From: Euglena gracilis
Lineage: Eukaryota
Length of the DNA: 64,000 nucleotides
Reading direction: 5' to 3'
Assembly (NCBI GenBank): GCA_039621445.1
Contig: CP154954.1
Location: 44,867,847-44,931,846 of the forward strand
Shown: piece after piece, positions 1-64,000 of the stretch
How positions within the stretch are numbered: position 1 is the stretch's first letter
How the letters are laid out: every line of letters begins with the position of its first letter
Notes under the pieces: generated by a model
What the model saw: the letters and a program-made list of their open reading frames with translations, nothing else
What the model was told of the DNA's origin: nothing
Database searches by the model: none
Translations under genes and position numbers: made by a program

Positions 1-335
1 GGGGAGAACAGGAGGTCTTGCCACCAGCAACACCTCCCAGGGGTCCCTGACGGAAAAAACGTTTTTTTTTTCCTCTGGCTGTGCGCCGAGGTTGAATGAG
101 GATTTTAATATGTTTTTGGCCCGAAAAATTCCCCAAAACAGACATTTTTGGCATAATTTGGTGGTTAAAAATCCTTGTGCCAGTGACTGGGAAAAACTCT
201 GCCAGCCCTGCTAGCAGGCCCGGAGGGTCCACCAGTATTTCCACAAATTTGGCCAAATTTGGACTACCTGCGGTCCATCCCCTTCCCGGGGGGGGGGGGG
301 GGAGGTACTGCGAACCCTTAAGCAGAAGCCTGGCC

Positions 336-373
336 ACGGGGGACGGCGTGTTCCAGAATGCCATGACACAGTC
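336..373 (-). CDS. Gene A exon DCVMAFWNTPSPV (second metal-binding Asp)
   Basis: Homologous to gene B exon 44222-44320; completes the IGD motif. Confidence 0.85.
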
Positions 374-3300
374 CCCGGCAGGGAGGCGGGTTTTGCCCAG
401 GAAAGGAGCGACCCTCGGAGTGCAAGGCCACGACTTAAAGTATTGGATGCAACCGGGGGGGGGTTTCACAAAAAAAAAACAACCCCCCCAAAAAACGCAA
501 GGAGAGGACGGCCGGGGGGCGGTGGTAGCTGCGTTGCTGGGCGGGGTCCAGGCAGTGGGCAAGCACCTATAGTCAAGCCCAAAAATTTCCCCATTTTAGG
601 CCATTTTAGGCCATTTTAGGCCATTTTAGGCCATTTTAGGCCATTTAAGGCCATTTTAGGCCATTTTAAGGTATAGGTGGGGGTTCTGAAAATCATAATT
701 TTGCGTCATTTTTGTCCCGAAAAAAGTATCATAACGTGTGCAAACCTTCTCTTGTTCAGTAATAACAAATGTACATCCAAAAAAGCATGCAAAATTCAAA
801 ACAATGGGAAGCTCAGCAAGTCTATATTCATATTCATAGAGGAATTCTGAACAATAAGAATTTACGGTAGATAAAATTTTCAGAGAAAAAAAAAACGTTG
901 GACAAAAAATAAGTTTTTTTTAATTTGTGCTACCAAAAAGGCTCCCGTTTTTTTTTGTGAATTCTACACCATTTTGCGGAATTTCGCAATAAGAAGTCAT
1001 TTTTTCTGAAAGATAATGCTGCTGCCTAATGAAATTCAATTTGATTTTGGCATTGTTTCAGTCATGTATATCATTCATTTTATTATTATGATAAATATTA
1101 AAGAATAATTATTAAGATCCATAATACAAACAAAAAATTATTTCCAAAAAAATACAATGAATTTTTATTTGTATTACAGATCTTAATAATTATTCTTTAA
1201 ATACTTATCATAATAATAAAATGAATGATATACATGCCTAAAACAATGCCAAAGTCAAATTGAATTTCACCAGGCAAAAAGTGAAATATATAAACCTAAT
1301 CCTGTACCTATTGACGGATAACATATATCATATGCTATCATATTATATATCCCAATATTATTCCAATTTTATTGATAATATGATTGCAGTAATAATTATT
1401 GTACAATTACACATTATATCAATAAAACTTATTTTTACTTAGTACATATATTTATTAATTTCAACTTATTTCTCTTTTATTACTAAAATTGTATTGTATG
1501 AAAACATGTGTTATTTGTATTACTAAAACTGCATTAAATATAATGTTAATGTTATATTTTTAATTCTACAATTAAAAATTGATGACTATAAAATCTTTAT
1601 AAATATGGAAAATATATCAACAAAATTAATAATAATAAAATACCCACACGAAATATCCACATAAAATACATAGAATATCCATAATAATTTTATGTCTATT
1701 CATAAAAATTGAAACATTAAATTTACTTACAAAAGTTATATTTATATGATGCTAGAATTTTATATTTCAATTGAGATTTTTCCAACATCTTTCATCTTTG
1801 TTTTGACTTTTTCCCCATGCTTCCGTTTCATTATTTGCGAAACAAACATCGGTGCAAACCAACAAGATAGGAGTAAGAAAAAATAATATGTCCAAACCTT
1901 CAAAATTCAGCCACCAAAAAAAGGTTGGGGCTGTGAATTTGGGGACTGATACGAGTGTTATTAGGATAAAACCATGGGCCTTGTGGGGCTGTGCTCCTCC
2001 ACCAAATCCACTGTTTGCCGTCCGCATTAACAAAGGACATTGAAAGGCATTGCCTGAATGGCTTCAGTAGTTCACAAAAAAATTGTTGTGCAACAGAATT
2101 TTTCCCATTTTAGGCCATTTTAGGCCATTTTAGGCCATTTTAGGCCATTTTAGGCCATTTTAGGGACCCCCACCTATAGGGGGTCAAAAAGTCATTTTAG
2201 GCCATTTTAGGCCCTTTTAGGCCATTTTAGGCCATTTTAGGCCATTTTAGCTATAGGTGCTTGGCAGTGGGGGGGGGGGTCCAGAGCCGGAACTTGTATG
2301 GGTGGTTGCGGAGTTGTCCACCCCCACCCACCCACCCCCACCCTTAGATTTTAGGCAAAAATTTTCCTTCACAGGAAGGGGGGGGGTCGGATACCCTCAA
2401 ACCCCCATTTTGCATTGCTTTTGACCATTTCTCCTTCAGAAATCTGGGGTTTGGACGAATTTCTTTCAGGCGCACCTCAAAGAAATACATCCATCCCATC
2501 ATTCTTTTGTCATTTTCCAGAAAATACCGGAAATTTTCGGCTCAACACTTACCGAAATTTCCTGGCGCGGGGCGAGACCCTGACAAGACCCCCCCCCCCC
2601 GGGTCCACTGAGTTCAAAAGGATATTGCCCCCCCCCCCATAGCGGTGGCTCATGACTCAGCGTCATCAGCAAACTCTGTGCATCCTTTTCCAAATGGTGT
2701 GTTGCCCCAACACACTCACCCTGGCCGCCGATGTACTTGTCGATTACCCCGCGGCGCCGCACGATGATGGTGGACAGCTCCTCGAAGAACGCGCCGATGC
2801 TCTCCACCAGCTGGGCCGCGTCGGTGGACTCCGTCAGGGTGGTGAAGTTCTCGATGTCGAGAAAGAACACCGTGGCGCGGGTGGGGACCATCGACAGCGC
2901 GACGGGGGTGCCGTGCTTCAGGCACGGCTGCAGCACCTCCACCGGCAGGAACCGCGTCGGAGCGACAGGCGGCGACCGCCAGACAGGAGGGGGGCCGCAG
3001 GAGGAGGCTCGAGATTCCTGGAGCCATCTCATGGCAAACACGTGGAGGCTCGCGAGCCTCCTCGAGCTGTCCGATGACAAGCTCAAGGAGGCTGGCGAGC
3101 CGGCTCAGGGAGGCTCGCATTGAGGCAATTCCCTGCTTTAATGTATGCCCTTTCCCTCTGCCACGGTTCAAGCCCTTGTGGTTTGGATGTGTATTATGAC
3201 AAATACCCTTTTTTGTTTTTGCCCTTTCCCTCTGTAACTGTTCTGCGGGCTTTTGAAAGCCACAAAGAAAACAACATCCTTTCTCACTCTTTCTGCACCG

Positions 3301-6300
3301 AGTACCCATTTCTGTTTCTTCTTTTTCCCCGTAAGTACATTGCACTTTTCTGAATGTGCGGGGGTATTGCTTAAAGTTATTACCTGGGTGAATAAATTCT
3401 GTTTGTGGAAGCGGTTTCCTACTACAAAAAAAACAGCATTTCTTGATGTCTCCATCTCCCAAGCTTGGAGTTTTCTACAAACTTGCAATTGACGGTAATG
3501 TGCTCAGAACACTGTTATTTGGCAAATCGGTCTAGCCTGGCTACGGTGTCCAGCATGATGCGCATCTTAGCGAAGGACTCCATCATCAGGCCCAGCTCCG
3601 GCCAGGCTCCCTTTTTGGGAACTGGAAACCTTGGAAACTTCATTTCAGTGGACATCCCGCCTGGGAGCTGCCAGGCGTGGAAGGTAGGTAGGTGCAGGTG
3701 GGCGTGCACCCCCCTGCACGCCCTCAACTCCATTTTTAATTGTGTTTGACCAGCTCCCTGGAATCTCCAGCTGGGCCCTAGCAGACCCAGACCCAGAGGC
3801 TCAGTCCTGGATATGCATTCACTTAGCGACTCCTTCAGGGGGCACTTTTTCCCGCCCAAACCCATCCACCCACAGGTGGGGGGGGGTCCCCCCCACTTGG
3901 GTGGTCGAGGCGGGGGGAGGGGTGGTCGATGGCCCACCCACCACCCGTTGGGTGTCCAAGACTCCAGCCTTGTTCAACCCCACCCACCCACACACCCGAA
4001 ACCCACCCCAAAAATGGTTGAAACCCCACAGAAAACTTTGGCCTTTGGCCACACTGACCCGCACCCCACCCCCTGGGGGGGTGAAGTGCCCAACCCACTG
4101 ACCCCCCCCCTTCGGGGCAGTGGTGGTGTTAAAATGAATCCTGGACCTCCCTGGAAAGGGGTTCCGAATCAATCAAAAAGAAATCTGGCCCCCGCACACA
4201 AGTGCCCCGGGGAACGGCGGTGCCCACCACGTCCAGCTCCACGCAGCGGTGCATGTCCCAGCCAAAGGGGGTGGCGGTTGTCAGGTGCCCCAGAAGAACA
4301 ACCGTGTAATACAGTGAAGGAGAAGGCACGGCACCACAAAACACATCCACCGTCACCCCAACTCTGATAAAAAGAAGAAAACAAAACGCCATACTGGAAA
4401 TGTCGAAATGAAACGTACCAAGTGTGGGAAAAGCATGCCAATAATCTCGAGCTGCCAAATGAACCTCTGAATGAAGCTGTTTGGCTTGCGGGAAGGACCC
4501 CTCCAAGCTTCTGGAGGGTCTACGCCTGGACCATACCAATATGCCAAGCAGGGGTTTTTTAAGACCGGGGGGGAGGGGGGGGTCCCCCCCACCACCCACC
4601 CCCTGGGGGGCCTCCCGGGGGGGGGGGTCCCGGGGGACCCACAAAAAATGGCCGAAAAATCGCGAAAAGTGCTAAAAATAGCATTTTTCGGCGCCTGCGG
4701 CGCCGAAAAGTATATCCCACCCCCCTCCGGGGGGACCCCCCCGGGGGGGGGGAGGGGGCTCGGCCGGACCCACCCACCCTACCCCCCCCCGGGGGTCCAC
4801 GACTAAAAAATCCCCTGATGCCAAGAAACAGCCCTTTGCTGAAGAATAATTTCAGCAAAAAGCGGCATGGAAAAAACAGAATGGGTGGTTGGAAATGCAC
4901 ATTTTATCTCACCATTGAAATTTGCCGTGTCGAACATATTCCCATTTGCTTGAGTTTGAAATCCAAAAAAAATATTTTCAGGAAATGTAAATAACGATGA
5001 ATCTCCATGGTTCAGATTTAGTACTTTTTTGAAGTATCCTTTTGTACGACTCATTTCAGTATGGTGCGGGGGGGGGGGTCTGTCGAATTAAGATTTTGGA
5101 ACCAACTTAGGAGCAACCAATACAACAACTTTGAAGTTTCAAGGCTCAAACTGGAAATAAACTTCAGACCAGGATCCATTTTGTGACCGTTATTGAAATT
5201 GTGTGGGGATTTTTGGGGGTCTCCACCAAACTGTGGAAACACTTGGGAGGGATTTTGTTCCTCAAATTCTGTCACACCAACTTTATACCATGCTGATCCC
5301 CCCAGCAGCATGGTATGGTTTGCAGGCTGTTTTTTACCAACCCCGGGGGGGAGGGGGGGTCCGGAGTGCCTGTGAGTGCCTGCCCAGTGGCTACCCCCCC
5401 CCGGGGGGGGGGGGTCGGATTTCGGCCTGTGCCCGGGCACATTCCTTTGAAAATAGGCCATTTTTGGCTCCCCGGCGCCTTCGGCGCCGGGGTTGTGCTA
5501 GGGCACTTTTGGCCGTGTGCCCCCCCGGGGGGGGGGGGGTCGGATTTGGAGTGCCTTGGGGTGCCTGCCCAGGCAGGCACCCCCCCCCCCGGGGTGGGGT
5601 CGGCACCCGACTAAAATACAGCCTGATGGTTTGCCGACACACTGCAGACTGAGCCTGCCAAAGCCTTTGGCCGCCCCCTTGCCAGGCAACCTTCCTCAGC
5701 GGGGAGGCGATCATCTTGTTGGTGAAGAGCACCGCGACGAGGGCCACGGCGGCCAGGCTGGTGACGCTGATGATGACCAGCAGGGCCACTGACCACCGGA
5801 TCGGCCGGTCGACGGGCCCGGTGGCCGTCTTGAGGCATTGGGGTTAGGGGGGGGGGTCGGGACTGCGGTGGGAAATAGGACCCGCCCACCCATGTTGGTT
5901 GCTCACCTGGGTGGTGTCAGGATCAGCTTGATGCCTCCTCCTTTTCCTCACTTCAAGCATTATGAAAAAGGTTGCAGTAGAGTGTGCATTGATCTCCTGT
6001 GTCTGAAACACACCAGTTGCCATTGCATTGCTGGGGTGGATTTGGGCCAGTGACACAGCCCCTTACACCCCCAAAAATGCCAGGTCTCCAACATATTACT
6101 GTTGACATGGAGGTGCGCTAGCCCACCTTCGCAAAAAAAAATGCACAAAAACACGTTACACAAGTGCAAAATCTGAGAGAAAAGGCGCAAAAAAAAATGA
6201 AAAATCATCATGAAAATGAAAAAATTACACCCAAAAACGTGCGAAAAAATCCAAATTTGAAAAACAATATGCAAATGTGAGGAGAATGCCATTTACAATA

Positions 6301-8567
6301 ACAAAACCAGTTTAAATATAAATTATAAAAAAAGGAGAGCAATACCAAAAATGCGCTGGAAAAAAATGAAAAGCACAAAAATGGGCAGAAATGCGGAGAA
6401 ATTTTCATTTGCACACACCCCACATCAGCACTTGTATAAATCAGTGGGGGAGGTGCCAGCGATTTATCCCATCGCCATTCGCACCAGTTCAGTTCGTGTG
6501 GTCCATCATGGGGGCTCCGTTAGGCACAGCCCTCGACCACACAGGTGGGGAGGGCCACTTTCTTGGAGAGAGAAAGAGGCGGCCCCCGGTCTGCACTGTA
6601 CGGCGTGGCGAGCACGAGGCGGTACGGCGTGGCGTCCCCCCGGGATGGGGGCGGGGCTTGGTTACATCGCCCCGGGGCTGCAGAAAAGAAATGCGAGTGA
6701 ACCAACAGGAACTGTCGAGAACGCAGCTGGAAAAAAAACTGGAGGGGGCGGCATGGCACCATGTCCAGGCCAAAACAAAACCAGTTGCCATCTGGCAGAT
6801 GTTAAAAATTAAAATGCGACAACAAATGAAGACATTGCAACAAAAACTTTGAAAAGGCAAAGAGGATGGAATTGTGTTGTGCATCCCCTCGTACGTTGTG
6901 CAACTCCTGTTGCCAACTCCTGTTGCCGATGCCCTCGCACGCAACTGTTCGGGGGCCCTAATATAACAAAATCCCTGTGCCTGTTTGTGTGCAACTCCTG
7001 TGTGTGTGCAACTCTCTTTTGTTGCCGATACCCTTTCATACGAAACTTTTCGGACGGCCCAAAAATAACAAAACCTCTTGTGATACATATGCCCTGTGTG
7101 TCATCACCCTTTTGTTGCCAATGCTCTGTTGTATGCAACTGTTCGGATGCCCTAAAATTACAAAACTGTTGCATATGCCCTGTGTAGAAAGGAATTTTAT
7201 CGTATTTTTTTTTGATAAATTATTATTCAGTTTTATGATAATAATTATTTTGGATACATCTCTAATAAAATCGAGAAGTAACTTCCTTGCTAATTAAATT
7301 AAAATGCATCAGATATGTTTCTCGTGTGAGACAATTCTCTGGGATCTTATGCAAAACTTAAAATATATTTTAAAAATGGTAAAAAAGAAAACATTTCAAA
7401 TATATGTACACATTACTTTATTATTTCTTTAAAAATTGATATACCAGCCTTTACAAAAAAAAAACATAAAAAAATCCGGGAAATTTAAAAAAAACATGCA
7501 AAGAATGTGCAAAAAGTATGAGCAAAATTGAAAAATTTCCGAAAGAAATCATCTCCAGCTCGCAGCCAACAGCAGAAAAAAAATTTGCGAGCTTCGAGAA
7601 AGTGCTCAATTTTGTCAAAAGATTGCCATGCCAAAAGAGCAAAGCTGGCAGTACAGGCCAGGAACCAACAGACACTTCACCGAGCCTGTCGTGAAACAGC
7701 ACCTACAGCTGTGAGATCAATCCCCGGGAGTGACGACCCGCTGCCAGCTGATGAGGTGGCAGCCGCCCCGGTCGGAGTCCAGGCTGCCCGACGTCGCGGC
7801 CGGGGAGGGGGGCGGCAGCGCGCGGAACGTGTCCGCCACCACGGCGCAGTCGGAGCTAGCCGCGTCCAGCAGCTCGTCGCCTCGGTGGGTGGCACCAGAG
7901 GCGGCTCCATAGGTGGACGGGGTTCAGAGCAAAGTTTTTTCAGGATCTGGGGGGTCTGGCACACACCTGCCAACACAGCACAAGGCTGGGGGGGGTCCCA
8001 TCCTCAGTCTAACGCAAAATCTGGCGGGGGCGGACCCACCCACCCAGCCAGTCACCTACCCCCCCCCCAGTCACCAACCTGGAAAAAAAAATGTCTCTGG
8101 TTCACCATACGTGGGGTCTGGAAATCGGAGGGGGGAGGGAGTTTGTTGACAACGGAGATGGTTTAAACTTCCACAAACATTGACAATGCTTGAACTCCAC
8201 CGGAATGGCATGATTTGACTACACCAATTGAAATAATGGATGCCCAAGGCTGGGGCACGGGTTGTTAAATCCCCCCCATGAGTGTCAGGTGTGGCCCGGT
8301 GGAGGGCCCCTGCCCGGAGCCACACGTGGCGGCGATCAGCGTGCCGCGGTCGTCCACGAGGTACGCCGTGGAGGCCCCCGCCGCCCCGCCGCTGAACCGC
8401 TGCACCGCGGAGTGGAGCAGCGCCGCCCAGTCAGCCCCCCAGGGCCTCGCCCCGCAACCAAACTCTGTCGACCCAGACCCTCTCCCCAGTGCTGCCGAGC
8501 GAAAGATCATCGAGGGCACAGCATTTCTGTGTGTGTTCCACGCCCGCAATTGAATGCGTGCGTGCGC

Positions 8568-8612
<45 letters not shown>

Positions 8613-8627
8613 TGTGTGTGTGTGTGT

Positions 8628-8708
<81 letters not shown>

Positions 8709-11700
8709 CGCGCTGCTAAATGTCCGAACCCAGACACAAATTCCCTCTCCCTTAGTGGACCGTTTGGGGCGACGACAAAACTGCGCTTGGAATGCACTCT
8801 GGGAACTCTTCTGATCCATCAGTCCGAAGTGTCATGGGTCAGAAGAGCATTCACAAGCTGTGTTGTTAATGGCCTCCAGAGCCCGGGGCCAGGCACGTCT
8901 TCCCTTTGAAGGCTGAGAAATGGAACCGGGCCATCAAACCCCCCCCCCTCTCCGGCCCTCTCTCCGCGCAGCCTGCTGGAGGTGTGCTCAGCGGGGCCCT
9001 GCCCGGCGTCCTGCACCCACACGAAGTGGAGCACGCGGGTGCCGTTCACCCGCGTCATGCGGTACTGCCCCACCTCCGTGAACGTCGGCCGCCATGGCCC
9101 CTCCGCATCTCCAGAAGTCGGATGGGGGCGTAAACGCCCCCCCCCCCCCCATACAACCCCCCCCCTCGGGCCGACCAACCAAACTGGGACTTGGAACCCC
9201 CCCCCCCCCCCGGGGAAGAAAATCAAAAGCCGCCGGGACGATTTCTTCGGCCGCAAACCACCCAATAACTGATTTTTTGGCAATTTTTTTTTGAGACCGA
9301 CCGTCATCAAAAATGCCATTTTTGACCAAATTCGCCGAAGAATGCCAATTTGGGTTGTTTCAGGGTCTTTTCGGGGGGTTGCATTTTCACGAATAATTCC
9401 TTGAAGGGGGGTCGCTGAGCTCTTACCTCTTTAGAGTAAGAGCGAAGCTTACCCCCCGGCGACCGTGGGTCCGACCCCCCCCCCCCCTGCCCCCCCCCCC
9501 CCTGGGTAGGTCCGGACACCCGAGGATTATCGATGTGATTGGATTTCCTGGCCCCCAAAGTGAGGAACCACAAATTTTTTCTTGGTGTCCACATGTGAAC
9601 CACAAAAAAAATTTTGGTGTCCACAGGTGAACCACAAAATTTTTTTGGTGTCCACAAAATTTTGTTGCCCACAAAACTTGATTGAGGATCGAAATAAAAA
9701 TGAGTTTTACAACTAAAAGCTATTACGTCTTTTGTGAACCACACTAAATGAATGTCTGGCGCATACCGATCGATACCCGCCCCCCCCCCCTGGGCAATTG
9801 TCGCGTGACAAATTGGGTAGCACGGAGGGGGGTGACAATTTCCCGGGGTGACAATTTGGCCGGCACAGAGGGGGGTGACAATTGCCCGGGGGCGTCAATT
9901 GCCCACCCATGTAAGCCACATTTGAACCAAATGATCAAGAACACCATCTGAAACACAAACGAACATATGGTCGTGATATTGTGCAGAGCGTTTGGTATGC
10001 GAAAGTTCTCAGCGCGTTGTAACGAAATAAAAGATCAATCGAGTCATGCGGCGAAAAGAAAGTTCACAATGCAATACTACAAACGGGGGGGGTGACAAAT
10101 TGGGCAGCACGGAAGGGGGTGACAATTTCCTGGGGTGACAAATTGGCCGGCACAGCCAGGGGTGACATTTGCCCGGGGGCGTCAATTGCCCGGGGGCGTC
10201 AATTGCCCGGGGGCGTCAATTGCCCGGGGGGGCGCGGGTAGGGCGTCCCAAAGTTGTGGAATGGGGTCCTCTTTGCTTTTCCTCAACTCCGTAGCGTTTT
10301 CGAGATATTTTGAATTTTCGATTCCTTGACCCCAAAATGACCCTGCAATTTCTCCGGGAACAAAACGTAGACCACGTTTTTGCTCGGGGCGGCATATCTC
10401 CGGACTGGCGGGGAGTTGCAGGTAACCTAAGGGCTCTGGAGAAACTAGAGATCGTCCCCTAACCTATACGGATTGAGCTTGAGACACCAAAATGCAGCCA
10501 CATTGTGGGGGGTGGGGAGACCCTCCTCCCACCTCCAGTTTTTGGTTGCCGAAACTTCTCGCTGTTGAGTTCAGAATTTCTCATTGAGCCTCAAGAGGGT
10601 CCTAAAATACACACCCGGCGCGAAGAGCAGGTGCGGATGCGGGTGCGGGGGTGTTTTTTTTTCCCCTGCAGAGGAGGAGCGGTCCACTTTGGTAACAGAC
10701 GCCCAAAAGACGTCATTTTCTGCCGAAATCGGCCACGTCGACGCTCCAAAAGTGAGAGCTCTGCCTCGCCTTGAGGTCGGCGATCCTTTGCCTGATTGTT
10801 GCGAAGGGGGACGGGCGGAGAGGCGTAATTTTGCCCGCAGCGGGAGTGCGTAAAACGCAGCAGTTACCGCCTGGGAGGCGCAAAATACCATGTGGGGGAC
10901 TGGTTTTTTGAATAGTGTTGAGCTCTTAATTGGACTTGCACGTAATGGACGGCCGAAAAGACTAGTTGCAAATTTCGCATAAATTATGGTTTACAAATTG
11001 CACACCTGCAATTTAGAGTTACTTACAATAATTTTTGAAAGGTTAAGAGGTCAGCGACCACCCCCATACACCCAATACCCGTTTTTCTTCGATTTTCCGA
11101 CTTCTTTGACCCGGAAATGATCCCCAAATCCATGGGTTCCAGGCCAAAAACGGGGGGCCGGGGTCGAAAAAAATCGAAGGAATTTTTTTCCTTGCCCGAA
11201 ACGATGTTTTTTTGGCTCCCAGACCCAGAAAAACTGCATTTGAGCCGAAAATGAGCGTTTGCCAACTTTTTTAAAACCAAAAAGGGCTGAAAACGGCTGA
11301 GTCAAAACACCCCAAAATGTACAAAATGGCCAAAATCAGTCGAAAAAACAGTCCTAACTCGGGCTTGGCGGGGAGTTGCGGGGAAATCAAAATATCCTTA
11401 GATAAGGCATTTTAAGGGCTTCAATTTAGGTCTCCAGACATTTCCTTTGACTCCCAACCATTTTTGAGAAATTTTGATTTGGAAAAATCGATTTTTTTGA
11501 GCAAAAAAGGATGGCCCAAAAAAACACCCAAAGTGGCCGTTTTGGGCCACAAAGGTGCGTTGGAAGACGGGCCAGGCGCTTCGGCGGCCAAAACGGCGAA
11601 CGGGGGTCGATAGAGGGCCTCCAGGGGTGCATTTTGTCAGTGAGACACTTCTGGAGATAATGTGCGTTTCCTCGAGATATTTTCGAAAAATCGATTTTTT

Positions 11701-14700
11701 GACCGATTTTTTGACCCTGGCAAAAGGGCAGAGTCGGGGGCCAATCCTTTCCAGTTTGGACCCCTTCGTGGCTGAATAACTCGGGCCTGGCGGGGAGTTG
11801 GGGGTCAAACAAACGGACGTGATTTGGAAACTAGAAATCCAGTCGCTGGTGGATGAAAAAAAAATTCTGGGAACGGAGCCGGGATCATGGCGATAATCCG
11901 TGGTTTTCTGCATTGCTTCATTGTTGTTGAGGAGAAAGGTAATGATGCAAATGTCAGCAGGCGGTGGGAAAACTTTTTGGTGTCCACGTGTGAACCACAA
12001 ATATTTTTTTGGTGTCCGCAGGTGAACCAAAATTTTTTTTCTGGTGTCCACAGGTGAACCACAAAAATTTTTTTGGTGTCCATACGTGAACCACAAAAAA
12101 AAATTTGGTGTCCACAGTGAACCACAAAATGACAACCTTGGTGTACCACACTAAATGAATGTCTGGTATGCGTGGTTTGGGCCAACTCCTCGCCCAGGCC
12201 GAGATACGGCCGTTTTGCTGTTTTGGGCCAGTTTTGCCAGTTTTGGCCATTTCGGGCCTGTTCGGGGCCCGAAACCGTAAATTGACCGTATCTCGGGCTA
12301 GACGAGGAGTTGGGACCCAAACCAGGGGGTCAATCATGAGGTTTAGGGGGGGGGGTTGACCGTTTTTTGAGTTTTTTTTCCCGGGGCCTGGTTGTGCAAT
12401 TTTGAGCCAGTTTTCGGCATTCGGGGACCCCCTGCGGGGGTCCGAGGGCGGCTGGGCGAGGGGAGTCGGGAGGCATGTCGGGACCCAAATTTTGAATTTT
12501 TTTTTGCTCAAAAACACTTTTTTTTCACTTTGGAACATCAAAAAAAGCGTTTTTGAGCGAAGTATATTTTTTTTCTGATGCGGACCCCCCCATGCCCCCC
12601 CTTGGCTGGGGTCCGCCCCCCTGGCCGGTGTACTTAGCCTTTTTTGGGTCAAAAAAGTCGAAAAATTTCGAAAATTATTTTTGCCCAAAACTATATGTTT
12701 TTGACCCCCCGGACTCGAAAAAAGTGTTTTTGGGCCGAAAATGAGCGTTTTTTTTTACCCCTGTCCCCGACCTGGACTTGGCAGCCGGCCGAGCCGCCGG
12801 CCGGGCCGGGCCGGGGTGGTCTCCCAAAGAGCTCAGCTCTACGTCACACCCTGGTTGCTATAAACCCCCCCCTTTGACCGACCAACCAAACCGGATCCTG
12901 TAAACCCTAGGGGGTTATAAGTGGGGGGTTTAGGGCTGCGCATGAACCGCCTCCCAACCCTCCGCCCTCCCAGGGAGGGCGGCGCCATGCCCAGGGTCGT
13001 GCCATCAGGTTGGGTCTCCGGCCACAGCCACGGCGCCACCCACGCCGCCTGCGTGTCCGCCATGTTGAAATACGCCTCCGAGCGGTCCGGGTATGGGGTC
13101 CACGACTCGAACGTGGCTGCCAGCAGGGCGGGGTGGGCCCCACAATGGGACAGGCAGCCACACGAGAGTCCTGCCCGCCCTGGCCCCGAGGTTCCAGTCG
13201 GCATCCACGCGGTCGCGGTACATCACGCTGCTGTTGGTGAAGTGCTCCCAGAACAGGTCCCGGCGGCCCGGGAGGTCCATGCGGCTGGCACAGAAGCTCC
13301 ATTGGTTGCCGCCAGGGGGGCCCGTGGCCAACCTCAGGACCAGGGTGAGGAGGCCCCAAGAGGGGGAACCCCCGAATATAAAAAAAATTCCCGAGAAGTG
13401 AATTCGGAACCGAACTCAAATAATAAACCTCCCCATCTGCACAGTGGTGAAAGTAAGGGACACAAGCGGGGGGGGGGGGGGAAGAACAATACAAACGTCG
13501 GGCAAAGCAGAACCATTGGTGGATTGGTTGGAAAAAACATCAAATAAGCATTCATTGTTCAAAAAAGCCCAAACACGTAAAAAGAAAATGGGCTTGGGGG
13601 CTGGGTGAGGTCCTTTTTTGGGCAATGTTTGCGTTAAACAATTCACCCCCCCCCCCCGGCTCCGACGTCAGGCATCCAAATAATAAACCTGGATTGCAAA
13701 ACTTGAGGGGTCAGGATGTGTTGATGGCAGCAATTTAATCCAACAGGATTCCATGCCACTTTGCTGAATCCCCCACCTTTGAGCGCCACAGTCTTGCTCA
13801 CCCAAAGGGCGACTTTGCACAAAAGTGTATCGAACCAAAATTCATCTTCGACGATTCGTCCCTGTTGATAAATGGAAAAAATGGAGTTACAGCTGGAGAA
13901 ATACTCATTTGCATTCATTTAGGCGAGGGGTGGGTAGCCTTGGAACCACCTTTGAACAACACATGATGTAAATCTGTCAAGGCTGAGAGTGCAGTGACTC
14001 TGCCACGGCTGAAAATGACCAAAAATGGCCTGAAACTCTCTCCGTCTGCGTTGACATAGATTCCCTGCATAAAATCACTGACCCTGACTGCTCCCTGATC
14101 CCCTTCATGCGGGGTCCTGAATGAGCAGGATCGGAGTTTGCAAAACAAAATTTGTATGATGCAGGAGATTCTGAACCCTCCTGCCCTGTCATACCAGTGG
14201 CCAGGGGCAGGGGAGGGTATTAATATGAAGCTGCCCCCAAAAAAATTGTCTAGAACCTTTTCCCCTCTGGTTTGGATTACTCCATCCGTTCATTCAAGCG
14301 GAGGGGCAGTCCCCAAGGAAGGGAGCACCAGCTGTCCCAAGGGCCCCCTGGGCGCCCGGGGCATACTCCTCCGGGTACGTGGTGCAGATGCCGCCGGCCC
14401 GCTTCGCCACCCCCTCCATCCAGGGCAGCATGACCCACTTTGGGGCTGGCCCGGCCCTCCCTCGGCAGCCCAGCCATCCCATGTCCCCGTTCGCCGGCGC
14501 AACGCAGTAAACCGGGACCGGCCCCGCCCCGGCACTTCCTCGAGCATTCGCGCCACCGTTCGCAGGAAGTCGAACGGAGAAGGCACCGGAGCCGACGGTT
14601 GGAATGGAAACAGATCCAGACGCACGGAACGAGCGGGAGGCCCGGCCCGGCCAGGCGCGGCTCGAGCAGGCGCCCCACCAGCGGGCCCTTCTCATGTCGC

Positions 14701-16877
14701 AGCCACCGGTCCCCGGCGGGAGGGCGGCCCCCACCAACCCCGCCCCGTCCTCCGGCGCGCTGCACCGAGAATGGATCGTCGGGTCATTGCCCCCCCTCTG
14801 GCAGAGGCAGGGCTGACAGATTCTTGGGCATGACACGCATGGCAGACATCAAACAGAAATTTATCAGGTACAGAGAGGAATGGGTGGAGAAGCATCTTTT
14901 TCATAGGGATCGTCGCAAGGAAGGGCTGTGGATGCATTTCAGCTTCGAGACTGAACTCAGGCACTCGGGCGGCCCCATGCCCCGTGGAATGTGCCGGCAC
15001 CTTCTCATGGACCTGCACGACTGCTTTGGCCCTCAGCCGTCAGCCTTCCTGGAGCGGAGCCGGCCCCCCGGGCCATGAAGGTGATCCAGTAGTCCGCCTC
15101 GTCCAGCGCGGCCTGGAGGTTGGCGTACAGCACGTGGAACTGCTGCGCCGACACCTCCGCCAGCAGGTCGTACCCCAGCGCCTGCGTCTTGAAGGCGCTC
15201 ACCGCTGCCTGCCGGACCCCTGCCGCCCCGGCTCACCCCGGGCCGGCCGGGCCGCCGATGCCCCCGGCCAGCCGGACGCAAGCTGGATCGGCTGCCTCCG
15301 AACAGCGCCCCGGCCTGAGTTCCGCCTAACTGCCGATGGCTTTGCCCCATCCACCAAGGGGGGAGAATCAAGGCACCGCATTGGGTAGAGTGTTCTCATG
15401 GGCTTTGTCTGTCCTGCTGGGTTTTTTCCTCTCTATCCCCTTCACTTCCCTTTGGTATGGGAACTCTTTCAAGGTCGTGGGGGCGGAGCGCCGACATCTT
15501 CCATCATTTTAAATGAAGAAAATAGAGAATTGTCAAAAAATAAAAAAAAAAAAAAAGGGAGGATATTCAGCAGCTGTTTGCGCTCGGTGTTTTAAGACAG
15601 AAATTGTGCTATGGGTGTTACTTTGATTGACTTTATTATTACTTTTCTCACGCCAACGCGCCAAAACAACACGTCAAAGGAAGCTGTCCCTGTGTGGCAG
15701 TGCACCTGCTCAGGTGCATTGTCCGGCTGGCTGGCTGTGCCCGACATTCGGCTTGAACACTGCTGATTTGCCACCACCATCTGATACTGCCTTGATTTCA
15801 TTGAGGGTTGAAGACACTCCTTATGAATGCAAGAGGTTGTTGCTAATCACATAGTGCATGGACTTCTCCCCTGGAGCAAAAAAAAAAACGACCAGGATCT
15901 GAGGTTCTGGGGGCGTGCAAATGTGTGGAACACAACGGCCGCAAGACACGACCTTGTGTGTGTGTGCAGGGAAAAAAAGTTGGGGGAAAAAGTTGGGGAG
16001 GGAGGGTCGGGCCGACCCACTACCCCCCCCCCCCACCCGCCAATCTAACCGTTTAAAACAACAATGTTTCCAGCTGAGAAACCGCTTCCTGTGTCGAAAT
16101 TTTAAAAGCATCCATAAATACAATCGTTTGAAAGCGCCAAAGCGGGGGATGGAGAAGGGCCCGGGCCATCACGGGGGTGGTGCTGACCACGGTGCCGGCA
16201 AGGCCGCCCGCCAGTCACCCAGACACCTCACCTGTGCAGCACCCCGTCACGTGTACAGCTGCTGCCCAGGGTTGACCGGAGTTCGAGAGAAGGACGAGGG
16301 AACTGGTGGAGGTCGGTTTCCTGTGGTTAGGGCGCCTGCCACTCCCCTCCGCATGCGTTTTCCGCCAAAAGAAGCCCAAAAGAAGCATCCGCGCCTTGGG
16401 CGATGGAGATGGCCAGGAGGCACGTCAGCAGCAACACCGGCATCGGTGGCAACCTGCGTGGGGGCTCTGGGGGACTGGGTAAACTGGAAGCTGGTGCGGG
16501 GACAGGGATGGGGAGAGCAGAAATGTCCTCCCTCAGGTTCTGAACCCCAATGACTGATTTTTGACAGGCAGAAACAAAGGCCAAAAATCCCTGCCGTCTG
16601 CTGATGTTGTGCTTCTTGGCATGATTTTGTCAAAATGATGTTAAAAAAAGAACTCTCCGTTTCACGGAGCTGGAGGGGAGTGCAACAACATTGGGCGGTG
16701 GACCCGACCGCAGCTTGCGCATGAACCTCTTCGAGGTGTGGGGGACGGCGGCGGCGCCAGCCAGGCCCGTGTCGCTGGGCAGGGCCTTCGCCATCTCCAC
16801 CGTGGAGAAGGACGGGTTGCAGGACCCCGCCGGGGAGTGGCTGCTGCTCCGCGGCATACGGGCTGGGGGACCGGCCA
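336..16877 (-). CDS. Gene A: multi-exon receptor-type class III adenylate cyclase (TM1, Cache-like ectodomain, TM2, HAMP, cyclase); 3' end beyond the left window edge, 5' start not resolved
   Basis: Exons join to ...LPPMPVLLLTCLLAISIA (TM1)...AYLVDDRGTLIAA...YRLVLATPYS...WSVALLVIISVTSLAAVALVAVLF (TM2) TNKMIASPLRKVAWDMHR...RELGLMMESFAKMR (HAMP)...TVFFLDIENFT...VIDKYIGDCVMAFWN (cyclase motifs). Exons are GC-rich, separated by repeat-filled introns. Confidence 0.85.
560..2263. mobile_element. Non-autonomous hAT-like TIR element, 1.7 kb, AT-rich core
   Basis: 13-bp TIR CAAGCACCTATAG/CTATAGGTGCTTG; 8-bp TSD GCAGTGGG (552-559, 2264-2271); subterminal (TTTTAGGCCA)n arrays at ~591-668 and ~2104-2250. 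Confidence 0.9.
1023..1276. repeat. Long AT-rich foldback (~115-bp arms, ~20-nt loop)
   Basis: 1023-1139 is the near-perfect reverse complement of ~1160-1276. Confidence 0.85.
2727..2958 (-). CDS. Gene A exon RFLPVEVLQ...TVFFLDIENFT...VIDKYIG (cyclase N-half)
   Basis: Within ORF 2499-3086(-); class III cyclase FxDIxxFT and DKYIG motifs; 5' boundary uncertain by a few nt. Confidence 0.9.
3543..3597 (-). CDS. Gene A exon ELGLMMESFAKMRIMLDTV (HAMP helix 2)
   Basis: Near-identical to the second half of gene B exon 50390-50514. Confidence 0.85.
3598..4190 (-). other. Nonconventional intron specific to gene A
   Basis: GGC-CAGATTTCTTTTTG...CAAAAAGGGAGCCTG-GCCGG; absent in gene B. Confidence 0.85.
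4191..4260 (-). CDS. Gene A exon WDMHRCVELDVVGTAVPRGTCVR (HAMP helix 1 and connector)
   Basis: Near-identical to the first half of gene B exon 50390-50514. Confidence 0.85.
4549..4817. mobile_element. hAT-like MITE
   Basis: CAGGGGTTTTTTAAG...CTAAAAAATCCCCTG; 8-bp TSD ATGCCAAG. Confidence 0.92.
5323..5625. mobile_element. hAT-like MITE
   Basis: CAGGCTGTTTTTTA...TAAAATACAGCCTG; 8-bp TSD ATGGTTTG. Confidence 0.92.
5685..5828 (-). CDS. Gene A exon: TM2 plus HAMP start (WSVALLVIISVTSLAAVALVAVLFTNKMIASPLRKVA)
   Basis: Hydrophobic helix of over 20 aa followed by a PLxxV HAMP start; boundaries approximate. Confidence 0.8.
6595..6645 (-). CDS. Gene A exon GDATPYRLVLATPYS (end of ectodomain); duplicate at ~19775-19825
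   Basis: GC-rich; resembles the last beta strand of Cache domains before TM2; boundaries approximate. Confidence 0.55.
7755..7900 (-). CDS. Gene A exon GDELLDAASSDCAVVADTFRALPPP; duplicate at ~20936-21081
   Basis: Open GC3-rich frame; boundaries approximate. Confidence 0.55.
8310..8435 (-). CDS. Gene A exon ADWAALLHSAVQRFSGGAAGASTAYLVDDRGTLIAATC; duplicate at ~21488-21613
   Basis: AYLVDxxGxLIA resembles the membrane-proximal module of dCache domains. Confidence 0.7.
8556..8712. repeat. (GC)n-(GT)n-(GC)n microsatellite; duplicate at 21733-21889
   Basis: Direct reading. Confidence 0.95.
9005..9106 (-). CDS. Gene A exon AEGPWRPTFTEVGQYRMTRVNGTRVLHFVWVQDA; duplicate at ~22178-22279
   Basis: GC3-rich open frame flanked by nonconventional intron stems. 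Confidence 0.65.
9570..9670 (+). repeat. ~30-bp minisatellite TTTTGGTGTCCACAGGTGAACCACAAAA; also at ~11975-12130 and in copy 2
   Basis: Direct reading; both arrays are followed by CACTAAATGAATGTCTGG. Confidence 0.85.
9790..10230 (+). repeat. GGGGTGACAAWTT and GGGGCGTCAATTGCCC repeat clusters (subterminal-type repeats)
   Basis: Direct reading; 18-bp tandem at ~10170-10230. Confidence 0.8.
12174..12323. repeat. Short inverted-repeat element (~38-bp arms); duplicate at ~25337-25486
   Basis: GGTTTGGGCCAACTCCTCGCCCAGGCCGAGATACGG pairs with CCGTATCTCGGGCTAGACGAGGAGTTGGGACCCAAACC. Confidence 0.7.
12968..13333 (-). CDS. Gene A, two exons (LATGPPGGNQWSFCASRMDL...DADWNL and AATFESWTPYPDRSEAYFNMADTQAAWVAPWLW) split by a short intron; duplicate at ~26131-26496
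   Basis: Two GC3-rich frames (ORFs 13005-13331 and 12839-13204). Confidence 0.6.
14360..15315 (-). CDS. Gene A cluster of small ectodomain exons (AAVSAFKTQALGYDLLAEVSAQQ...WITFMAR; PSPFDFLRTVARMLEEVP; VYCVAPANGDMGWLG; VMLPWMEGVAKRAGGICTTYPEEY); duplicate at ~27525-28466
   Basis: GC3-rich segments in alternating frames; exact junctions unresolved. Confidence 0.5.
16395..16877 (-). CDS. Gene A N-terminal exons (...SKRFMRKLR|LPPMPVLLLTCLLAISIAQ, TM1) joined by a conventional GT-AG intron at 16454-16708; duplicate at ~29533-30012
   Basis: CG|GT...CAG|G join is in frame; basic residues precede a hydrophobic helix. Confidence 0.65.
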
Positions 16878-18794
16878 CTGCAACGGGAAGTGGGGCGGAG
16901 GGGCAGGGGGGTTGACAGAAGACCCAGATGGCCCAATCCTGACACTGCCGAAAGCCGGAAAAAATATTTTCTAATTTAATAATAATGAATAATAATAGTT
17001 GGGATTTGTCAGCCCCCATGTCCTCAAACTTGAAGAAAAAAAAAACAAAAGATGCAAGCATGCAAAGCCCCACAATAATACAGGACATGGTTGGAGGAGT
17101 CAAATCCTGCCAGGACTCATCAGCTGGGTGATCGCCGCTCCTGGGCTCGCAGTCAGGCCGTGCCTGCTTTACCTGTACTGGCATGACGGTTGTTTGCATT
17201 TCCTTGGGGAGAAGGGCAGTGGTTGATCAGCAGCCCCCTGCCTTTGGTCTTGCTTCCTCCAAGGGGTCACTCCATGCGGAGGCTGCTGGAGCACACTTCA
17301 GGTTATGTTCGGTCAAAAAATTCAGTGTTAAGAAAGGGGACAAAAGTTAAAACCCGTATTTCCCAAAAACTTAGCCATATTTAGCCATATACATTAAAAA
17401 GTAGCTATATTTTGGCTTTTGTGCCGAAAATTTCTGGCTTAAGGCCCCCTGGCACAGGACTCCCCGTGCCAGGGAGGCGTCCAAAATAAAAAGAAACTTA
17501 GTGGCAGTACTGTGGGTACTGCATGCGTTGACCTCCTGTTTTCCCCCTTGTCGAATTCAATGGCCGCAATACCAGAAATCGCCAACTTTACTTACTTTGA
17601 ATATAATTGGCTGGAAAGATTTAACAGCCCGCAGTGCCAGCGAGCTTGGGATCCTGTGAGATGCAGGGGAGGGGGGAGGACAGCCGAAGAACTTCCAAAA
17701 GTGGCAATGTGGAAATAAACCAAAAAAAGAGATTAATTCCGAAAAAATTCTGTTTTCCTGGAGATCGTGCAATTTTATTGAAACCCAAAATCATATGCTC
17801 TGGAATGGCTGCTTCAAAAAATTTCTTCTGACGTTGCTGGGGTGACAGAGTCAGATCTTCGCAGAATGCTCCAGCCCACAACCTGAGCCCGCCCCGAGTG
17901 CTTAGCGGCTTCAAACAGCTGCTAAACCGCTTCTAATAAGGCCAGCCGCAAGTTTACAGGGGAACCCCGGAACACAAACGGCGAAGACGAAAGGGGGCAG
18001 GGGGGGAGGAACGAGCAGGTCCCACAGGGGAAGCCCCTGCAACGGATGGCAGCGAAGATAAGGGAGGGGAGGGTGGGGGGCCGGGGTCCCCGACAGCGGA
18101 CGGGGTTTGGAAGACGGCCGAAAGGGGGGAAGGGAGGTCCGCCAGCGGGGACTGAGAAAGGGGGGAACGGAGGGACGCAGGGAAGACGGGCGGGATCGGG
18201 GGGGGGGGGGGACACCAGGAGAGTGCCCGGGGGCCCTCTCTGGGGCAGGGGCACCGGGGGGCTTGGGCAAAAGTTGACACTTTTCGACCGTTGGTCGGCA
18301 CAAACCATCCGACACCGGGACAATTTCACGCCATTGTAATCATGCCTGAAACAATATTCATTTTTTCCTTCAACTTGAGAAATGTGCCTTTTCCAACAAA
18401 ACATGTTAAAATCCTCAAAAAAAATTGCCTAGACAGGTGAAGAGAAAAGTACCAACAAGGAGCAAGCACAGAGGGTGGAGAAGGACATCGGGCGGGGGGG
18501 GGGGGAGGTGTCCCATATTCCTTTTAGAAGCTTTCATAAAATCGCCATAAACAGATGAGATCCAAGAAAAAAACAAAATAATGTCAGAAATGTGCCTGAT
18601 CCAACCCTGTAAGGCCAGACAGCCGCGGGATGTCACATAGAACATGGAAAAGAAAGTGGGTGGTCGGACTGTTGGCAGTTTTGTCAAGGGTAATCCCTGG
18701 ACTATCAACACGATTCAAAACCAATTCATCCTCCCCGCTGATAAATTCAAAAATCAAAATCAACCTGCACTGCACACACACGGAAACACAGATA

Positions 18795-18796
18795 CA

Positions 18797-18850
<54 letters not shown>

Positions 18851-19100
18851 GATGGGATGTATGTATGCATACACACATGTGAAAATATGTGCACATATGT
18901 AAATACATACATGCATGATGCACATAATTACGCACACCTGCAACCGACCCTCCGACCTACTGACCTACAGACATGTCTCCATACATACATGCATGCATAC
19001 ATACATACATACATACATACATACATACATACATACATACATACATACATACATACATGCATGCATACATGCATGCATACATACATACATACATACATAC
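18795..19100. repeat. (CA)n(GA)n and (ACAT)n microsatellites; duplicate at ~31926-32228
   Basis: Direct reading. Confidence 0.95.
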
Positions 19101-19644
19101 CTCCCCCCCCCCCTTGTCCAACGACCACTAATGTTCGTCTCTGACCGGGGGGGCTGTCGCTAAAATGGCCAATGTTCGTCTCCGACCAGGGGGGGGTGGT
19201 CGTTAGACAAGCGGGGTGGACCACAAGTCGGAGGAAAATTTGCCATAGATGGGGGTATATGGCCATTTTTGGGCTGTTTTTGGCCATTTATGCTATTTCT
19301 TGACTACGGTTGGCCACTTTTGGCCATTTTGGAAATTTTTTGAGCGCTTTTGGGAATTTTTAGGCATTTTTGACCACTTTTTGCCATGTTTGGTCGCTTT
19401 TGGCCACTTTTGGCAACTGTTGGCCACACTTTGGCCCCCTTTGACCGTTTTTGGCCACTTTAGGCTGTTTTTGGTTACTTTTGGCCATTTTTGCCTTATT
19501 TTTGCTATTTTTGGCAACTTTTTGGGCACCTTTGGCCATCCCTTAGCCATTTTAAGCCATTTTGGATTTTTTTGACTGTTTTTAGCCAACTTTTACCAAT
19601 TTTGGCCGAACCAACAACATCGTATACAAAAAGATCATCTCTGA

Positions 19645-21817
19645 TTATCCGATCGCCATTCGCACAGTTCAGTTCGTGTGGGTCATCATGGGGGCTCCGT
19701 TAGGCACAGCCCTCGACCACACAGGTGGGGAGGGCCACTTTCTTGGAGAGAGAAAGAGGCGGCCCCCGGTCTGCACTGTACGGCGTGGCGAGCACGAGGC
19801 GGTACGGCGTGGCGTCCCCCCGGGATGGGGGCGGGGCTTGGTTACATCGCCCCGGGGCTGCAGAAAAGAAATGCGAGTGAACCAACAGGAACTGTCGAGA
19901 ACGCAGCTGGAAAAAAAACTGGAGGGGGCGGCATGGCACCATGTCCAGGCCAAAACAAAACCAGTTGCCATCTGGCAGATGTTAAAAATTAAAATGCGAC
20001 AACAAATGAAGACATTGCAACAAAAACTTTGAAAAGGCAAAGAGGATGGAATTGTGTTGTGCATCCCCTCGTACGTTGTGCAACTCCTGTTGCCAACTCC
20101 TGTTGCCGATGCCCTCGCACGCAACTGTTCGGGGGCCCTAATATAACAAAATCCCTGTGCCTGTTTGTGTGCAACTCCTGTGTGTGTGCAACTCTCTTTT
20201 GTTGCCGATACCCTTTCATACGAAACTTTTCGGACGGCCCAAAAATAACAAAACCTCTTGTGATACATATGCCCTGTGTGTGCATCACCCTTTTGTTGCC
20301 AATGCCCTTTCGTATGCAACTGTTCGGATGCCCTAAAATTACAAAACTGTTGCATATGCCCTGTGTAGAAAGGAATTTTACCGTATTTTTTATGATAAAT
20401 TATTATTCAGTTTTATGATAATAATTATTTTGGATACATTCCTAATAAAATTGAGAAATAACTTCCATGCTAATGAAATCAAAATGCATCAGATATGTTT
20501 CTAGTGTGAGACAAGTTCTCTGGGATCTTATTCACAACTTCAAATGTATTTTAAAAATGGTAAAAAAGAAAACATTTCAAATATATGTACACATTACTTT
20601 ATTATTTCTTTAAAAATTGATATACCAGCCTTTACAAAAAAAAAACATAAAAAAATCCTGGAAATTCAAAAAAAACATGCAAAGAATGTGCAAAAAGTAT
20701 GAGCAAAATTGAAAAATTTCCGAAAGAAATCATCTCCAGCTCGCAGCCAACAGCAGAAAAAAAATTTGCGAGCTTCGAGAAAGTGCTCAATTTTGTCAAA
20801 AGATTGCCATGCCAAAAGAGCAAAGCTGGCAGTACAGGCCAGGAACCAACAGACACTTCACCGAGCCTGTCGTGAAACAGCACCTACAGCTGTGAGATCA
20901 ATCCCCGGGAGTGACGACCCGCTGCCAGCTGATGAGGTGGCAGCCGCCCCGGTCGGAGTCCAGGCTGCCCGACGTCGCGGCCGGGGAGGGGGGCGGCAGC
21001 GCGCGGAACGTGTCCGCCACCACGGCGCAGTCGGAGCTAGCCGCGTCCAGCAGCTCGTCGCCTCGGTGGGTGGCACCAGAGGCGGCTCCATAGGTGGACG
21101 GGGTTCAGAGCAAAGTTTTTTCAGGATCTGGGGGGTCTGGCACACACCTGCCAACACAGCACAAGGCTGGGGGGGGTCCCATCCTCAGTCTAACGCAAAA
21201 TCTGGCGGGGGCGGACCCACCCACCCAGCCAGTCACCTACCCCCCCCCCAGTCACCAACCTGGAAAAAAAAATGTCTCTGGTTCACCATACGTGGGGTCT
21301 GGAAATCGGAGGGGGGAGGGAGTTTGTTGACAACGGAGATGAAAACTTCCACAAACATTGACAATGCTGGCACTCCCCCGGAATGGCATGATTTGACTAC
21401 ACCAATTGGAACGATGGATGCCCAAGGCTGGGGCACGGGTTGTTAAATCCCCCCCATGAGTGTCAGGTGTGGCCCGGTGGAGGGCCCCTGCCCGGAGCCA
21501 CACGTGGCGGCGATCAGCGTGCCGCGGTCGTCCACGAGGTACGCCGTGGAGGCCCCCGCCGCCCCGCCGCTGAACCGCTGCACCGCGGAGTGGAGCAGCG
21601 CCGCCCAGTCAGCCCCCCAGGGCCTCGCCCCGCAACCAAACTCTGTCGACCCAGACCCTCTCCCCAGTGCTGCCGAGCGAAAGATCATCGAGGGCACAGC
21701 ATTTCTGTGTGTGTTCCACGCCCGCAATTGAATGCGTGCGTGCGCGCGCGCGCGCGCGCGTGTGTGTGTGTGTCTGTGTGTGTGTGTCTGTGTGTGTGTG
21801 TGTGTGTCTGTGTGTGT

Positions 21818-21884
<67 letters not shown>

Positions 21885-24800
21885 CGCGCTGCTAAATGTC
21901 CGAACCCAGACACAAATTCCCTCTCCCTTAGTGGACCGTTTGGGGCGACGACAAAACTGAGCTTCGAATGCACTCTGGGAACTCTTCGGATCCAGCAGTC
22001 GAAGTGTCATGGGTCAGAAGAGCATTCACAAGCTGTGTTGTTAATGGCCTCCAGAGCCCGGGGCCAGGCACGTCTTCCCTTTGAAGGCTGAGAAATGGAA
22101 CCGGGCCATCAAACCCCCCCCTCTCCGGCCCTCTCTCCGCGCAGCCTGCTGGAGGTGTGCTCAGCGGGGCCCTGCCCGGCGTCCTGCACCCACACGAAGT
22201 GGAGCACGCGGGTGCCGTTCACCCGCGTCATGCGGTACTGCCCCACCTCCGTGAACGTCGGCCGCCATGGCCCCTCCGCATCTCCAGAAGTCGGATGGGG
22301 GCGTAAACGGCACCCCCCCCCCCCATACACGCCCCCCCCTCGGGCCGACCAACCAACCTCGGACTTGGAACCCCCCCCCCCCCCGGGGAAGAAAATCAAA
22401 AGCCGCCGGGACGATTTCTTCGGCCGCAAACCACCCAATAACTGATTTTTTGGCAATTTTTTTTTGAGACCGACCGTCATCAAAAATGCCATTTTTGACC
22501 AAATTCGCCGAAGAATGCCAATTTGGGTTGTTTCAGGGTCTTTTCGGGGGGTTGCATTTTCACGAATAATTCCTTGAAGGGGGGTCGCTGAGCTCTTACC
22601 TCTTTAGAGTAAGAGCGAAGCTTACCCCCCGGCGACCGTGGGTCCGACCCCCCCCCTGCCCCCCCCCCCTTGGGTAGGTCCGGACACCCGAGGATTATCG
22701 ATGTGATTGGATTTCCTGGCCCCCAAAGTGAGGAACCACAAATTTTTTCTTGGTGTCCACATGTGAACCACAAAAAAATTTTGGTGTCCACAGGTGAACC
22801 ACAAAATTTTTTTGGTGTCCACAAAATTTTGTTGCCCACAAAACTTGATTGAGGATCGAAATAAAAATGAGTTTTACAACTAAAAGCTATTACGTCTTTT
22901 GTGAACCACACTAAATGAATGTCTGGCGCATACCGATCGATACCCGCCCCCCCCCCCCTGGGCAATTGTCGCGTGACAAATTGGGTAGCACGGAGGGGGG
23001 TGACAATTTCCCGGGGTGACAATTTGGCCGGCACAGAGGGGGGTGACAATTGCCCGGGGGCGTCAATTGCCCACCCATGTAAGCCACATTTGAACCAAAT
23101 GATCAAGAACACCATCTGAAACACAAACGAACATATGGTCGTGATATTGTGCAGAGCGTTTGGTATGCGAAAGTTCTCAGCGCGTTGTAACGAAATAAAA
23201 GATCAATCGAGTCATGCGGCGAAAAGAAAGTTCACAATGCAATACTACAAACGGGGGGTGACAAATTGGGCAGCACGGAAGGGGGTGACAATTTCCTGGG
23301 GTGACAAATTGGCCGGCACAGCCAGGGGTGACATTTGCCCGGGGGCGTCAATTGCCCGGGGGCGTCAATTGCCCGGGGGCGTCAATTGCCCGGGGGGGCG
23401 CGGGTAGGGCGTCCCAAAGTTGTGGAATGGGGTCCTCTTTGCTTTTCCTCAACTCCGTAGCGTTTTCGAGATATTTTGAATTTTCGATTCCTTGACCCCA
23501 AAATGACCCTGCAATTTCCCCGGGAAAAAAACGGTAGACAACGTTTTTGCTCGGGGCATATCTCCGGACTGGCGGGGAGTTGCGGGTAACCTAAGGGCTC
23601 TGGAGAAACTAGAGATCGTCCCCTAACCTATACGGATTGAGCTTGAGACACCAAAATGCAGCCACATTGTGGGGGGTGGGGAGACCCTCCTCCCACCTCC
23701 AGTTTTTGGTTGCCGAAACTTCTCGCTGTTGAGTTCAGAATTTCTCATTGAGCCTCAAGAGGGTCCTAAAATACACACCCGGCGCGAAGAGCAGGTGCGG
23801 ATGCGGGTGCGGGGGTGTTTTTTTTCCCCTGCAGAGGAGGAGCGGTCCACTTTGGTAACAGACGCCCAAAAGACGTCATTTTCTGCCGAAATCGGCCACG
23901 TCGACGCTCCAAAAGTGAGAGCTCTGCCTCGCCTTGAGGTCGGCGATCCTTTGCCTGATTGTTGCGAAGGGGGACGGGCGGAGAGGCGTAATTTTGCCCG
24001 CAGCGGGAGTGCGTAAAACGCAGCAGTTACCGCCTGGGAGGCGCAAAATACCATGTGGGGGACTGGTTTTTTGAATAGTGTTGAGCTCTTAATTGGACTT
24101 GCACGTAATGGACGGCCGAAAAGACTAGTTGCAAATTTCGCATAAATTATGGTTTACAAATTGCACACCTGCAATTTAGAGTTACTTACAATAATTTTTG
24201 AAAGGTTAAGAGGTCAGCGACCACCCCCATACACCCCATACCCGTTTTCTTCGATTTTCCGACTTCTTTGACCCGGAAATGATCCCCAAATCCATGGGTT
24301 CCAGGCCAAAAACGGGGGGCCGGGGTCGAAAAAAATCGAAGGAATTTTTTTCCTTGCCCGAAACGATGTTTTTTTGGCTCCCAGACCCAGAAAAACTGCA
24401 TTTGAGCCGAAAATGAGCGTTTGCCAACTTTTTTAAAACCAAAAAGGGCTGAAAACGGCTGAGTCAAAACACCCCAAAATGTACAAAATGGCCAAAATTG
24501 GTCGAAAAAAACAGTCCTAACTCGGGCTTGGCGGGGAGTTGCGGGGAAATCAAAATATCCTTAGATAAGGCATTTTAAGGGCTTCAATTTAGGTCTCCAG
24601 ACATTTCCTTTGACTCCCAACCATTTTTGAGAAATTTTGATTTGGAAAAATCGATTTTTTTGAGCAAAAAAGGATGGCCCAAAAAAACACCCAAAGTGGC
24701 CGTTTTGGGCCACAAAGGTGCGTTGGAAGACGGGCCAGGCGCTTCGGCGGCCAAAACGGCGAACGGGGGTCGATAGAGGGCCTCCAGGGGTGCATTTTGT

Positions 24801-27800
24801 CAGTGAGACACTTCTGGAGATAATGTGCGTTTCCTCGAGATATTTTCGAAAAATCGATTTTTTGACCGATTTTTTGACCCTGGCAAAAGGGCAGAGTCGG
24901 GGGCCAATCCTTTCCAGTTTGGACCCCTTCGTGGCTGAATAACTCGGGCCTGGCGGGGAGTTGGGGGTCAAACAAACGGACGTGATTTGGAAACTAGAAA
25001 TCCAGTCGCTGGTGGATGAAAAAAAAATTCTGGGAACGGAGCCGGGATCATGGCGATAATCCGTGGTTTTCTGCATTGCTTCAATGTTGTTGAGGAGAAA
25101 GGTAATGATGCAAATGTCAGCAGGCGGTGGGAAAACTTTTTGGTGTCCACGTGTGAACCACAAATATTTTTTTGGTGTCCGCAGGTGAACCAAAATTTTT
25201 TTTCTGGTGTCCACAGGTGAACCACAAAAATTTTTTTGGTGTCCATACGTGAACCACAAAAAAAAATTTGGTGTCCACAGTGAACCACAAAATGACAACC
25301 TTGGTGTACCACACTAAATGAATGTCTGGTATGCGTGGTTTGGGCCAACTCCTCGCCCAGGCCGAGATACGGCCGTTTTGCTGTTTTGGGCCAGTTTTGC
25401 CAGTTTTGGCCATTTCGGGCCTGTTCGGGGCCCGAAACCGTAAATTGACCGTATCTCGGGCTAGACGAGGAGTTGGGACCCAAACCAGGGGGTCAATCAT
25501 GAGGTTTAGGGGGGGGGGGTTGACCGTTTTTTGAGTGTTTTTTCCCGGGGCCTGGTTGTGCAATTTTGAGCCAGTTTTCGGCATTCGGGGACCCCCTGCG
25601 GGGGTCCGAGGGCGGCTGGGCGAGGGGAGTCGGGAGGCATGTCGGGACCCAAATTTTGAAATTTTTTTTGCTCAAAAACACTTTTTTCTCACTTTGGAAC
25701 ATCAAAAAAAGCGTTTTTGAGCGAAGTATATTTTTTTTCTGATGCGGACCCCCCCATGCCCCCCCTTGGCTGGGGTCCGCCCCCCTGGCCGGTGTACTTA
25801 GCCTTTTTGGGTCAAAAAAGTCTATAAATTTCTAATATTTTTTGTGCCCAAAACTATATGTTTTTGACCCCCCGGACTCGAAAAAAGTGTTTTTGGGCCG
25901 AAAATGAGCGTTTTTTTTTACCCCTGTCCCCGACCTGGACTTGGCAGCCGGCCGAGCCGCCGGCCGGGCCGGGCCGGGGTGGTCTCCCAAAGAGCTCAGC
26001 TCTACGTCACACCCTGGTTGCTATAAACCCCCCCCTTTGACCGACCAACCAAACCGGATCCTGTAAACCCTAGGGGGTTATAAGTGGGGGGTTTAGGGCT
26101 GCGCATGAACCGCCTCCCAACCCTCCGCCCTCCCAGGGAGGGCGGCGCCATGCCCAGGGTCGTGCCATCAGGTTGGGTCTCCGGCCACAGCCACGGCGCC
26201 ACCCACGCCGCCTGCGTGTCCGCCATGTTGAAATACGCCTCCGAGCGGTCCGGGTATGGGGTCCACGACTCGAACGTGGCTGCCAGCAGGGCGGGGTGGG
26301 CCCCACAATGGGACAGGCAGCCACACGAGAGTCCTGCCCGCCCTGGCCCCGAGGTTCCAGTCGGCATCCACGCGGTCGCGGTACATCACGCTGCTGTTGG
26401 TGAAGTGCTCCCAGAACAGGTCCCGGCGGCCCGGGAGGTCCATGCGGCTGGCACAGAAGCTCCATTGGTTGCCGCCAGGGGGGCCCGTGGCCAACCTCAG
26501 GACCAGGGTGAGGAGGCCCCAAGAGGGGGAACCCCCGAATATAAAAAAAATTCCCGAGAAGTGAATTCGGAACCGAACTCAAATAATAAACCTCCCCATC
26601 TGCACAGTGGTGAAAGTAAGGGACACAAGCGGGGGGGGGGGGGGGAAAAAAAAAAAAAAGCGGGGCAAAACAGAACCATTGGTGGATTGGTTGGAAAAAA
26701 CATCAAATAAGCATTCACTGTTCAAAAAAGCCCAAACACGTAAAAAGAAAATGGGCTTGGGGGCTGGGTGAGGTCCTTTTTTGGGCAATGTTTGCGTTAA
26801 ACAATTCCCCCCCCCCCCCCGGCTCCGACGTCAGGCATCCAAATAATAAACCTGGATTGCAAAACTTGAGGGGTCAGGATGTGTTGATGGCAGCAATTTA
26901 ATCCAACAGGATTCCATGCCACTTTGCTGAATCCCCCACCTTTGAGCGCCACAGTCTTGCTCACCCAAAGGGCGACTTTGCACAAAAGTGTATCGAACCA
27001 AAATTCATCTTCGACGATTCGTCCCTGTTGATAAATGGAAAAAATGGAGTTACAGCTGGAGAAATACTCATTTGCATTCATTTAGGCGAGGGGTGGGTAG
27101 CCTTGGAACCACCTTTGAACAACACATGATGTAAATCTGTCAAGGCTGAGAGTGCAGTGACTCTGCCACGGCTGAAAATGACCAAAAATGGCCTGAAACT
27201 CTCTCCGTCTGCGTTGACATAGATTCCCTGCATAAAATCACTGACCCTGACTGCTCCCTGATCCCCTTCATGCGGGGTCCTGAATGAGCAGGATCGGAGT
27301 TTGCAAAACAAAATTTGTATGATGCAGGAGATTCTGAACCCTCCTGCCCTGTCATACCAGTGGCCAGGGGCAGGGGAGGGTATTAATATGAAGCTGCCCC
27401 CAAAAGAATTGTCCAGAACTTTTTCCCCTCTGGATTTGGATTCCTCCATCCGTTCATTCAAGCGGAGGGGCAGTCCCCAAGGAAGGGAGCACCAGCTGTC
27501 CCAAGGGCCCCCTGGGCGCCCGGGGCATACTCCTCCGGGTACGTGGTGCAGATGCCGCCGGCCCGCTTCGCCACCCCCTCCATCCAGGGCAGCATGACCC
27601 GCTTCGGGGGCTGGCCCGGCCCTCCCTTGGCAGCCCAGCCATCCCATGTCCCCGTTCGCCGGCGCAACGCAGTAAACCGGGACCGGCCCCGCCCCGGCAC
27701 TTCCTCGAGCATTCGCGCCACCGTTTGCAGGAAGTCGAACGGAGAAGGCACCGGAGCCGACGGTTGGAATGGAAACGGAACGAGCGGGAGGCCCGGCCCG

Positions 27801-30800
27801 GCCAGGCGCGGCTCGAGCAGGCGCCCCACCAGCGGGCCCTTCGCATGTCGCAGCCACCGGTCCCCGGCGGGAGGGCGGCCCCCACCAACCCCGCCCCGTC
27901 CTCCGGCGCGCTGCACCGAGAATGGTTCGTCGGGTCACTGCCCCCCCTCTGGCAGAGGCGGGGCTGACAGATTCTTGGGCATGACACGCATGGCAGACAT
28001 CAAACAGGAATTTATCAGGTACAGAGAGGAATGGGTGGAGAAGCATCTTTTTCATAGGGATCGTCGCAAGGAAGGGCTGTGGATGCATTTCAGCTTCGAG
28101 ACTGAACTCAGGCACTCGGGCGGCCCCATGCCCCGTGGAATGTGCCGGCACCTTCTCATGGACCTGCACGACTGCTTTGGCCCTCAGCCGTCAGCCTTCC
28201 TGGAGCGGAGCCGGCCCCCCGGGCCATGAAGGTGATCCAGTAGTCCGCCTCGTCCAGCGCGGCCTGGAGGTTGGCGTACAGCACGTGGAACTGCTGCGCC
28301 GACACCTCCGCCAGCAGGTCGTACCCCAGCGCCTGCGTCTTGAAGGCGCTCACCGCTGCCTGCCGGACCCCTGCCGCCCCGGCTCACCCCAGGCTGGCCG
28401 GGCCGCCGATGCCCCCGGCCAACCGGACGCAAGCTGGATCGGCTGCCTCCGAACAGCGCCCCGGCCTGAGTTCCGCCTAACTGCCGATGGCTTTGCCCCA
28501 TCCACCAAGGGGGGAGAATCAAGGCACCGCATTGGGTAGAGTGTTCTCATGGGCTTTGTCTGTCCTGCTGGGTTTTTTCCTCTCTATCCCCTTCACTTCC
28601 CTTTGGTATGGGAACTCTTTCAAGGTCGTGGGGGCGGAGCGCCGACATCTTCCATCATTTTAAATGAAGAAAATAGAGAATTGTCAAAAAATCTGACCAC
28701 AAAAAAAGGGAGGATATTCAGCAGCTGTTTGCTCTCGGTGTTTTAAGACAAAAATTGTGTTATGGGTGTTACTTTGATTGACTTTATTATTACTTTTCTC
28801 ACGCCAACGCGCCAAAACAACACGTCAAAGGAAGCTGTCCCTGTGTGGCAGTGCACCTGCTCAGGTGCATTGTCCGGCTGGCTGGCTGTGCCCGACATTC
28901 GGCTTGAACACTGCTGATTTGCCACCACCATCTGATACTGCCTTGATTTCATTGAGGGTTGAAGACACTCCTTATGAATGCAAGAGGTTGTTGCTAATCA
29001 CATAGTGCATGGACTTCTCCCCTGGAGCAAAAAAAAAAACGTCCAGGATTTGAGGTTCTGGGGGCGTCCAAATGTTTTGAACTCAACGCCCACAAGACAC
29101 GACCTTGTGTGTGTGCAGGGAAAAAAAGTTGGGGGAAACAGTTGGGGAGGGAGGGTCAGGCCGACCCACTACCCACCCCAATCTAACCGTTTAAAACAAC
29201 AATGTTTCCAGCTGAGAAACCGCTTCCTGTGTCGAAATTTTAAAAGCATCCATAAATACAATCGTTTGAAAGCGCCAAAGCGGGGGATGGAGAAGGGCCC
29301 GGGCCATCACGGGGGTGGTGCTGACCACGGTGCCGGCAAGGCCGCCCGCCAGTCACCCAGACACCTCACCTGTGCAGCACCCCGTCACGTGTACAGCTGC
29401 TGCCCAGGGTTGACCGGAGTTCGAGAGAAGGACGAGGGAACTGGTGGAGGTCGGTTTCCTGTGGTTAGGGCGCCTGCCACTCCCCTCCGCATGCGTTTTC
29501 CGCCAAAAGAAGCCCAAAAGAAGCATCCGCGCCTTGGGCGATGGAGATGGCCAGGAGGCACGTCAGCAGCAACACCGGCATCGGTGGCAACCTGCGTGGG
29601 GGCTCTGGGGGACTGGGTAAACTGGAAGCTGGTGCGGGGACAGGGATGGGGAGAGCAGAAATGTCCTCCCTCAGGTTCTGAACCCCAATGACTGATTTTT
29701 GACAGGCAGAAACAAAGGCCAAAAATCCCTGCCGTCTGCTGATGTTGTGCTTCTTGGCATGATTTTGTCAAAATGATGTTAAAAAAAGAACTCTCCGTTT
29801 CACGGAGCTGGAGGGGAGTGCAACAACATTGGGCGGTGGACCCGACCGCAGCTTGCGCATGAACCTCTTCGAGGTGTGGGGGACGGCGGCGGCGCCAGCC
29901 AGGCCCGTGTCGCTGGGCAGGGCCTTCGCCATCTCCACCGTGGAGAAGGACGGGTTGCAGGACCCCGCCGGGGAGTGGCTGCTCCGCGGCATACGGGCTG
30001 GAGAACCTGCCACTGCAACGGGAAGTGGGGCGAAGGGGCAAGGGGGTTGACAGAAAACCCAGATGGCCCAATCCTGACACTGCCGAAAGCCGGAAAAAAT
30101 ATTTTCTAATTTAATAATAATGAATAATAATAGTTGGGATTTGTCAGCCCCCATGTCCTCAAACTTGAAGAAAAAAAAAACAAAAAATGCAAGCATGCAA
30201 AGCCCCACAATAATACAGGACATGGTTGGAGGAGTCAAATCCTGCCAGGACTCATCAGCTGGGTGATCGCCGCTCCTGGGCTCGCAGTCAGGCCGTGCCT
30301 GCTTTACCTGTACTGGCATGACGGTTGTTTGCATTTCCTTGGGGAGAAGGGCAGTGGTTGATCAGCAGCCCCCTGCCTTTGGTCTTGCTTCCTCCAAGGG
30401 GTCACTCCATGCGGAGGCTGCTGGAGCACACTTCAGGTTATGTTCGGTCAAAAAATTCAGTGTTAAGAAAGGGGACAAAAGTTAAAACCCGTATTTCCCA
30501 AAAACTTAGCCATATTTAGCCATATACATTAAAAAGTAGCTATATTTTGGCTTTTGTGCCGAAAATTTCTGGCTTAAGGCCCCCTGGCACAGGACTCCCC
30601 GTGCCAGGGAGGCGTCCAAAATAAAAAGAAACTTAGTGGCAGTACTGTGGGTACTGCATGCGTTGACCTCCTGTTTTCCCCCTTGTCGAATTCAATGGCC
30701 GCAATACCAGAAATCGCCAACTTTACTTACTTTGAATATAATTGGCTGGAAAGATTTAACAGCCCGCAGTGCCAGCGAGCTTGGGATCCTGTGAGATGCA

Positions 30801-31929
30801 GGGGAGGGGGGAGGACAGCCGAAGAACTTCCAAAAGTGGCAATGTGGAAATAAACCAAAAAAAGAGATTAATTCCGAAAAAATTCTGTCTTCCTGGAGAT
30901 CGTGCAATTGTATTGAAACCCAAAACCATATGCTCTGGAATGGCTGCTTCAAAAAATTTCTTCTGACGTTGCTGGGGTGACAGAGTCAGATCTTCGCAGA
31001 ATGCTCCAGCCCACAACCTGAGCCCGCCCCGAGTGCTTAGCGGCTTCAAACAGCTGCTAAACCGCTTCTAATAAGGCCAGCCGCAAGTTTACAGGGGAAC
31101 CCCGGAACACAAACGGCGAAGACGAAAGGGGGCAGGGGGGGAGGAACGAGCAGGTCCCACAGGGGAAGCCCCTGCAACGGATGGCAGCGAAGATAAGGGA
31201 GGGGAGGGTGGGGGGCCGGGGTCCCCGACAGCGGACGGGGTTTGGAAGACGGCCGAAAGGGGGGAAGGGAGGTCCGCCAGCGGGGACTGAGAAAGGGGGG
31301 AACGGAGGGACCCAGGGAAGACGGGCGGGATCAGGGGGGGGGGACACCAGGAGAGTGCCCGGGGGCCCTCTCTGGGGCAGGGGCACCGGGGGGCACGGGC
31401 AAAAGTTGACACTTTTCGACCGTTGGTCGGCACAAACCATCCGACACCGGGACAATTTCACGCCATTGTAATCATGCCTGAAACAATATTCATTTTTTCC
31501 TTCAACTTGAGAAATGTGCCTTTTCCAACAAAACATGTTAAAATCCTCAAAAAAAATTGCCTAGACAGGTGAAGAGAAAAGTACCAACAAGGAGCAAGCA
31601 CAGAGGGTGGAGAAGGACATCGGGCGGGGGGGGGGGTAGGTGTCCCATATTCCTTTTAGAATCTTTCATAAAATCGCCATAAACAGATGAGATCCAAGAA
31701 AAAAAACAAAATAATGTCAGAAATGTGCCTGATCCAACCCTGTAAGGCCAGACAGCCGTGGGATGTCACATAGAACATGGAAAAGAAAGTGGGTGGTCGG
31801 ACTGTTGGCAGTTTTGTCAAGGGTAATCCCTGGACTATCAACACGATTCAAAACCAATTCATCCTCCCCGCTGATAAATTCAAAAATCAAAATCAACCTG
31901 CACTGCACACACACGGAAACACAGATACA

Positions 31930-31979
<50 letters not shown>

Positions 31980-32771
31980 GATGGGATGTATGTATGCATA
32001 CACACATGTGAAAATATGTGCACATATGTAAATACATACATGCATGATGCACATAATTACGCACACCTGCAACCGACCCTCCGACCTACTGACCTACAGA
32101 CATGTCTCCATACATACATGCATGCATACATACATACATACATACATACATACATACATACATACATACATACATACATACATACATGCATGCATACATG
32201 CATGCATACATACATACATACATACATACCTCCCCCCCCCCCTTGTCCAACGACCACTAATGTTCGTCTCTGACCGGGGGGGCTGTCGCTAAAATGGCCA
32301 ATGTTCGTCTCCGACCAGGGGGGGGTGGTCGTTAGACAAGCGGGGTGGACCACAAGTCGGAGGAAAATTTGCCATAGATGGGGGTATATGGCCATTTTTG
32401 GGCTGTTTTTGGCCATTTATGCTATTTCTTGACTACGGTTGGCCACTTTTGGCCATTTTGGAAATTTTTTGAGCGCTTTTGGGAATTTTTAGGCATTTTT
32501 GACCACTTTTTGCCATGTTTGGTCGCTTTTGGCCACTTTTGGCAACTGTTGGCCACACTTTGGCCCCCTTTGACCGTTTTTGGCCACTTTAGGCTGTTTT
32601 TGGTTACTTTTGGCCATTTTTGCCTTATTTTTGCTATTTTTGGCAACTTTTTGGGCACCTTTGGCCATCCCTTAGCCATTTTAAGCCATTTTGGGTTATT
32701 TTTGACTGTTTTTAGCCAACTTTTACCAATTTTGGCCGAACCAACATCGTATACAAAAAGATCATCTCTGA
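19645..32771 (+). repeat. Tandem segmental duplication, copy 2 (~13.1 kb)
   Basis: As for copy 1; scattered SNPs and small indels. Confidence 0.95.
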
Positions 32772-32821
32772 CCGGGGGGGTGGTCGTTAGACAAGCCCGG
32801 TCGTTGGACAAGGGGGGGGAA
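32229..32821. mobile_element. MITE inserted in an (ACAT)n tract; truncated copy at ~19099-19644; relatives at ~35590-35650, ~48917-49535 and ~56355-56420
   Basis: TIR (C)nTTGTCCAACGACC/GGTCGTTGGACAA(G)n; internal degenerate TTTTGGCCA repeats. Confidence 0.75.
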
Positions 32822-33495
32822 CAGACAGACATACAGACATACATACAGACAGACATACATACATACATACATACATACATACATACATACATACAGACAG
32901 ACATACAGACAGACAGACATACATACATACATACAGACAGACATACAGACATACATACCTACATACATACATACAGACATACATACAGACATACAGACAG
33001 ACACATACAGACATACAGACAGACGTACATCCATACATAGATACATACAGACGTACATACAGACATACATACATACATACATACATACATACATACATAC
33101 ATACATACATACATACATACATACATACATACATACATACATACATACATACATACATACATACATACATACATACATACATACATACATACATACATAC
33201 ACACAACCATACACACAACCATACATACATACATACATACATACATACATACATACATACATGCATACATACATGCATGCATACATGCATACATGTACAT
33301 GTACATGTTCATGCATGCATGCATGCATGCATGCATACAGACAGACAGACATCCCTGCCTTAATAACACACGTATACACATACATACACACATGCATACA
33401 TGCATACATAGAAACATACATGCATGAATGCATGGATGCATGCATCCATCCATCCATCCATCTGTCTGTCTGTCTGTCCGTCCGTCCGTCTGTCC
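32822..33495. repeat. Compound tetranucleotide tract (ACAG/ACAT/GCAT/CCAT/CTGT/CCGT)
   Basis: Direct reading. Confidence 0.95.
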
Positions 33496-33509
33496 GATAC
33501 AGATTTAAT

Positions 33510-35103
33510 TTTTTTTTGCAGCATTAAATCTGCACATTCCCCGCAAATTCTGAAATGGGCGACCCAAAAGGGCCCTCTCCTGACATCCATCATCGATGTT
33601 GTGGAGAAAGTGAGTGGAAAATCCCAAAATTTATTTCAAATTCAGATTGAAATATTTCAAAAAAAACAAACCGATTCCTGCGTTTGGGTTGGTTGTAGGT
33701 TGTAAATGCCTCCTCATTTTGGGGTGTTCATGAACAGGGAACTGTGGATTGGCACAAGCAGTTAAATTGCACAAATAATTATGCAAACAATTTATCGGCT
33801 GGACGTCCTTCGCTAAAAGCCGTTTGAAACACTTTCTTGCAAAGTGATCAAAAAACTATATGTGCTTCTTGATCACACACTAGCAAAAGTATTTGTGGTG
33901 AGGACGGACAATGATGCACAAAAGAAAAAATTTACCGCATATGCCGCAGAGCAAAAATGCACGGAGACCTTGTGGGACGGACAGCAGAATGACACATTCA
34001 GCAAACAGCCAGCAGGGCACTCGTGGACACGTTTTCGTAGTTGATCAATTGGGAGGGAGCATGAACGAATGCAAAAGTCGCTTAGAGAAAACGATGCGAA
34101 GAGACAGCCACATGGGTGGCAAAAGGGCAACTGTTGTAGCACCTCTTTGTGCTACTTCGCCTATCTCCATTTGGACTATCTCCGTTTGTCATCCCAAAAT
34201 GGCTCCAAGATTCTTTGCCACGGCACCATATGCTCTTTTCAGGTTGATGGCCGGAAATTTGAAAGCCTTTCTGTTCTTGAACACAATTCTTTTTAAAGTA
34301 AAACAAAAATACGAGTCTTTGCATGTTCGTTGTTCGGCCGTTCAAATTTGTGCAGGCATTCGTTGGACATGGATGCGTTACGTTTGGTCCAATGCAAAAT
34401 ACCTAACCGATGCCAGCAGTCGTTCAGCCTGACACAAAAATGAAAACAGGAGATGGGCTGCTTCTGAGGAGAGAATCACCCTTGGGGCAAAGCATATCCT
34501 TTTGCCTTTCCCCATTTAACCAGCGGTTTCCGATGGCGCATATGCCAGAACGAATGACTGTCTGTCAGGGGTGTGACGACACCGCTGACAAAAACACAAC
34601 TCTGATAGCAACCACCCATTGGATATCGAAACCTTCTGAAACATTTTCTTGCAACGAAGCATCAGAAACCTTCTTGATTTGCGCAGAGAACTCGGCATCC
34701 ACCGCAGGCAGAAACAACTTGCCGGTGGGGAAAAAAACTTGGCTTTTTGAGGTATTTTTTAAGGTTTTTTTTTGGTTCTTAAGGCGTGTCAAGGTTTTTT
34801 GGCATTATTATTTTCCAAGGGCGGTTCAAGCATCGAACGGGGTCTAAAATATAAAAAGTCGAACCCCGTTTTTTTTTCTTTCACAATGCTCCAGCGGTGG
34901 CATCATTTCTCTTGGAGTTGTCTTGTTTTTGCCGAGATTTTGCGGTTTTGTTTTGTTTTGATTTGACAAAATTTTGAAACGTGTTTTTTTTTTGAGGTTC
35001 TTTAAGCTGTTTTTTAAAGGGTTTTCAGGCATTTTGTTCAAAAATCAAGGCGCTTTAAACTTTTTAAAGGCTTTTTAAGGCGCCTCTAAAGAAATAATGC
35101 CTG
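33510..35103 (-). pseudogene. Candidate degenerate hAT transposase relic with one CAGG terminus
   Basis: Fragments in hAT-like order: KLFLPAVDAEFSAQIKKV...VSEGFD; VRYFALD/NASMS; frameshifted GC(L)SHRF(S)L resembling CxxH; many stops; CCTG end at 35100-35103. Confidence 0.35.
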
Positions 35104-36329
35104 TTGTCCACTGGCATGATCGAGACCGTCACATCCTGACTTGACTTTTGTTGACGTTTCCCAACCTTTCGCCGATTTCTCCTCAAGCGAGAAATCCTTG
35201 GATGACTTGATCCCCAGGTTGCCTCACCATGCCCCATCTGCTTGGCAGTCCCTTGGGCGCAATTTTTTTTTTGAAGGGAGGGGGGCAGCTTTGCAAGTAT
35301 GAGGCGTCCAGTTGATACAGAGGGCAAGATCAGAGAGCGACTGCTACATAGTGGGGGCTTCTCTTGGCAGGGTTGCCCCCGCTCTTTGGGTGTAATACCA
35401 AAGCCTTCTGGCGATGTGTATTCACAACCATAAGTCTCTGTAAGGACAAGGGGGGAGGGCTTGGCTGACAAAATTTTGCCCCCCAAAAAGTGCCAAAAAA
35501 TGGCATTTTGGCCAAGTTTTGGCGGAATTTGGGCCATTTGAGATTTGGGCCATGTTGCAAAAAATTGACCAAAGCTCCGAAGAGGTGTCTTCTGACTGGC
35601 AGGGGGTGGTCGTTGGATATAGGGGGGCGTTGGACATAGGGCGGGGGTACACAAAGATAAAAACGATGCGATGGTTTCTGCCTTCTCCCACCCAAAAGCA
35701 CATCACTTCTGCGCCAAGCACGAGGTCAACAGGAGATCAGCGATGGCATTTTGAACCCTTGAAATACACATTTTTGAGTATCTAAAATATCTAAAGGGCC
35801 AATTCTACGGATGCTTCCAGGGACTGGCTTGTGTTGAAAACGACACCCACCTCTGTCGAAATTACGGACTTTCCTCAAATTTTGAAATCTTAAAAAAATA
35901 TGCCGCATTCATATTTTAAAGGCCAATCCCATGCATATTTCCAAGGACGAGCCCAAATGCAATCCAGATCAATAGTTTTCCTTCCTGAATTTTTACAGAT
36001 ACATCTCCTGTCAGCACCTCTCAGTCCTCAGTCGTTGGAGGACAACTGAGAGAGAGCACGTTTTGCATTCTCTGACCGGGGGTCATCATTGGGCATTACC
36101 CGTCACCCAACTTCGGAATCCAGGGAGGTTAATAAAAGGTGCTTTGGCTGGAACAGGGGGTCAGCAGGTGGGGGGTTGGTGTACTATCAAGGAATCACTT
36201 GGACAAAAATACATTTTCGATTTAAAAAAAATCAGTTTTCCAGGTGGGTTGGTGTAATATCAAAGAAACATTTGGACAAAGACCATTGATTCCATGAACC
36301 CGGAGTTTATTTTCCTTCACCGGATGGCT

Positions 36330-37315
36330 TGTAGGCCGCGGGACTGGACATTATGCGGTCAATTACGAGTGAGGATTTCCGTGCTGGACGTGCCCCTTCA
36401 GCATCCGTTATGCCGCTTCCAGATGTGTGCCGTGAACAGGGATGCCCCCCTCGAACGCAGCCTCCCCAACTCCACTGGGCTGGCAGTGCGGTGGGTCGAG
36501 CATTTGGGCTTGGGCAGGACCACAGACAGAGGGGAGGTGGGGCAGGGCCGGGCTGTGGGGTAAGGCCAGGGGTAGACCCCCCACATGCAAGAAACCCCTC
36601 TGGACCGAAAAGTCACCGTCCCAGGGGAGGGGTGGTGGCCCCCACCCACTCATCCCGAGGGTGATAAGGACGGAGATGAGGTTGGCGGGGTGGTCGATCT
36701 CCCCCCCACCCCCCCCCAGGGTTGTATGGGAATCTCCGAGGGGGGGGACCCCCCCCTCCTACCTCCAGTTTTCAGTCGCCGAAAATTGGCTTTTTGGGGT
36801 CAAAAGGTCAATTTTTCTGAAATTTCTCAAAAATGGTGGGGAATCAAAAAGAAATGTCCAATACCTAAATTGAAGCCCTTAAAATGCCCTATCTAACAGT
36901 ATTTTAATAACTCCCCACCCAGCCCGAGTTACGGCCATTTTTCGGCCAATTTTGGCCATTTTGCCAAAATTTCATGTTGAGCCTCAAGAGGGTCCTTAAA
37001 TACATACCCGGTGTGAAGCGCCGTAAATTTTTTTTGCCTCCGCAGAGGAGAAGGGTGGTGGGGGGACCCCCCTTCCGAAACTAGGGGGGGGACCCCCCCT
37101 ACCACCTTACCCCCCAGGGGGGGTGACCCCCCCTACCACCTATCTCATGTCTGCGGGGCTTCCCATACAACCCTGCCCCCCCCACCCGTGGGGTTTCAGG
37201 GAGTCCCGGGCAGCCCAGGGCGCGGGCGTGTGGTTGGCGCAGCGGGGGCTGCCGGCGCTGCGGACTCTCACAGAGATTGCCGCGGAGCGTGAAGCGTATG
37301 GGACCGGCCCATAGG
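36330..37315 (-). CDS. Possible orphan exons (~37200-37315 and ~36330-36500): either 5' exons of gene A or further 3' exons of gene B
   Basis: GC-rich open stretches (YGPVPYASRSAAISVRVRSAGSPRC; SGSGITDAEGARPARKSSLVIDRIMSSP); no motif. Confidence 0.25.
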
Positions 37316-38960
37316 ATTCAGGCAGAAGGGGCCCAGTGGTGGCAGGCTTCGTTTTTTTTATAGATCTGGTGATCTAGAGAGCCCTTTCTTCCTGAGAAGA
37401 GCGGGGCATTCTGCGCACAAACAGTTCGAATGACAAATTGATCAGTGCTTGATGCGGTGCACCCCAGTTGAGGTACAGTGCACCCCAGTTGAGGCAGTAG
37501 GAGTGTCTCACGCCACTCCTGCTGCAGGAGCTGCTCGGCAACCTCTGCAGGATGAACCGGGGATAATCCCGCTTTGTCTACGGTTGTGAGGCAACTGGTC
37601 CAGTGAACTGTTGTTGCGCGTCGCTGTGTTGTGGTGGCAGGTAGTCCCCTCGTTGGGTTCCCGGCATATCCTCCAACAATCAAAGGAAGCACGTTTCTGC
37701 TCAGAGCAAATGTCTGCATCTGAGGGGGGATACCACCCCACCCGTTGGAGTTCTTTTAGCCATCTCTACAAATCAAGGGGGAAGCGAGAAACCGAATTCC
37801 CACGTCCCCATCCATGTCACCAACCCCTTTCGTTTTTTAATTCTGGAAATGTACAAAAACTATTTTTTTGCTGCCAATTTCAAGGTCGAAATCCGCCTAA
37901 GTTTAAGGTGATAAAATTTTGGGAGGCAAATTACTTCGTTTTTGAAAGAGATGAAGCGATCTCCCATCCGGATCCGTTGAAAATGTTTACAAATTTATGC
38001 CTGCTTAGCCTCCCAGTCATGACCCCTCATGGACAATATTGCAAGTTGCTAGAAAACAAAGGGATAGGATCAGGGGTGGAGTTATGGTTTAGGTTAGGGT
38101 TAGGGTTAGGGTTAGGATGGGAATGTGGGAGGAGGCATCAGCTGATTCATCCCCATGTGGAAACGTCTTGTACCTGAACCCACACAAGGGCTTCCAACAT
38201 ACTGAGATGAAAAACCGCCTCAGACACAATCTGCTGTCCCCTGCAACCTGCAATTGTGTGCCATCTTATCCTCATCTGGGCACGTTCTGGCAGGGGACTT
38301 CTTATGGGCATTCAGTTGGAAACAAATTGCATTCCTCCCCCCTTGTCCTTGACCTTGACACGCCAAACTGCGGGGAAAGTGCGGTTGACGGGGGGGGGGT
38401 GTCATGGACACGCCATATCATGTGCACTGTGCCTTAAAGAAAATGGAATTTTGGGTACAGGGAAAGTGCGGTTGACACACACCCTGTGTGCCCCTGTGTG
38501 TCATGGACCAGCCGTGTCAAGGACAGGGGGGAGGGGTGTACCGTTCCCCCCTTCCTGGAAATTCCGAAGATTTTTGCTCGGTGTGCTCACCGTGGACTTC
38601 TGTGCGGGGTCGAAATCAGCAAAAGGGGGCTGAATGTTTGGGTTTGATTTGAAACCAACTGGTGCTAAAAGGGCCAAAAACGTTTAGGTGAAGCGGGAAA
38701 AGGCTCGAACACTGCCCCGTTGTGCTTCATTGTGAGAAGTCGAAGAGTAAAATGACCGAAAATGGGGAGGGGGCGAGGATGAAAAGTGGGAGGGGGAATT
38801 GCGTATCGCAAAAAAATCCCTTCCTCGCTGGAAAGCAAAGAGACGGCAAAGACGCCCCAAACACGACGAAAACATTGGGGCCAAGAAATTTAGAGGGGAT
38901 CCTACCCCCCCCCCCCCCCGGAGGGGGTCCAGCCAGCCAGCACCTCCCTGGGCTGCAGAC

Positions 38961-39129
38961 CAGGCTGTATTTTAGTCGGGTGCCAATCCAACCGGGGGGG
39001 GGGGTGCCTGTCTGGGCAGGCACTCCAAGGCACTCCAAATCCGACCCCCCCCGGGGGGGGGGGGGGCACTTGGCAAAAAGTGCCTAGCAGGCACTCCGGC
39101 GCCAAAGGGATTGGTAGAAAAACAGCCTG
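38961..39129. mobile_element. Shorter copy of the 5323-5625 MITE family, opposite orientation
   Basis: CAGGCTGTATTTTAG...TAGAAAAACAGCCTG; decayed TSD CTGCAGAC/CTACGGAC (6/8). Confidence 0.8.
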
Positions 39130-40392
39130 CTACGGACCCTCCTGGGGGGTCCGCTGAAACAAAGTTGGGTCCAAAAGCCAGGATGGACCGAAGAATCTTC
39201 AGCGCAAAGCGCCAAAAACTTTGGGAAAAAGGGGGGGGTCAAAAATGGCCAAAAGATGTCCATTTTTGGGTGGTTTTGGGGGGTTCACACCTCTAATTTA
39301 TCCCCCTGGGTGGGTCCAGCCAGCCGGCTTGAAAAAGGGGGTTCAGGGAGGCGGTTCCGACCTGGCTGCCAGGCTGGACTCGCCGGGAACCTGAAAGGCG
39401 AAAAGCCCAAATCCAGGTGGGTATATTTTTCCCGGCTAAATTTTCAAGGTGAAAAACCAAAGCGTACCAACAATAGACATCCTTGGCCATTTTTGACTCA
39501 CTTCCAAACACCAACAACTTTGGGCAATTCTCCCACCTAGGTCACAGGTCGGCTCATGACTAAAACCCTGAAACTTTCTAAGATGTGTTTGACCCTGACA
39601 AGTTTTGCAGACGGACTCATTTCCATATGGGGGGGGGGCAGCTTGGGGGGGGGAGCTTGATCAGTACCAAGAAAAATAACCTGGGAAGGGCCTGACAGGT
39701 TTGGAGGGGGGGACCAAATGACTCTACAAATTGTTGGCGAATTATGGTGAAATGTGGCCCGGGAAACCCAAATTGGTTGGCAATGAAACCTGAAAATGGC
39801 GCATACGAACGGCCAGGGCGGCGGCTATATATGGGTTGTTGGTTGTGGAAGGCATGAGTTATAAAAGAAGCAGGCTTTCCTGCGGGCCACGTCTGGGAAT
39901 TGCACACGACTGGGGAAACACAGGGCCCATTTAGGGAAGGGAAAACGTGATTTCAGCCCAGAATTCCTCACATCAGTTTGATTTGGACATATATTTAAAA
40001 TGAAAATATACAAAAGAAAAATAAAATCGAAAATAAAACAAGGCAAATTAAAATGTTTCTTCCAACGAGATTTTTAGAAAACGAGGTGGCTGTCCCAGCT
40101 TGATAGATTGGAATCTTAATGACCCCCCCCCCCAAAAGCTGCTGTGATTTGGCCTGTTTGATACATTGTTTGATCTGGACATTCTCACAGAAAAAGCGAC
40201 TTCGGCTTGAAGGTCACTGTTAGATTTTATGAATTTGTGAGTAAAAAAAAACAACACGCAAAAAAAAAGGAACATCAGAAAGTTTCATTCTTCCTCTCCC
40301 CGCACGGAATGCAAAGTACCTTCCTCCGTGTGACTGTCCAGGACATCGCCCTGTCCGGCTGTGTTGTGCTGTGCAGTCGCGGCCAGCATTCG

Positions 40393-43300
40393 TCAGCAGG
40401 GGCGGACCGCATCCACACCGTCCTCCTCCTCCTCCTCCTCCTCCTCGTCCTCCTCGGGGGCGGTGGTCACGCCACCGGGGGTGTGCCACGTCATGACGGT
40501 GTCCGGCCCGGAGGAGGCCACCTCGGGGCCGTCGGGGTCCACCAGGCGCAGCAGCTCGTACACGCTCATCCCCATCGCCGGCGGCAGGCAACCCACCGCA
40601 GTTGGGGGTGCATGCCAAGGCGCTGGAAGGCTTTTTGGCCAACTTTTCCAGTGGGACCGCGGTTCGAATGCCCACTCCTCAACAGGTGGGGAATTCGTTT
40701 GGTCAACAGCGCATATGTCAAAAAAAGGCAAAAAAAATGGGGGGAAAAGCAGACCGAAATTTTTTCCTGAAAAAAAGACTGATATGGGTACTTCCAGACA
40801 TGCTTTTCGGCATTTGACCTGAATGGCTGCGCACCCCTATGCAATGGGTTCAAATCAGTGCAAATCGGCGGTCGAATTGATAAGCAGTCCAAAATTCGCC
40901 AGTTTTTTTTGCAAGAAATATCTACCCCCCCCCCCAAATAACGGGGCGGGGTGCCCCATTACTGGCACCATCTTTTTGACCTGCCCCGTTATTTGGGCAC
41001 TACCAATCATCATGGAATTCCCTCACAGACCTGTTGTAATGAGTGACGAGTGACACATCCTCCTACTTATGGAAATGATGAGTGTTGCAAACCTGACATC
41101 CGAGACCTTGAATATGATTTTGACCCACCCATTTGTTACCACTAATTTTACAACAAACTTAACACTGAATAATACCAAATAGCACAGCTGGATGAATGGG
41201 GAGGGCAGAGGCAGTCGCCTGAACTTGCCCTTCAGGTAAACGCCGTCCAGCCTCCGGGTAAAATCCAGGCTGCTGTGTGAACCTGAGCATCTGAACTGGG
41301 GACCCCTAACCCCCAAACCCCCCAGAAGCAAAAATAACAAGAACGCCTTGTTGTGGCTCAAGGAAGAACATGAAACAAGTGCAACTGTTCGCAGTGGCAG
41401 GGGGGGGATGGCGCTCTGCCTCCTCGAACCCCCCCCCAGAAGCTCTAATGACAAGAACAGTTTGTCATCTCAAAAGTGTGCAAGTTGCAACGCTTTTTTT
41501 AATCTGATGTGAGTTTCCTGCCTACCCACCCACCCTCGCACCCTCCTTCACCCCCTCCCTGGCCACTCCTCACTTCCTTCAGGCCATATGTGTGGAACCC
41601 TTCGCAATGTTGTTTGCCTGGTCGGGATTTCCAGTGGCCGGAAAGCACCCCCCCCGGGCAGGGCTGTACGGGATGGCCTGGCGGGGAGGGTGGTCGACCC
41701 CCCCACCTGCGAGGTGGGGGAGGGGGCAACCCCCCGTTTCAATGGACAAAATAAAAGTTCTTGTCGGTGCCTTTAGCGCCAACGCAAAAAAAAAAATTGG
41801 CCTAAAAATCGGCGCCCGCAGGAATACTGGAAGGGGTGGGAGGGGTTCAAACCCCAACCGTCAGGATTGGGGGGAGGGGAACTCAGGCTGGCATAGGTGA
41901 GGTATATGGCCATTTCAGGATGTTTTTGGCCCCTTTGGCTAATTTCACCGCTGTGGCCGATTTTTTTTTGAACCACTTTGGTGATTTTTTTTTGAAAACC
42001 GAAAATGAACTCAAATAATCATTTCCATAACTTTAGAACCAGCATCGCATCCAGAAAATTAATTGCATCTGACCAAGGGGCAGGGCTGTACAGGAAGAAC
42101 TGGTGGGGCACTGAGCGAGGGACCCGTGGGAATTTGGGGATTCCCATGCAGGAAGGGGATCCTTGGGGCGTTGTTGGACAACCCAAAACAAACCGCTGGA
42201 CAAATGAGTGATCCTTAATGATTTTCTTGGATTTCAAAGAGAATATTAACATACCAAAAAAGGTGATAGTATTGGCTTCTTCCAGAAATGTCAGAAAACA
42301 TGCTTCAACTTCATTATTCAACACATTACCCACCCCTGAGCACCACTTTCAATTCCATCAATAATGTGCCGGATGTGTCGTTGTTGTTGTTGTTGTCGCC
42401 GCTGGTTGTTGGGGGGGACTTTGTGCACACCTCAACAGGAGCCTCGCCACCACCCGCCGCTCCACCGCGGCGTGCAGCTGCGGCCCGATGAGGATGCGCG
42501 TCTTGCGCTCCTTGTTGAGCCCCTCCAGCCGGCTTGGCCGCAGGCCCGCCGCCTTCTCTCTTGGTCCTTCTCCAGACAGGCCGCAAATGCCCGACAGCCA
42601 CTTCGGGGTGGCTGCCACTGAACTCCTCCGAATTAAAGCAAACTGATGCTTCAAACTGGGTCTCGCCAGTAACTGACCCAGTACCGCTGCTTCAGACTTC
42701 GGGCAGAATGGTGGGGCCCAGCCTGGCCGCCACGTTGACCACATCGCCCACCACGGTGTAGTTCATGCGGTGCCGCGAGCCGAAGATGCCCGCGTGGACC
42801 TGCCCCGCCTCCAGGCCCATCCGGCCGGAGAGGCGGGCGCATGGGGCTCTGCTGGGAATGAGGCGGTGCGGGCAGGGGAAGGAATGGATTGCAGAGGGAG
42901 GTCAACTTGGGGGAAGGGTGTCGCGGCTGTGAGAGGGTGCCCGCCCCGGTGCACCCCGCACAAACGAGGCTTTGCTGGTTCCCTTTTGGTGATGAAAAGG
43001 GAGGAGGGTTGCACGGGAAAAGCAACCCTCTCCTGCTCTTTCCTGAGGACGGTTCACCATCAGCGCGTCTTTTAACCCCCCCCCCCAGGTTGTCCAGTTC
43101 AGAGGCTGGAAAATTCGGGCTGCCAGATAAAGGCTGCTGGCTGACCCCACCCACTTGGGGTCAGGGGGGGGGGGAAATTGATATCGGAGGCCTTCGGAAA
43201 AATTGCGGAAAAATTGCGGAAAAATTGCGGAAATTGCGGAAAAATTGCGGAAAAATTGATATCGGGTATACACATTTCTGTCTGAGGGGACTTAGAAAAT

Positions 43301-46300
43301 TTTCAATTGTGAGGTTCAGAACACCGCAACACCCACGTCGATGCAGGGGAGCACAAATCAACACGCTTGATGTTCTTTGCACAGGTGGGACGCACCCAAT
43401 TCTGTAACCAGTGGTGCACCTGTGAGAAAAATTGGTAAACTGGGGGGAAAAAAACAACAAAACACAATAGCACACCTGTTGATCCATTTGAAGAATGGCT
43501 TGAACTCATTGCATCTTCCATCTTCGGTGGTGGGAAAAAAATTCTGCGGAAAAAAAATGGGAAAAAATTGCGGAAAAATTGCGGAAATTGCGGAAAAATT
43601 GCGGAAAATTGCGGAAAATTGCGGAAATTGCGGAAAATTGCGGAAATTGCGGAAAAATTGCGGATATCAATTTCCCCCCCCCCTGACTTGGGGTACCAGG
43701 CTTGGGCTGGAACTGGGCCCAACCAAGGATCAGGAACCAAAAAAATCGACCATGTAAACTCCAAAAAACTTCCAATTGTGCAAAAAGGCGATCTTTCCGA
43801 CCCATTTTTGCCCATTTTCGGCCCATTTCTTTGACACCTGAAAGCAAAAATTCATCACCGTCCAGCCTCCCGAAGGGTGGCTGGAAACAAATGATAAAAC
43901 CCATTTATGGGGGGCGTCTGGGCTGGAAAGATGCTGGTTGGCTCCTCCCTGGGGATGGGGTCGAATTTTCTTCCACTCGCCAATCTTTCATCCCTGGCTG
44001 CCGTTCTGTGCCCCCCCAAGCGGAAATCACACAAGATGAATATCCTGTTGCCCAGATTGATTCCACTTCCCGCCTGGCCAGAGAACGCCCATCCAAAATC
44101 AGTCATCACGACCGGAAGGCAGGTCTTCAGCCCATCCCCCATCCCCGGGGCCCCGCGATAAAAAAAGCCACCCAGCCTGCGGGGCCGCAGGGCGCCATGC
44201 CTGCAGGGAGCCGCCCTGCCGGTGGACCATCCAGTCTGCGCACTCCAGCGCCGCCCGGCACGCATGGTACTCGTGGTCCTTGACGGGGGACGGGGCGTTC
44301 CAGAAGGCCATGACGCAGTCCCCGGCAGGCGATGGGCCGGGGCTTTGTCGTCCAGAAATGCGGGTCTTGAAAAGCAGGGGATGCCGGTGTTCACGGTTTT
44401 CAAAAACGACAAAGAAAAGGATGTGGCCGGGAAATAAATGAAAAGGACACAACCAGCACCCTTCACAGCCCTCCACCCATTACCCCACAACGATGTCATC
44501 TCGTTTCTGTGCATTACATCCTTTGATCCTGAATCTCTTTGGTAAAAGAAACCCTTGCTGAAATCAACAGCAAATAACTGCGGACAAAGAGCAATCCCTC
44601 GTCCAGGAAACCATGAGTATCAAAAAGAAGCAGGGCGACGCCCACCACACACGAGTGTGGTGGGTAGTGTCAGAGTGAGATGCTTCTCCAGCGGGTCTGA
44701 AACAGCACTCCAAACTCATTCATATGGTCTGGGGCCAAGGCCCACCCTGGCCGCCGATGTACTTGTCGATTACCCCGCGGCGCCGCACGATGATGGAGGA
44801 CAGCTCCTCGAAGAACGCGCCGATGCTCTCCACCAGCTGGGCCCAGGGATCGGCAACAAACACTCCCCACCCCCCACGCCACCAAAAAAAAGCAGAAAAA
44901 CAACTTCGAACCGCCACCGAACTACCCTGCATTCAGCCTCAGAACAAAGTGCTCTAATTCTGCTAAGGCCTGGAGCACTGGTGGGCGTGGATTTACCTCG
45001 CCAGGTCGGGGAAAACCGCTGCAGACCATTTTCCTTCAGCAATTCAAAGCCCAGCAGGGGGGGGGATGTGGTATTTGCAAAAGGAGGGCATTGCAGGAAA
45101 TAATCTATCCTGAGACAATTTTGGTGCACAGGGCGAAGCCTTAGACGGCCGGGAATGCACTTTTCTTGTTGAGTCACAAAAGTATGACAGTTTTAGTGAA
45201 AATGCGCATCCGCGCATTTTGGACCCGGAGTGCGCAGGTGCGCATTTTGCATAGTTTGATGCCTCTTCCAGACTGGGGGGTAAACACCACAAAAATGAGC
45301 TGTTTGGATACACGACTATAAGGACCATCCCCTTGTTTACTGGTTCAACTACGCAGCATGCTGTTTACAGCTGTTTCCCGACGACTGTGGTACAGTGCGT
45401 GGCTGGACTCACACTCGGCACACTCCACACGACATGCGGAACACGGACGACGCACACCAACCTGGACCTGGGTGTGCCACCCTTGTGTTCACCGGTGCGT
45501 GCTGATGGCTCCTGGGGGCAGGGCCTGGTGAACCCGGGATGAGCATGGGAAGGAACACCTTGCAGGCATGGAGACACAGCCCTCCCACGGTCAAAACAAT
45601 GGGGGTGTCACTGAGTATCAGGGCCGAAGAATGCGCACCTGCGCATTTTTTGGAAACCCAAAAGAATGCGCAGGTGCGCATTTTTTGGAATGGACACAGC
45701 CTGTGGGAAGGGGGGAATGCGCACACGCGCATTGACGTTGAAGGACACACTGGGTATGGCCTGTTGTTTGCCTGCCTTGAATGCGAGCTGTGCACCGCTA
45801 TGATGTGGTTTCGGGCTTGCAGAACATGGGTGTGTGAGGGGGAGATGAAATAAAATAATCGGTCTTGGAAAAATTGTCGCTGTACCAGGCCACACCCTGA
45901 AACATGACACCTGCAGCAGCATGGAAAATCCTGGGCTTGGCGATGGCAGGTGTCAAGGCACGAATTCATGTCCTTCAGTGATAGGGGAACTGCCCCCTGC
46001 AGTGCAAGTCATTGAGCAAATCAGAATGCGCACCTGCGCGCTGCAGTCCAGTGCCCAGCCCAGCCTGCGCTGCTCTCATGAACGTGTGGAGCAAGTCACA
46101 ACGCAATGCAACTGTCCCCCACCCGGCGGAGGTGGTGGGCCGGTTGGTGCCAGCGTTGTCCGACCCCACGCCCCAGAGCGTGCATGGCAGCACACAGCCA
46201 ATGGTCGCACTGAACAACCTTACGTTGGGCTGTACGAGGTGCAAGAAGCACTGTGCCCGACAATTAGGGTCAACGCAGGGGGTTGTGTCTGGTTCCACCC

Positions 46301-49300
46301 ACAGTGCTCACGGGGTTGGCACCTCGAGAGCGAAGCACGCCTGTCACCACCTTCGGCATCATTCCCCCAAAACGGTCTGTAAACACAGAATTAATTTACA
46401 ATCCAAATGGACTCAAAGAAGCGAACACCACTGGTCAGTCCTTACCCCAAAATTTCTCCAGGCCCTTGAGATTGTGAGACAAGCAAGCCCATCACAACAA
46501 AAACTTGCCGATAAATCCAGTATTTTTTTCCGTTCTGCTTTTTCGTGTATTCCACTGTGTCATACCAAGGGCATACGGATGAGAAAGGGACTTCAATGCC
46601 CGAGGAAATTCCTCAGTGACGGGCACCCTAACTCCCAAATGCGGTCAGCAGCCCTTCATGGCATGAGTGAAAAGCCGGTGAATGCGCACATACGCAAAAA
46701 ATCGTCCTGTGCCTTTCTTTGAATGACAGCCACACCGTCGAATATTTTCACTCCAGATGGGTATGCCACCACCCACGCCAACTCCCCCCGCCTGGCCTGG
46801 TTTTGAAACCACACAGCTGAAGTGAAGACCTCCCTGCGAGGATCGAATGGTGACCGAGGACGAGGCAGCCCTGGAGCGAAACACGGCAGATGAGGACCAC
46901 CACCTGTGGCCTTGCTGGCAACAAACGTCACCCACCACACAGAACCCTTTTTTATCATGAACTTAGAGTCGACACACCAACAAACTACACAACCCTTGGC
47001 CGCTGTGAAGACCAGGGAAAGCACATATGCACACACCTTCTCCACACACCACATCCGCAATGGCTGCAGTCAAACATGGCACATTGGGGTGAATGCGCAC
47101 ATGCGCATTCCCTTCTTGTGTCTCCCCTTAAAGCACCCTGGTGGGAGGTTGCTGTACAGGGCCATGCCAAACAACTCAGCACACAAGGTAGAGGCACAGC
47201 CCAGGAGACGTACACCCTACTCTGGCGGCATCCTCTTGTGCAATGAGATGCCTCTGAAATTGCTAACAAAAAGGGCAGCAGTGCACCATGGGGGTAGCCC
47301 TGCCACAATGCTGTGCTGGCACTGGGTTCAGGAGTGCGAGACACAGCTCCCCACAACACAGAGAACGCGCACCTGCGCACTCCCCCTCACAAAATGCGCA
47401 GGTGCGCACTCTTGTGGATGCCCAGCGCTGTTCCCTGCAGGTAGAATCACAGCCGGCCAGCGAAGGAATGGCCTCGAGTGCGCACGTGCGCATTCTTGTG
47501 CCTCATGCAACCTCGAAGAGGAGCCATTTTATGTTGTTTGTGAGGGCTGTTCTGGAGGGTGTGGTCTGTGGCAGAAAGGCTTGAGGCAGGGCTCCGCTCC
47601 GTGGCTTTCAAAACCAGTGACACACAGGAAAGGGGTGCAAGCCAGCCCCCCCCCTTCCATACCCAGCACCCCATCCCAAACCTCACACCCAAACACAGGT
47701 GGTCCCACATGGTGATGTGCCGTGGTGCCTATGAGAAGGCACATGGGGAGCGGACGGCGTGCGCCACTGGAGGGATGCTGTGCCTGTATGTGTCACAGAG
47801 GGGTGCAATGCACCTTGTGGAATGGCAAACAGCGGGCAGCCTGAGGAGGGTGACGAGCCCTCCCCAACACACATCTGGAGTGGATTTAAACACACACACC
47901 CCGCCACTCTCTGAATGCAGAGTACACGTACACAACAAACATTCACCATCGCCCCCTCGTGCCCTGCTTCCAGCACAGGGCACAGAACCTCCCATCCACT
48001 CTAACCGCAGAGACCACAGTGCCCCCTACCCACAACCACCCCTGGGAGCCACAATAACCGTCCAACACTTCAGGAAAAGGCCGGGACGGGGAGGGGGGTG
48101 AATGCGCACCTGCGCATTCACTGGGGTCCACAAAACAGGGGGGCAGCCACAGGTACAACGCCTTCACCTGACGGGCGTCCTCGTGAAACAGCGTTTTGTG
48201 TCGCACCACTTTGGCAGACGGGGGTTTTCCCTCGGTCCGCGGAGGTGCTAAACCGTCATTTTCAAAACGATAAAAGTCGGTTTGCCCAGGAAAAAAACCC
48301 AGGGATCGAAGGTAGTGGTACCCATTTTGGTACCAGGGGTTTCAGCTGACGGGTCGGCCGCCCCGTCAAGTGATGACGACACACTTGGTCTCAAAAGAAT
48401 GCGCAGGTGCGCAAAAAAACACCAAAAATGAAAAGTGCATTCCCGGCCGTCTAAGGAAGCGCCAAGCTGAAAGACCTGCCTCCCAAAATCCTTCCTGGAG
48501 ACAGTCCCCTCCTGGAGTCAGTCTGACCCTCCTGGTAGGTGGAGGTTTGGTCCGGACCCCCCTCCAATCTAGGAGGGGGGGGGGGTGTCAACCCCATCCT
48601 GGACACCCTATCAGTTCTTTGCAATGAGTTTTCAACAGCCCCAACAGCTTTGTGGATCAAATCCTGGGGACAATGGAGTGCTCAATCCCACGGGTAATGG
48701 GGTTGGGGAACTCTTCTTCTTTTGGTGAAAGTTTGTTCTGCCCTCAATGGCATGCGAAGACCTGACTGGGCCGCATCGGTGGACTCGGTTAGGTTGGTAA
48801 AGTTCTCAATGTCAAGGAAGAACACTGTGGCAGCCGTTGGGGCAGAGGGGGACCAGCAAAATCTCTTCAGGAGAATATCTTCTCCTATTTGCGACACAAA
48901 TTGGAAAGAAGACATTACCTCCCCCCTATGTCCAACGACCGGTAACCTCTGTCCTCTGACCGGGGGGAGGGGTCATTGGACATAGGGTAGTGACCAAAAA
49001 GGTGTCCTCTGACCAGGGGGGTGGTCGTTGGACACAGGGTCGGGGAAAAAAAAGTTTGCCGAACCCCCCCAAACAGGTCATAATTTTCCTTCCGGCGCTT
49101 CGCGCCCCCATTTCCAGCCCTGTCAACAATATTTCCTCAAAGCACCCAGAACGTATCACGCTGTGGGATTTCACAAAACAAAGATACCTAGTCGACAATC
49201 CCTGCATTCCATCAACCATCTTCACTGCATCATACAACCTAGCAAACACCCGAAAATGTCATGGCGGAACGTTGGGAGTGTTGTGAAGCTCCTTCGACAA

Positions 49301-50514
49301 CCGCAAGCACTATCCCCCAGGTGGAGCGCTCGTAATGCACAAAACTCACCAGAGGGAACATTTTAATGGACGATGGGCTGCGGGGTAGAGGACAAGGGGG
49401 GAAGAAAAGCCTTTCAGGGCTGGAAAACCTCCGGTTTCACACATCTGCAAAAAAACAACAACATCAAACCTCCGAAAAGGTGTCCTCTGACCGGGGGGGT
49501 GGTCGTTGGACATAGGGGGGTCGTTGGACATATCTGATGGGTATGATCGTGGAGTACAGGGTGACGTATTTCATTGTTGCTGGTCACAAAAACAAGAAAA
49601 AGTCGTTTGATTGGGAGCAAGATGGTCAACGCCTGGGTTCTTGTGGTTGCAGGGGGTCACTACGGTCCAGCCCTGGGGGGCACCATCGAGAAGCCCACCG
49701 GCGTGCCGCTCTTCAGGCAGGGTTGCAGGACCTCCACCGGCAGGAACCGCGTCGGGGTAGCAGGTGGCTGCCGTGGCCCAAGGGGGGTTCCTTTGGTCCT
49801 CGGGGGGAACAGACAACTCGTGAGATGTGATTTCGGAAGGTTGGATTTTTACGTTCCACCCCCCCCCCCGCGGAGAACACGTCCACCGGTGCAAGGCAAG
49901 AAGACAAACTTCGCAAGGCAGACTTTCCAACATGAAATAGTTGTCGACCGCAGCCATCTTTGAAGCTTTTCCCCCAAAAAAATGCGTAATGCACCGAAAC
50001 TTTTTTCCAGTCCATTGCAGCTGTACCAGGCTACACCAACTTTCAGCGACCCTCCCCTCGGGGGTCTGCAGCCTTGCTGGGAGCTGCTGGTTGGGAAAAA
50101 GTGCTCCAGCTGGAGTCCCCCCTAGTCCTTTCCACCAGAAGTGATGCCCTGGTGGGTATCATATGACGCTCCACTAGAAATTCCATAATTTCTGACAGAT
50201 TGTGCCAAGCTTCAATGTCGGCAAGAACTGATGAAACTAATCAACAAACTGAATTTATTCTTTGTTTTGGTTCCCAAGGTTCGATTTCCTAATGTAATAT
50301 TCTATAGTCACAAAACTACACGGTTTATTTTTGGGAGGGTTTCGAGAATGCGACAAGCTGGGCCGGAAACAAGCAATGGCCGCCTGGCCACGGTGTCCAG
50401 CATGACGCGCATCTTGGCGAAGGACTCCATCATCAGGCTGAGCTCCCGCACACAGGTTCCCCGGGGCACGGCAGAGCCCACCACGTCCAGCTCCACACAG
50501 CGGTGCATGTCCCG
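40393..50514 (-). CDS. Gene B: paralogous HAMP plus class III adenylate cyclase, 9 exons (50390-50514, 49679-49753, 48768-48838, 44753-44838, 44222-44320, 42729-42865, 42431-42535, 41225-41251, 40393-40579)
   Basis: Joined protein has FFLDIENFT, DKYIGDCVMAFWNAP, RMGLEAG, NYTVVGDVVNVASRLEGLNK, ILIG and LKGK...VYEL, then an acidic tail and TGA. K, T, N, R and both Asp catalytic residues are present. Some junctions are uncertain by a few nt. Confidence 0.88.
40580..41224 (-). other. Nonconventional (GT-starting, intermediate-type) intron of gene B
   Basis: GTT-CAGGCGAC...GTTGCCTG-CCGCC; restores KGKAMGMSVYEL. Confidence 0.8.
42536..42728 (-). other. Nonconventional intron of gene B
   Basis: GGC-CAGGC...GCCTG-CGGCC; restores VNVASRLE. 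Confidence 0.8.
43162..43685. mobile_element. CAG...CTG MITE with 9-bp TSD and (GCGGAAAATT)-like subterminal arrays
   Basis: TIR CAG(G)nAAATTGATATC; ACTTGGGGT on both flanks. Confidence 0.88.
44321..44752 (-). other. Nonconventional intron of gene B at IG|DC
   Basis: GGC-CAGGGTGGGCC...GGCCCATCGCCTG-CCGGG stem. Confidence 0.85.
44839..48767 (-). other. Nonconventional intron specific to gene B, with a 7/8 TSD
   Basis: GGCCC|AGT-CAGG...CCTG-GGCCC|AGC; absent in gene A. Confidence 0.88.
45139..48456. mobile_element. 3.3-kb TIR element with 3-bp TSD, superfamily unassigned
   Basis: 27-bp perfect TIR CCTTAGACGGCCGGGAATGCACTTTTC; TSD AAG; dispersed GAATGCGCACCTGCGCATT motifs in both orientations. 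Confidence 0.88.
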
Positions 50515-51284
50515 GTTGAAAGGGGGTGCATATATTTGATGCACGGAGCCAAATGACGCACCGGAGGTCAGCCCCTGGCTGAAACAGAAAAGCTGGCGGG
50601 ATCGGTGAGGCCGGACCGGCATAAGCAACGACCTGAGAGGCAAAACTTTGAGATAATTTCTTGTCATCAAAATGGTAACTTCCCCTTGTCATCAAATGAA
50701 CCTTCGCTTTTGCTGAAAAGTCGAAATTTCAAGAAATATCTGAAAAAAATTGCTTTCCAGGAACATGATTTTTTTAAAGAAATAATTAAAAAAGCACTAT
50801 ATAAAAGCACTATATAAAAGCACTATATAAAAGCACTGGAGAAGGGGTTGTGGTTGGACAAATGTCAGTGTTTAGACAAGGGAAGAAGGGAGGTGACGTG
50901 AGCTTAAAGATCCTGGACAGTGTCACCCCCCCCCCGACTCCTTTGAGTGAGGATCAGCCACTTGTAGCCCGACGGCGTGACCGGACGACAATATAAAGCA
51001 AGAACTGTGGCACCACAGCACCTGGATGATGTTAACCACGCATCAATTCGGGCAAACATCTTTCACCATCAAGAAAGGCTGGTTTCCTTCAAAACGTGGT
51101 TGCTGAGGTGAAAAACCAATCAAGCTGGAAGGAACACCTATGCAGCCACTGGTGGTCACGAACTGTACCAAAAACCTGGAGGCACATTGAACCAACCCTC
51201 ACCCAACATCAACACAGACCGATATTGGAGGAAGGGAAGAGGGGGTTTTTGGCTTTTTTGGCCGAGACCCGGTTGTCCCTCAGC

Positions 51285-54200
51285 TCGGGCGGTGGTCTCA
51301 CACCGCAGGCACACGCCGCGGTTCACCCAAACCTTGTTGATGGGGCGGGCGCACACCGTGCACGGCGTGGAGCCGGAGAGGTGGCGCTGCGGCAGACATT
51401 GGTCGGGGGCACAGCCCTTTCCGATTTTGTGGTGCTAATTTTTTTGTGGTGTCAGGGTTGATCAATGTTCGGCCCAGCTTGGAGCGCTAGGCCGAACATC
51501 AGCCAACACGCCATTCTTCACAACAGCTGTTTTGCCACTCGATCAAAAAAGGATGGAAGGGGGTGGGGCAGAGAAGCGCCGTGGGCACCGTGATCGCTGA
51601 AGGCGGCCACCATGTTGTCCCACAGCGGCGCCACCGCCTGCCGCACCTCTGCCAATAGCTGCGGCAGCTGGAAGTCCTGCGGCAGGAAATCCGCTGAGTG
51701 GTGACGGCCGAGGCCCGTCCGTCCGCTAACCCCAGTGTCGCAGCACCCTGAACGTTGGTGTTGACAGGCATGCACCCATTGCTGGACTATGTGGTCCAGT
51801 CGCACTCCCGTTGCGGGTGTTTGATGCAAGCTCGAGATACGTACGTGCCTGGCGGACCCCGGGGCTGGCGGGGCCGGGGTCACCGATGCGAAACGCAGGG
51901 CGGTGCGGGCCCTGCCCCGGGGAGCGCAGCGGCCGCTGGATGACGGCCAGCCAGCGGAGCACTTCGCGGTTCACGTCGGCGATGCCCTCCAGGGTGTGGA
52001 GGCAGCCACCCCGCTCGCAGTGCTTAGCCAGTGCTTCGCCATCAAACACCAGACAACCCATCCAGTTTGGTGTATGGGTTACTTGCACTGGGAGGGTCAC
52101 CCTCTTAGGCGGCCGAATTCGCACTTAAGCTTTTTTCCTTTTGATTTGCGCAATTGCGCAAATGCACGATTTTTTTGTAAACCCTGGGACCCTGTACCCT
52201 GACAGCCGGAACACGATTTATGAGCTATGACACCCCTCCACTGGAGGGGATTGACTCCCAGTGGTCTGGTGTGCATGCTGCTTGCCAGGTGCCGTTAATA
52301 GGGCGGATGGTGAGACTTGTGCTGTTGTTCATCAAACGGGAGAGAGGCACACACCCCTTGTGACGACACTTGGAACTGGTGCTGACGTGCTGCCTGAACT
52401 GGCTGTGACACTGCCGCCACCGGTAAGAACACACTGAGTCTCATGACATCACACCACCACAGACACACAGACTACGTGAGGCAGCCGTCACCCAATTGAT
52501 GTGTGTTTGTGCGCGCAATTGCGCAAATAAAAACAATTGTGTTTGATGCGCGCATTTCGCAAATAAAACATACACCGATGATGATAAAATGACGTGTTGG
52601 TGGGCGCCAGTGCGCGCACCAACACATTTGGTGGTGTGCGCATTTGCGCAAATGCGCACACCACCAAATGTGTTTGGTGCGCGCATTTATGCCCACAAAC
52701 ACGTACGTTTACCTTCCATGTTAAAAGACACCAATGAGGACCATGACTTAGAAGGTTTAAAAACGTGGTGGACGTGTTGGTGCGCGCAATTGCGCAAATA
52801 AACATAATTTTGTTGATGCGCGCATTTGCGCAAATGCGCGCATCAACATGTTAATAAACCGCTTCCAAATAATGTGTTTGTAGGGCCCTTAGAGCACATA
52901 AACAAAGTTTGTTGATTTGCGCAAATGCGCGCATCAAAACACATCAGTTGTGGGATGCCATCTCCTGCTCTGTGACGGCTGGCGAACACAATTCCTCACG
53001 CCAGCCATTGATTTGCTCCAAGGTTACGTGGCGATGAAATTGGTGGTGAGAGGTGGTGTGGAGTGTTCACTGGAACACGGCATGTGACTGGCCAAAATTT
53101 GCCTGCCTTACGTGTGTACATGTGCACTGCTGTTCCCCGGTCCGAACGGTCTGTTGTTTTGGTGTCATGTGTTTGGCAGTTAAACGTAATGAGTTGATGA
53201 CGTGCAAACGACCTGTGACTGTTGGACACTTTTTGTGCAACAGGACTGCGTTACAGGAAGACAAAATTTGGCACCTGAAACACCCGGGATGTGTCCGGCC
53301 GGAGTCCGTTTTACGGTTTTCTTTGCCATTTTTCCCTTGAAAAATGTAAAAAACACCAGTTTTTGTGCATAATTTGGGGGGAGTGGGTCCCACCGCTTTG
53401 ATGCGCCCAATCCAGGGGTAAAGGTTCAACACTTCCTTGCATCCAAAGTAACGGGTGTTTGAGGGCCACCTCTCTCCAGCTGTTGGTTGCCATGCACTGG
53501 CACCACGTCGTCCCCCCAGTCTTACACCCCGGTTGCGGGGTATAACGGGGCCGCTGTGGTGGGTGTCGTTGCACCGGGGAGGTCGATGCCGGCCTGCTGG
53601 GTGCTGAAGCATCAGCAGCTGATGGGGCTGCAGCAGCGGAGCCGAAGCCGCAGGCCAGCTGCAGGGCACTTGGGACCCAAAAATTGGTGCCCGTGGAGGT
53701 GAACGGTTACTGGGTGGCTTTGCACCCACCTTCAAAAGATGCTATGTCTCCATCTTTTGCCGGACCTGTCAATGGTCCAAAAACGGCACAATAACACCAT
53801 ATCCCGGAGGGGACGGTGTAGTCATTTGGGTTGAACCCACTCAGAAGCCACTAAGGGTGGCTGTAGGGGGGCCGAATGAAGTCACTTATTACTCCTCCAC
53901 TGGTGGTTTATTTGCGCATTTGCGCGCATCACGTTGTTTTGTGGGCGCAAATGCGCAAATAAAACAGATGTAAACTGAACAATTTACATCTGTTTTATTT
54001 GCGCATTTGCGCCCACAAACAACGTGATGCGCGCAAATGCGCAAATAAACCACATCTGCTGTCGGCGTTTGACGGCCATGTTTCCGTCACACCGTTCTTC
54101 TTTGCGTTTATGGGCGCAAATGCGCGCATCAAACACAAAACACGTTTGATACGCGCATTTGCGCAAATGCGCACATAAACATGTTTTGTGTTTGATGCGC

Positions 54201-57200
54201 GCATTTGCGCCCCTCAGCTTGCGCCGTCGACAAACAGTGAGATAAACCCACCAACTGGACGGGCCTTGGACTGCCCACTCACAGCTCCTTTGTCACACCG
54301 TTTATCAACAGCGTCAATTCAGGGTGTCAAAGCCCAATCTCCAGAAGGACATAAGTGTGCGCATTTGCGCAAATGCGCAAATCAACATAAACATGTTGGT
54401 GCGCGCATTTGCGCGCATCAAACGCAATTTTGTCCTTCCAGTGTTGGGCTTCTTCCGCTGGGTTCATTGCCACACCACTGGTTGTGTGCATCCCGGGTAT
54501 AAGCCGGGTGTGAGACACCCATCCCCTTCATTCCCTTCATTCCCTGCGGACCCCGTTTCTTCCCCCTCTACGCATTCCTTCTCAAACACCCCGCAGTCAC
54601 CTTCCTTCCCCAGCGTCCCTCTCGCCGGCTCGGTCACACCACACCCACACCCCCTGGCACCCTCCTCCCCGCGCTTTAACAAACAGCCCAAAAACACCAC
54701 ACCAAGGCGTCGCAAGCAACGCAGTCCGGCAAACACCCGGGACACACACCGCCGGCAGCTCGGACACACCTGGGGACACAGCCGAAAGAAGCAGCAAGGG
54801 CAGTAAAGGTCCCGTTCCTAAGGTGCTTTTTTGCGTTTTTTTCAGTTTCGGCCGGCAGGGTCCCGGGGGTTTGGGCCCACAAAGTCCTTCCCGACACCCC
54901 CCAAAATCACTGTTTTTCGCCAAAGTCCCGGGGTTCTCACAGCCAAAATCAGAATTTTGCTCATTTTTTGCACTCTTTTGTTCACGTGTTTTCAAACCCC
55001 CCGGACCTTCACAGCCAAAACAAAGCACAATCAAAAAAATCGTAAATTTGCGCAAATGCGCAAATCAAAAGAAAAAAGCTTAAGTGCGAAATCGGCCGCC
55101 TAAGACCCTCCCCTTGGACAAAAAAGAAACTGGGGGGGCTTCAAAAAAAAGGCAAAAGTTTTCACACCCACATGTTTCTTGAAAAATCGGCCAAAACAAA
55201 AAAATTGTCTTCCCTGGCAGTAAGTGCCAAGGCTTTTTCCTCGTTCCGGGGGTCCCAAATCCTACCTCGGGTCTGAAGGGGGGGGGGGGTTGCACCTTTT
55301 CCCCCAAAGCAAAACCAACGTTCACTTGACACCCTGTCATATTATGTACAACCACTGAGGTCAACGGCAAAAGGAGCCAAACCCCCAACCTGCAATCAGA
55401 GCCGGGGGGGGGGGGGGGCAAGTGGGTTCCAAACAAAAGAAATACATAAAATATGCGGTCAAGGACTGGGGCAGACTTCTTTTTACCAACCCGGGTTGGC
55501 TTTGGACCCCAGTGCCTGCCGACCCAGGCAAATTTCCCTTAAAAATGGCCATTTTCGGGCCGCCAGCGCCTTGGGTCTGGGGGATATAGCACTACCCCCC
55601 CCAACCCCCCAGGGTCGAAAGTTCACAGACAAAAGGGCCAGAAGCGAAAAACAGCGCCAGGCCAGAAGAAGGGATAAGGGGCACCAAATAAACAGCCACA
55701 GTGCAGGGGGTCGAAAGTGCCCCACCCCCCTGCCTGCCCACAGCACTCCCCCCCCCCTTAGTTGCACTAAGGCTTCTTGTCTGTTTATGGCCGGCGCTAA
55801 CTTCGCTTCTGGCCCAGCTTGCTGTGTGGTGAGTGGCCAGGTACCCCTTACCAGGCTTCTTTTTAAGACCCCCGGGGGGGAGGGGGGGGAATGCAGCGCC
55901 AGGCCTTAAACCAGACAGAAGCCAAAGTGCATCTAAGGGGGGAGGGGGGGTCCCCCCCCCCCACCCAGGGTGGCGCAGGCCCCCCCCCGGGGGGGGGGGA
56001 CCCCCCCCAAAATCGGGCCCGTTAAAGGCAATTTTCAAAAAATTTTGGCGCTTCGCGCCGAAAAGGTATACCCAGCGCCTCCGGCGCGGGACCCCCCCCC
56101 CCCCCCCGCGGGTCCGGCCAGGACCCCCCCCCCACCCCCCCCCCAGCCCCCCCCGGGGGGGGGGGGGGGGTCAGGTGACCTAAAAAGAAGCCTGCCCCTT
56201 ACACCAGTGCTCTTTTGTTGCTCCGCCTGGCCGGGTGAGCAACTCTGGTGTAATTCCAGCGCTGTAGGGACATACGCTTACCTTGTGTGGTTGGTGTGGT
56301 TCCCGTGGGTGGGTCTCCCCCCGGGGGGGGGGGGGCACTTCCTTTAAAAGAGGTCTCGACCGGGGGGAGTGCCCCACCTCTCAAACTGCAGTCAATGGCC
56401 GTGGGGTGGTCGTTCGTCACATGAGTGGTCATAGGGCGAGAGGGGGATACAAACCAAAAGGCCAAAGGCCAATGGTTGCGGCGACGGGTCTGCGGAGACG
56501 CTGGGCGGAGGTGCATGGCGTGGTGGATGCGGTCGCTCAGCACGCCCGGGGCCGGCTGGAACGCCCGCAGCGCAGTGAGGGCCGCCGGCAGCCGGGCCCC
56601 AACCCACTCCAGGCTGGCCTCCAGGCGGGCCACCAGGTCCACGATGCGGAGCACCTTTGGCGGCAGCGCCGGCCCGGGGAACGCGCCGCAAGGGACGCCT
56701 TGCTGACCCCGACCCCCGACTCACTAAGTGGGTCTTTGAGCTAAGCCCTCCCCCCCCCTGTGGGGGTTGGGCCAAATGGTTGCCCCACCAGAGGCGTGGT
56801 TTTCCTCTGTTTTTTTTTGGACCCTAGAATTGGGCCCCCCAAAAGTGCCCCCCAGAGCCCCCCCCCCCCCCAGGGGGTGGGTGGACAAGTCTGGACCCCT
56901 CAGGGGATTAACGAAAAAAGGGGGGAAACCTGTTACTATTATTAACTGTTATTTCCTCCCAGGAGGAAAGATCGAGCACTTTGCTGGGAGCGAATGAAAG
57001 TTTCCTCCGCCCTGAAAAGGCACCAATCAACACAGGGCAGGGATCCAGGCTCCAAATGAGCCACTGAACCCCCTCCCCGTAAAAAAAGACACGCAGCCAA
57101 ATGGCCTTCATCGCTACACACACTCTTTGCTTTCAAGCCATTGTGAAACACCATCTGCAAACAGGCGTCCTTCGGCAGACGACTGCTTTTGTTTTGTTCC

Positions 57201-60200
57201 ACAGGGAAGGGGAGGAAACCCTTGCGGTGAAATGCATCGCAGATCCCGGAGATAATCCGATGGGGTACCCGGCGGGGATCCTCACAGCACGGCGCTGGGT
57301 GAGACCCCCCGGGCGATGAAGACCTTTTCGGTGTAGGCAAGGATGTGGGCTGCCGGAAGGCGGAAGCCTGAGAAAACCCACCCCGAAAGCTTCCCTGCCT
57401 TGGCGGGACTTGGGCCGCGAAGGGGGCGAGGATGGCGGCGGTGGTGTTGGGGGGCGGGCACCCCGTCCGGCATCGTGAGGAGGAGGAGGAGGAGGAGGAG
57501 GAGGAGGAGGAGGAGGAGGAGGAGGAGGAAGCTCCGTCGAGCTGCCACACAGACTTATTGGAGAAATGGGGCACCAAACAATGGGTCCAGCCAAAGAACA
57601 CCAGCCTGGTGGTTGGGATCATTGTCATCACCATCATCCTCCTCCTCTTCCTCCTCTGACAGACTAAAATGGTGCCGAGGTTGGCAAAGAAGACAAAATC
57701 AAAATCAAATCCTGCAGATGACCCAGAATCTTAAATCTTCTTTGAGTACTCTTCTTTGACATCAACTTCTGAAAACACATCAATGATACCACAAATTTAC
57801 AGAGGTGCAGGCAGAAAATTTTTTTTGATGGGAAATCTGCTGGGAACGATGCATTGTGCTATGCTGTGGCCACTTTGATACATGAGTGTGGAGCGTCCGC
57901 GGAGGTGTGATCCTGTGAGGGAATGATGCTTGGTGTCACACCATTGTTGGCCACGCCCAGTGAAGGGATGATCAATCGCCCGCCCCATGAACTGCGCGGT
58001 AAAGACGCGCGCATGCGGACATGCATTCACACACAGACAGACAAACCCAGAGAGTATGCACACTGTATCTGGAAACCGTCAAGCAGTTGCGTTGGACCCA
58101 AAAAAGGGGTATCCTTCTGATCAAGAACGGCGTGATTGGAAGGGAGGTCGTGGCGACCGCACCACTCTCGCCCGTGTGGGACCGAATCCACGCTTCCGCC
58201 CGCTCCAGGGCTCGTGCGACGCCCAGGCTGTGGGGCAAAGCCACGGTCTGGCTCAACGAAGACAGCAAAGACCGATCAAATGTGGGGCAAGGGGGGGGGC
58301 ACCGGTCGACGCCAGCCCTTGGGCAGGGCACGCAAGGGCTCGGGGACCGCTGGGTCCGCAGCTGCTGGGGGTGTGCGAGGAGAGCCAGGGATGCGACTTA
58401 CTGGGGGGGGGGTTGGCCCTTTCCATTAGAACACAAATCTGTCCGACCGCGTTCTGTGAAAAATCTGCAGGAATAATGAATGGAATAATGAATTGAAATT
58501 GGTCAACAACGGGAAAATAACGATTTCTGGAGTCCCTGGAAAAAGCGTCCATCCGCCCAAAACACCAATAATGTCGACCGTTAGAGGCCCCAACCAGGCC
58601 GTTACCAGCTACTCAGATCTACAGGCCATGTAAAGGTGTAAAGGCCAAAGAGAAAGGGTTTAACGGTCTTTAAAGGTCCTTAGTTAATTTAAAAAAAAAT
58701 CCCGTCCCCACCTGGCATTGGGGGGGGGGGGTCGGATGCTCCCCCCCCCCAGAATGGACGTGGTTGAACTCCCCCACCACTCAAAGGGGTTCGGGGATTC
58801 CATACAGCCCTGAAATGAGAGTGGTGCAGCTAGCCCACGAAGGACGACCTCTGAGCACATCCCTGGCCAGAGACGGGGTCACTTGCTTCGCTGTTTGATG
58901 CCGGGGGCACGTACACTGCGTGGCTCTCGAATTCAGCTTCACCGTCTGAAGAAGGAAAAAAAGGTGACTGGTGGTTAAAGACAAATCCGCAGCATACGTG
59001 CTTGTAAGGCCGGGGAGTGCGGCGCTGCGCTCCACTCGGCCCGGGACCCACGAGCCCCCAGCATCCCCTTCGGGGTGCCTCGGGACGGAGCAGATCCACT
59101 TCGTGAACGTCCGAGCGTCCGTCACGGCCAGCAGCATCCCCTTCAGGCGGGAGAGGAGGCACGAGAGGTGGACGTACCGCTGGTGCTCGGGGGCCTCCGC
59201 CGGGGTGCGCAGCAGGTCCAGGGCGTTGCCTAAGGATCCTCCCTCCCTGTGGGGGTCCAGCTCAGAGGCTGAAAATTTTGGGATGGCTGGATAAAGGCGT
59301 CCCGGGCGGGAGCTAGGCCCGGTCTGGGGTCAAACCGCATACTAAAAAAATCAAAATCACAAAAATGTCAAAAAAAACTGCCAACTGTGCAAAAAAAAAA
59401 ATCGATGTTTTGACCCCAAAAATGTCCTGGCTTTTTTTTTTTGATTATTGCACCCATTGCATCCCCGAAAGGGAAAAATCGGTCACTGTCCAGCCGCCCC
59501 AAGAGCGGCTGGAAATTAATAAATCTCGATGATGGGGGGGTCCGGAGCTGGAAAACGGCTGTTGGCGGGAAAAAAGGCTGCTGGCTGGCTGGATCCCCCC
59601 CGGCGGTGTGGGGTCAAGTTTTCTCAAGCAACGCCCTGAGCAGGTCACAGTAGTGAAAGACGCACAGCCGTTTCAGCTGGCGTTCGACATTTGAGCAGAG
59701 GGCTTTGGTACCAGGCGGAGGCCACCCCCCCCAAAAAATTAAACACGACACTGAAATGGTGGGGGTAGGAAACTTTGCACCGTCAATGAGCACCTTGAAG
59801 TATTTCAAGAGTTTGCCCAGCCCCGTCCAATGTGGAAACCTGACCTCACAATGTATCCTGCATGTTTCAGGCAGCAGCATTTTCCAGTGAGCAGCATCTT
59901 CCCAGCTGTGGACCACCACGTTTCTCCCCCTTGGATTTTGAATTGTAACTGAGAGGCATGAATTTACCTCTCTGGGCTGCAGCACCCCCGGCTCTGGCCA
60001 AACAATGACGAAGCACCCATGGTCATCCAGATTTCCAGACCCAGTCACGCTCAGTCACGCCAAGTCACGTTCGGTCACTCACAACCAGACCAGTCCTAAC
60101 ACAGAAAAAAAAGGGTCAAAATTGGTAAAAGTGGAGGGGTGTCATTTATGACGGGGATGGGCAATGCCTCCCTGGCGGCAAACAACCACCCCAGGCACCA

Positions 60201-61740
60201 TCAAATTCAGCCTCCAGTTTGAACCTGGCTCTCCAGTTTGAACCAGGAATGTTTCACATCAAAAATGCACATGTCAAATGAGATATACGTAATGGAGTGG
60301 CCCAAAGGTCGGTGGCAGAAAGACACTGATGGAAACACAAAGCGACCTCTGGAAGGGCAGCCTCCTGAGCTGAGCGCAGGCTGCCCAGAAATGTTTCGAC
60401 GGCAGCAACCTAAAGGTTGGGGGTCTGGGGTGGGGGTAGGTGGGGGCGGATTGGACTTGAGACATTCAAATCAGAGGATGGGTAGGGGGCAGGTTTGGAG
60501 CGTTGGCAGGACAGTGTGGGTTTCTGGGGGACCCCCCCTTTACAGATGTCCATTTTTGGACCCCTTCCAATCCCCCCGAGATAGATGAAAACTTTGACAC
60601 AACTAAGTGGCCATTTTAGGCCCCCCAAAAAGGCCTCAAAATTCTTCCGGCACCTTCCGTGCCAGTTCTTGGTCATTTTGGGGGGGTTTGCAATACAGTT
60701 GGGACACTGGGACCAGGCTTCTTTTTAAGTCAGGAGACCCCCCCCTTGGGGGAGGGGGGTGGGGGTGGGGGTGTGGGGGGGTGGGGTCCGTGGCCGGGCC
60801 CCCCCCCCGGGGGGGGGGGGCCCCGCGCCGGAGGCGCTGGGTATACCTTTTCGGCGCGGAGCGCCGAAAATTTTTGAAAATTGCCTTTAACGGGCCCGAT
60901 TTTGGGGGGGGGGGTCCCCGCCCCCCCCCCCCACCCCCCCCCCCCGGGGGGGGTCCCGCGCCACCCTGGGTGGGTGGGGGGGGGACCCCCCCCCCGGGGG
61001 GTCTTAAAAAGAAGCCTGACTGGGACGCTCCCCCCCATCCCAGCACAGTAAAGCAAATAGTGCTATTTTTAGAACTTTTTGGAACCTCGGGACCCCTCCT
61101 CTCCCTCCCAATGTTCCTTGGGTTCACGGCCAGGTCACGGGGGGGGGGGAGGGATCGGGAACCAATCCAGAACTAAATAAATAGGTATTCAAATTTTAAG
61201 CATCTCAAAATATTAAAGAGATTTAGCAGCAAAACAAGAATCACCAACCCAAATTAAAAAGTTCAAGCATTAAACTTGGGAAATCCACCAAAAATTTTCA
61301 TCAAATTCCAAATCACAAAATTGCAGATCACCAGAGAAAAAGGTCAGAGAAAAAGGTTGCCAGGGCTGCTAGTTCAGGTTTCGGGGGACTCCAGTTTGGG
61401 GACCACCCGAATGCGGAGGCCGTGTCTGCAGAAAGCATTACCTCTAGAACGTTCTACCTACAGGAGGTGAAGCCTGGTAAAGATGAGAAACATCTTCTTG
61501 AGCTGCACGAGCTCCTGCCGGACCATGAACGCCTCCGGTGGGGCCGCCTCCTTCTGGCGGCAGCCCCAAAAAGAAAGCCAAAGGGCATCGCACTGCCTCA
61601 GGGGTGCGACAGTTTCAACACAGAAGGGGAGGGGGCGAAGGAGAAGGCGGAGCACGGCCAGCTGCCGGCAACGCTCCAGGATGCAGCCCACCACAGCGGC
61701 GGGCAGTGAACCCTCGAGGTCACGCTGGGCCGCTTCGAGG
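51285..61740 (-). CDS. Gene C: multi-exon gene of unknown function, largely helical, with a Cys-rich segment (CTVC...CLRC) near its 3' end
   Basis: GC-rich open segments at ~61480-61740, 61105-61125, 60370-60415, 59775-59920, 59642-59720, 59040-59213, 58830-58945, 58150-58250, 56490-56700, 51880-52030, 51590-51690 and 51285-51390. The in-frame join YCDL|LRTP was verified by hand; no family recognised. Confidence 0.55.
52103..55105. mobile_element. 3.0-kb TIR element with 3-bp TSD, related termini
   Basis: TIR TCTTAGGCGGCCGAWTTCGCACTTAAGCTTTTTTC extending ~70 bp imperfectly; TSD CCC; many TTTGCGCAAATGCGC motifs. Confidence 0.88.
55852..56194. mobile_element. hAT-like MITE (CAGGCTTCTTTTTA family)
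   Basis: 14-bp TIR; 8-bp TSD CCCCTTAC. Confidence 0.92.
57477..57528. repeat. (GAG)n trinucleotide tract
   Basis: Direct reading. Confidence 0.95.
59219..59638. mobile_element. hAT-like MITE inserted in coding sequence of gene C, forming intron 59214-59641
   Basis: Perfect 11-bp TIR CAGGGCGTTGC/GCAACGCCCTG; perfect 8-bp TSD AGCAGGTC at 59211-59218 and 59639-59646. Confidence 0.9.
60714..61018. mobile_element. hAT-like MITE, same family as 55852-56194, opposite orientation
   Basis: 16-bp TIR CAGGCTTCTTTTTAAG; 8-bp TSD ACTGGGAC. Confidence 0.92.
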
Positions 61741-63799
61741 GAGTAGAAGCCAGAGCATTGCAAGATGTTGGGGCAGGGAGTGCCAACTTCAGCGACCATG
61801 GCCTCCCCCCCCCTGCAGCTCAAAAACAAACTGCGAGCTGGGGAAATCGGTGAAATCTCTTGCAGTGTCCTTCTCAAGATGGGCCATGAGGACAAGTTTG
61901 AATGAGTGTGGCATAGACAATCGCTGGTTTTGGCCACTTTTTGTTTCATTGTGGCAACTTTTCCACCCATTTTTCTTTATTTGGGGTGGTTTTCACTCAT
62001 TTTCTCCATATTGGGTCATCATTCCATTTCTAGTATTTTGGGTCAATTTTGGAACACAAATATCTTTTTGATATCTTGCTTTTGTAGTCCTTTGGGCTTG
62101 ACACAGACACCTACAACATCCTTCAAAAAATCATTTTTTTGCAAAAAAAAGGACATTCTGCATTTTTTCACAAAGTCCTGCAAAATGCAACAAAATACTG
62201 CAAAATTGTGTTTTATTGTGATTGTTTATTGGAATACCTAATGACTAGGTAATGCAAAGGTATCGAGGAAGAGTGAAAAAATGGACGCCTTCTTGTAGCA
62301 CGAATATTCACGAGCAATCACTAATAATCACAAAGTTTGTTGAAATGCCATTTTTTCAATCACATTTCGCCCCAAATATGTTTGCATTTCATGTCAAATT
62401 GCGTGCATTTTGATCTCAAAAGGTTTGCACTTGGCACCAATGCCTGCATGTTGTCTCAAAAATGTGTGCACACTCTACCAAAATACCATAGGGAACCGCA
62501 AGGGGGATCGGAGGGGGGGAGGCTGCCCCCCTGTGATTTTGGGGTGAAAAATTTTTCACCCCTGGACCCGCCCCCCCGAACCCTATTCTGAACTCAATTG
62601 GGCTTCCAATATTCACAAAAAAATACACACTGACTAGGAAAATCTGCAATTCCAAAAAAAAATTCATCGGGAATAAAACACAATGGCTCTGATGATGAAA
62701 ATAGACAAAGGTAGCACAGGAGAGAGGATGGCAGAGCAAAGGCCTCTCGCCATGCTTGTTTTCCTTAAATCAGAGGGACAATTTCAGTGATGAGATAAAT
62801 TTTGATTCATAAATACTCATAGTTGTTTGTGGTTATTTGTGATTATATTTGCGATTATTCGTGATTATTCGTGATTTGGAGAACCCCAAAGTTTGTGCTG
62901 GTTCGTGATTATTTGTGATTACTCTCACCCCCCCCCCTCAAACTGGCCGCCCCTTAGGCACCTTGGACCCCCAAACGGTCAACCTCGAGGGGGGGGGGGC
63001 AATGTGGGGAGTACCATTTAACCATTTTTGACTGAAATAACCAATTTGGGGGGGATTCTTTTTCCAGACCGGATGGCCAATTGGGGGGGGGTGGAAAACC
63101 GGCCAACTTTGGAATGGTGAATTTCTGAAAACCGAGCGCCAATCTGGCCTGGGTTATCTCCCAAAACCCAAACGGTCAATCTGGGAGGGGGGGGTGAGAG
63201 CATACGTGGCATGGATTTGGGGAATCCCTGCACAAAAAAAAACACTGCCACACATATCTTTCAAAAATCCCGAATGTTTGGTAAAAAAAATGGAAAATTT
63301 TGGCACAAAAAACCAACAGGAAAAACACAAATTGATTTCTATCCCACAAAACATGGCTTCTTGATATCTTTGCTACTTCTGCAACTTCTTTGCAATTATT
63401 AAGCTTTGTCAAGGAGAAGGTTTTCATTCACTCCCTGAAAATGGGGCTCCACATCAAGAGGACATAGCCCAAGAATGCCTCTGCTGATGTGAGCTGCTTG
63501 GGCATGACTTATGAATTGTGTTGCATCTGCCCATGGCGGCCCTGCAAGAACATCCATTGTGATGTTCCCTGAGCAGGATCCAATACAATAAGACAGCATT
63601 GCAAACAAAAATGGCAGACGACTCTAAAACCCTAGCCTTCGTCTGGGACACAGTTCAATTAATGAGGATGTGTTGGTTAACCCGAAAAAAGGTCGCCTTG
63701 TGGTATCTTGCAAGCACTTGTGTACAAACAATTGATAAAACATATTGACGGTCTTTGCCAATGAAAAAAAAAAGACGAAGAATAACAAAATTTTAGTGG

Positions 63800-63910
63800 T
63801 CGAATATTTGTCGACTCTTTGCTAGAATATTTTTGCAATATTCGAATGTTCGAATATTTTGAAGTAATCGAATATTCGTCGAATATTCGAATGTTCGAAG
63901 CAGCCTTATG
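63800..63910. repeat. CGAATATT/CGAATGTT palindromic repeat cluster, probably a transposon end
   Basis: Multiple TCGAATATT(CGA) units ending in GCAGCCTTA. Confidence 0.6.
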
Positions 63911-64000
63911 CGGGCCAGGCGGGGAGTTGCGGGGAAATCAAAATGCCGTTGAACAGGGCATTTTGAGGGCTTCAGTACCACCCCCCCCCCCTTATTGTCC

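Follow-up and report, generated by a model that had tools for sequence, protein, structure and literature searches.

Nonconventional introns of euglenids are spliced by a rule that was defined experimentally, N3-CDG...CH'G-N5-6|R, in which the 5' spacer is strictly 3 nt and the 3' spacer preferably 5 nt, as described in the text of Nomura et al. 2025 (PMC12501133). Besides this 3/5 rule, a MITE-like origin, 'TSD-like' junction repeats and splicing as a mitigation of insertions have already been published too, in the texts of PMC12501133, PMC11282704 and Milanowski et al. 2014 (PMC3935182). According to the texts of the same three papers, the published motif analysis left out the 'slidable' introns (84.4%), those with direct repeats. 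Figures and supplements aside, the text of the published euglenid intron work gives neither the length of the target-site duplication (TSD), nor a superfamily, nor the argument that 3+5=8; within the same limits, PMC12501133 contains neither 'duplication' nor 'hAT' (0 occurrences each), and its lone '8 bp' is a motif position. No paper that equates 3+5 with an 8-bp TSD turned up in a literature search.

The introns described here resemble the euglenid nonconventional introns portrayed in the texts of PMC12501133, PMC3935182 and PMC11282704, being non-GT/AG with CAG at +4..+6, CTG at -8..-6, paired ends and an exonic purine. They lie in a window, that is, the whole analysed stretch of 64,000 nucleotides of Euglena gracilis DNA (contig CP154954.1), in which 8-bp TSDs, termini shared by MITEs and introns, removal of an element plus 8 bases from RNA, empty sites in a paralog and the 3/5 split were observed. 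Small DNA transposons with 8-bp TSDs quite probably carry the end signals of nonconventional introns, with splicing taking out the element and 8 bases. The original prediction had proposed that the N3/N5 rule removes an element plus one 8-bp TSD, and this survived tests on intron 59214-59641, paralog empty sites, spacer sums and RNA joints. If true, the message of a gene stays the same after a new insertion.

Small elements with 8-bp target-site duplications

The elements found in the window are as follows.

4549-4817: MITE1, 269 bp, TIR CAGGGGTTTTTT / CAGGGGATTTTTT, TSD ATGCCAAG at 4541-4548 and 4818-4825
5323-5625: MITE2, 303 bp, TIR CAGGCTGT(T/A)TTTT, TSD ATGGTTTG, 8/8
55852-56194: MITE3, 343 bp, TIR CAGGCTTCTTTTTA, TSD CCCCTTAC, 8/8
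60714-61018: MITE4, 305 bp, MITE3 family in opposite orientation, TSD ACTGGGAC, 8/8, nested in intron 60372-61479
36717-37175: additional MITE, absent from the original prediction, 459 bp, perfect 16-bp TIR CAGGGTTGTATGGGAA, both flanking 8-mers CCCCCCCC
38961-39129: short, inverted member of the MITE2 family, 169 bp, flanking 8-mers CTGCAGAC / CTACGGAC, 6/8 alike
560-2263: TIR element, 1704 bp, nested in intron A3, TIR CAAGCACCTATAG, TSD GCAGTGGG, 8/8

The first four had been predicted to have CAG...CTG ends and exact 8-bp TSDs, and both features were found in 4/4; their description as intronic was confirmed for MITE4 only, of the 4. The flanking CCCCCCCC of the additional MITE is weak as a TSD because of its low complexity. 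The window was scanned for CAG..CTG ends with a TIR of at least 10/12 and an exact abutting repeat, low-complexity repeats being excluded. At a repeat length of 8, six matches were obtained, namely the four MITEs, an element at 59219-59638 and one artefact between MITE3 and the oppositely oriented MITE4, whereas the same scan gave 0 matches at lengths 5, 6, 7 and 10 and 1 at 9. Among 100 Markov-1 random sequences, 99 gave no match and one gave a single match; elements with CAG..CTG ends and exact 8-bp repeats therefore exceed chance. All four MITEs and element 59219-59638 combine CAG..CTG ends and an exact 8-bp TSD with a TIR of at least 11/12, and all element families in the window share the same termini (CAGG...CCTG) and the same duplication length.

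Sequencing runs were compared with the window, X1 and X3 being runs taken as RNA by guess ('RNA?') and X20 a DNA-like run that may be the sample from which the window was assembled. MITE3 together with one TSD (351 nt = 343+8) is missing from other genomic copies of its host repeat, the joint being present in six X20 contigs with 8 letters fitting either side. The shorter form in X20 indicates that MITE3 sits in a multi-copy repeat, other copies of which are free of it; the joined form seen in RNA reads is not usable as splicing, because it is also present in DNA.

Introns, spacers and RNA joints

The genes, among them cyclase gene B and its paralog, gene A, lie on the minus strand, so that an intron reading N5-CAG...CTG-N3 on the plus strand reads N3-CAG...CTG-N5 in sense. 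Splice-joint evidence from the RNA-type runs covers 42001-62000 of the window. The introns are given below.

49753-50389, minus: intron B1, absent from the original prediction, N3-CAG..CTG-N8|A, spacer sum 11, RNA-derived
48839-49678, minus: intron B2, likewise absent from it and from gene A, N3-CAG..CTG-N4|A; 13 raw reads, 2 contigs, 0 in X20
44839-48767, minus: intron B3, 3929 nt, element 44844-48764, TSD copies GCTGGGCC (44836-43) and ACTGGGCC (48765-72)
44321-44752, minus: intron B4, N3-CAG..CTG-N5, flanking 8-mers 5/8; joint in 18 raw reads, 1 contig, 0 in X20
42835-44202, minus: intron B5, overlooked originally, N3-CAT..ATG-N5; 17 raw reads, 2 contigs, 0 in X20
42536-42728, minus: intron B6, N3-CAG..CTG-N5; X1 contig with loose end at 42536, X3 contig piece from 42729
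41261-42448, minus: intron B7, overlooked originally, N3-GAG..CTG-N5, first exonic base T
40580-41224, minus: intron B8, predicted originally, N3-CAG..CTG-N5, based only on the open frame through the cyclase domain and the motif VYLKGKAMGMSVYEL
3598-4190, minus: intron A1 (gene A), element 3603-4187, TSD copies GCTCCGGC and GCCCCCGC; based on paralogy, outside the RNA-covered stretch
2958-3542: intron A2, paralog of B1, same N8, spacer sum 11
374-2726, minus: intron A3, paralog of B4 at the same position, enlarged by the nested element 560-2263; based on paralogy only
60372-61479, minus: intron C1, N3-CAG..CTG-N5|A, contains MITE4; X1 joint 59690>61480 with 17 letters between
59691-60354, minus: intron C2, N3-CAG..CTG-N5|A, downstream (in sense) of the 17-nt micro-exon 60355-60371
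59214-59641, minus: intron C3, element 59219-59638 (420 bp), perfect 11-bp TIR CAGGGCGTTGC

Ten introns have RNA-derived support in 42001-62000, and none of the ten has GT-AG borders (borders not GT/GC-AG). For four of these introns the joint is seen in 8 to 18 raw RNA reads; X20, the DNA-like run, has 0 contigs with any of these joints. The seven introns that the original prediction considered firm (374-2726, 3598-4190, 40580-41224, 42536-42728, 44321-44752, 44839-48767 and 59214-59641) all read N3-CAG...CTG-N5 in sense, and RNA reads or contigs back the four that fall within 42001-62000. The exonic purine that had been claimed after N5 is the first exonic base in 13/14 introns, the exception being the T of B7, whose junction is based on a contig loose end differing from the window at 4/30 letters. 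A tentative intron at 61126-61479 was right at its 5' junction (61479|61480) and wrong at its 3' end; as a single intron it was replaced by intron 60372-61479, the 17-nt micro-exon 60355-60371 and intron 59691-60354. For another tentative intron, 9107-12967, which lies outside the RNA-covered 42001-62000, no support was found, and its flanks match no Pfam family.

Intron C3 is an intact TIR+TSD element inside a coding exon. Its TSD is 8/8, with copies at 59211-59218 and 59639-59646, reading AGCAGGTC on the plus strand and GACCTGCT in sense. Removed from the transcript are 428 nt = 420+8; contig pieces of X1 and X3 both stop at 59210, as far left as a junction with 8 ambiguous nt can be placed, and the X1 contig ending there also runs through 59690, the 17-nt micro-exon and 61480. 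This support comes from the ends of contig pieces, the joint itself not being among those listed, at a raw-read depth of ~1. The reading frame stays open across the removal (...VFHYCDL|LRTPAEAP...). In the predicted minimum-free-energy RNA fold, a 17-bp helix pairs both termini from CAG/CUG, although the whole-molecule z-score is only -1.33. Over 59343-60009 the X20 k-mer depth is ~100x that of neighbouring bins (4934 vs ~36), depth not being equal to copy number.

The spacers sum to 8 in 11/14 introns, or 10/12 distinct positions. Exact N3-CAG..CTG-N5 was found in nine of the 14 and N3/N5 with variant triplets in two (CAT/ATG, GAG/CTG), while the remaining introns have N3/N4 in one case and N3/N8 in two. 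In B5 the 3/5 geometry is kept, and the triplet is changed yet still complementary. Joint 44319>44752 permits (3,5) or (2,6), and joint 42834>44203 permits (3,5) or (4,4); since (3,5) alone is common to both, RNA by itself allows only the 3/5 split, and both joints are absent from X20. Over the first 14 nt the intron ends are complementary at 6-12 positions, and a perfect run from the triplet extends 3-11 nt in 13/14 introns.

Departures from the sum of 8 occur in 3/14 introns, 48839-49678 (7), in which the TSD is decayed, and 49753-50389 with its paralog 2958-3542 (11), suggesting that the 3/5 ruler is not absolute or that other helices set the site. Such departures speak for a reading in which the 3/5 geometry arose independently of transposons, most introns are not transposon-derived and a few MITEs merely fit it. 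The same holds for the 9/14 introns without a TSD trace, whose flanking 8-mers agree at 0-3 of 8 (background), B6 with 2/8 among them, and for synthetic introns with arbitrary spacers, which splice according to the text of PMC12501133, so that TSD identity is not needed for splicing. Such a coincidence or exploitation is nevertheless unlikely, given that the termini and the duplication length required by the code are both common to all element families here, and that 3/12 distinct positions keep recognisable 8-bp duplications at register 0 (8/8, 7/8 and 6/8), the B4/A3 pair being a fourth at 5/8. Fading of TSD identity is moreover expected in old introns, as no constraint acts on those duplicated halves that remain intronic. 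With transposon insertion as the preferred origin, older introns without TSD traces may also have begun as insertions; for the nine with background-level flanks this is an extrapolation.

Paralogous cyclase genes and the route from insertion to intron

At the B3 site, the intron-less gene A has a single GCTGGGCC (2810-2817) and gene B has GCTGGGCC[CAG..CTG]ACTGGGCC, with copies 7/8 alike. The B3 splice joint 44836>48766 was found in 8 raw reads and 2 contigs and 0 times in X20, with 7 letters fitting either side, and the content of this intron is highly repeated in X20. At the A1 site, reciprocally, the intron-less gene B has a single GCTCCCGC (50442-50449) and gene A has GCTCCGGC[CAG..CTG]GCCCCCGC, with copies 6/8 alike; the A1 termini agree with the MITE3/4 TIR at 12/16 positions by hand count. 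A single 8-mer against a doubled one indicates that the duplication is 8 bp and that each element begins and ends precisely with the CAG and CTG used by the intron code. When the exons are joined according to the 3/5 rule, the 8-mer of the other paralog is rebuilt exactly at both sites, and all three substitutions in the B3 and A1 TSD copies fall within the spliced-out N3 or N5 parts. The TIRs are weak, 8/14 complementary in 44839-48767 and 9/14 in 3598-4190. Precise intron loss would also leave a single 8-mer; the near-intact duplications make gain the more probable of the two at these sites.

The same sites bear on a spread through RNA, in which excised circular introns would reinsert by reverse splicing and reverse transcription, with the flanking repeats as by-products. 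Nonconventional introns do leave as circular RNAs with full-length ends, according to the text of a review (PMC11282704). An excised intron would, however, bring along the N3 and N5 from its previous location, whereas here both match the local target (8/8, 7/8, 6/8 and the paralog empty sites); furthermore, the same element type and TSD length occur inside another intron (MITE4) and in a genomic repeat with MITE-free DNA copies (MITE3), settings that indicate DNA-level insertion. Spread through RNA is thus highly improbable, and insertion as DNA, presumably by a cut-and-paste transposase, is preferred.

A mechanism was proposed on this basis. The elements would form a superfamily of short non-autonomous DNA transposons whose TIRs start with CAGG(C/G) and end with (G/C)CCTG, flanked by an 8-bp TSD. 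In the transcript the two TIRs would pair into a helix starting at CAG/CUG, leaving the TSD copies as single-stranded arms, and euglenid nonconventional splicing would cut 3 nt upstream of CAG and 5 nt downstream of CUG, before a purine. Since 3+5 = 8, the excised piece would equal the element and exactly one TSD length, and TSD positions 1-5 of the 5' copy would be joined to positions 6-8 of the 3' copy, rebuilding the uninterrupted target, so that an insertion in an exon would be born as a functional intron. Afterwards the intronic TSD parts and the inner TIR may drift and nested insertions may enlarge the intron, until nothing but the CAG/CTG core and the 3/5 spacing is left in old introns.

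Superfamily of the elements and comparison with known systems

TIRs of hAT elements are short and start with (C/T)A(A/G)NG, and an 8-bp TSD is not exclusive to hAT. The elements here resemble hAT MITEs in their 8-bp TSD, exact at 8/8 in the four MITEs, element 59219-59638 and element 560-2263, in short CAG/CAA TIRs and in non-autonomous copies of 170-460 bp. Their termini all begin with CAG or CAA, and the fifth base varies between G (CAGGG) and C (CAGGC); such CAGGG/CAGGC starts are presumably similar to the ends of Ac and hobo and to the hAT pattern (C/T)A(A/G)NG, and a second 8-bp-TSD element starts with CAAG, likewise fitting YAR. hAT is a candidate superfamily. The same mechanism run by another superfamily, such as Merlin (8-9 bp TSD, known in Euglena gracilis), P or an undescribed group, is a possibility of real weight, though somewhat doubtful. 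No transposase family in Pfam was found among 10 ORFs, the 5 largest of the 3.9-kb intron and 5 others, and no transposase or autonomous element turned up in these long-intron ORFs or in two metagenome pattern scans (0 matches). Merlin shares with the elements here 8-bp TSDs in DNA transposons of the same genus, two such families being reported for E. gracilis in the text of PMC8101967, so its TSD length fits; its TIRs, of at least 24 bp by the same text, end in 5'-GG, whereas the termini here begin with CA right after the TSD and the terminal 5'-GG is absent.

An introner-type arrangement, in which a TIR+TSD element forms the intron and its removal restores the pre-insertion sequence, was found in C3 and also at the paralog empty sites of 44839-48767 and 3598-4190. 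In maize, Ds elements are spliced from transcripts through cryptic spliceosomal sites, a process that is not known to be scarless by design. A Ds element making an intron (Giroux 1994) is cited by Milanowski 2014 (PMC3935182). Introners of Micromonas and Aureococcus, as presented in the texts of PMC11282704 and PMC7789003, belong to multi-copy families and are like the introns here in that a TIR element with its TSD makes an intron whose removal restores the coding sequence; they depend on the spliceosome and on GT/AG-type sites co-opted from element and TSD, unlike the introns here, whose splice sites are determined by how far they lie (3 and 5 nt) from an RNA helix. Introners of Amoebophrya are non-canonical, with inverted repeats of 8-20 nt, direct repeats over the exon/intron borders and a hairpin joining the exon ends (Farhat et al. 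2021, PMC7789003). They differ in that their direct repeats are 3-5 nt and variable in position, with no fixed 3/5 ruler or common terminal triplet (PMC7789003).

Genes and introns of the window

The window sequence is GC-rich and carries three genes, two of them paralogous cyclase genes. The type of its introns points to a euglenid.

Genes (coordinates on the + strand)
~336-4300, minus strand: gene A, class III adenylate/guanylate cyclase, paralog of gene B
~40300-50513, minus strand: gene B, class III adenylate/guanylate cyclase, paralog of gene A
~58780-61980, minus strand: gene C, without a Pfam family

The cyclase motifs ATVFFLDIENFT, YIGDCVMAFWNAP and GDVVNVASRLE were found, and a gene A exon matched the Pfam family Guanylate_cyc at E = 0.0011, short of the family cut-off; two gene C exons searched against Pfam returned 0 families. 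When the exons of gene B are joined, a single open frame runs over 8 junctions through a full cyclase domain to a stop, which backs the predicted intron 40580-41224. The frame of gene C stays open over all three of its junctions.

All seven introns that had been proposed firmly read N5-CAG...CTG-N3 on the + strand, that is, N3-CAG...CTG-N5 in sense, with 3 nt before the first triplet and 5 nt after the last. RNA mapping was confined to 42001-62000 and used two contig runs guessed to be RNA (X1 and X3), a raw RNA-seq run (X21) and a DNA-like run (X20); the firm introns within this stretch were confirmed (4/4). Four further introns had been overlooked by the original prediction.

RNA support for joints and introns
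42834>44203: joint, 17 raw reads, 0 X20 contigs
44319>44752: joint, 18 raw reads, 0 X20 contigs
44836>48766: joint, 8 raw reads, 7 letters fitting either side, 0 X20 contigs
48838>49679: joint, 13 raw reads, 0 X20 contigs
42536-42728: intron, fixed by a loose end and a piece start
49753-50389 and 41261-42448: introns, each fixed by loose ends
60355-60371, minus strand: 17-nt micro-exon GGGCAGCCTCCTGAGCT of gene C between two nonconventional introns, one X1 contig

The micro-exon corrects a tentative intron, 61126-61479, whose 5' junction was right and whose 3' end was wrong: one X1 contig links 59690 to 61480 via 17 letters equal to 60355-60371, which leaves 60372-61479 and 59691-60354 as the real introns. 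Some transcripts may skip the micro-exon, as the lengths in one X3 contig hint. The arithmetic of an X3 contig pointed to an additional gene C intron at about 61556-61653; its lengths were off by 1-16 nt, and it was kept out of the counts.

The other tentative intron, 9107-12967, lies outside the RNA-mapped stretch; its flanks matched 0 Pfam families, leaving it without support. It is carried in two copies by a 13.2-kb tandem duplication (6464-19644 and 19645-32771, 98.5% identity), which could be either a genuine recent event or an assembly artefact. The two copies differ by 125 mismatches and 32 gaps, the biggest indel being 14 bp, and no MITE-sized indel was found between them. Long, imperfect microsatellite-like arrays of CATA/CATG-type units and TG/CA runs occur at 32800-33460, at 8580-8700 and 21760-21880, and at 18955-19100, and are the source of many spurious ORFs and self-matches.

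Elements ending in CAG...CTG

The four MITEs predicted in the window do have CAG...CTG ends and exact 8-bp direct repeats on both sides (4/4).

MITEs and related elements
4549-4817: MITE1
5323-5625: MITE2
55852-56194: MITE3
60714-61018: MITE4
38961-39129: MITE2 relative, 169 bp, target-site duplication (TSD) 6/8
560-2263: element of 1704 bp with a perfect 13-bp terminal inverted repeat (TIR) CAAGCACCTATAG and exact 8-bp TSD GCAGTGGG

The termini of the MITE families in the window are CAGGCTTCTTTTTAAG, CAGGCTGTxTTTT, CAGGGCGTTGC and CAGGGTTGTATGGGAA; two pattern scans for MITE termini in metagenomes gave 0 matches. The whole window was scanned for CAG..CTG pairs at distances of 60-6000 bp with exact 8-mer repeats abutting both sides, and among the 16 pairs obtained, 7 had a TIR of at least 11/12. 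These comprise the four MITEs, an element at 59219-59638 that is the core of the predicted intron 59214-59641, a newly found element (36717-37175) with C8 as its 'TSD', and an artefact spanning the inverted MITE3 and MITE4. In a stricter scan (TIR at least 10/12, low-complexity repeats excluded), CAG gave 6 matches at a repeat length of 8, one at 9 and none at 5, 6, 7 or 10, and symmetrically displaced registers gave 0; of 100 Markov-1 random control sequences, 99 had 0 matches and one had a single match. Triplets other than CAG gave 30 matches (CAT 12, CCC 5, ATG 4, TGC 4, TCA 2, and CAA, GCA and TTT 1 each), nearly all of which were rejected as elements, being within tandem or palindromic arrays (18.9-19.1, 32.1-33.4 and 52.6-54.4 kb) or between MITE3 and MITE4. 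The sole clean one is the CAA match at 560-2263, which represents another TIR family with equal TSD length; since it is nested in intron 374-2726, that intron measures 2353 nt versus 432 nt for its paralog 44321-44752.

The GCA..TGC match at 45678-48402 was rejected as a TSD-plus-TIR element, its ends being a 17-bp direct repeat instead; this repeat, GAATGCGCAGGTGCGCA (45664-45680 and 48397-48413), encloses 2.7 kb within the 3.9-kb intron 44839-48767. Local alignments of introns with the MITEs were not taken as family membership, their scores being weak and homopolymer-inflated (30 for A1 versus MITE4).

Mobility at the DNA level is seen for MITE3, in that the repeat which hosts it also has genomic copies lacking the element together with one TSD (351 = 343 + 8). 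The resulting 351-nt joint, at which 8 letters fit either side, is carried by 21 RNA reads, yet also by 6 contigs of the DNA-like run X20, and because of the latter these reads are no evidence of splicing. In the surrounding stretch, 55341-56674, k-mer depth in the DNA-like run is very high and raw RNA reads reach a depth of 15-20, and many loose ends there run into other copies; the stretch thus resembles a multi-copy repeat that is expressed and hosts MITE3.

Introns as probable insertions with an 8-bp duplication

The intron 59214-59641 is an intact MITE within a coding exon, with a 420-bp element, a perfect 11-bp TIR CAGGGCGTTGC and an 8/8 TSD. Contig pieces from X1 and X3, two runs of different studies, both stop at 59210, the point at which an aligner halts when 8 letters fit either side, which implies removal of 428 = 420 + 8 nt; the removal is taken from contigs, raw-read depth there being ~1. 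The frame of gene C reads through it, and the termini are predicted by RNA folding to pair from CAG/CUG inward.

Comparison of the paralogs points to two more insertions. At the gene B intron 44839-48767, gene A is uninterrupted and reads ...CCACCA GCTGGGCC GCGTCGG..., and gene B reads GCTGGGCC[CAG...CTG]ACTGGGCC. Conversely, at the gene A intron 3598-4190, gene B is uninterrupted and reads GCTCCCGC, and gene A reads GCTCCGGC[CAG...CTG]GCCCCCGC. Both empty sites therefore argue that the inserted unit extends exactly from CAG to CTG with an 8-bp duplication, and joining by the 3/5 rule restores the paralog 8-mer exactly for both introns. All three substitutions in the duplicated copies fall within the spliced-out halves, a placement which, with n = 3 and a chance of ~1/8, is no more than consistent with the model. 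Spread by reverse splicing of an excised circle is disfavored, because the spacers match the local target and not any donor site.

The geometry was tabulated for 14 introns; the support is RNA-derived for 10, the reading frame for 1 and paralogy for 3. The spacers around the paired triplets total 8 in 11 of the 14, including two with variant triplets (CAT/ATG and GAG/CTG), and 13/14 are followed by a purine as the first base of the exon. The joint 44319>44752 is compatible with a (3,5) or (2,6) split and 42834>44203 with (3,5) or (4,4); since 3/5 alone is compatible with both, the split can be read from RNA alone, and it matches the code N3-CDG...CH'G-N5-6|R, which was defined by experiment (PMC12501133). 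Intron 41261-42448 has GAG in place of CAG at +4..+6 and T as its first exonic base; the consensus of its supporting contig differs from the window at 4/30 letters, so that the copy expressed may be that of an allele or a paralog.

Three introns depart from the sum of 8. A sum of 11 was found for 49753-50389 and its paralog 2958-3542, which in both genes combine an N3-CAG 5' end with 8 nt between CTG and exon; given the pyrimidines at positions 6 and 7 after CTG, the need for a purine may shift the 3' cut downstream. The third, 48839-49678, is also the third paralog-specific intron, with decayed flanks and a sum of 7, and it counts against a strict ruler.

The 8-nt flank identities in the 14 introns are 8, 7 and 6, then 5 and 5 in one paralog pair, and 0-3 in the other 9, with a mean of ~2.4 at shifted registers. 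This suggests a young subset that retains the TSD and older introns that have lost it, a loss expected under the model because the intronic halves of the duplication are unconstrained. An insertion origin of most introns is an extrapolation from these cases.

A splicing model and its relation to known systems

In the proposed mechanism, the TIRs would pair in the pre-mRNA, with the two TSD copies as arms that stay unpaired at the helix base; cuts 3 nt before CAG and 5 nt after CUG would remove the element plus 8 nt, and rejoining would combine TSD positions 1-5 of the 5' copy with 6-8 of the 3' copy. By the purine rule, the sixth TSD base as read in transcript sense then has to be A or G, and the three young introns have G, A and A there. 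The interpretation put forward originally, that 3 + 5 equals the 8-bp TSD, has direct examples within the window and three exceptions to the ruler; the observation behind it is confirmed in its core, with its details corrected. The broader proposal, about as likely as not, is that euglenid nonconventional splicing would be an RNA-level excision tuned to the 8-bp stagger with which one DNA-transposon superfamily cuts, measuring 3 and 5 nt from the TIR helix. Any insertion into a transcribed exon would then become an instant scarless intron, in either orientation, given a purine at TSD position 6, and this would cover most of the majority intron class in Euglena genomes.

How introns arise is a long-standing question, of which euglenids are an extreme case. 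The 3-nt and 5-nt spacers gain a reason here, their sum being the 8-bp duplication of the transposons that bear the splice signals, and a vague 'MITE-like origin' becomes a quantitative, falsifiable model. Under it, flank identity should peak at offset 8 across the genome, the length of the TSD should matter, and its sixth base should be a purine. Young examples in the window are an intact MITE that serves as an intron and two introns probably gained in one paralog each; if the model is true, intron birth should be reproducible experimentally with a defined element.

For the superfamily, 'hAT-like' is a reasonable descriptive label, the 8-bp TSD and termini starting with CAG or CAA presumably fitting hAT, while membership in hAT is unproven. 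A Pfam search for a transposase in 10 window ORFs, including the 5 largest of intron 44839-48767, found none, its sole match being the sub-cut-off Guanylate_cyc. Merlin elements, as described in part of PMC8101967, also occur in E. gracilis with 8-bp TSDs, but their TIRs end in GG, unlike the window elements.

Several ingredients are in print, in the portions of the sources available: ~70% of euglenid introns are nonconventional (PMC12501133), a MITE-like origin has been suggested for them (PMC3935182), and 'TSD-like' junction repeats with CAG/CTG as TIRs have been noted (PMC11282704). PMC12501133 already has the 3/5 spacers and the suggestion that insertions are mitigated by splicing; it terms the spacers random and leaves repeat-flanked introns out of the motif analysis. 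In the openly readable text of the literature covered, no link of the 3/5 spacers with hAT or with a TSD of 8 bp was found, nor an 8-bp TSD or superfamily assignment for nonconventional introns; the sliding-distance distribution in Fig. 1B/SI of PMC12501133 might hold an 8-nt signal. The 3 + 5 = TSD model is a sharpened, testable form of a known hypothesis and not a new kind of system. Analogous transposon-born introns occur in Micromonas and Aureococcus. Those of Amoebophrya are analogous as well, and differ in that their direct repeats are 3-5 nt long (PMC7789003).

Follow-up and report, generated by a model that had tools for sequence, protein, structure and literature searches.

We found that the insertion interrupting one of two paralogous cyclase genes in the window (the whole stretch of DNA that was analysed, 64,000 nt) is a real intron, precisely removed from transcripts: the spliced mRNA of the interrupted gene (gene A) reads GCGGGAGC on the RNA strand, which is the octamer that its paralog (gene B) carries uninterrupted. 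It is a Euglena-type nonconventional intron, verified in RNA; the kind is already known and the member is new. Its history is probably that of a non-autonomous inverted-repeat element that inserted into an exon of the cyclase gene and became a nonconventional intron whose removal restores the frame, the subsequent changes in its spacers being most likely drift.

On the RNA strand, which is the minus strand, gene A has the arrangement GCGGG|GGC-CAG...CTG-GCCGG|AGC, spanning 3595-4195 on the plus strand, with the bars marking the exon borders inside two copies of an 8-bp target duplication. This anatomy and the empty site of gene B at 50442-50449 are exactly as a preliminary description of the sequence had given them. 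The flanks of gene A align on both sides with the flanks of gene B. The two duplication copies have six of their eight bases in common and each agrees with the gene B octamer at seven of eight; the claim that each copy departs from the empty site by one base, and that both departures are intronic, was likewise borne out (position 6, A to G, in the 5' copy; position 3, G to C, in the 3' copy). Since the comparison sets each intronic half against the other copy's exonic half, the identity of the changed bases does not depend on whether the intron was gained by one gene or lost by the other. The coordinates of these and of the related features are collected in the table.

Table. Features of the gene A intron, of its counterparts in gene B and of the related elements in the window
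Feature	Position	Strand	Remarks
3' duplication copy GCCGG|AGC, plus-strand octamer GCTCCGGC	3595..3602	-	5 bases intronic (N5 spacer), 3 exonic
3' duplication copy, base 3	3595..3602	-	C replaces G
5' duplication copy GCGGG|GGC, plus-strand octamer GCCCCCGC	4188..4195	-	5 bases exonic, 3 intronic (N3 spacer)
5' duplication copy, base 6	4188..4195	-	G replaces A
MITE-like element with CAG...CTG termini	3603..4187	-	585 nt; interior rich in G-runs and C-runs
Excised intron, 5|3 register	3598..4190	-	593 nt; RNA joint 3597->4191; RNA permits a slide of at most 2 nt
5' terminal inverted-repeat arm CAGATTTCTTTTTG	4174..4187	-	3 mismatches to the family consensus
3' terminal inverted-repeat arm, plus strand CAGGCTCCCTTTTT	3603..3616	+	3 mismatches to the family consensus
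Inner arm-like site CAGGATTCATTTTA	4130..4143	-	44 nt inward from the 5' end, with 2 mismatches; perhaps a remnant or a subterminal repeat
Gene A upstream exon, ...CVELDVVGTAVPRGTCVR	4191..4257	-	
Gene A downstream exon, ELGLMMESFAKMRIMLDTV	3543..3597	-	
Gene B empty site GCGGGAGC, plus strand GCTCCCGC	50442..50449	-	without insert
Gene B-specific intron, AGT-CAG...CTG-GGCCC|A	44839..48767	-	duplication GGCCC|AGT / GGCCC|AGC; boundaries by sequence only
Gene A empty site GGCCCAGC for the gene B-specific intron	2810..2817	-	
Six clean young elements	4549-4817, 5323-5625, 36717-37175, 55852-56194, 59219-59638, 60714-61018		

Two contig sets (X1 and X2) and two raw RNA runs (X21 and X24) from the same organism were aligned to positions 1-18700 of the window. 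The joint 3597->4191, which leaves out 593 nt with a possible slide of 2 nt, was found in one contig of X1 (depth 130), in one contig of X2 (depth 67) and in nine raw reads of X21 having nine different starts, and in none of the reads of X24, in which the local depth is almost nil. The RNA nature of X21 is on record and that of X1 and X2 is only guessed; firm RNA support thus consists of the nine reads of one run. Positions 3 and 6 now differ between the duplication copies, so the mRNA confines the cut to a point after duplication base 3, 4 or 5, which leaves three registers where a perfect duplication would leave nine, and only the 5|3 register places CAG at +4..+6, CTG at -8..-6 and a purine first in the next exon (the A of AGCTGG). 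The preliminary description had found the mutation pattern consistent with a 5|3 cut inside the target duplication, a position that lies within the limits set by the RNA joint and agrees with the N3/N5 spacer rule in the available sections of PMC12501133; the exact register is supported by analogy with the published knock-in work, from which it is taken.

The intron is bounded by GG..GG in the RNA sense and by CC..CC on the plus strand, and none of its three slide positions gives GT/GC-AG; hence, it is not a conventional intron. Conventional introns were also not encountered among the 14 RNA-supported introns examined in 1-18700 (0 of 14), from which we take the host to be euglenid-like. The 14 introns comprise 13 of the 15 joints listed (out of 101) and one intron read from a loose end; the two joints dropped from this count were one flagged as lying on opposite strands and one with 28 letters between its sides. 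Among the same 15 joints listed for 1-18700, there was no back-joint that would indicate a circular RNA of the gene A intron.

When the RNA-supported exons are joined, a single frame stays open across ...PRGTCVRELGLMMESFAKMRIMLDTVTRFLPVEV...KYIGDCVMAFWN, the catalytic region of a class III cyclase, and the codons across the exonic halves of the duplication read Val-Arg-Glu-Leu. The exon-bearing frame alone matched the Pfam family Guanylate_cyc with an E-value of 0.0011, short of the curated cut-off. The best explanation of the host is a receptor-type class III cyclase gene located on the minus strand.

The termini of the element are CAGATTTCTTTTTG and CAAAAAGGGAGCCTG, as quoted in the preliminary description, which took them for decayed terminal inverted repeats of a family. 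The arms speak for this view: each differs from the family consensus CAGGCTTCTTTTTA at three positions, and only 14 of the 2368 CAG sites in the window match CAGGCTTCTTTTTA that well, the family's own ends among them. The interior does not, as it has no convincing similarity to the other elements of the window and gave only low-complexity matches of G-runs and C-runs against them (best E-value 8e-4). The inverted repeat formed by 3600-3615 and 4175-4190 is 75% complementary. By scanning the window for CAG...CTG stretches with 8-bp flanking repeats (at most one mismatch) and arms matching at 10 or more of 14 positions, we obtained eight candidates, six of which are clean young elements whose 8-bp duplications are perfect and whose arms are of the form CAGG... 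Since the bases that flank these young elements vary, the elements start exactly at the CAG. The gene A insert is a decayed CAG...CTG inverted-repeat element of the same kind, with the family likeness confined to the arms; the length of its 8-bp duplication and its CAG terminus would make it hAT-like. With regard to a transposase, none of the window's 121 open frames with a length of 140 aa or more matched Pfam, and the whole window had no match in Rfam.

The code 5'-N3CDG...CH'GN5-6|R for nonconventional introns of Euglena was derived from knock-in mutagenesis (Nomura et al. 2025, PMC12501133). In the sections of that paper available to us, the 3-nt donor spacer tolerated no change of length, the 5-nt acceptor spacer tolerated one additional nucleotide, substitutions adjacent to CAG/CTG were harmless and pairing inside CAG/CTG was required; flanking direct repeats are given there for 84.4% of all introns, and 69.1% of the nonconventional introns are slidable. 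As far as the available parts of the literature describe them, the nonconventional introns of Euglena (PMC12501133; Milanowski et al. 2014, PMC3935182) and the intron of gene A have in common the non-GT-AG ends, CAG at +4..+6 and CTG at -8..-6, spacers of 3 nt and 5 nt, a following exon that starts with a purine, ends that pair, slidable repeats and precise removal. The gene A intron differs from them in that its repeat copies have diverged, its slide has shrunk to three positions and a paralog provides the empty site; additionally, its spacers themselves pair, which is not a requirement of the code. The intron type, the positions of CAG and CTG, the spacers and the slidable direct repeats are already published (PMC3935182, PMC11170887, PMC12501133, parts available). 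A MITE origin of such introns is stated as a hypothesis in PMC3935182, in PMC11282704 and in the Discussion of PMC12501133, again in the portions available; the hypothesis of a transposon origin dates from 2013 (PMC3935182), and the 2025 paper on the code still calls the origin unclear (PMC12501133). Our search of the available literature yielded no paper linking the 3-nt and the 5-nt spacer to the 8-bp duplication of an identified element family, naming such a family as the source of these introns or remarking that the two spacers add up to the length of its duplication.

Two further systems invite comparison. Like MITEs with 8-bp duplications, the gene A element has terminal inverted repeats, no coding capacity, several elements of its kind in the window and an empty site in a paralog; unlike them, its removal takes place in RNA and keeps to a fixed register, and its interior shares only matches of G-runs and C-runs with those elements. 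Introner elements (Micromonas, dinoflagellates and others) are alike in that, according to the sections of PMC11282704 available, they are DNA transposons that act as introns as soon as they have inserted; what is removed includes sequence from the duplication, so that the frame is restored. The same sections describe introners as using spliceosomal GT/GC-AG sites, which the element brings along or which are recruited from the duplication, whereas the gene A intron has GG..GG and pairing of its ends; spliceosomal GT/GC-AG sites are absent from it.

The pairing of the intron ends was evaluated with a two-strand duplex calculation, the minimum-energy folds of mini-hairpins having been uninformative owing to the dominance of local hairpins. 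In the predicted duplex, 15 of 16 positions pair, three of them as G.U. The pairs +3:-5 (C-G) and +2:-4 (G-C) existed before both changes because the target octamer starts and ends with GC. The position +1:-3 was an A.G mismatch ancestrally and is now G-C, and this new pair extends the helix to GGCCAG/CTGGCC, so that the lengthening reported in the preliminary description is correct. With this one G-C pair gained, the calculated duplex energy goes from -18.5 kcal/mol in the ancestral state to -22.1 kcal/mol in the derived state, and the single changes alone give -18.7 or -18.1 kcal/mol; each of them thus amounts to less than 0.5 kcal/mol, and neither step would be selectable alone.

The preliminary description had further seen in this lengthening a hint of post-insertion selection on the stem. 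Two of the eight intronic duplication bases can be substituted in 252 ways, all of which we enumerated: 27 gave a 3-bp stem extension, three of these by having both changes form the new pair, as they do in gene A, and 165 shortened the stem. The placement of both changes in the intronic halves has a probability of p 0.23 under uniform chance, and the true intronic expectation is above this value since the exonic halves are codons; because these halves encode the four residues named above, a confinement of changes to the intronic halves is also what drift predicts. The intronic duplication halves have changed at two of eight bases and the arms at 6 of 28 relative to the consensus, which indicates that spacers and arms have decayed at about the same rate. 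We also inspected the seven introns in 1-18700 that conform to the code (N3-CDG together with a 3' CH'G, the 3' spacer being 5 nt in five and 7 nt in two), all of which are spliced in RNA: contiguous pairing of the spacers extends over 3 bp in one, the gene A intron, over 1 bp in another, and is absent from the other five. The case for selection comes from two bases of one intron; 27 of the 252 random double changes lengthen the stem as much, paired spacers are found in 1/7, and selection on the gene A stem is not supported beyond chance and coding constraint.

The gene B-specific intron at 44839-48767 allows its duplication to be polarised as well. Judging by the sequence, the sole change in it lies at +3, which is intronic, and would turn a C-G pair into the weaker U.G. 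Taken over the two introns, all three polarised duplication changes are intronic (p 0.12 under uniform chance), which fits a 5|3 cut together with coding constraint and does not speak for a lengthening of the stem. A third intron that differs in presence between the paralogs, at about 48843-49674 of gene B, was kept out of the count as its in-frame borders would need N3/N4 rather than N3/N5. Two tandem copies of 13 kb that are 98.5% identical had one substitution and one indel in 320 nt of intron terminal windows, with 76 differences in 7333 intron nt and nine in 1336 exon nt, numbers that are too few for inference on intron ends.

If selection on the RNA stem favoured those changes of the intronic halves that extend the terminal helix to the cut sites, several features of gene A would find a ready account. 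Both changes fell, in complementary form, on +1:-3, the sole pair able to extend the helix, an outcome expected in about 1 of 80 double substitutions (3/252); together they bring a gain of 3.6 kcal/mol in the duplex, and the helix ends exactly at the 5' cut, leaving a 2-nt 3' overhang. Pairing inside CAG/CTG is essential according to the available part of PMC12501133, and of the four transitions in the arms, three leave a G.U pair on the transcribed strand, which suggests a constraint at the RNA level and is not significant (5/16 by chance). This case was, however, built on one intron chosen after inspection, and the energies of the single steps leave nothing for selection to act on until the second change has occurred. 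Six of the seven neighbouring code-conforming introns are spliced without such paired spacers, the change in the second polarised intron weakens its pair, and knock-in substitutions adjoining CAG/CTG left splicing normal in the sections available of PMC12501133. Weighing these points, we regard selection on the stem as unlikely. A more far-reaching proposal, which we consider very unlikely, is that duplication-derived spacers are shaped over time until the terminal helix reaches the cut sites, the excision enzyme measuring from the helix with a 3/5 stagger matched to the 8-bp duplication of the resident family. Excision would then release a perfect hairpin whose 3' end overhangs by 2 nt (GGCCAG/CTGGCC plus GG in gene A), and the match between stagger and duplication would account for each new insertion being, from the outset, an intron that restores the frame. 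Hairpins with a 2-nt 3' overhang have the geometry left by nucleases of the RNase III kind, which measure double-stranded RNA; from this geometry we would infer a link to the euglenid excision enzyme.

Two other histories concern the insertion event itself. The element could be read as a GGCCAG...CTGGCC inverted repeat that produced a 2-bp GG duplication, with no base changed after insertion. This reading has the appeal of requiring zero point changes, and the flanks GTGTGCGGG / GGAGC do fit the empty site GTGTGCGGGAGC with GG duplicated; to our knowledge, however, none of the common element classes makes a GG duplication of 2 bp. All six young elements of the window begin exactly at CAG, with perfect 8-bp duplications and varied flanking bases, and the two 8-mers of gene A are alike at 6/8 positions and each at 7/8 to the empty site, which makes the 2-bp duplication highly improbable. 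The intron might, on the other hand, be older than the duplication that gave rise to genes A and B and have been lost precisely from gene B, for example by conversion with a spliced copy. The decay of the arms (6/28) and of the duplication (2/8) is at least as great as the divergence of the exons flanking the site (11/122 nt between A and B), which gives no clear sign that the insertion came after the gene duplication, and conversion between the paralogs is indicated by exon 2717-2817, which is 99% identical to 44743-44843 while its neighbours are 80-87% identical. Yet the exons flanking the intron site of gene A are 87% identical, so there was no recent conversion at this place; gene B retains other introns at positions common to both genes, and an insertion with a target duplication makes the simpler history. 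We hold a precise loss from gene B to be rather unlikely.

The insertion anatomy, the empty site of the paralog, the precise removal from RNA and the fit to the code were observed directly. In the history that we prefer, an insertion into gene A followed by drift, a non-autonomous inverted-repeat DNA element with CAG...CTG ends would have entered the exon with an 8-bp target duplication. Its arms would pair in the pre-mRNA and bring the intron ends together, the role of this pairing as the recognition signal being suggested by the published knock-in work, and a nonconventional excision machinery would cut on one side 3 nt ahead of CAG and on the other 5 nt past CTG, where a purine follows. As 3 and 5 add up to 8, the element would leave together with exactly one copy of the duplication, and the original frame (Val-Arg-Glu-Leu) would return. 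After the insertion, the exonic halves of the duplication would have been held fixed as protein-coding sequence while decay proceeded at a similar pace in the intronic halves and in the arms, and the changes at +1 and -3 would have happened to create one extra G-C pair, most likely through drift and not through selection.

Selection on the stem, if true, would bear on the mechanism of excision. Irrespective of that question, the gene A locus offers a clean worked example that combines an inverted-repeat element, a diverged 8-bp duplication, an empty site in a paralog and an RNA that restores this site, and it illustrates that diverged duplications can narrow the cut register, which is otherwise hidden in most nonconventional introns, as these are slidable.

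The intron shared by gene A, the minus-strand receptor-type class III cyclase gene, and its sister copy gene B (2959-3542 in gene A and about 49769-50382 in gene B) has an N3-CAG 5' end and, in both genes, a 7-nt spacer after the CTG, which places it outside the 5-6-nt range of the published Euglena code (PMC12501133). Despite this spacer, the intron is spliced in gene A, as indicated by an RNA loose end at 3543. Other RNA-supported introns carried variant terminal motifs, with CAA/TTG, CAT/ATG or CCG/CGG ends (table below). Within the nonconventional gene A intron at 3598-4190, a second arm-like site was located 44 nt inside the 5' end, and it is nearer to the consensus of the CAGG... inverted-repeat family than the outer arm of the same intron. 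Six young CAGG...CCTG inverted-repeat elements were also found in the window, each flanked by a perfect 8-bp target duplication.

Features of the window, with positions and distinguishing characters
Feature	Position	Characters
Second arm-like site CAGGATTCATTTTA	4130-4143 (minus)	2 mismatches to family consensus
RNA-supported gene A intron	4258-5681 (1424 nt)	CAA/TTG ends, spacers sum to 5, 4-nt slide
RNA-supported intron	9086-12991	CAT/ATG ends, N3/N6
RNA-supported intron	15207-16167	CCG/CGG ends, N3/N5
RNA-supported intron	16194-16401	CAA/TTG ends, N3/N5
Young element 1	4549-4817	nested in gene A intron 4258-5681
Young element 2	5323-5625	nested in gene A intron 4258-5681
Young element 3	36717-37175	
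Young element 4	55852-56194	
Young element 5	59219-59638	
Young element 6	60714-61018	
Satellite-like array	18792-19100, 31921-32229, 32821-33461	self-matches

Very high read depth was observed at 9475-9502 and 288-305. The joints here lie on opposite strands and link a C-run with a G-run; low-complexity cross-mapping, rather than a transcript, is the most likely explanation.

The window also harbors a 13.2-kb direct tandem duplication (6464-19644 and 19645-32771), whose copies are 98.5% identical, differing in 201 of 13192 columns. The satellite-like array, with many self-matches at an offset of 4 or 12 nt, lies at the end of each copy and expands past the second. Between the paralogs, exon 2717-2817 of gene A and exon 44743-44843 of gene B are 99% identical, compared with 80-87% for the neighbouring exons, a pattern that looks like a recent gene-conversion tract. 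Upstream exons in the first tandem copy are joined by RNA to the gene A cyclase exons (joint 5804->7733), and the second copy therefore has a second set of them.

Follow-up and report, generated by a model that had tools for sequence, protein, structure and literature searches.

One of two paralogous genes in a 64,000-nt stretch of the Euglena gracilis genome (GCA_039621445.1, contig CP154954.1, hereafter the window), gene B, is interrupted by an insert of 3,929 nt that is almost certainly a spliced nonconventional intron of the euglenid type. The paralogue, gene A, lacks it at exactly the same site, in agreement with an earlier note made from the letters alone, which had described the intron as specific to one paralogue. 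Taken as a whole, a spliced nonconventional intron born by insertion with target duplication is the likely reading of this locus, whether the difference between the two genes arose by gain or by loss.

The origin of Euglena nonconventional introns and the mechanism of their removal are open questions, and such introns reportedly account for about 72% of all introns in E. agilis. The locus described here unites a filled site, an empty site, a junction proven by RNA and a near-intact 8-nt repeat, which stands in exact register with the 3-nt and 5-nt spacers defined experimentally for this class of introns.

Gene B encodes a cyclase and is spliced across the insert

Gene B is a receptor-type class III adenylate/guanylate cyclase of Euglena, and the intron lies in the first part of the catalytic domain. 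Its product corresponds to the EukProt protein EG_transcript_1910 (P0001), which is identical to our 157-aa reconstruction apart from a 16-aa insert from an alternative acceptor; with EG in this label read as Euglena gracilis, the identity of the gene B exons to the transcript protein identifies the host as a euglenid. The protein search that retrieved EG_transcript_1910 gave no protein identical to gene A; a third paralogue is represented by EG_transcript_2386. The Guanylate_cyc family (PF00211) is present in full-length P0001 and P0002 according to precomputed annotation, and the gene A exon alone matched it with an E value of 6e-4 and 19.9 bits, just below the cut-off of 21.9 bits, because only profile positions 9-49 fall on this exon. 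The elements of the filled and empty sites are the following:

48768..48838, minus strand: gene B exon e4 (..ATVFFLDIENFTNLTESTDAAQ), in which the cyclase catalytic domain starts, 80% identical to A
44753..44838, minus strand: gene B exon e5 (LVESIGAFFEELSSIIVRRRGVIDKYIG), 85/86 identical to A
44839..48767, minus strand: nonconventional intron of gene B, 3,929 nt, with an RNA joint, in the placement that fits N3-CAG...CTG-N5|R
48766..48772, minus strand: 5' direct-repeat copy, GGCCCAG, with GGCCC as the exon end and AG as the intron start
44837..44843, minus strand: 3' direct-repeat copy, GGCCCAG, with GGCCC forming the 5-nt spacer that closes the intron and AG opening the next exon
48762..48764, minus strand: 5' CAG motif, intron positions +4 to +6 (from the sequence and the splicing code of PMC12501133)
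44844..44846, minus strand: 3' CTG motif, intron positions -8 to -6, followed by the 5-nt spacer and a purine
2810..2817, minus strand: empty site in paralogue A, the octamer GGCCCAGC once within an uninterrupted exon

On the minus strand, gene B reads GATGCGGCCCAG-TCAGG...(3.9 kb)...CCCTG-GGCCCAG-CTGGTGGAG, the 3,929 nt lying between copies of a direct repeat that is exact over 7 nt (7/8). Removal of the insert from the mRNA was evident from the RNA joint 44836>48766, in which 3,929 nt are skipped and 7 letters fit either side; run X21 gave it in eight raw RNA reads, all starting at different positions, and X15 and X19, two runs presumed by guess to be RNA, each had a single contig with it. 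The spliced product restores the reading ...GCG GCC CAG CTG..., and EG_transcript_1910 is continuous across the site, where it reads DAAQLVES. The cDNA junction had been placed at DAAQ|LVES in the earlier note; RNA joint and transcript protein both agree with it. The joined form was present in 0 contigs of X1, the one DNA run examined, in which a contig covering 48679-48919 (depth 79, no mismatches) crosses the 5' exon-intron boundary. The RNA joint and the transcript protein ruled out a dinoflagellate or introner reading as well as conventional GT-AG borders, among them a GT...AG pair with which the product would be 10 residues longer.

The intron borders can be placed in eight equivalent ways (44837-48765 through 44844-48772), with terminal dinucleotides TC..AG, GT..CA, AG..CC, CA..CC, CC..GC, CC..GG, GC..GG and GG..TG; none of these eight placements compatible with the mRNA has GT-AG or GC-AG borders. 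One of them, AGT-CAG...CTG-GGCCC|A, is an exact fit to the code 5'-N3CDG-/-CH'GN5-6|R (PMC12501133), and the first base of the downstream exon is a purine, A. The duplex formed by the first and last 25 nt of the intron has an energy of -9.0 kcal/mol, a value as low or lower being found in 209 of 300 internal control 25-mers, and pairing beyond CAGG/CCTG is weak, whereas the published code, as described in PMC12501133, needs pairing after CAG and before CTG. By analogy with this code, the ends of the intron in the pre-mRNA would be joined by CAG(G)/(C)CTG pairing and the RNA would be cleaved 3 nt ahead of CAG and 5 nt past CTG, before the purine. Splicing would in this way take out the insert together with precisely one of the two 8-nt repeat copies.

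The intron is flanked by a direct repeat present once in gene A

The exact 7-nt repeat (CTGGGCC on the plus strand) occupies 44837-44843 and 48766-48772, and the eighth position is T in the 5' copy (48765, intronic) versus C in the 3' copy (exonic). In gene A, which reads GACGCGGCCCAGCTGGTGGAG, there is a single octamer, at 2810-2817. Two further statements of the earlier note were confirmed by these data, namely that gene A is uninterrupted with a single octamer, and that in gene B the octamer is doubled at 7/8 around CAG...CTG with its mismatch in the intronic part. When a gap of 3,929 nt was slid over the window, only 40 of 60,031 placements (0.07%) gave at least 7 equivalent positions, and random gaps of 100-5,000 nt did so in 467 of 400,000 cases. 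The 7/8 repeat directly flanks CAGG...CCTG, which is the layout of a target-site duplication, although with an inverted repeat of only 4-5 bp.

A comparable arrangement was found at other introns of the window, three of which are listed here:

48839..49678, minus strand: second nonconventional intron present only in B, 840 nt, CCC-CAG...CTG-CCCC|A; RNA joint 48838>49679
44321..44752 (in A: 374-2726), minus strand: nonconventional intron common to A and B, GGC-CAG...CTG-CCGGG|G; RNA joint 44319>44752
3598..4190, minus strand: nonconventional intron present only in A, GGC-CAG...CTG-GCCGG|A, 6/8 in-register repeat; borders inferred from the uninterrupted exon of B

Among the ten introns that could be defined in the window, nine have N3 plus a triplet at one end and the complementary triplet plus N5 at the other, and a purine follows nine of ten. 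The 8-nt in-register repeat gave 45/80 matches over the ten introns versus a shuffle mean of 31.7 (p 0.0015), while slid registers gave only 23-31; without the 3.9-kb intron of gene B, the count was 38/72 (p 0.012). The second B-only intron, whose joint was seen in 13 reads of X21 (both=2), has 3+4 spacers and a repeat of 2 nt, and holds another high-copy repeat. The joint of the common intron at 44321-44752 was seen in 18 reads, and its ends pair strongly, the duplex energy of -27.8 kcal/mol being reached by none of 300 controls. The window also contains a 13.2-kb tandem duplication, the two copies of which were compared as a source of fresh insertions; they differ by 32 gaps, the largest of 14 nt, and none is element-like.

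The register of the repeat with the spacers supports birth by insertion with target duplication, splicing restoring the original target, and the 7/8 repeat of gene B is probably the trace of the insertion that created the intron. DNA ending in CAG...CTG would have gone into the target GGCCCAGC, which would have been doubled as an 8-bp staggered site. Since "nonslidable" introns without a direct repeat, the set used in the splicing assays, and fully artificial introns are spliced (as reported in PMC12501133), the repeat is a matter of history and not a requirement for splicing.

The interior of the intron is a nested high-copy repeat

Most of the intron length is taken up by repetitive DNA, as follows:

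45132..48463, no strand assigned: nested high-copy repeat filling the intron interior, with 39-nt inverted arms, recognised by DNA word depth
44847..45131, minus strand: outer stretch of the intron on its 3' side, of low copy number (44847-44968 at least) and unmatched elsewhere in the window
48464..48761, minus strand: outer stretch of the intron on its 5' side, unmatched elsewhere in the window

The arms of the interior repeat (45132-45170 and 48425-48463) are 87% complementary over 39 nt, and eight exact TGCGCANNTGCGCA palindromes lie between 45132 and 48463. Summed DNA word depth in X1 was 114,000-235,000 in the bins of 44969-48370 versus 142 in the bin 44402-44968. No target duplication around this repeat was seen by eye at the ends of its arms. 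From the depth and the inverted arms, it appears that the intron was later enlarged by a nested high-copy repeat of 3.3 kb. Over roughly 290 nt at either end the intron has single-copy depth and matches nothing else in the window, so that the whole intron is not a visible member of a transposon family. The many near-identical copies that would mark an introner or MITE family were not found within the window, where only the nested interior is of high copy number. A Pfam scan of the four longest of the insert's 35 stop-to-stop ORFs of at least 70 aa revealed no credible protein family and no transposase, and an Rfam scan of the whole window gave no match.

Gain in gene B or loss from gene A

The earlier note had taken the duplicated octamer as direct evidence of gain in B over loss in A, and this claim was not borne out, since a precise loss leaves the same empty site. 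The repeat cannot serve to date the event: in-register matches of 5/8 and 6/8 persist in two introns that occupy the same positions in A and B and so predate the duplication. For the same reason it leaves gain in B versus loss in A unsettled. A metagenome scan for euglenid orthologues as outgroup returned 17 loci with 29-49% identity, distant cyclases, none of them usable. Our preference, held with some reserve, is for a gain in B after the A/B duplication.

The strongest competitor, to which we give serious weight while holding it somewhat less probable, is that the intron is ancestral and was lost from A by a precise, probably cDNA-mediated deletion that also removed its 840-nt neighbour. 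Gene A lacks both of these adjacent introns, which in B are separated by an exon of 71 nt, and a single recombination with a spliced copy would remove them together. The 7/8 repeat may itself predate the duplication, given that the shared-position introns keep 5/8 and 6/8 and that A and B have the same N3 and N5 spacers at the KYIG|DCV intron, the shared intron for which both copies show their ends; the third-position divergence between the genes is moreover only 30/102. Nevertheless, the exons flanking the empty site of A are not B-like (80-83% identity), and A is not generally poor in introns, as it has at least two that are missing from B (3598-4190 and one starting at 335). Surveys also report frequent gains of nonconventional introns at the level of species and strains (PMC3935182, PMC4770533).

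The exon adjoining the intron site is nearly identical in both genes

Directly 3' of the intron, the paralogues are more alike than elsewhere. By blastn, A 2717-2817 and B 44743-44843 are identical at 100 of 101 positions. Exon e5 differs between A and B at 1/86 positions (0/29 third positions) and the other exons at 41/308 (30/102), about 87% identity, with Fisher tests of e5 versus the other exons giving p 5e-4 for all positions and 3e-4 for third positions. Going outwards from the intron site, A and B first differ 8 nt upstream and 41 nt downstream. The near-identity of e5 points to a putative gene-conversion tract adjoining this site.

Such a tract could be accommodated if the intron arose when a staggered double-strand break was repaired with capture of filler DNA, and not from a transposon, the A-like exon being the conversion tract of the same event. 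The position of e5 and of the nearest differences suits this explanation, as do the outer intron parts, single-copy by depth and without another copy in the window, and double-strand break repair has been proposed for an 8-nt repeat case in E. agilis (PMC4770533). We hold it to be unlikely, however, as random filler would rarely start with CAG and end with CTG right beside a duplicated 8 nt. The other side of the tract is bounded by a shared intron, and the tract may just fill the only island of A/B homology, which also fits a later, unrelated conversion.

It is very improbable that the repeat is itself a by-product of gene conversion, in which a tract derived from A extended over the last 5 nt of an already existing B intron and wrote GGCCC there. 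The 100/101 block does stop precisely where the 3' repeat copy ends, but the tract would have to end just before CTG, the match of the intron-start AG to the first two bases of the next exon is left unexplained, and other introns without an adjoining conversion tract show the same in-register signal. Lastly, an assembly error or a dead gene copy with an unspliced insertion can hardly explain the insert: its interior is a high-copy repeat, where assemblies tend to fail, but the flanking exons are joined precisely by spliced RNA in three runs (X21, and the presumed RNA runs X15 and X19), the contig of the independent DNA run X1 crosses the 5' boundary without mismatch while the joined form is absent from that run, and an intact transcript protein, EG_transcript_1910, from a spliced gene argues against a dead copy.

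A bolder extension of birth by insertion may be offered as a speculation that we regard as rather improbable: Euglena nonconventional introns would descend from a CAG...CTG-ended element that, like hAT elements, makes 8-bp target duplications, the fixed 3+5 spacers would be there because the excision machinery evolved to take out the element plus exactly one duplication copy, and the A-like tract, which starts within 8 nt of the site, would be the repair scar of the very double-strand break that gave rise to the intron. If so, intron birth, target duplication and ectopic repair from the paralogue would be one event at this locus.

Comparison with known systems

The layout of an element plus 8 bp, which matches N3+N5 = 8, resembles that of hAT transposons. 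On insertion these DNA transposons duplicate 8 bp of the target site, and their short terminal inverted repeats often start with CA(G). The insert of gene B differs from them in that its TSD-like repeat is 7/8, its inverted ends measure only 4-5 bp, no transposase was found in or near it and no Pfam family in the ORFs scanned, and no family of copies was seen. No literature linking hAT to Euglena nonconventional introns was found in the library searched.

With introner or MITE introns of Micromonas, Amoebophrya and Polarella, as reviewed in PMC11282704, it shares a TSD-like repeat, short inverted ends and splicing that removes the element with one repeat copy. In contrast, introners are described there as multi-copy families removed by the spliceosome, whereas the outer parts of the gene B intron are single-copy by depth and the machinery that removes introns of its class in Euglena is probably not the spliceosome (PMC12501133; PMC11282704). 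New introns of Daphnia pulex, with short direct repeats attributed to double-strand break repair (as cited in PMC4770533), are similar in having such a repeat at the junctions of lineage-specific introns, but they are spliceosomal GT-AG introns.

The closest resemblance is to Euglena nonconventional introns, for which the splicing code N3-CDG...CH'G-N5-6|R (Nomura et al. 2025, PMC12501133), TIR/TSD-like ends with a proposed MITE-like origin (Milanowski et al. 2014, PMC3935182; PMC11282704) and excision as full-length circular RNA (PMC11282704) have been reported. Among the RNA joints listed for gene B there were no back-splice joints. As in the introns described in PMC12501133 and PMC3935182, the borders are not GT-AG and are slidable, with CAG at +4 to +6, CTG at -8 to -6 and a purine thereafter. 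The gene B intron differs in that, at 3.9 kb, it is at the long end of the reported range, its ends pair weakly beyond CAGG/CCTG and its interior is a nested high-copy repeat.

A direct precedent is intron 4 of gapC in E. agilis ACOI 323, a nonconventional intron with an eight-nucleotide direct repeat, interpreted as recently gained (Milanowski et al. 2016, PMC4770533). Like it, the gene B intron is present in one version of the gene, missing from a close relative and bordered by a repeat of about 8 nt; the gapC case was polarised by five other strains without the intron, whereas here two diverged paralogues are compared with no outgroup, and gain versus loss is undecided by the locus alone. 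TSD-like repeats (PMC3935182) and an 8-nt repeat at a young intron (PMC4770533) are thus already in print for the euglenid nonconventional class, the latter at a recent gain; the earlier note had not recognised the intron as one of this class. The intron of gene B is a clear further example of this described kind, and the locus adds one case to those of Milanowski (2014, 2016), the 2024 review and Nomura (2025).

Results

Gene B, one of two paralogous cyclase genes on the minus strand, reads ...ACC GAT GCG GCC CAG, then TCAGGTCTTC ... GATCCCTGGGCCCAG, then CTG GTG GAG... on that strand, whereas its paralogue gene A reads ...GAC GCG GCC CAG CTG GTG GAG... without interruption. As the earlier note had it, a filled and an empty site are thus both present in the window. 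The main features are:

44839-48767, minus strand, 3,929-nt intron of gene B as placed here
44837-44843 and 48766-48772, exact direct repeat at this intron (plus-strand CTGGGCC)
44753-44838, minus strand, exon e5 of gene B, directly 3' of this intron
44321-44752, minus strand, intron shared with gene A (374-2726 in A)
2810-2817, minus strand, single copy of the octamer in gene A
3598-4190, minus strand, intron of gene A absent from gene B
51998-56506, minus strand, 4,509-nt nonconventional intron of the neighbouring gene
6464-19644 and 19645-32771, tandem duplication of 13.2 kb
32821-33425, 18980-19100, 32109-32229, 8582-8700 and 21760-21876, microsatellites

Reads and contigs were mapped over 41000-58000 from four data sets with one common organism label: X21 (raw RNA), X15 and X19 (contig sets labelled RNA by guess) and X1 (DNA contigs). 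An RNA joint 44836>48766, which skips 3,929 nt and leaves 7 letters that can be assigned to either side, was found in eight X21 reads with eight different starts and in one contig each of X15 and X19, and in none of the X1 contigs. As an X1 contig (48679-48919) spans the 5' exon-intron border without mismatch, DNA from an independent data set contains the insert. When proteins were searched with the 77-aa exon of gene A, 2 of 121 candidates were returned. The gene B protein P0001 (eukprot:EG_transcript_1910, 764 aa) is identical to 157 reconstructed gene B residues bar a 16-residue insert, and reads ...TESTDAAQLVESIG... across the intron site. Therefore, the junction predicted earlier, DAAQ|LVES, was confirmed twice, by the RNA joint and by the protein. 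The organism is a Euglena, and EG in the protein label is taken here to mean Euglena gracilis.

The gene that hosts the intron encodes a receptor-type class III cyclase, with PF00211 detected on the cyclase exon (E 6e-4) and also annotated on full-length relatives. The 16 extra residues of P0001 (KTRISGRQSPGPSPAG; 44321-44368), between KYIG and DCVMAFWN, arise through use of another acceptor within the shared intron, at 44368, and this acceptor also fits CTG + 6 nt + purine; X21 reads at this intron used the acceptor at 44319/44320. Exons for P0001 residues 1-455 were absent from the window upstream of 50513 (50514-64000), where an RNA contig of the same strand joins 56657-56507, 51997-51866, 51702-51586 and 51403-51275 in an unrelated open frame. 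Either gene B has an intron of more than 13.5 kb that houses a different gene, or the layout of the locus is another one. The two tandem copies show 98.5% identity (blastn; 125 mismatches, 32 small gaps), and each contains the N-terminal exons of gene A. Both copies align with residues 62-415 of P0001 (16473-6580 and 29611-19760), so the locus has a partial extra copy of the 5' half of the gene. The microsatellites include an ACAT array of 151 copies at the end of the duplication, CATA arrays of 30 copies and GT arrays of around 59 copies.

None of the eight possible placements of the 3,929-nt intron has GT-AG or GC-AG ends. One of them, exon GCGGCCC | AGT CAG G ... C CTG GGCCC | AGCTGG, consists of 3 nt, CAG, the body, CTG and 5 nt, followed by an exon with a purine first, and so matches exactly, as AGT-CAG...CTG-GGCCC|A, the signature 5'-N3CDG-/-CH'GN5-6|R that is reported for Euglena nonconventional introns from knock-in experiments (Nomura et al. 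2025, PMC12501133). Ten introns could be defined in the window, five in gene B by RNA joints, three in the neighbouring gene by one RNA contig and two in gene A by comparison with B. In nine, a 3-nt spacer with a triplet at one end faces the complement of that triplet with a 5-nt spacer at the other. The triplet pairs are CAG/CTG five times and CAT/ATG, AAG/CTT, CCG/CGG and CAC/GTG once each; a further intron has GAG opposite CTG. A purine follows directly in 9/10. The 4,509-nt intron of the neighbouring gene fits this code exactly (GCC-CAG...CTG-CCTCC|A) and carries an exact direct repeat of 5 nt, with 6/8 matches in register.

The octamer that had been described as duplicated 7/8 around the gene B intron proved to be an exact repeat of 7 nt with an eighth, mismatched position, at which the 5' copy has T, an intronic base as described, and the 3' copy C, an exonic one. 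Chance seldom gives a repeat of this length, which was found in 40/60,031 placements of a gap of the same length in the window and in 467/400,000 random gaps. For all ten introns, the 8 nt made up of five exon bases and N3 were compared with those made up of N5 and three exon bases, giving 45/80 matches, against 23-31 in registers slid by 1-4 nt and a mean of 31.7 in shuffled pairings (p 0.0015); leaving out the 3,929-nt intron gave 38/72 (p 0.012). This register is exactly the one expected of an 8-bp target duplication around an insert ending in CAG...CTG.

The interior of the intron (45132-48463) is flanked by 39-nt inverted arms, 87% complementary, and holds 8 of the 15 exact TGCGCANNTGCGCA palindromes of the window (0.01 expected by chance). 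Its summed word depth in X1, a marker of high-copy repeats and not a copy number, was 114,000-235,000 vs around 140-180 in the neighbouring exons, whereas the depth bin 44402-44968, into which the final 125 nt of the intron fall, was at single-copy level. No second copy of either outer part was found within the window, and none of the four longest ORFs of the insert matched a protein family. The high depth of the interior and the single-copy outer parts indicate that the intron proper is around 600 nt of unique sequence, enlarged later by a nested repeat whose ends are distinct from those of the intron. The 15 palindromes form two clusters (45231-48413 and 52147-55062), both in repeats of very high depth, each harboured by a large nonconventional intron (3.9 kb and 4.5 kb).

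In every run, depth was highest at 55742-56308 (1.3 million summed in DNA), where there are also loose ends of C/G homopolymer; a 351-nt skip there (55843>56195) occurs both in RNA and in DNA contigs and is therefore a repeat variant and not a splice joint. At around 700-2040, inside the 2,353-nt intron of gene A, lies a block of around 1.3 kb with 24% GC, a long internal palindrome and arrays of the 10-nt unit CCTAAAATGG on both sides. The block may represent DNA of organelle or foreign origin inserted into a minisatellite.

Exon e5 (86 nt) differs from gene A at one position and at 0/29 third positions, vs 41/308 and 30/102, respectively, in the other four exon pieces (Fisher p 5e-4 for all positions, 3e-4 for third positions). 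The nearly identical block (A 2717-2817 vs B 44743-44843, 100/101) runs from the final base of the 3' repeat copy to 9 nt inside the shared intron, and points to a gene-conversion tract.

Discussion

The gene B insert is a nonconventional intron of Euglena flanked by a target-like repeat, a case of textbook quality. The repeat had been taken as direct evidence of gain in B, a step that these data do not justify, as older introns, at two positions common to A and B, keep repeats of 5/8 and 6/8. At one shared intron (KYIG|DCV), the 3-nt and 5-nt spacers are identical in both genes. As third-position divergence outside exon e5 is so low, an 8/8 repeat predating the duplication could easily remain 7/8. 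We nevertheless lean towards gain of the 3,929-nt intron in B. A single cDNA-mediated loss would account at once for the absence from A of two adjacent B introns (3,929 and 840 nt, with a 71-nt exon between them); against this, at least two introns of A are missing from B, the one at 3598-4190 (6/8 repeat) and one from 335, and nonconventional intron gains are described as frequent in published surveys (PMC3935182, PMC4770533). The A-only intron from 335 downwards begins GGC-CAG-G... and has its 3' end beyond the window start; exon 44320-44203 of B is continuous there in RNA. A metagenome scan for euglenid orthologues gave only distant cyclases (29-49% identity), and the third paralogue, P0002 (EG_transcript_2386, 83% identity), is known here as protein alone.

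In the simplest reading, the conversion tract fills the sole stretch between two B introns in which A and B are homologous, which would imply that the 3.9-kb intron was already in place at conversion. A bolder reading would make conversion and insertion two scars of one repair event. It is very improbable that the 3' repeat copy was itself a product of the conversion, as this would not account for the corresponding AG at the 5' end of the intron.

The repeat can be considered as a probable footprint of origin. The splicing assays described in the 2025 study used 'nonslidable' introns, which have no direct repeat, and fully artificial 50-bp introns were also spliced (PMC12501133), so a repeat is not required for splicing. 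The same study reports a direct repeat at 84.4% of E. agilis introns, vs 43% expected by chance in our window. As the spacers of 3 and 5 nt add up to 8, splicing would take out the insert and one repeat copy, restoring the target.

A MITE-like origin of nonconventional introns has been proposed (Milanowski 2014, PMC3935182), and TIR and TSD-like ends are described in a 2024 review (PMC11282704). In E. agilis gapC, an eight-nucleotide repeat is reported at a strain-specific, recently gained intron and attributed by its authors to double-strand break repair (Milanowski 2016, PMC4770533). Origin by insertion with target duplication is therefore already published as a general idea, to which the 3 + 5 = 8 spacer link is added here by inference, and the gene B intron is one more case of an already known kind.

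Follow-up and report, generated by a model that had tools for sequence, protein, structure and literature searches.

Nonconventional (NC) introns make up ∼72% of the 649,158 introns of Euglena agilis, and where they come from is an openly stated question: a PNAS 2025 paper writes that their 'origins remain unclear' (PMC12501133). A MITE origin has already been published as a hypothesis, in a 2024 review that speaks of 'TSD-like' repeats (PMC11282704). The locus described here, from a 64-kb window (the whole stretch of 64,000 nucleotides of Euglena gracilis DNA that was analysed), puts this question in a concrete form: can one sequence be both a structurally intact transposon and a precisely spliced NC intron in a conserved coding exon? 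We consider it very probable that the intron is the insertion of a non-autonomous DNA transposon in a coding exon, removed as an NC intron. The locus would then show the proposed intermediate directly, and offer a direct case of the transposon origin that has long been suspected for euglenid NC introns.

NC introns are defined by a short code in which CAG and CTG are essential and a 3-nt spacer is strict; in the synthetic introns that worked, a spacer of 5 nt and a purine at the acceptor were built in as well, and 50-nt synthetic introns on these rules splice (PMC12501133). We write this rule as N3-CAG...CTG-N5|R. The features of the locus are the following.

51273..63557, minus strand: host gene ('gene C'), minimum extent; its exons match ortholog P0002 (626 aa) over residues 5-451.
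59642..59690, minus strand: upstream coding exon (...ERQLKRLCVFHYCDL), from RNA joint, frame and ortholog; read placement gives 59639-59690.
59639..59646, minus strand: the copy of the target-site duplication that lies upstream in coding-strand direction (GACCTGCT), from the direct-repeat search; the NC-intron rule assigns its nt 1–5 to the exon and nt 6–8 to the 5′ spacer of the intron.
59214..59641, minus strand: NC intron, 428 nt, placed by the N3-CAG...CTG-N5|R rule, from RNA joint, cut k=+3 and fold; termini 5′ GCTCAG... and 3′ ...CTGGACCT.
59219..59638, strand not assigned: MITE-like element, 420 bp, from size, interior texture and genomic repeat depth.
59628..59638, minus strand: terminal inverted repeat, arm at the intron 5′ end in transcript orientation (CAGGGCGTTGC); its CAG is intron +4..+6.
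59219..59229, minus strand: terminal inverted repeat, other arm; its CTG is intron positions -8..-6.
59211..59218, minus strand: target-site duplication, downstream copy, from the direct-repeat search; nt 1–5 (GACCT) form the intron 3′ spacer, and nt 6–8 (GCT), with the purine G first, belong to the exon.
59004..59213, minus strand: downstream coding exon (LRTPAEAPEHQRYVHLSCLLSRLKGMLLAVTDAR...), from RNA joint, frame and ortholog.

The two copies of the 8-bp direct repeat (AGCAGGTC on the plus strand) have a spacing of 428 and enclose an element with CAG...CTG ends, whose arms form a perfect 11-bp inverted repeat; the inverted ends stretch to 16 nt at 88%. An earlier note, made from the sequence of this DNA, had described a 420-bp element with a perfect 11-bp terminal inverted repeat and a perfect target-site duplication, and its coordinates and sequences hold, as do the translations it gave for the flanks (...CVFHYCDL before, LRTPAEAPEHQRYVHL... 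after). The interior consists of G/C runs and A/T runs, a texture that the note had likened to that of the intronic MITEs; the likeness is qualitatively right, and both kinds of run, together with a GGGGGTCCAGC...-type subterminal motif, come back at 38.9, 39.3 and 43.1 kb. The element is too small for transposase coding, the longest stop-to-stop frame wholly within it being 81 codons. An Rfam search of positions 56000-64000 gave 0 matches.

This combination of 8-bp duplication and 11-bp inverted repeat is far beyond chance. Perfect 8-bp direct repeats abutting perfect 11-bp inverted repeats, 40–3000 bp apart, number eight in the real window and are found in 0 of 200 random windows (first-order Markov); four or more of the eight real hits (32189, 52817, 53921, 54121) fall in sequence that is tandem or of low complexity. 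The length of the flanking direct repeat was also surveyed, for all 38 perfect inverted-repeat pairs of ≥10 nt in the 64-kb window that begin with CAG. It is 0, 1 or 2 nt in 34 of the 38 pairs and exactly 8 nt in the other four, with 3–7 or 9–12 nt in none. Since the lengths are only 0–2 or exactly 8, the value of 8 is a property of the CAG-ended elements.

Is this sequence removed from transcripts? The earlier note had named outcomes that would count against it, among them retention of the element and use of the AG at ∼59231 instead. What is found is an RNA joint, 59210>59639, that skips exactly 428 nt with an ambiguity of 8 nt and is present in all three RNA data sets, which come from different studies; a joint at that AG is absent from the 15 joints listed of 48. 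The main splice support is one assembled contig, a 600-nt spliced contig of data set X15 with a depth of 29.4, against a depth of 1.6 in the bin wholly within the element. X15 is taken as RNA by guess; it covers exons, and its 6 joints are absent from DNA. Raw-read support is thin, with one read in run X21 (shorter side 52 nt) and one in run X24 (shorter side 50 nt), for ∼5–6% of each run sampled and a raw-read depth of 0–2 reads per bin. These two raw runs were chosen by their species label.

Template switching is classically met where a direct repeat flanks a strong stem, and a joint that is ambiguous over exactly the 8-nt repeat could be written by a reverse transcriptase, or an assembler, passing from one repeat to the other across the hairpin. 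Such an artefact is extremely improbable here: the same joint would have had to arise in three separate data sets, the joined form far exceeds the in-element depth in X15, and the 3/5 rule also holds for removal of the repeat-free neighbouring introns 60372-61479 and 59691-60354. NC splicing has moreover been shown genetically, through restored protein function (PMC12501133).

Splicing being the preferred reading, the position of the cut can be considered. Nine equivalent placements of the intron, from 59211-59638 to 59219-59646, yield one mRNA, and the mRNA cannot fix the cut within the 8-nt repeat. On the coding (minus) strand GT/GC..AG borders occur in 0 of the 9. Only k=+3 gives GCT-CAG...CTG-GACCT|G, that is N3-CAG...CTG-N5|R; it opens with GC but closes with CT. 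The cut GACCT|GCT that had been proposed from the sequence is this sole fitting placement. With it, a perfect 11-bp stem starts from +4/-6 and 14 of 16 end positions pair, and when the intron is folded a 17-bp terminal stem closes the MFE and centroid structures alike. The stability of the whole-intron fold is unremarkable (z = -1.63; 7 of 100 shuffles were as stable or more so), and its energy was dropped as evidence; it is the terminal stem alone that is exceptional. The exact cut within the repeat is most plausibly that of k=+3.

One other placement deserves mention. A cut shifted by five places (k=+5) gives GT..AG on the plus strand, as would befit a conventional intron of an antisense transcript, and the mate direction of the RNA reads is mixed and too sparse for strand, so that frame and ortholog decided the strand. 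Of the six frames of the spliced 643-nt stretch only minus frame 0 is open, for 214 aa that match the ortholog, and the other five, all three plus frames among them, have stops; in addition, the other seven introns of the transcript have GT-AG on neither strand in any placement. The plus-strand reading was rejected on the plus-frame stops and the sibling introns, and has next to no chance of being right. Precise removal from the mRNA, as an NC intron of the minus-strand gene, of 428 nt comprising the element and one target copy is supported.

The same frame speaks for the host gene. In BLASTP the spliced frame has 136/204 identities with P0002 (E = 2e-92), and over the junction ...RLCVFHYCDLLRTPAEAPEHQRYV pairs ungapped with ...RLCVFHYCDLLHTPSEAPEHQRYV of that protein. 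Removal of the 428 nt therefore joins the flanks in frame and ungapped against the ortholog, as the earlier note had claimed in saying that removal restores the frame; its fear that gene C might be an unexpressed pseudogene is met by a gene that is expressed, has an open frame of 214 aa and is conserved against P0002. This protein (GGOE01042270), from a related species' EukProt transcriptome, is the sole homolog of the spliced protein; the GGOE prefix presumably denotes a Euglena longa transcriptome. A Pfam search of P0002 gave 0 families.

The joint is an RNA feature as far as the DNA goes. In X1, the one DNA run compared, its depth is 0, the five further joints of the 600-nt X15 contig are all missing, and no element-free (empty) form of the site is seen, although the run covers 30 of 30 bins of the stretch. 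The joined RNA might still have come from an element-free genomic copy, be it an empty allele, a somatic excision, a paralog or a retrocopy, given that a single DNA run was compared and that contigs drop rare variants. We judge this very unlikely. The depth of 0 applies to all six joints together, and a copy without introns, if present at ordinary genomic depth, would persist in contigs. A somatic origin would furthermore call for precise, footprint-free excision that restores the target, which is unusual for cut-and-paste elements.

If the intron is an inserted element, relatives of it are expected in the genome. In X1 the three bins that overlie the element have genomic depths of 2076, 1425 and 11741, against ∼15–40 in most bins; this is ∼50–470 times the neighbouring bins, as summed contig depth rather than a copy number, and part of it stems from a 31-nt motif (59571-59601) common to many families. 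A variant of the element interior with a 1-nt indel is present in six X1 contigs, and interior variants at least 95% alike occur in several genomic contigs. A second full-length, near-identical copy was not seen as sequence in the X1 contigs or the 64-kb window. A metagenome scan with the exact 21-nt element end gave 0 hits; three metagenome contigs (L001-L003) found with a degenerate 21-nt subterminal motif as query match over only 21–22 nt and are not family members. Within the window, other elements are recognisable.

43060..44000, plus strand: diverged older relative of the element family, from block-by-block alignment along its length, with ends CAGCGCG... / ...CCCTG and no recognisable duplication.
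∼43154-43686: nested CAG...CTG element interrupting this relative.
4541-4825, 5315-5633, 55844-56202 and 60706-61026: intact CAG...CTG elements, each flanked by a perfect 8-bp duplication, the sequence of which differs between them.

The elements at 55844-56202 and 60706-61026 are one family (CAGGCTTCTTT ends) at two sites with different 8-bp duplications, and the 64-kb window contains at least five intact CAG...CTG elements that have an 8-bp duplication. A further element, at 36717-37175, has CCCCCCCC as its 8-bp 'duplication', which may be chance. The other intact MITEs were also considered as possible stand-alone exon introns, by open frames across their empty sites, but in this GC-rich DNA long frames arise by chance. 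Taken from its structure and repeat depth, the 420-bp sequence is probably a transposon, and its insertion probably young.

The age of the insertion can be set against the other introns of gene C. GT/GC-AG is absent from all eight RNA-supported introns of the stretch; N3-CAG...CTG-N5 fits four of the eight, including both unambiguously placed CAG/CTG introns (60372-61479 and 59691-60354), which have one placement each and no flanking repeat; and every gene C intron that can be placed is nonconventional. When the duplication is reconstructed for the seven rule-placed gene C introns, which share CAGG... ends, it is 8/8 identical in the 428-nt intron and 2–4/8 in the other six, so that the match runs from complete down to chance level; the longest perfect inverted repeat is likewise in the 428-nt intron (11 nt, against 6–9).

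An old NC intron could in principle look like this one, if its perfect end repeats and the 8-nt flanking repeat had been kept by selection or chance. Splicing depends on CAG/CTG and on pairing of the ends (PMC12501133), which puts the inverted repeat partly under selection; five of the eight bases of the upstream copy and three of the eight of the downstream copy are coding, in a protein conserved at that point (CDLL); and an empty site is lacking in the one DNA run. We nevertheless hold great age to be unlikely. The 3 + 5 spacer bases were unconstrained in knock-in tests, substitutions beside CAG/CTG leaving splicing normal (PMC12501133), yet here they match at 8/8, whereas in the six siblings they do so about as often as expected by chance; and the closely similar interior variants in several contigs point to a recently amplified family.

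For the preferred reading, a young insertion spliced as an NC intron, the following course of events can be proposed. A 420-bp DNA transposon would have inserted in a coding exon of a minus-strand euglenid nuclear gene, making an 8-bp duplication. In RNA its inverted ends would pair, and the resulting stem would close the whole element and bring the duplicated 8-mers together. The NC splicing machinery would recognise CAG/CTG at the base of the stem and cut at a distance of 3 nt before CAG and, ahead of a purine, 5 nt after CTG. The excised piece would be the element plus exactly one target-site copy, and the mRNA would return to the pre-insertion sequence (TGT GAC CTG CTG CGC, encoding C D L L R). 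Because the two spacers, of 3 and 5 nt, together equal the 8-bp target duplication in length, nothing of the insertion is left after removal. NC introns are described as leaving after conventional introns, as full-length circular RNA, by a non-spliceosomal route; by analogy the 428-nt intron may take the same route, though back-joined reads are absent from those listed, at the RNA depth of 0–2 reads per bin.

It is possible, at a little under an even chance, that the principle is general: the 3-nt/5-nt offsets of NC introns would mirror the 8-bp duplication of one still-active, hAT-like CAG...CTG superfamily from which most of the hundreds of thousands of Euglena NC introns descend, intron gain would be continuing, and the splicing machinery would have evolved around the elements or come from them. 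Support for this in the window comes from the 8-bp-only duplications, the five or more intact elements and the decay series in gene C. An active family would make Euglena a case of ongoing intron birth with a knock-in assay in place (PMC12501133). On this view any such element that inserted into an exon, whichever way round, would be cut exactly out of the mRNA provided that target position 6 were a purine; it would be born as an intron. The predictions are that the flanking-repeat ('sliding') length of young NC introns peaks at 8 and that their ends cluster in MITE families; the 8-bp duplication would then explain the 3/5 cut geometry.

Among DNA transposons, hAT elements have inverted repeats of ∼10–25 bp starting C/TA(G/A)nG and make 8-bp target-site duplications. 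The 420-bp element has the hAT-type 8-bp duplication and short inverted repeat; its size, 11-bp CAGGG... ends and duplication make its structure hAT-like, and a hAT affiliation is plausible on these features. Its target, GACCTGCT, presumably departs from the consensus, itself weak, of hAT target sites. P and Merlin elements, which also make 8-bp duplications, are set aside by the CAG end alone. Maize Ds1 reportedly acts as an intron, to go by cited titles, and maize Ds is said to be removed from mRNA at spliceosomal cryptic sites, usually imprecisely; removal here is exact, and by a non-GT-AG code. Maize Ac/Ds, and especially the short, non-autonomous Ds1 of ∼400 bp, resemble the element in having 11-bp inverted repeats from C/TAGGG... 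and an 8-bp duplication (PMC3260210). The ends of a neighbouring gene C intron, 58381-58868, are even CAGGGATG. The likeness is structural only; transposase, subterminal hexamers and sequence similarity do not tie the element to Ac/Ds.

Introners and other MITE-derived introns (Micromonas, the dinoflagellates Polarella/Amoebophrya, Fritillaria) are closer in what they do: a DNA transposon with inverted ends turns intron at insertion, duplication and element ends supply the splice signals, and the mRNA is restored (PMC11282704), all of which is like the 428-nt intron. A spliceosomal introner has GT/GC...AG created by element and duplication, and this is seen in 0 of 9 coding-strand placements here. 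The noncanonical introns of Fritillaria probably use the U2-type spliceosome, whereas the 428-nt intron has no GT/GC or AG pair of borders on its coding strand; the Amoebophrya duplications are 3–5 nt, against 8 nt here, split 3/5 around the stem (PMC11282704).

The closest match is with the NC introns of Euglena gracilis and E. agilis (PMC12501133, PMC3935182, PMC6221363, PMC11282704). As described in these sources, they lack GT-AG borders, have CAG at +4..+6, CTG at -8..-6 and an acceptor exon starting with a purine, and are removed precisely after paired inverted ends join the junctions, which carry a 'slidable' short direct repeat; the 428-nt intron shares every one of these properties. 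In the literature searched, figures and supplements aside, we found neither the 3 + 5 = 8 equality nor a link of hAT elements or 8-bp duplications to NC introns. What sets the present intron apart from those described is that it coincides in extent with an element whose 8-bp duplication is still perfect, whose inverted repeat measures 11 bp and whose relatives are repeated.

The earlier note had described this element, which lies in a coding exon of a minus-strand host gene, as a young intron that is still an intact transposon. Sequence reading of 58800-60100 and a repeat finder agree to the base with its coordinates for the element, 8-bp repeat and 11-bp inverted repeat:

59211-59218 and 59639-59646: direct repeat, AGCAGGTC on the plus strand and GACCTGCT on the minus strand.
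59219-59229 and 59628-59638: inverted repeat, CAGGGCGTTGC and its reverse complement, immediately inside the 8-bp repeats.
59219-59638: element between the two repeats, 420 bp.

The inverted repeat is perfect over 11 bp and 88% matched when extended to 16 nt. A scan of the window for perfect 11-bp inverted repeats that directly adjoin a perfect 8-bp direct repeat, at a spacing of 40-3000 bp, yielded eight cases; 200 random windows from a first-order Markov model yielded none. Of the eight, no fewer than four sit in tandem or low-complexity sequence. The direct-repeat and inverted-repeat structure of the element is well beyond chance. Perfect inverted repeats of 10 nt or more that start with CAG number 38 in the whole window; 34 of these pairs have an abutting direct repeat of 0-2 nt and four have one of exactly 8 nt, while lengths of 3-7 or 9-12 nt do not occur. 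Since only these flank lengths occur, the 8-bp duplication is a property of CAG-ended elements in the Euglena genome.

Five further structurally intact MITE-like elements in the window each have a perfect 8-bp duplication of differing sequence (their coordinates take in both duplications), and three of their end sequences are alike (CAGGnnnTTTTTTAAG-like). They are listed here with a diverged relative of the studied element, identified by block-by-block alignment:

4541-4825: intact element, CAGG... ends, one mismatch in 11.
5315-5633: intact element, CAGG... ends, one mismatch in 11.
55844-56202: intact element, CAGG... ends, CAGGCTTCTTT.
60706-61026: intact element, CAGG... ends, CAGGCTTCTTT, inside the host gene's intron of 1108 nt.
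552-2271: intact element, CAAG... ends.
~43060-44000: diverged relative, ends CAGCGCG.../...CCCTG, no recognisable duplication, holding a nested CAG...CTG element.
43154-43686: the nested element, long CAG(G)n...(C)nCTG ends, two internal arrays of a AAAATTGCGG-like 9-10-nt tandem repeat, ACTTGGGGT on both flanks.

The elements at 55844-56202 and 60706-61026 form one family (84% identity over ~215 nt, 55989-56194 against 60714-60927), and 5478-5625 matches 38961-39108 at 85% identity. A CAG-started perfect inverted-repeat pair of at least 10 nt at 36709-37183, 459 bp end to end with CCCCCCCC on both flanks, may be a further element with an 8-bp duplication, or the match may be a coincidence within C-runs. 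Elsewhere, 6464-19644 and 19645-32771 form a direct tandem duplication (13.2 kb, 98.5% identity), and 52500-54400 and 32100-33460 abound in short motifs, palindromic or in tandem (TGCGCGCA / TTGCGCAA, CATG/CATA repeats), which yield false MITE-like matches in the scan.

Four sequencing runs were mapped on 56501-62500: X21 and X24, two of four raw RNA-seq runs from the same organism; the RNA-like contigs X15, from a few small runs presumed to be RNA; and DNA-like contigs X1. A joint 59210>59639, which skips 428 nt with 8 nt assignable to either side, occurs in one X21 read (shorter side 52 nt), one X24 read (50 nt) and an X15 contig of depth 29.4; raw-read depth is very low, at 79 and 45 mapped reads from ~5-6% of each run, with one supporting read per run. 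In X1 the depth of this joint is 0, though X1 covers all 30 bins. The 600-nt X15 contig with the joint also holds 58232>58321, 58380>58869, 58902>59004, 59690>61480 and 61539>61654, none of the five being present in X1. X15 depth is 1.6 in the bin wholly within the element, against 14.5-16.2 in downstream-exon bins and 29.4 for the spliced contig; on this rough estimate the spliced form is the dominant form in X15.

Concatenating the exons by coordinates gave 643 nt in which minus frame 0 alone is open (214 aa), with stops in the other five frames. This includes a 17-nt micro-exon (60355-60371) between nonconventional (NC) introns of 664 and 1108 nt, whose letters are present in the spliced RNA contig between the joint sides and have a single exact match in the window. 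Of 719 candidates in a homolog search with the downstream-exon translation, one matched: the EukProt transcriptome protein P0002 (626 aa; 78% identity, E = 7.5e-30). In BLASTP the spliced product shares 136/204 identities with P0002 (E = 2e-92) and the junction aligns without a gap (RLCVFHYCDLLRTPAEAPEHQRYV against RLCVFHYCDLLHTPSEAPEHQRYV); with the open frame, this bears out the earlier claim that taking out the element plus 8 nt restores the frame. By tblastn, the minus strand holds exons for P0002 residues 5-451 from 63557 down to 51273, and a Pfam search of P0002 found no family. Judged by these comparisons, the host gene is conserved but unnamed. One of its introns contains a long trinucleotide run (57468-57539; poly-Ser/Glu/Leu-type frames), skipped as a repeat in read mapping.

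The 8-nt repeat gives the 428-nt intron nine equivalent placements. None has, on the coding strand, the GT/GC...AG borders that define a spliceosomal introner, which was rejected on that ground; a GT..AG intron on the plus strand (cut shifted by k = +5) was also rejected, the plus strand being antisense to the only open frame. Exactly one placement, 59214-59641, fits GCT-CAG...CTG-GACCT/G (slash, cut), with an 11-bp perfect stem from +4/-6. It is the cut GACCT/GCT that the earlier note had proposed under N3-CAG...CTG-N5/R; we infer its exact position within the repeat, which mRNA cannot place and excised RNA alone can. Among the eight RNA-supported introns of 56501-62500, GT/GC-AG occurs in none, whatever the placement, N3-CAG...CTG-N5 in four, including both with unambiguous placement, and N3-CAC...GTG-N5 in two. 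Ortholog-predicted introns 61769-63440 and 56659-57300 have the same pattern, with stems of 9 and 8 bp, respectively. This is the code that passages of PMC12501133 give for Euglena NC introns: CAG and CTG are each essential and the donor spacer is strictly 3 nt, while synthetic introns were designed with a 5-nt acceptor spacer and an acceptor exon starting in purine, and 50-nt synthetic introns following these rules were spliced. RNA folding encloses the whole intron in a 17-bp terminal stem in both MFE and centroid structures; the whole-intron folding energy is unexceptional (z = -1.63). The 59219-59638 locus demonstrably combines the transposon structure, exact removal, a restored conserved frame and a fit to the NC code, and we consider it very probable that an intact MITE is here spliced exactly as an NC intron.

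In the mechanism that we consider most likely, the element would have inserted into the exon at GACCTGCT, duplicating that 8-mer, and its inverted ends would pair in the pre-mRNA, where machinery recognising CAG/CTG at the stem base would make its cuts outside the stem, at a distance of 3 nt on the 5' side and of 5 nt on the 3' side. Because 3 + 5 = 8, the excised piece would be the element plus exactly one target copy, and the message would revert to TGT GAC CTG CTG CGC (C D L L R). With ends that form an inverted repeat, either insertion orientation would give the same outcome. For a non-spliceosomal route of removal through circular RNA we rely on published work on NC introns (cf. PMC11282704). 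The locus suggests that the 3/5 splicing geometry is matched to an 8-bp target duplication.

Parts of the element are highly repeated. Summed X1 contig depth, which is not copy number, is 2076, 1425 and 11,741 in the three bins over it, against ~15-40 in most bins; a large share of the last comes from a 31-nt motif (59571-59601) common to many unrelated flanks. Six X1 contigs carry a 1-nt length variant in the interior A-run, several link the two ends across differing interiors, and at 59571, 59601, 60714 and 60820 reads and contigs pass into numerous distinct flanks. Like 59571-59601, 60701-60900 is an extremely repeated short segment (summed DNA-run depth 177,220, against the same ~15-40). 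Among the seven rule-placed NC introns of the host gene, the reconstructed duplication matches at 8/8 positions in the 428-nt intron against 2-4/8 in the other six, and its perfect inverted repeat spans 11 nt, theirs 6-9. As spacer bases carried no sequence constraint in published mutagenesis (PMC12501133), these values point to a young insertion, undated since no empty site was seen in the one DNA run, X1.

The 428-nt intron shows all the testable defining features of euglenid NC introns. A MITE-like transposon origin of these was proposed in 2013 (PMC3935182), when according to that paper no transposable element was known in euglenids, and was repeated in 2018, 2024 and 2025 (PMC6221363, PMC11282704, PMC12501133), in the passages concerned always as a hypothesis. 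The 2024 review words the flanking repeats as 'TSD-like'; the 2025 paper states that NC-intron origins remain unclear, and set aside as 'slidable' the introns flanked by repeats (84.4%). In the main text of the openly available papers searched, nothing relevant linked hAT elements or 8-bp duplications to NC introns. Maize Ac/Ds, of the hAT type, has 11-bp ends (C/TAGGGATGAAA) and an 8-bp duplication, Ds1 being ~400 bp (PMC3260210); our element resembles it in end length and sequence type, duplication and size, and a neighbouring host-gene intron even has CAGGGATG ends. Membership of hAT is putative and only structural. The intron is an unusually clean case of a known kind, not a new kind, and its locus makes the twelve-year-old MITE-origin hypothesis directly checkable.
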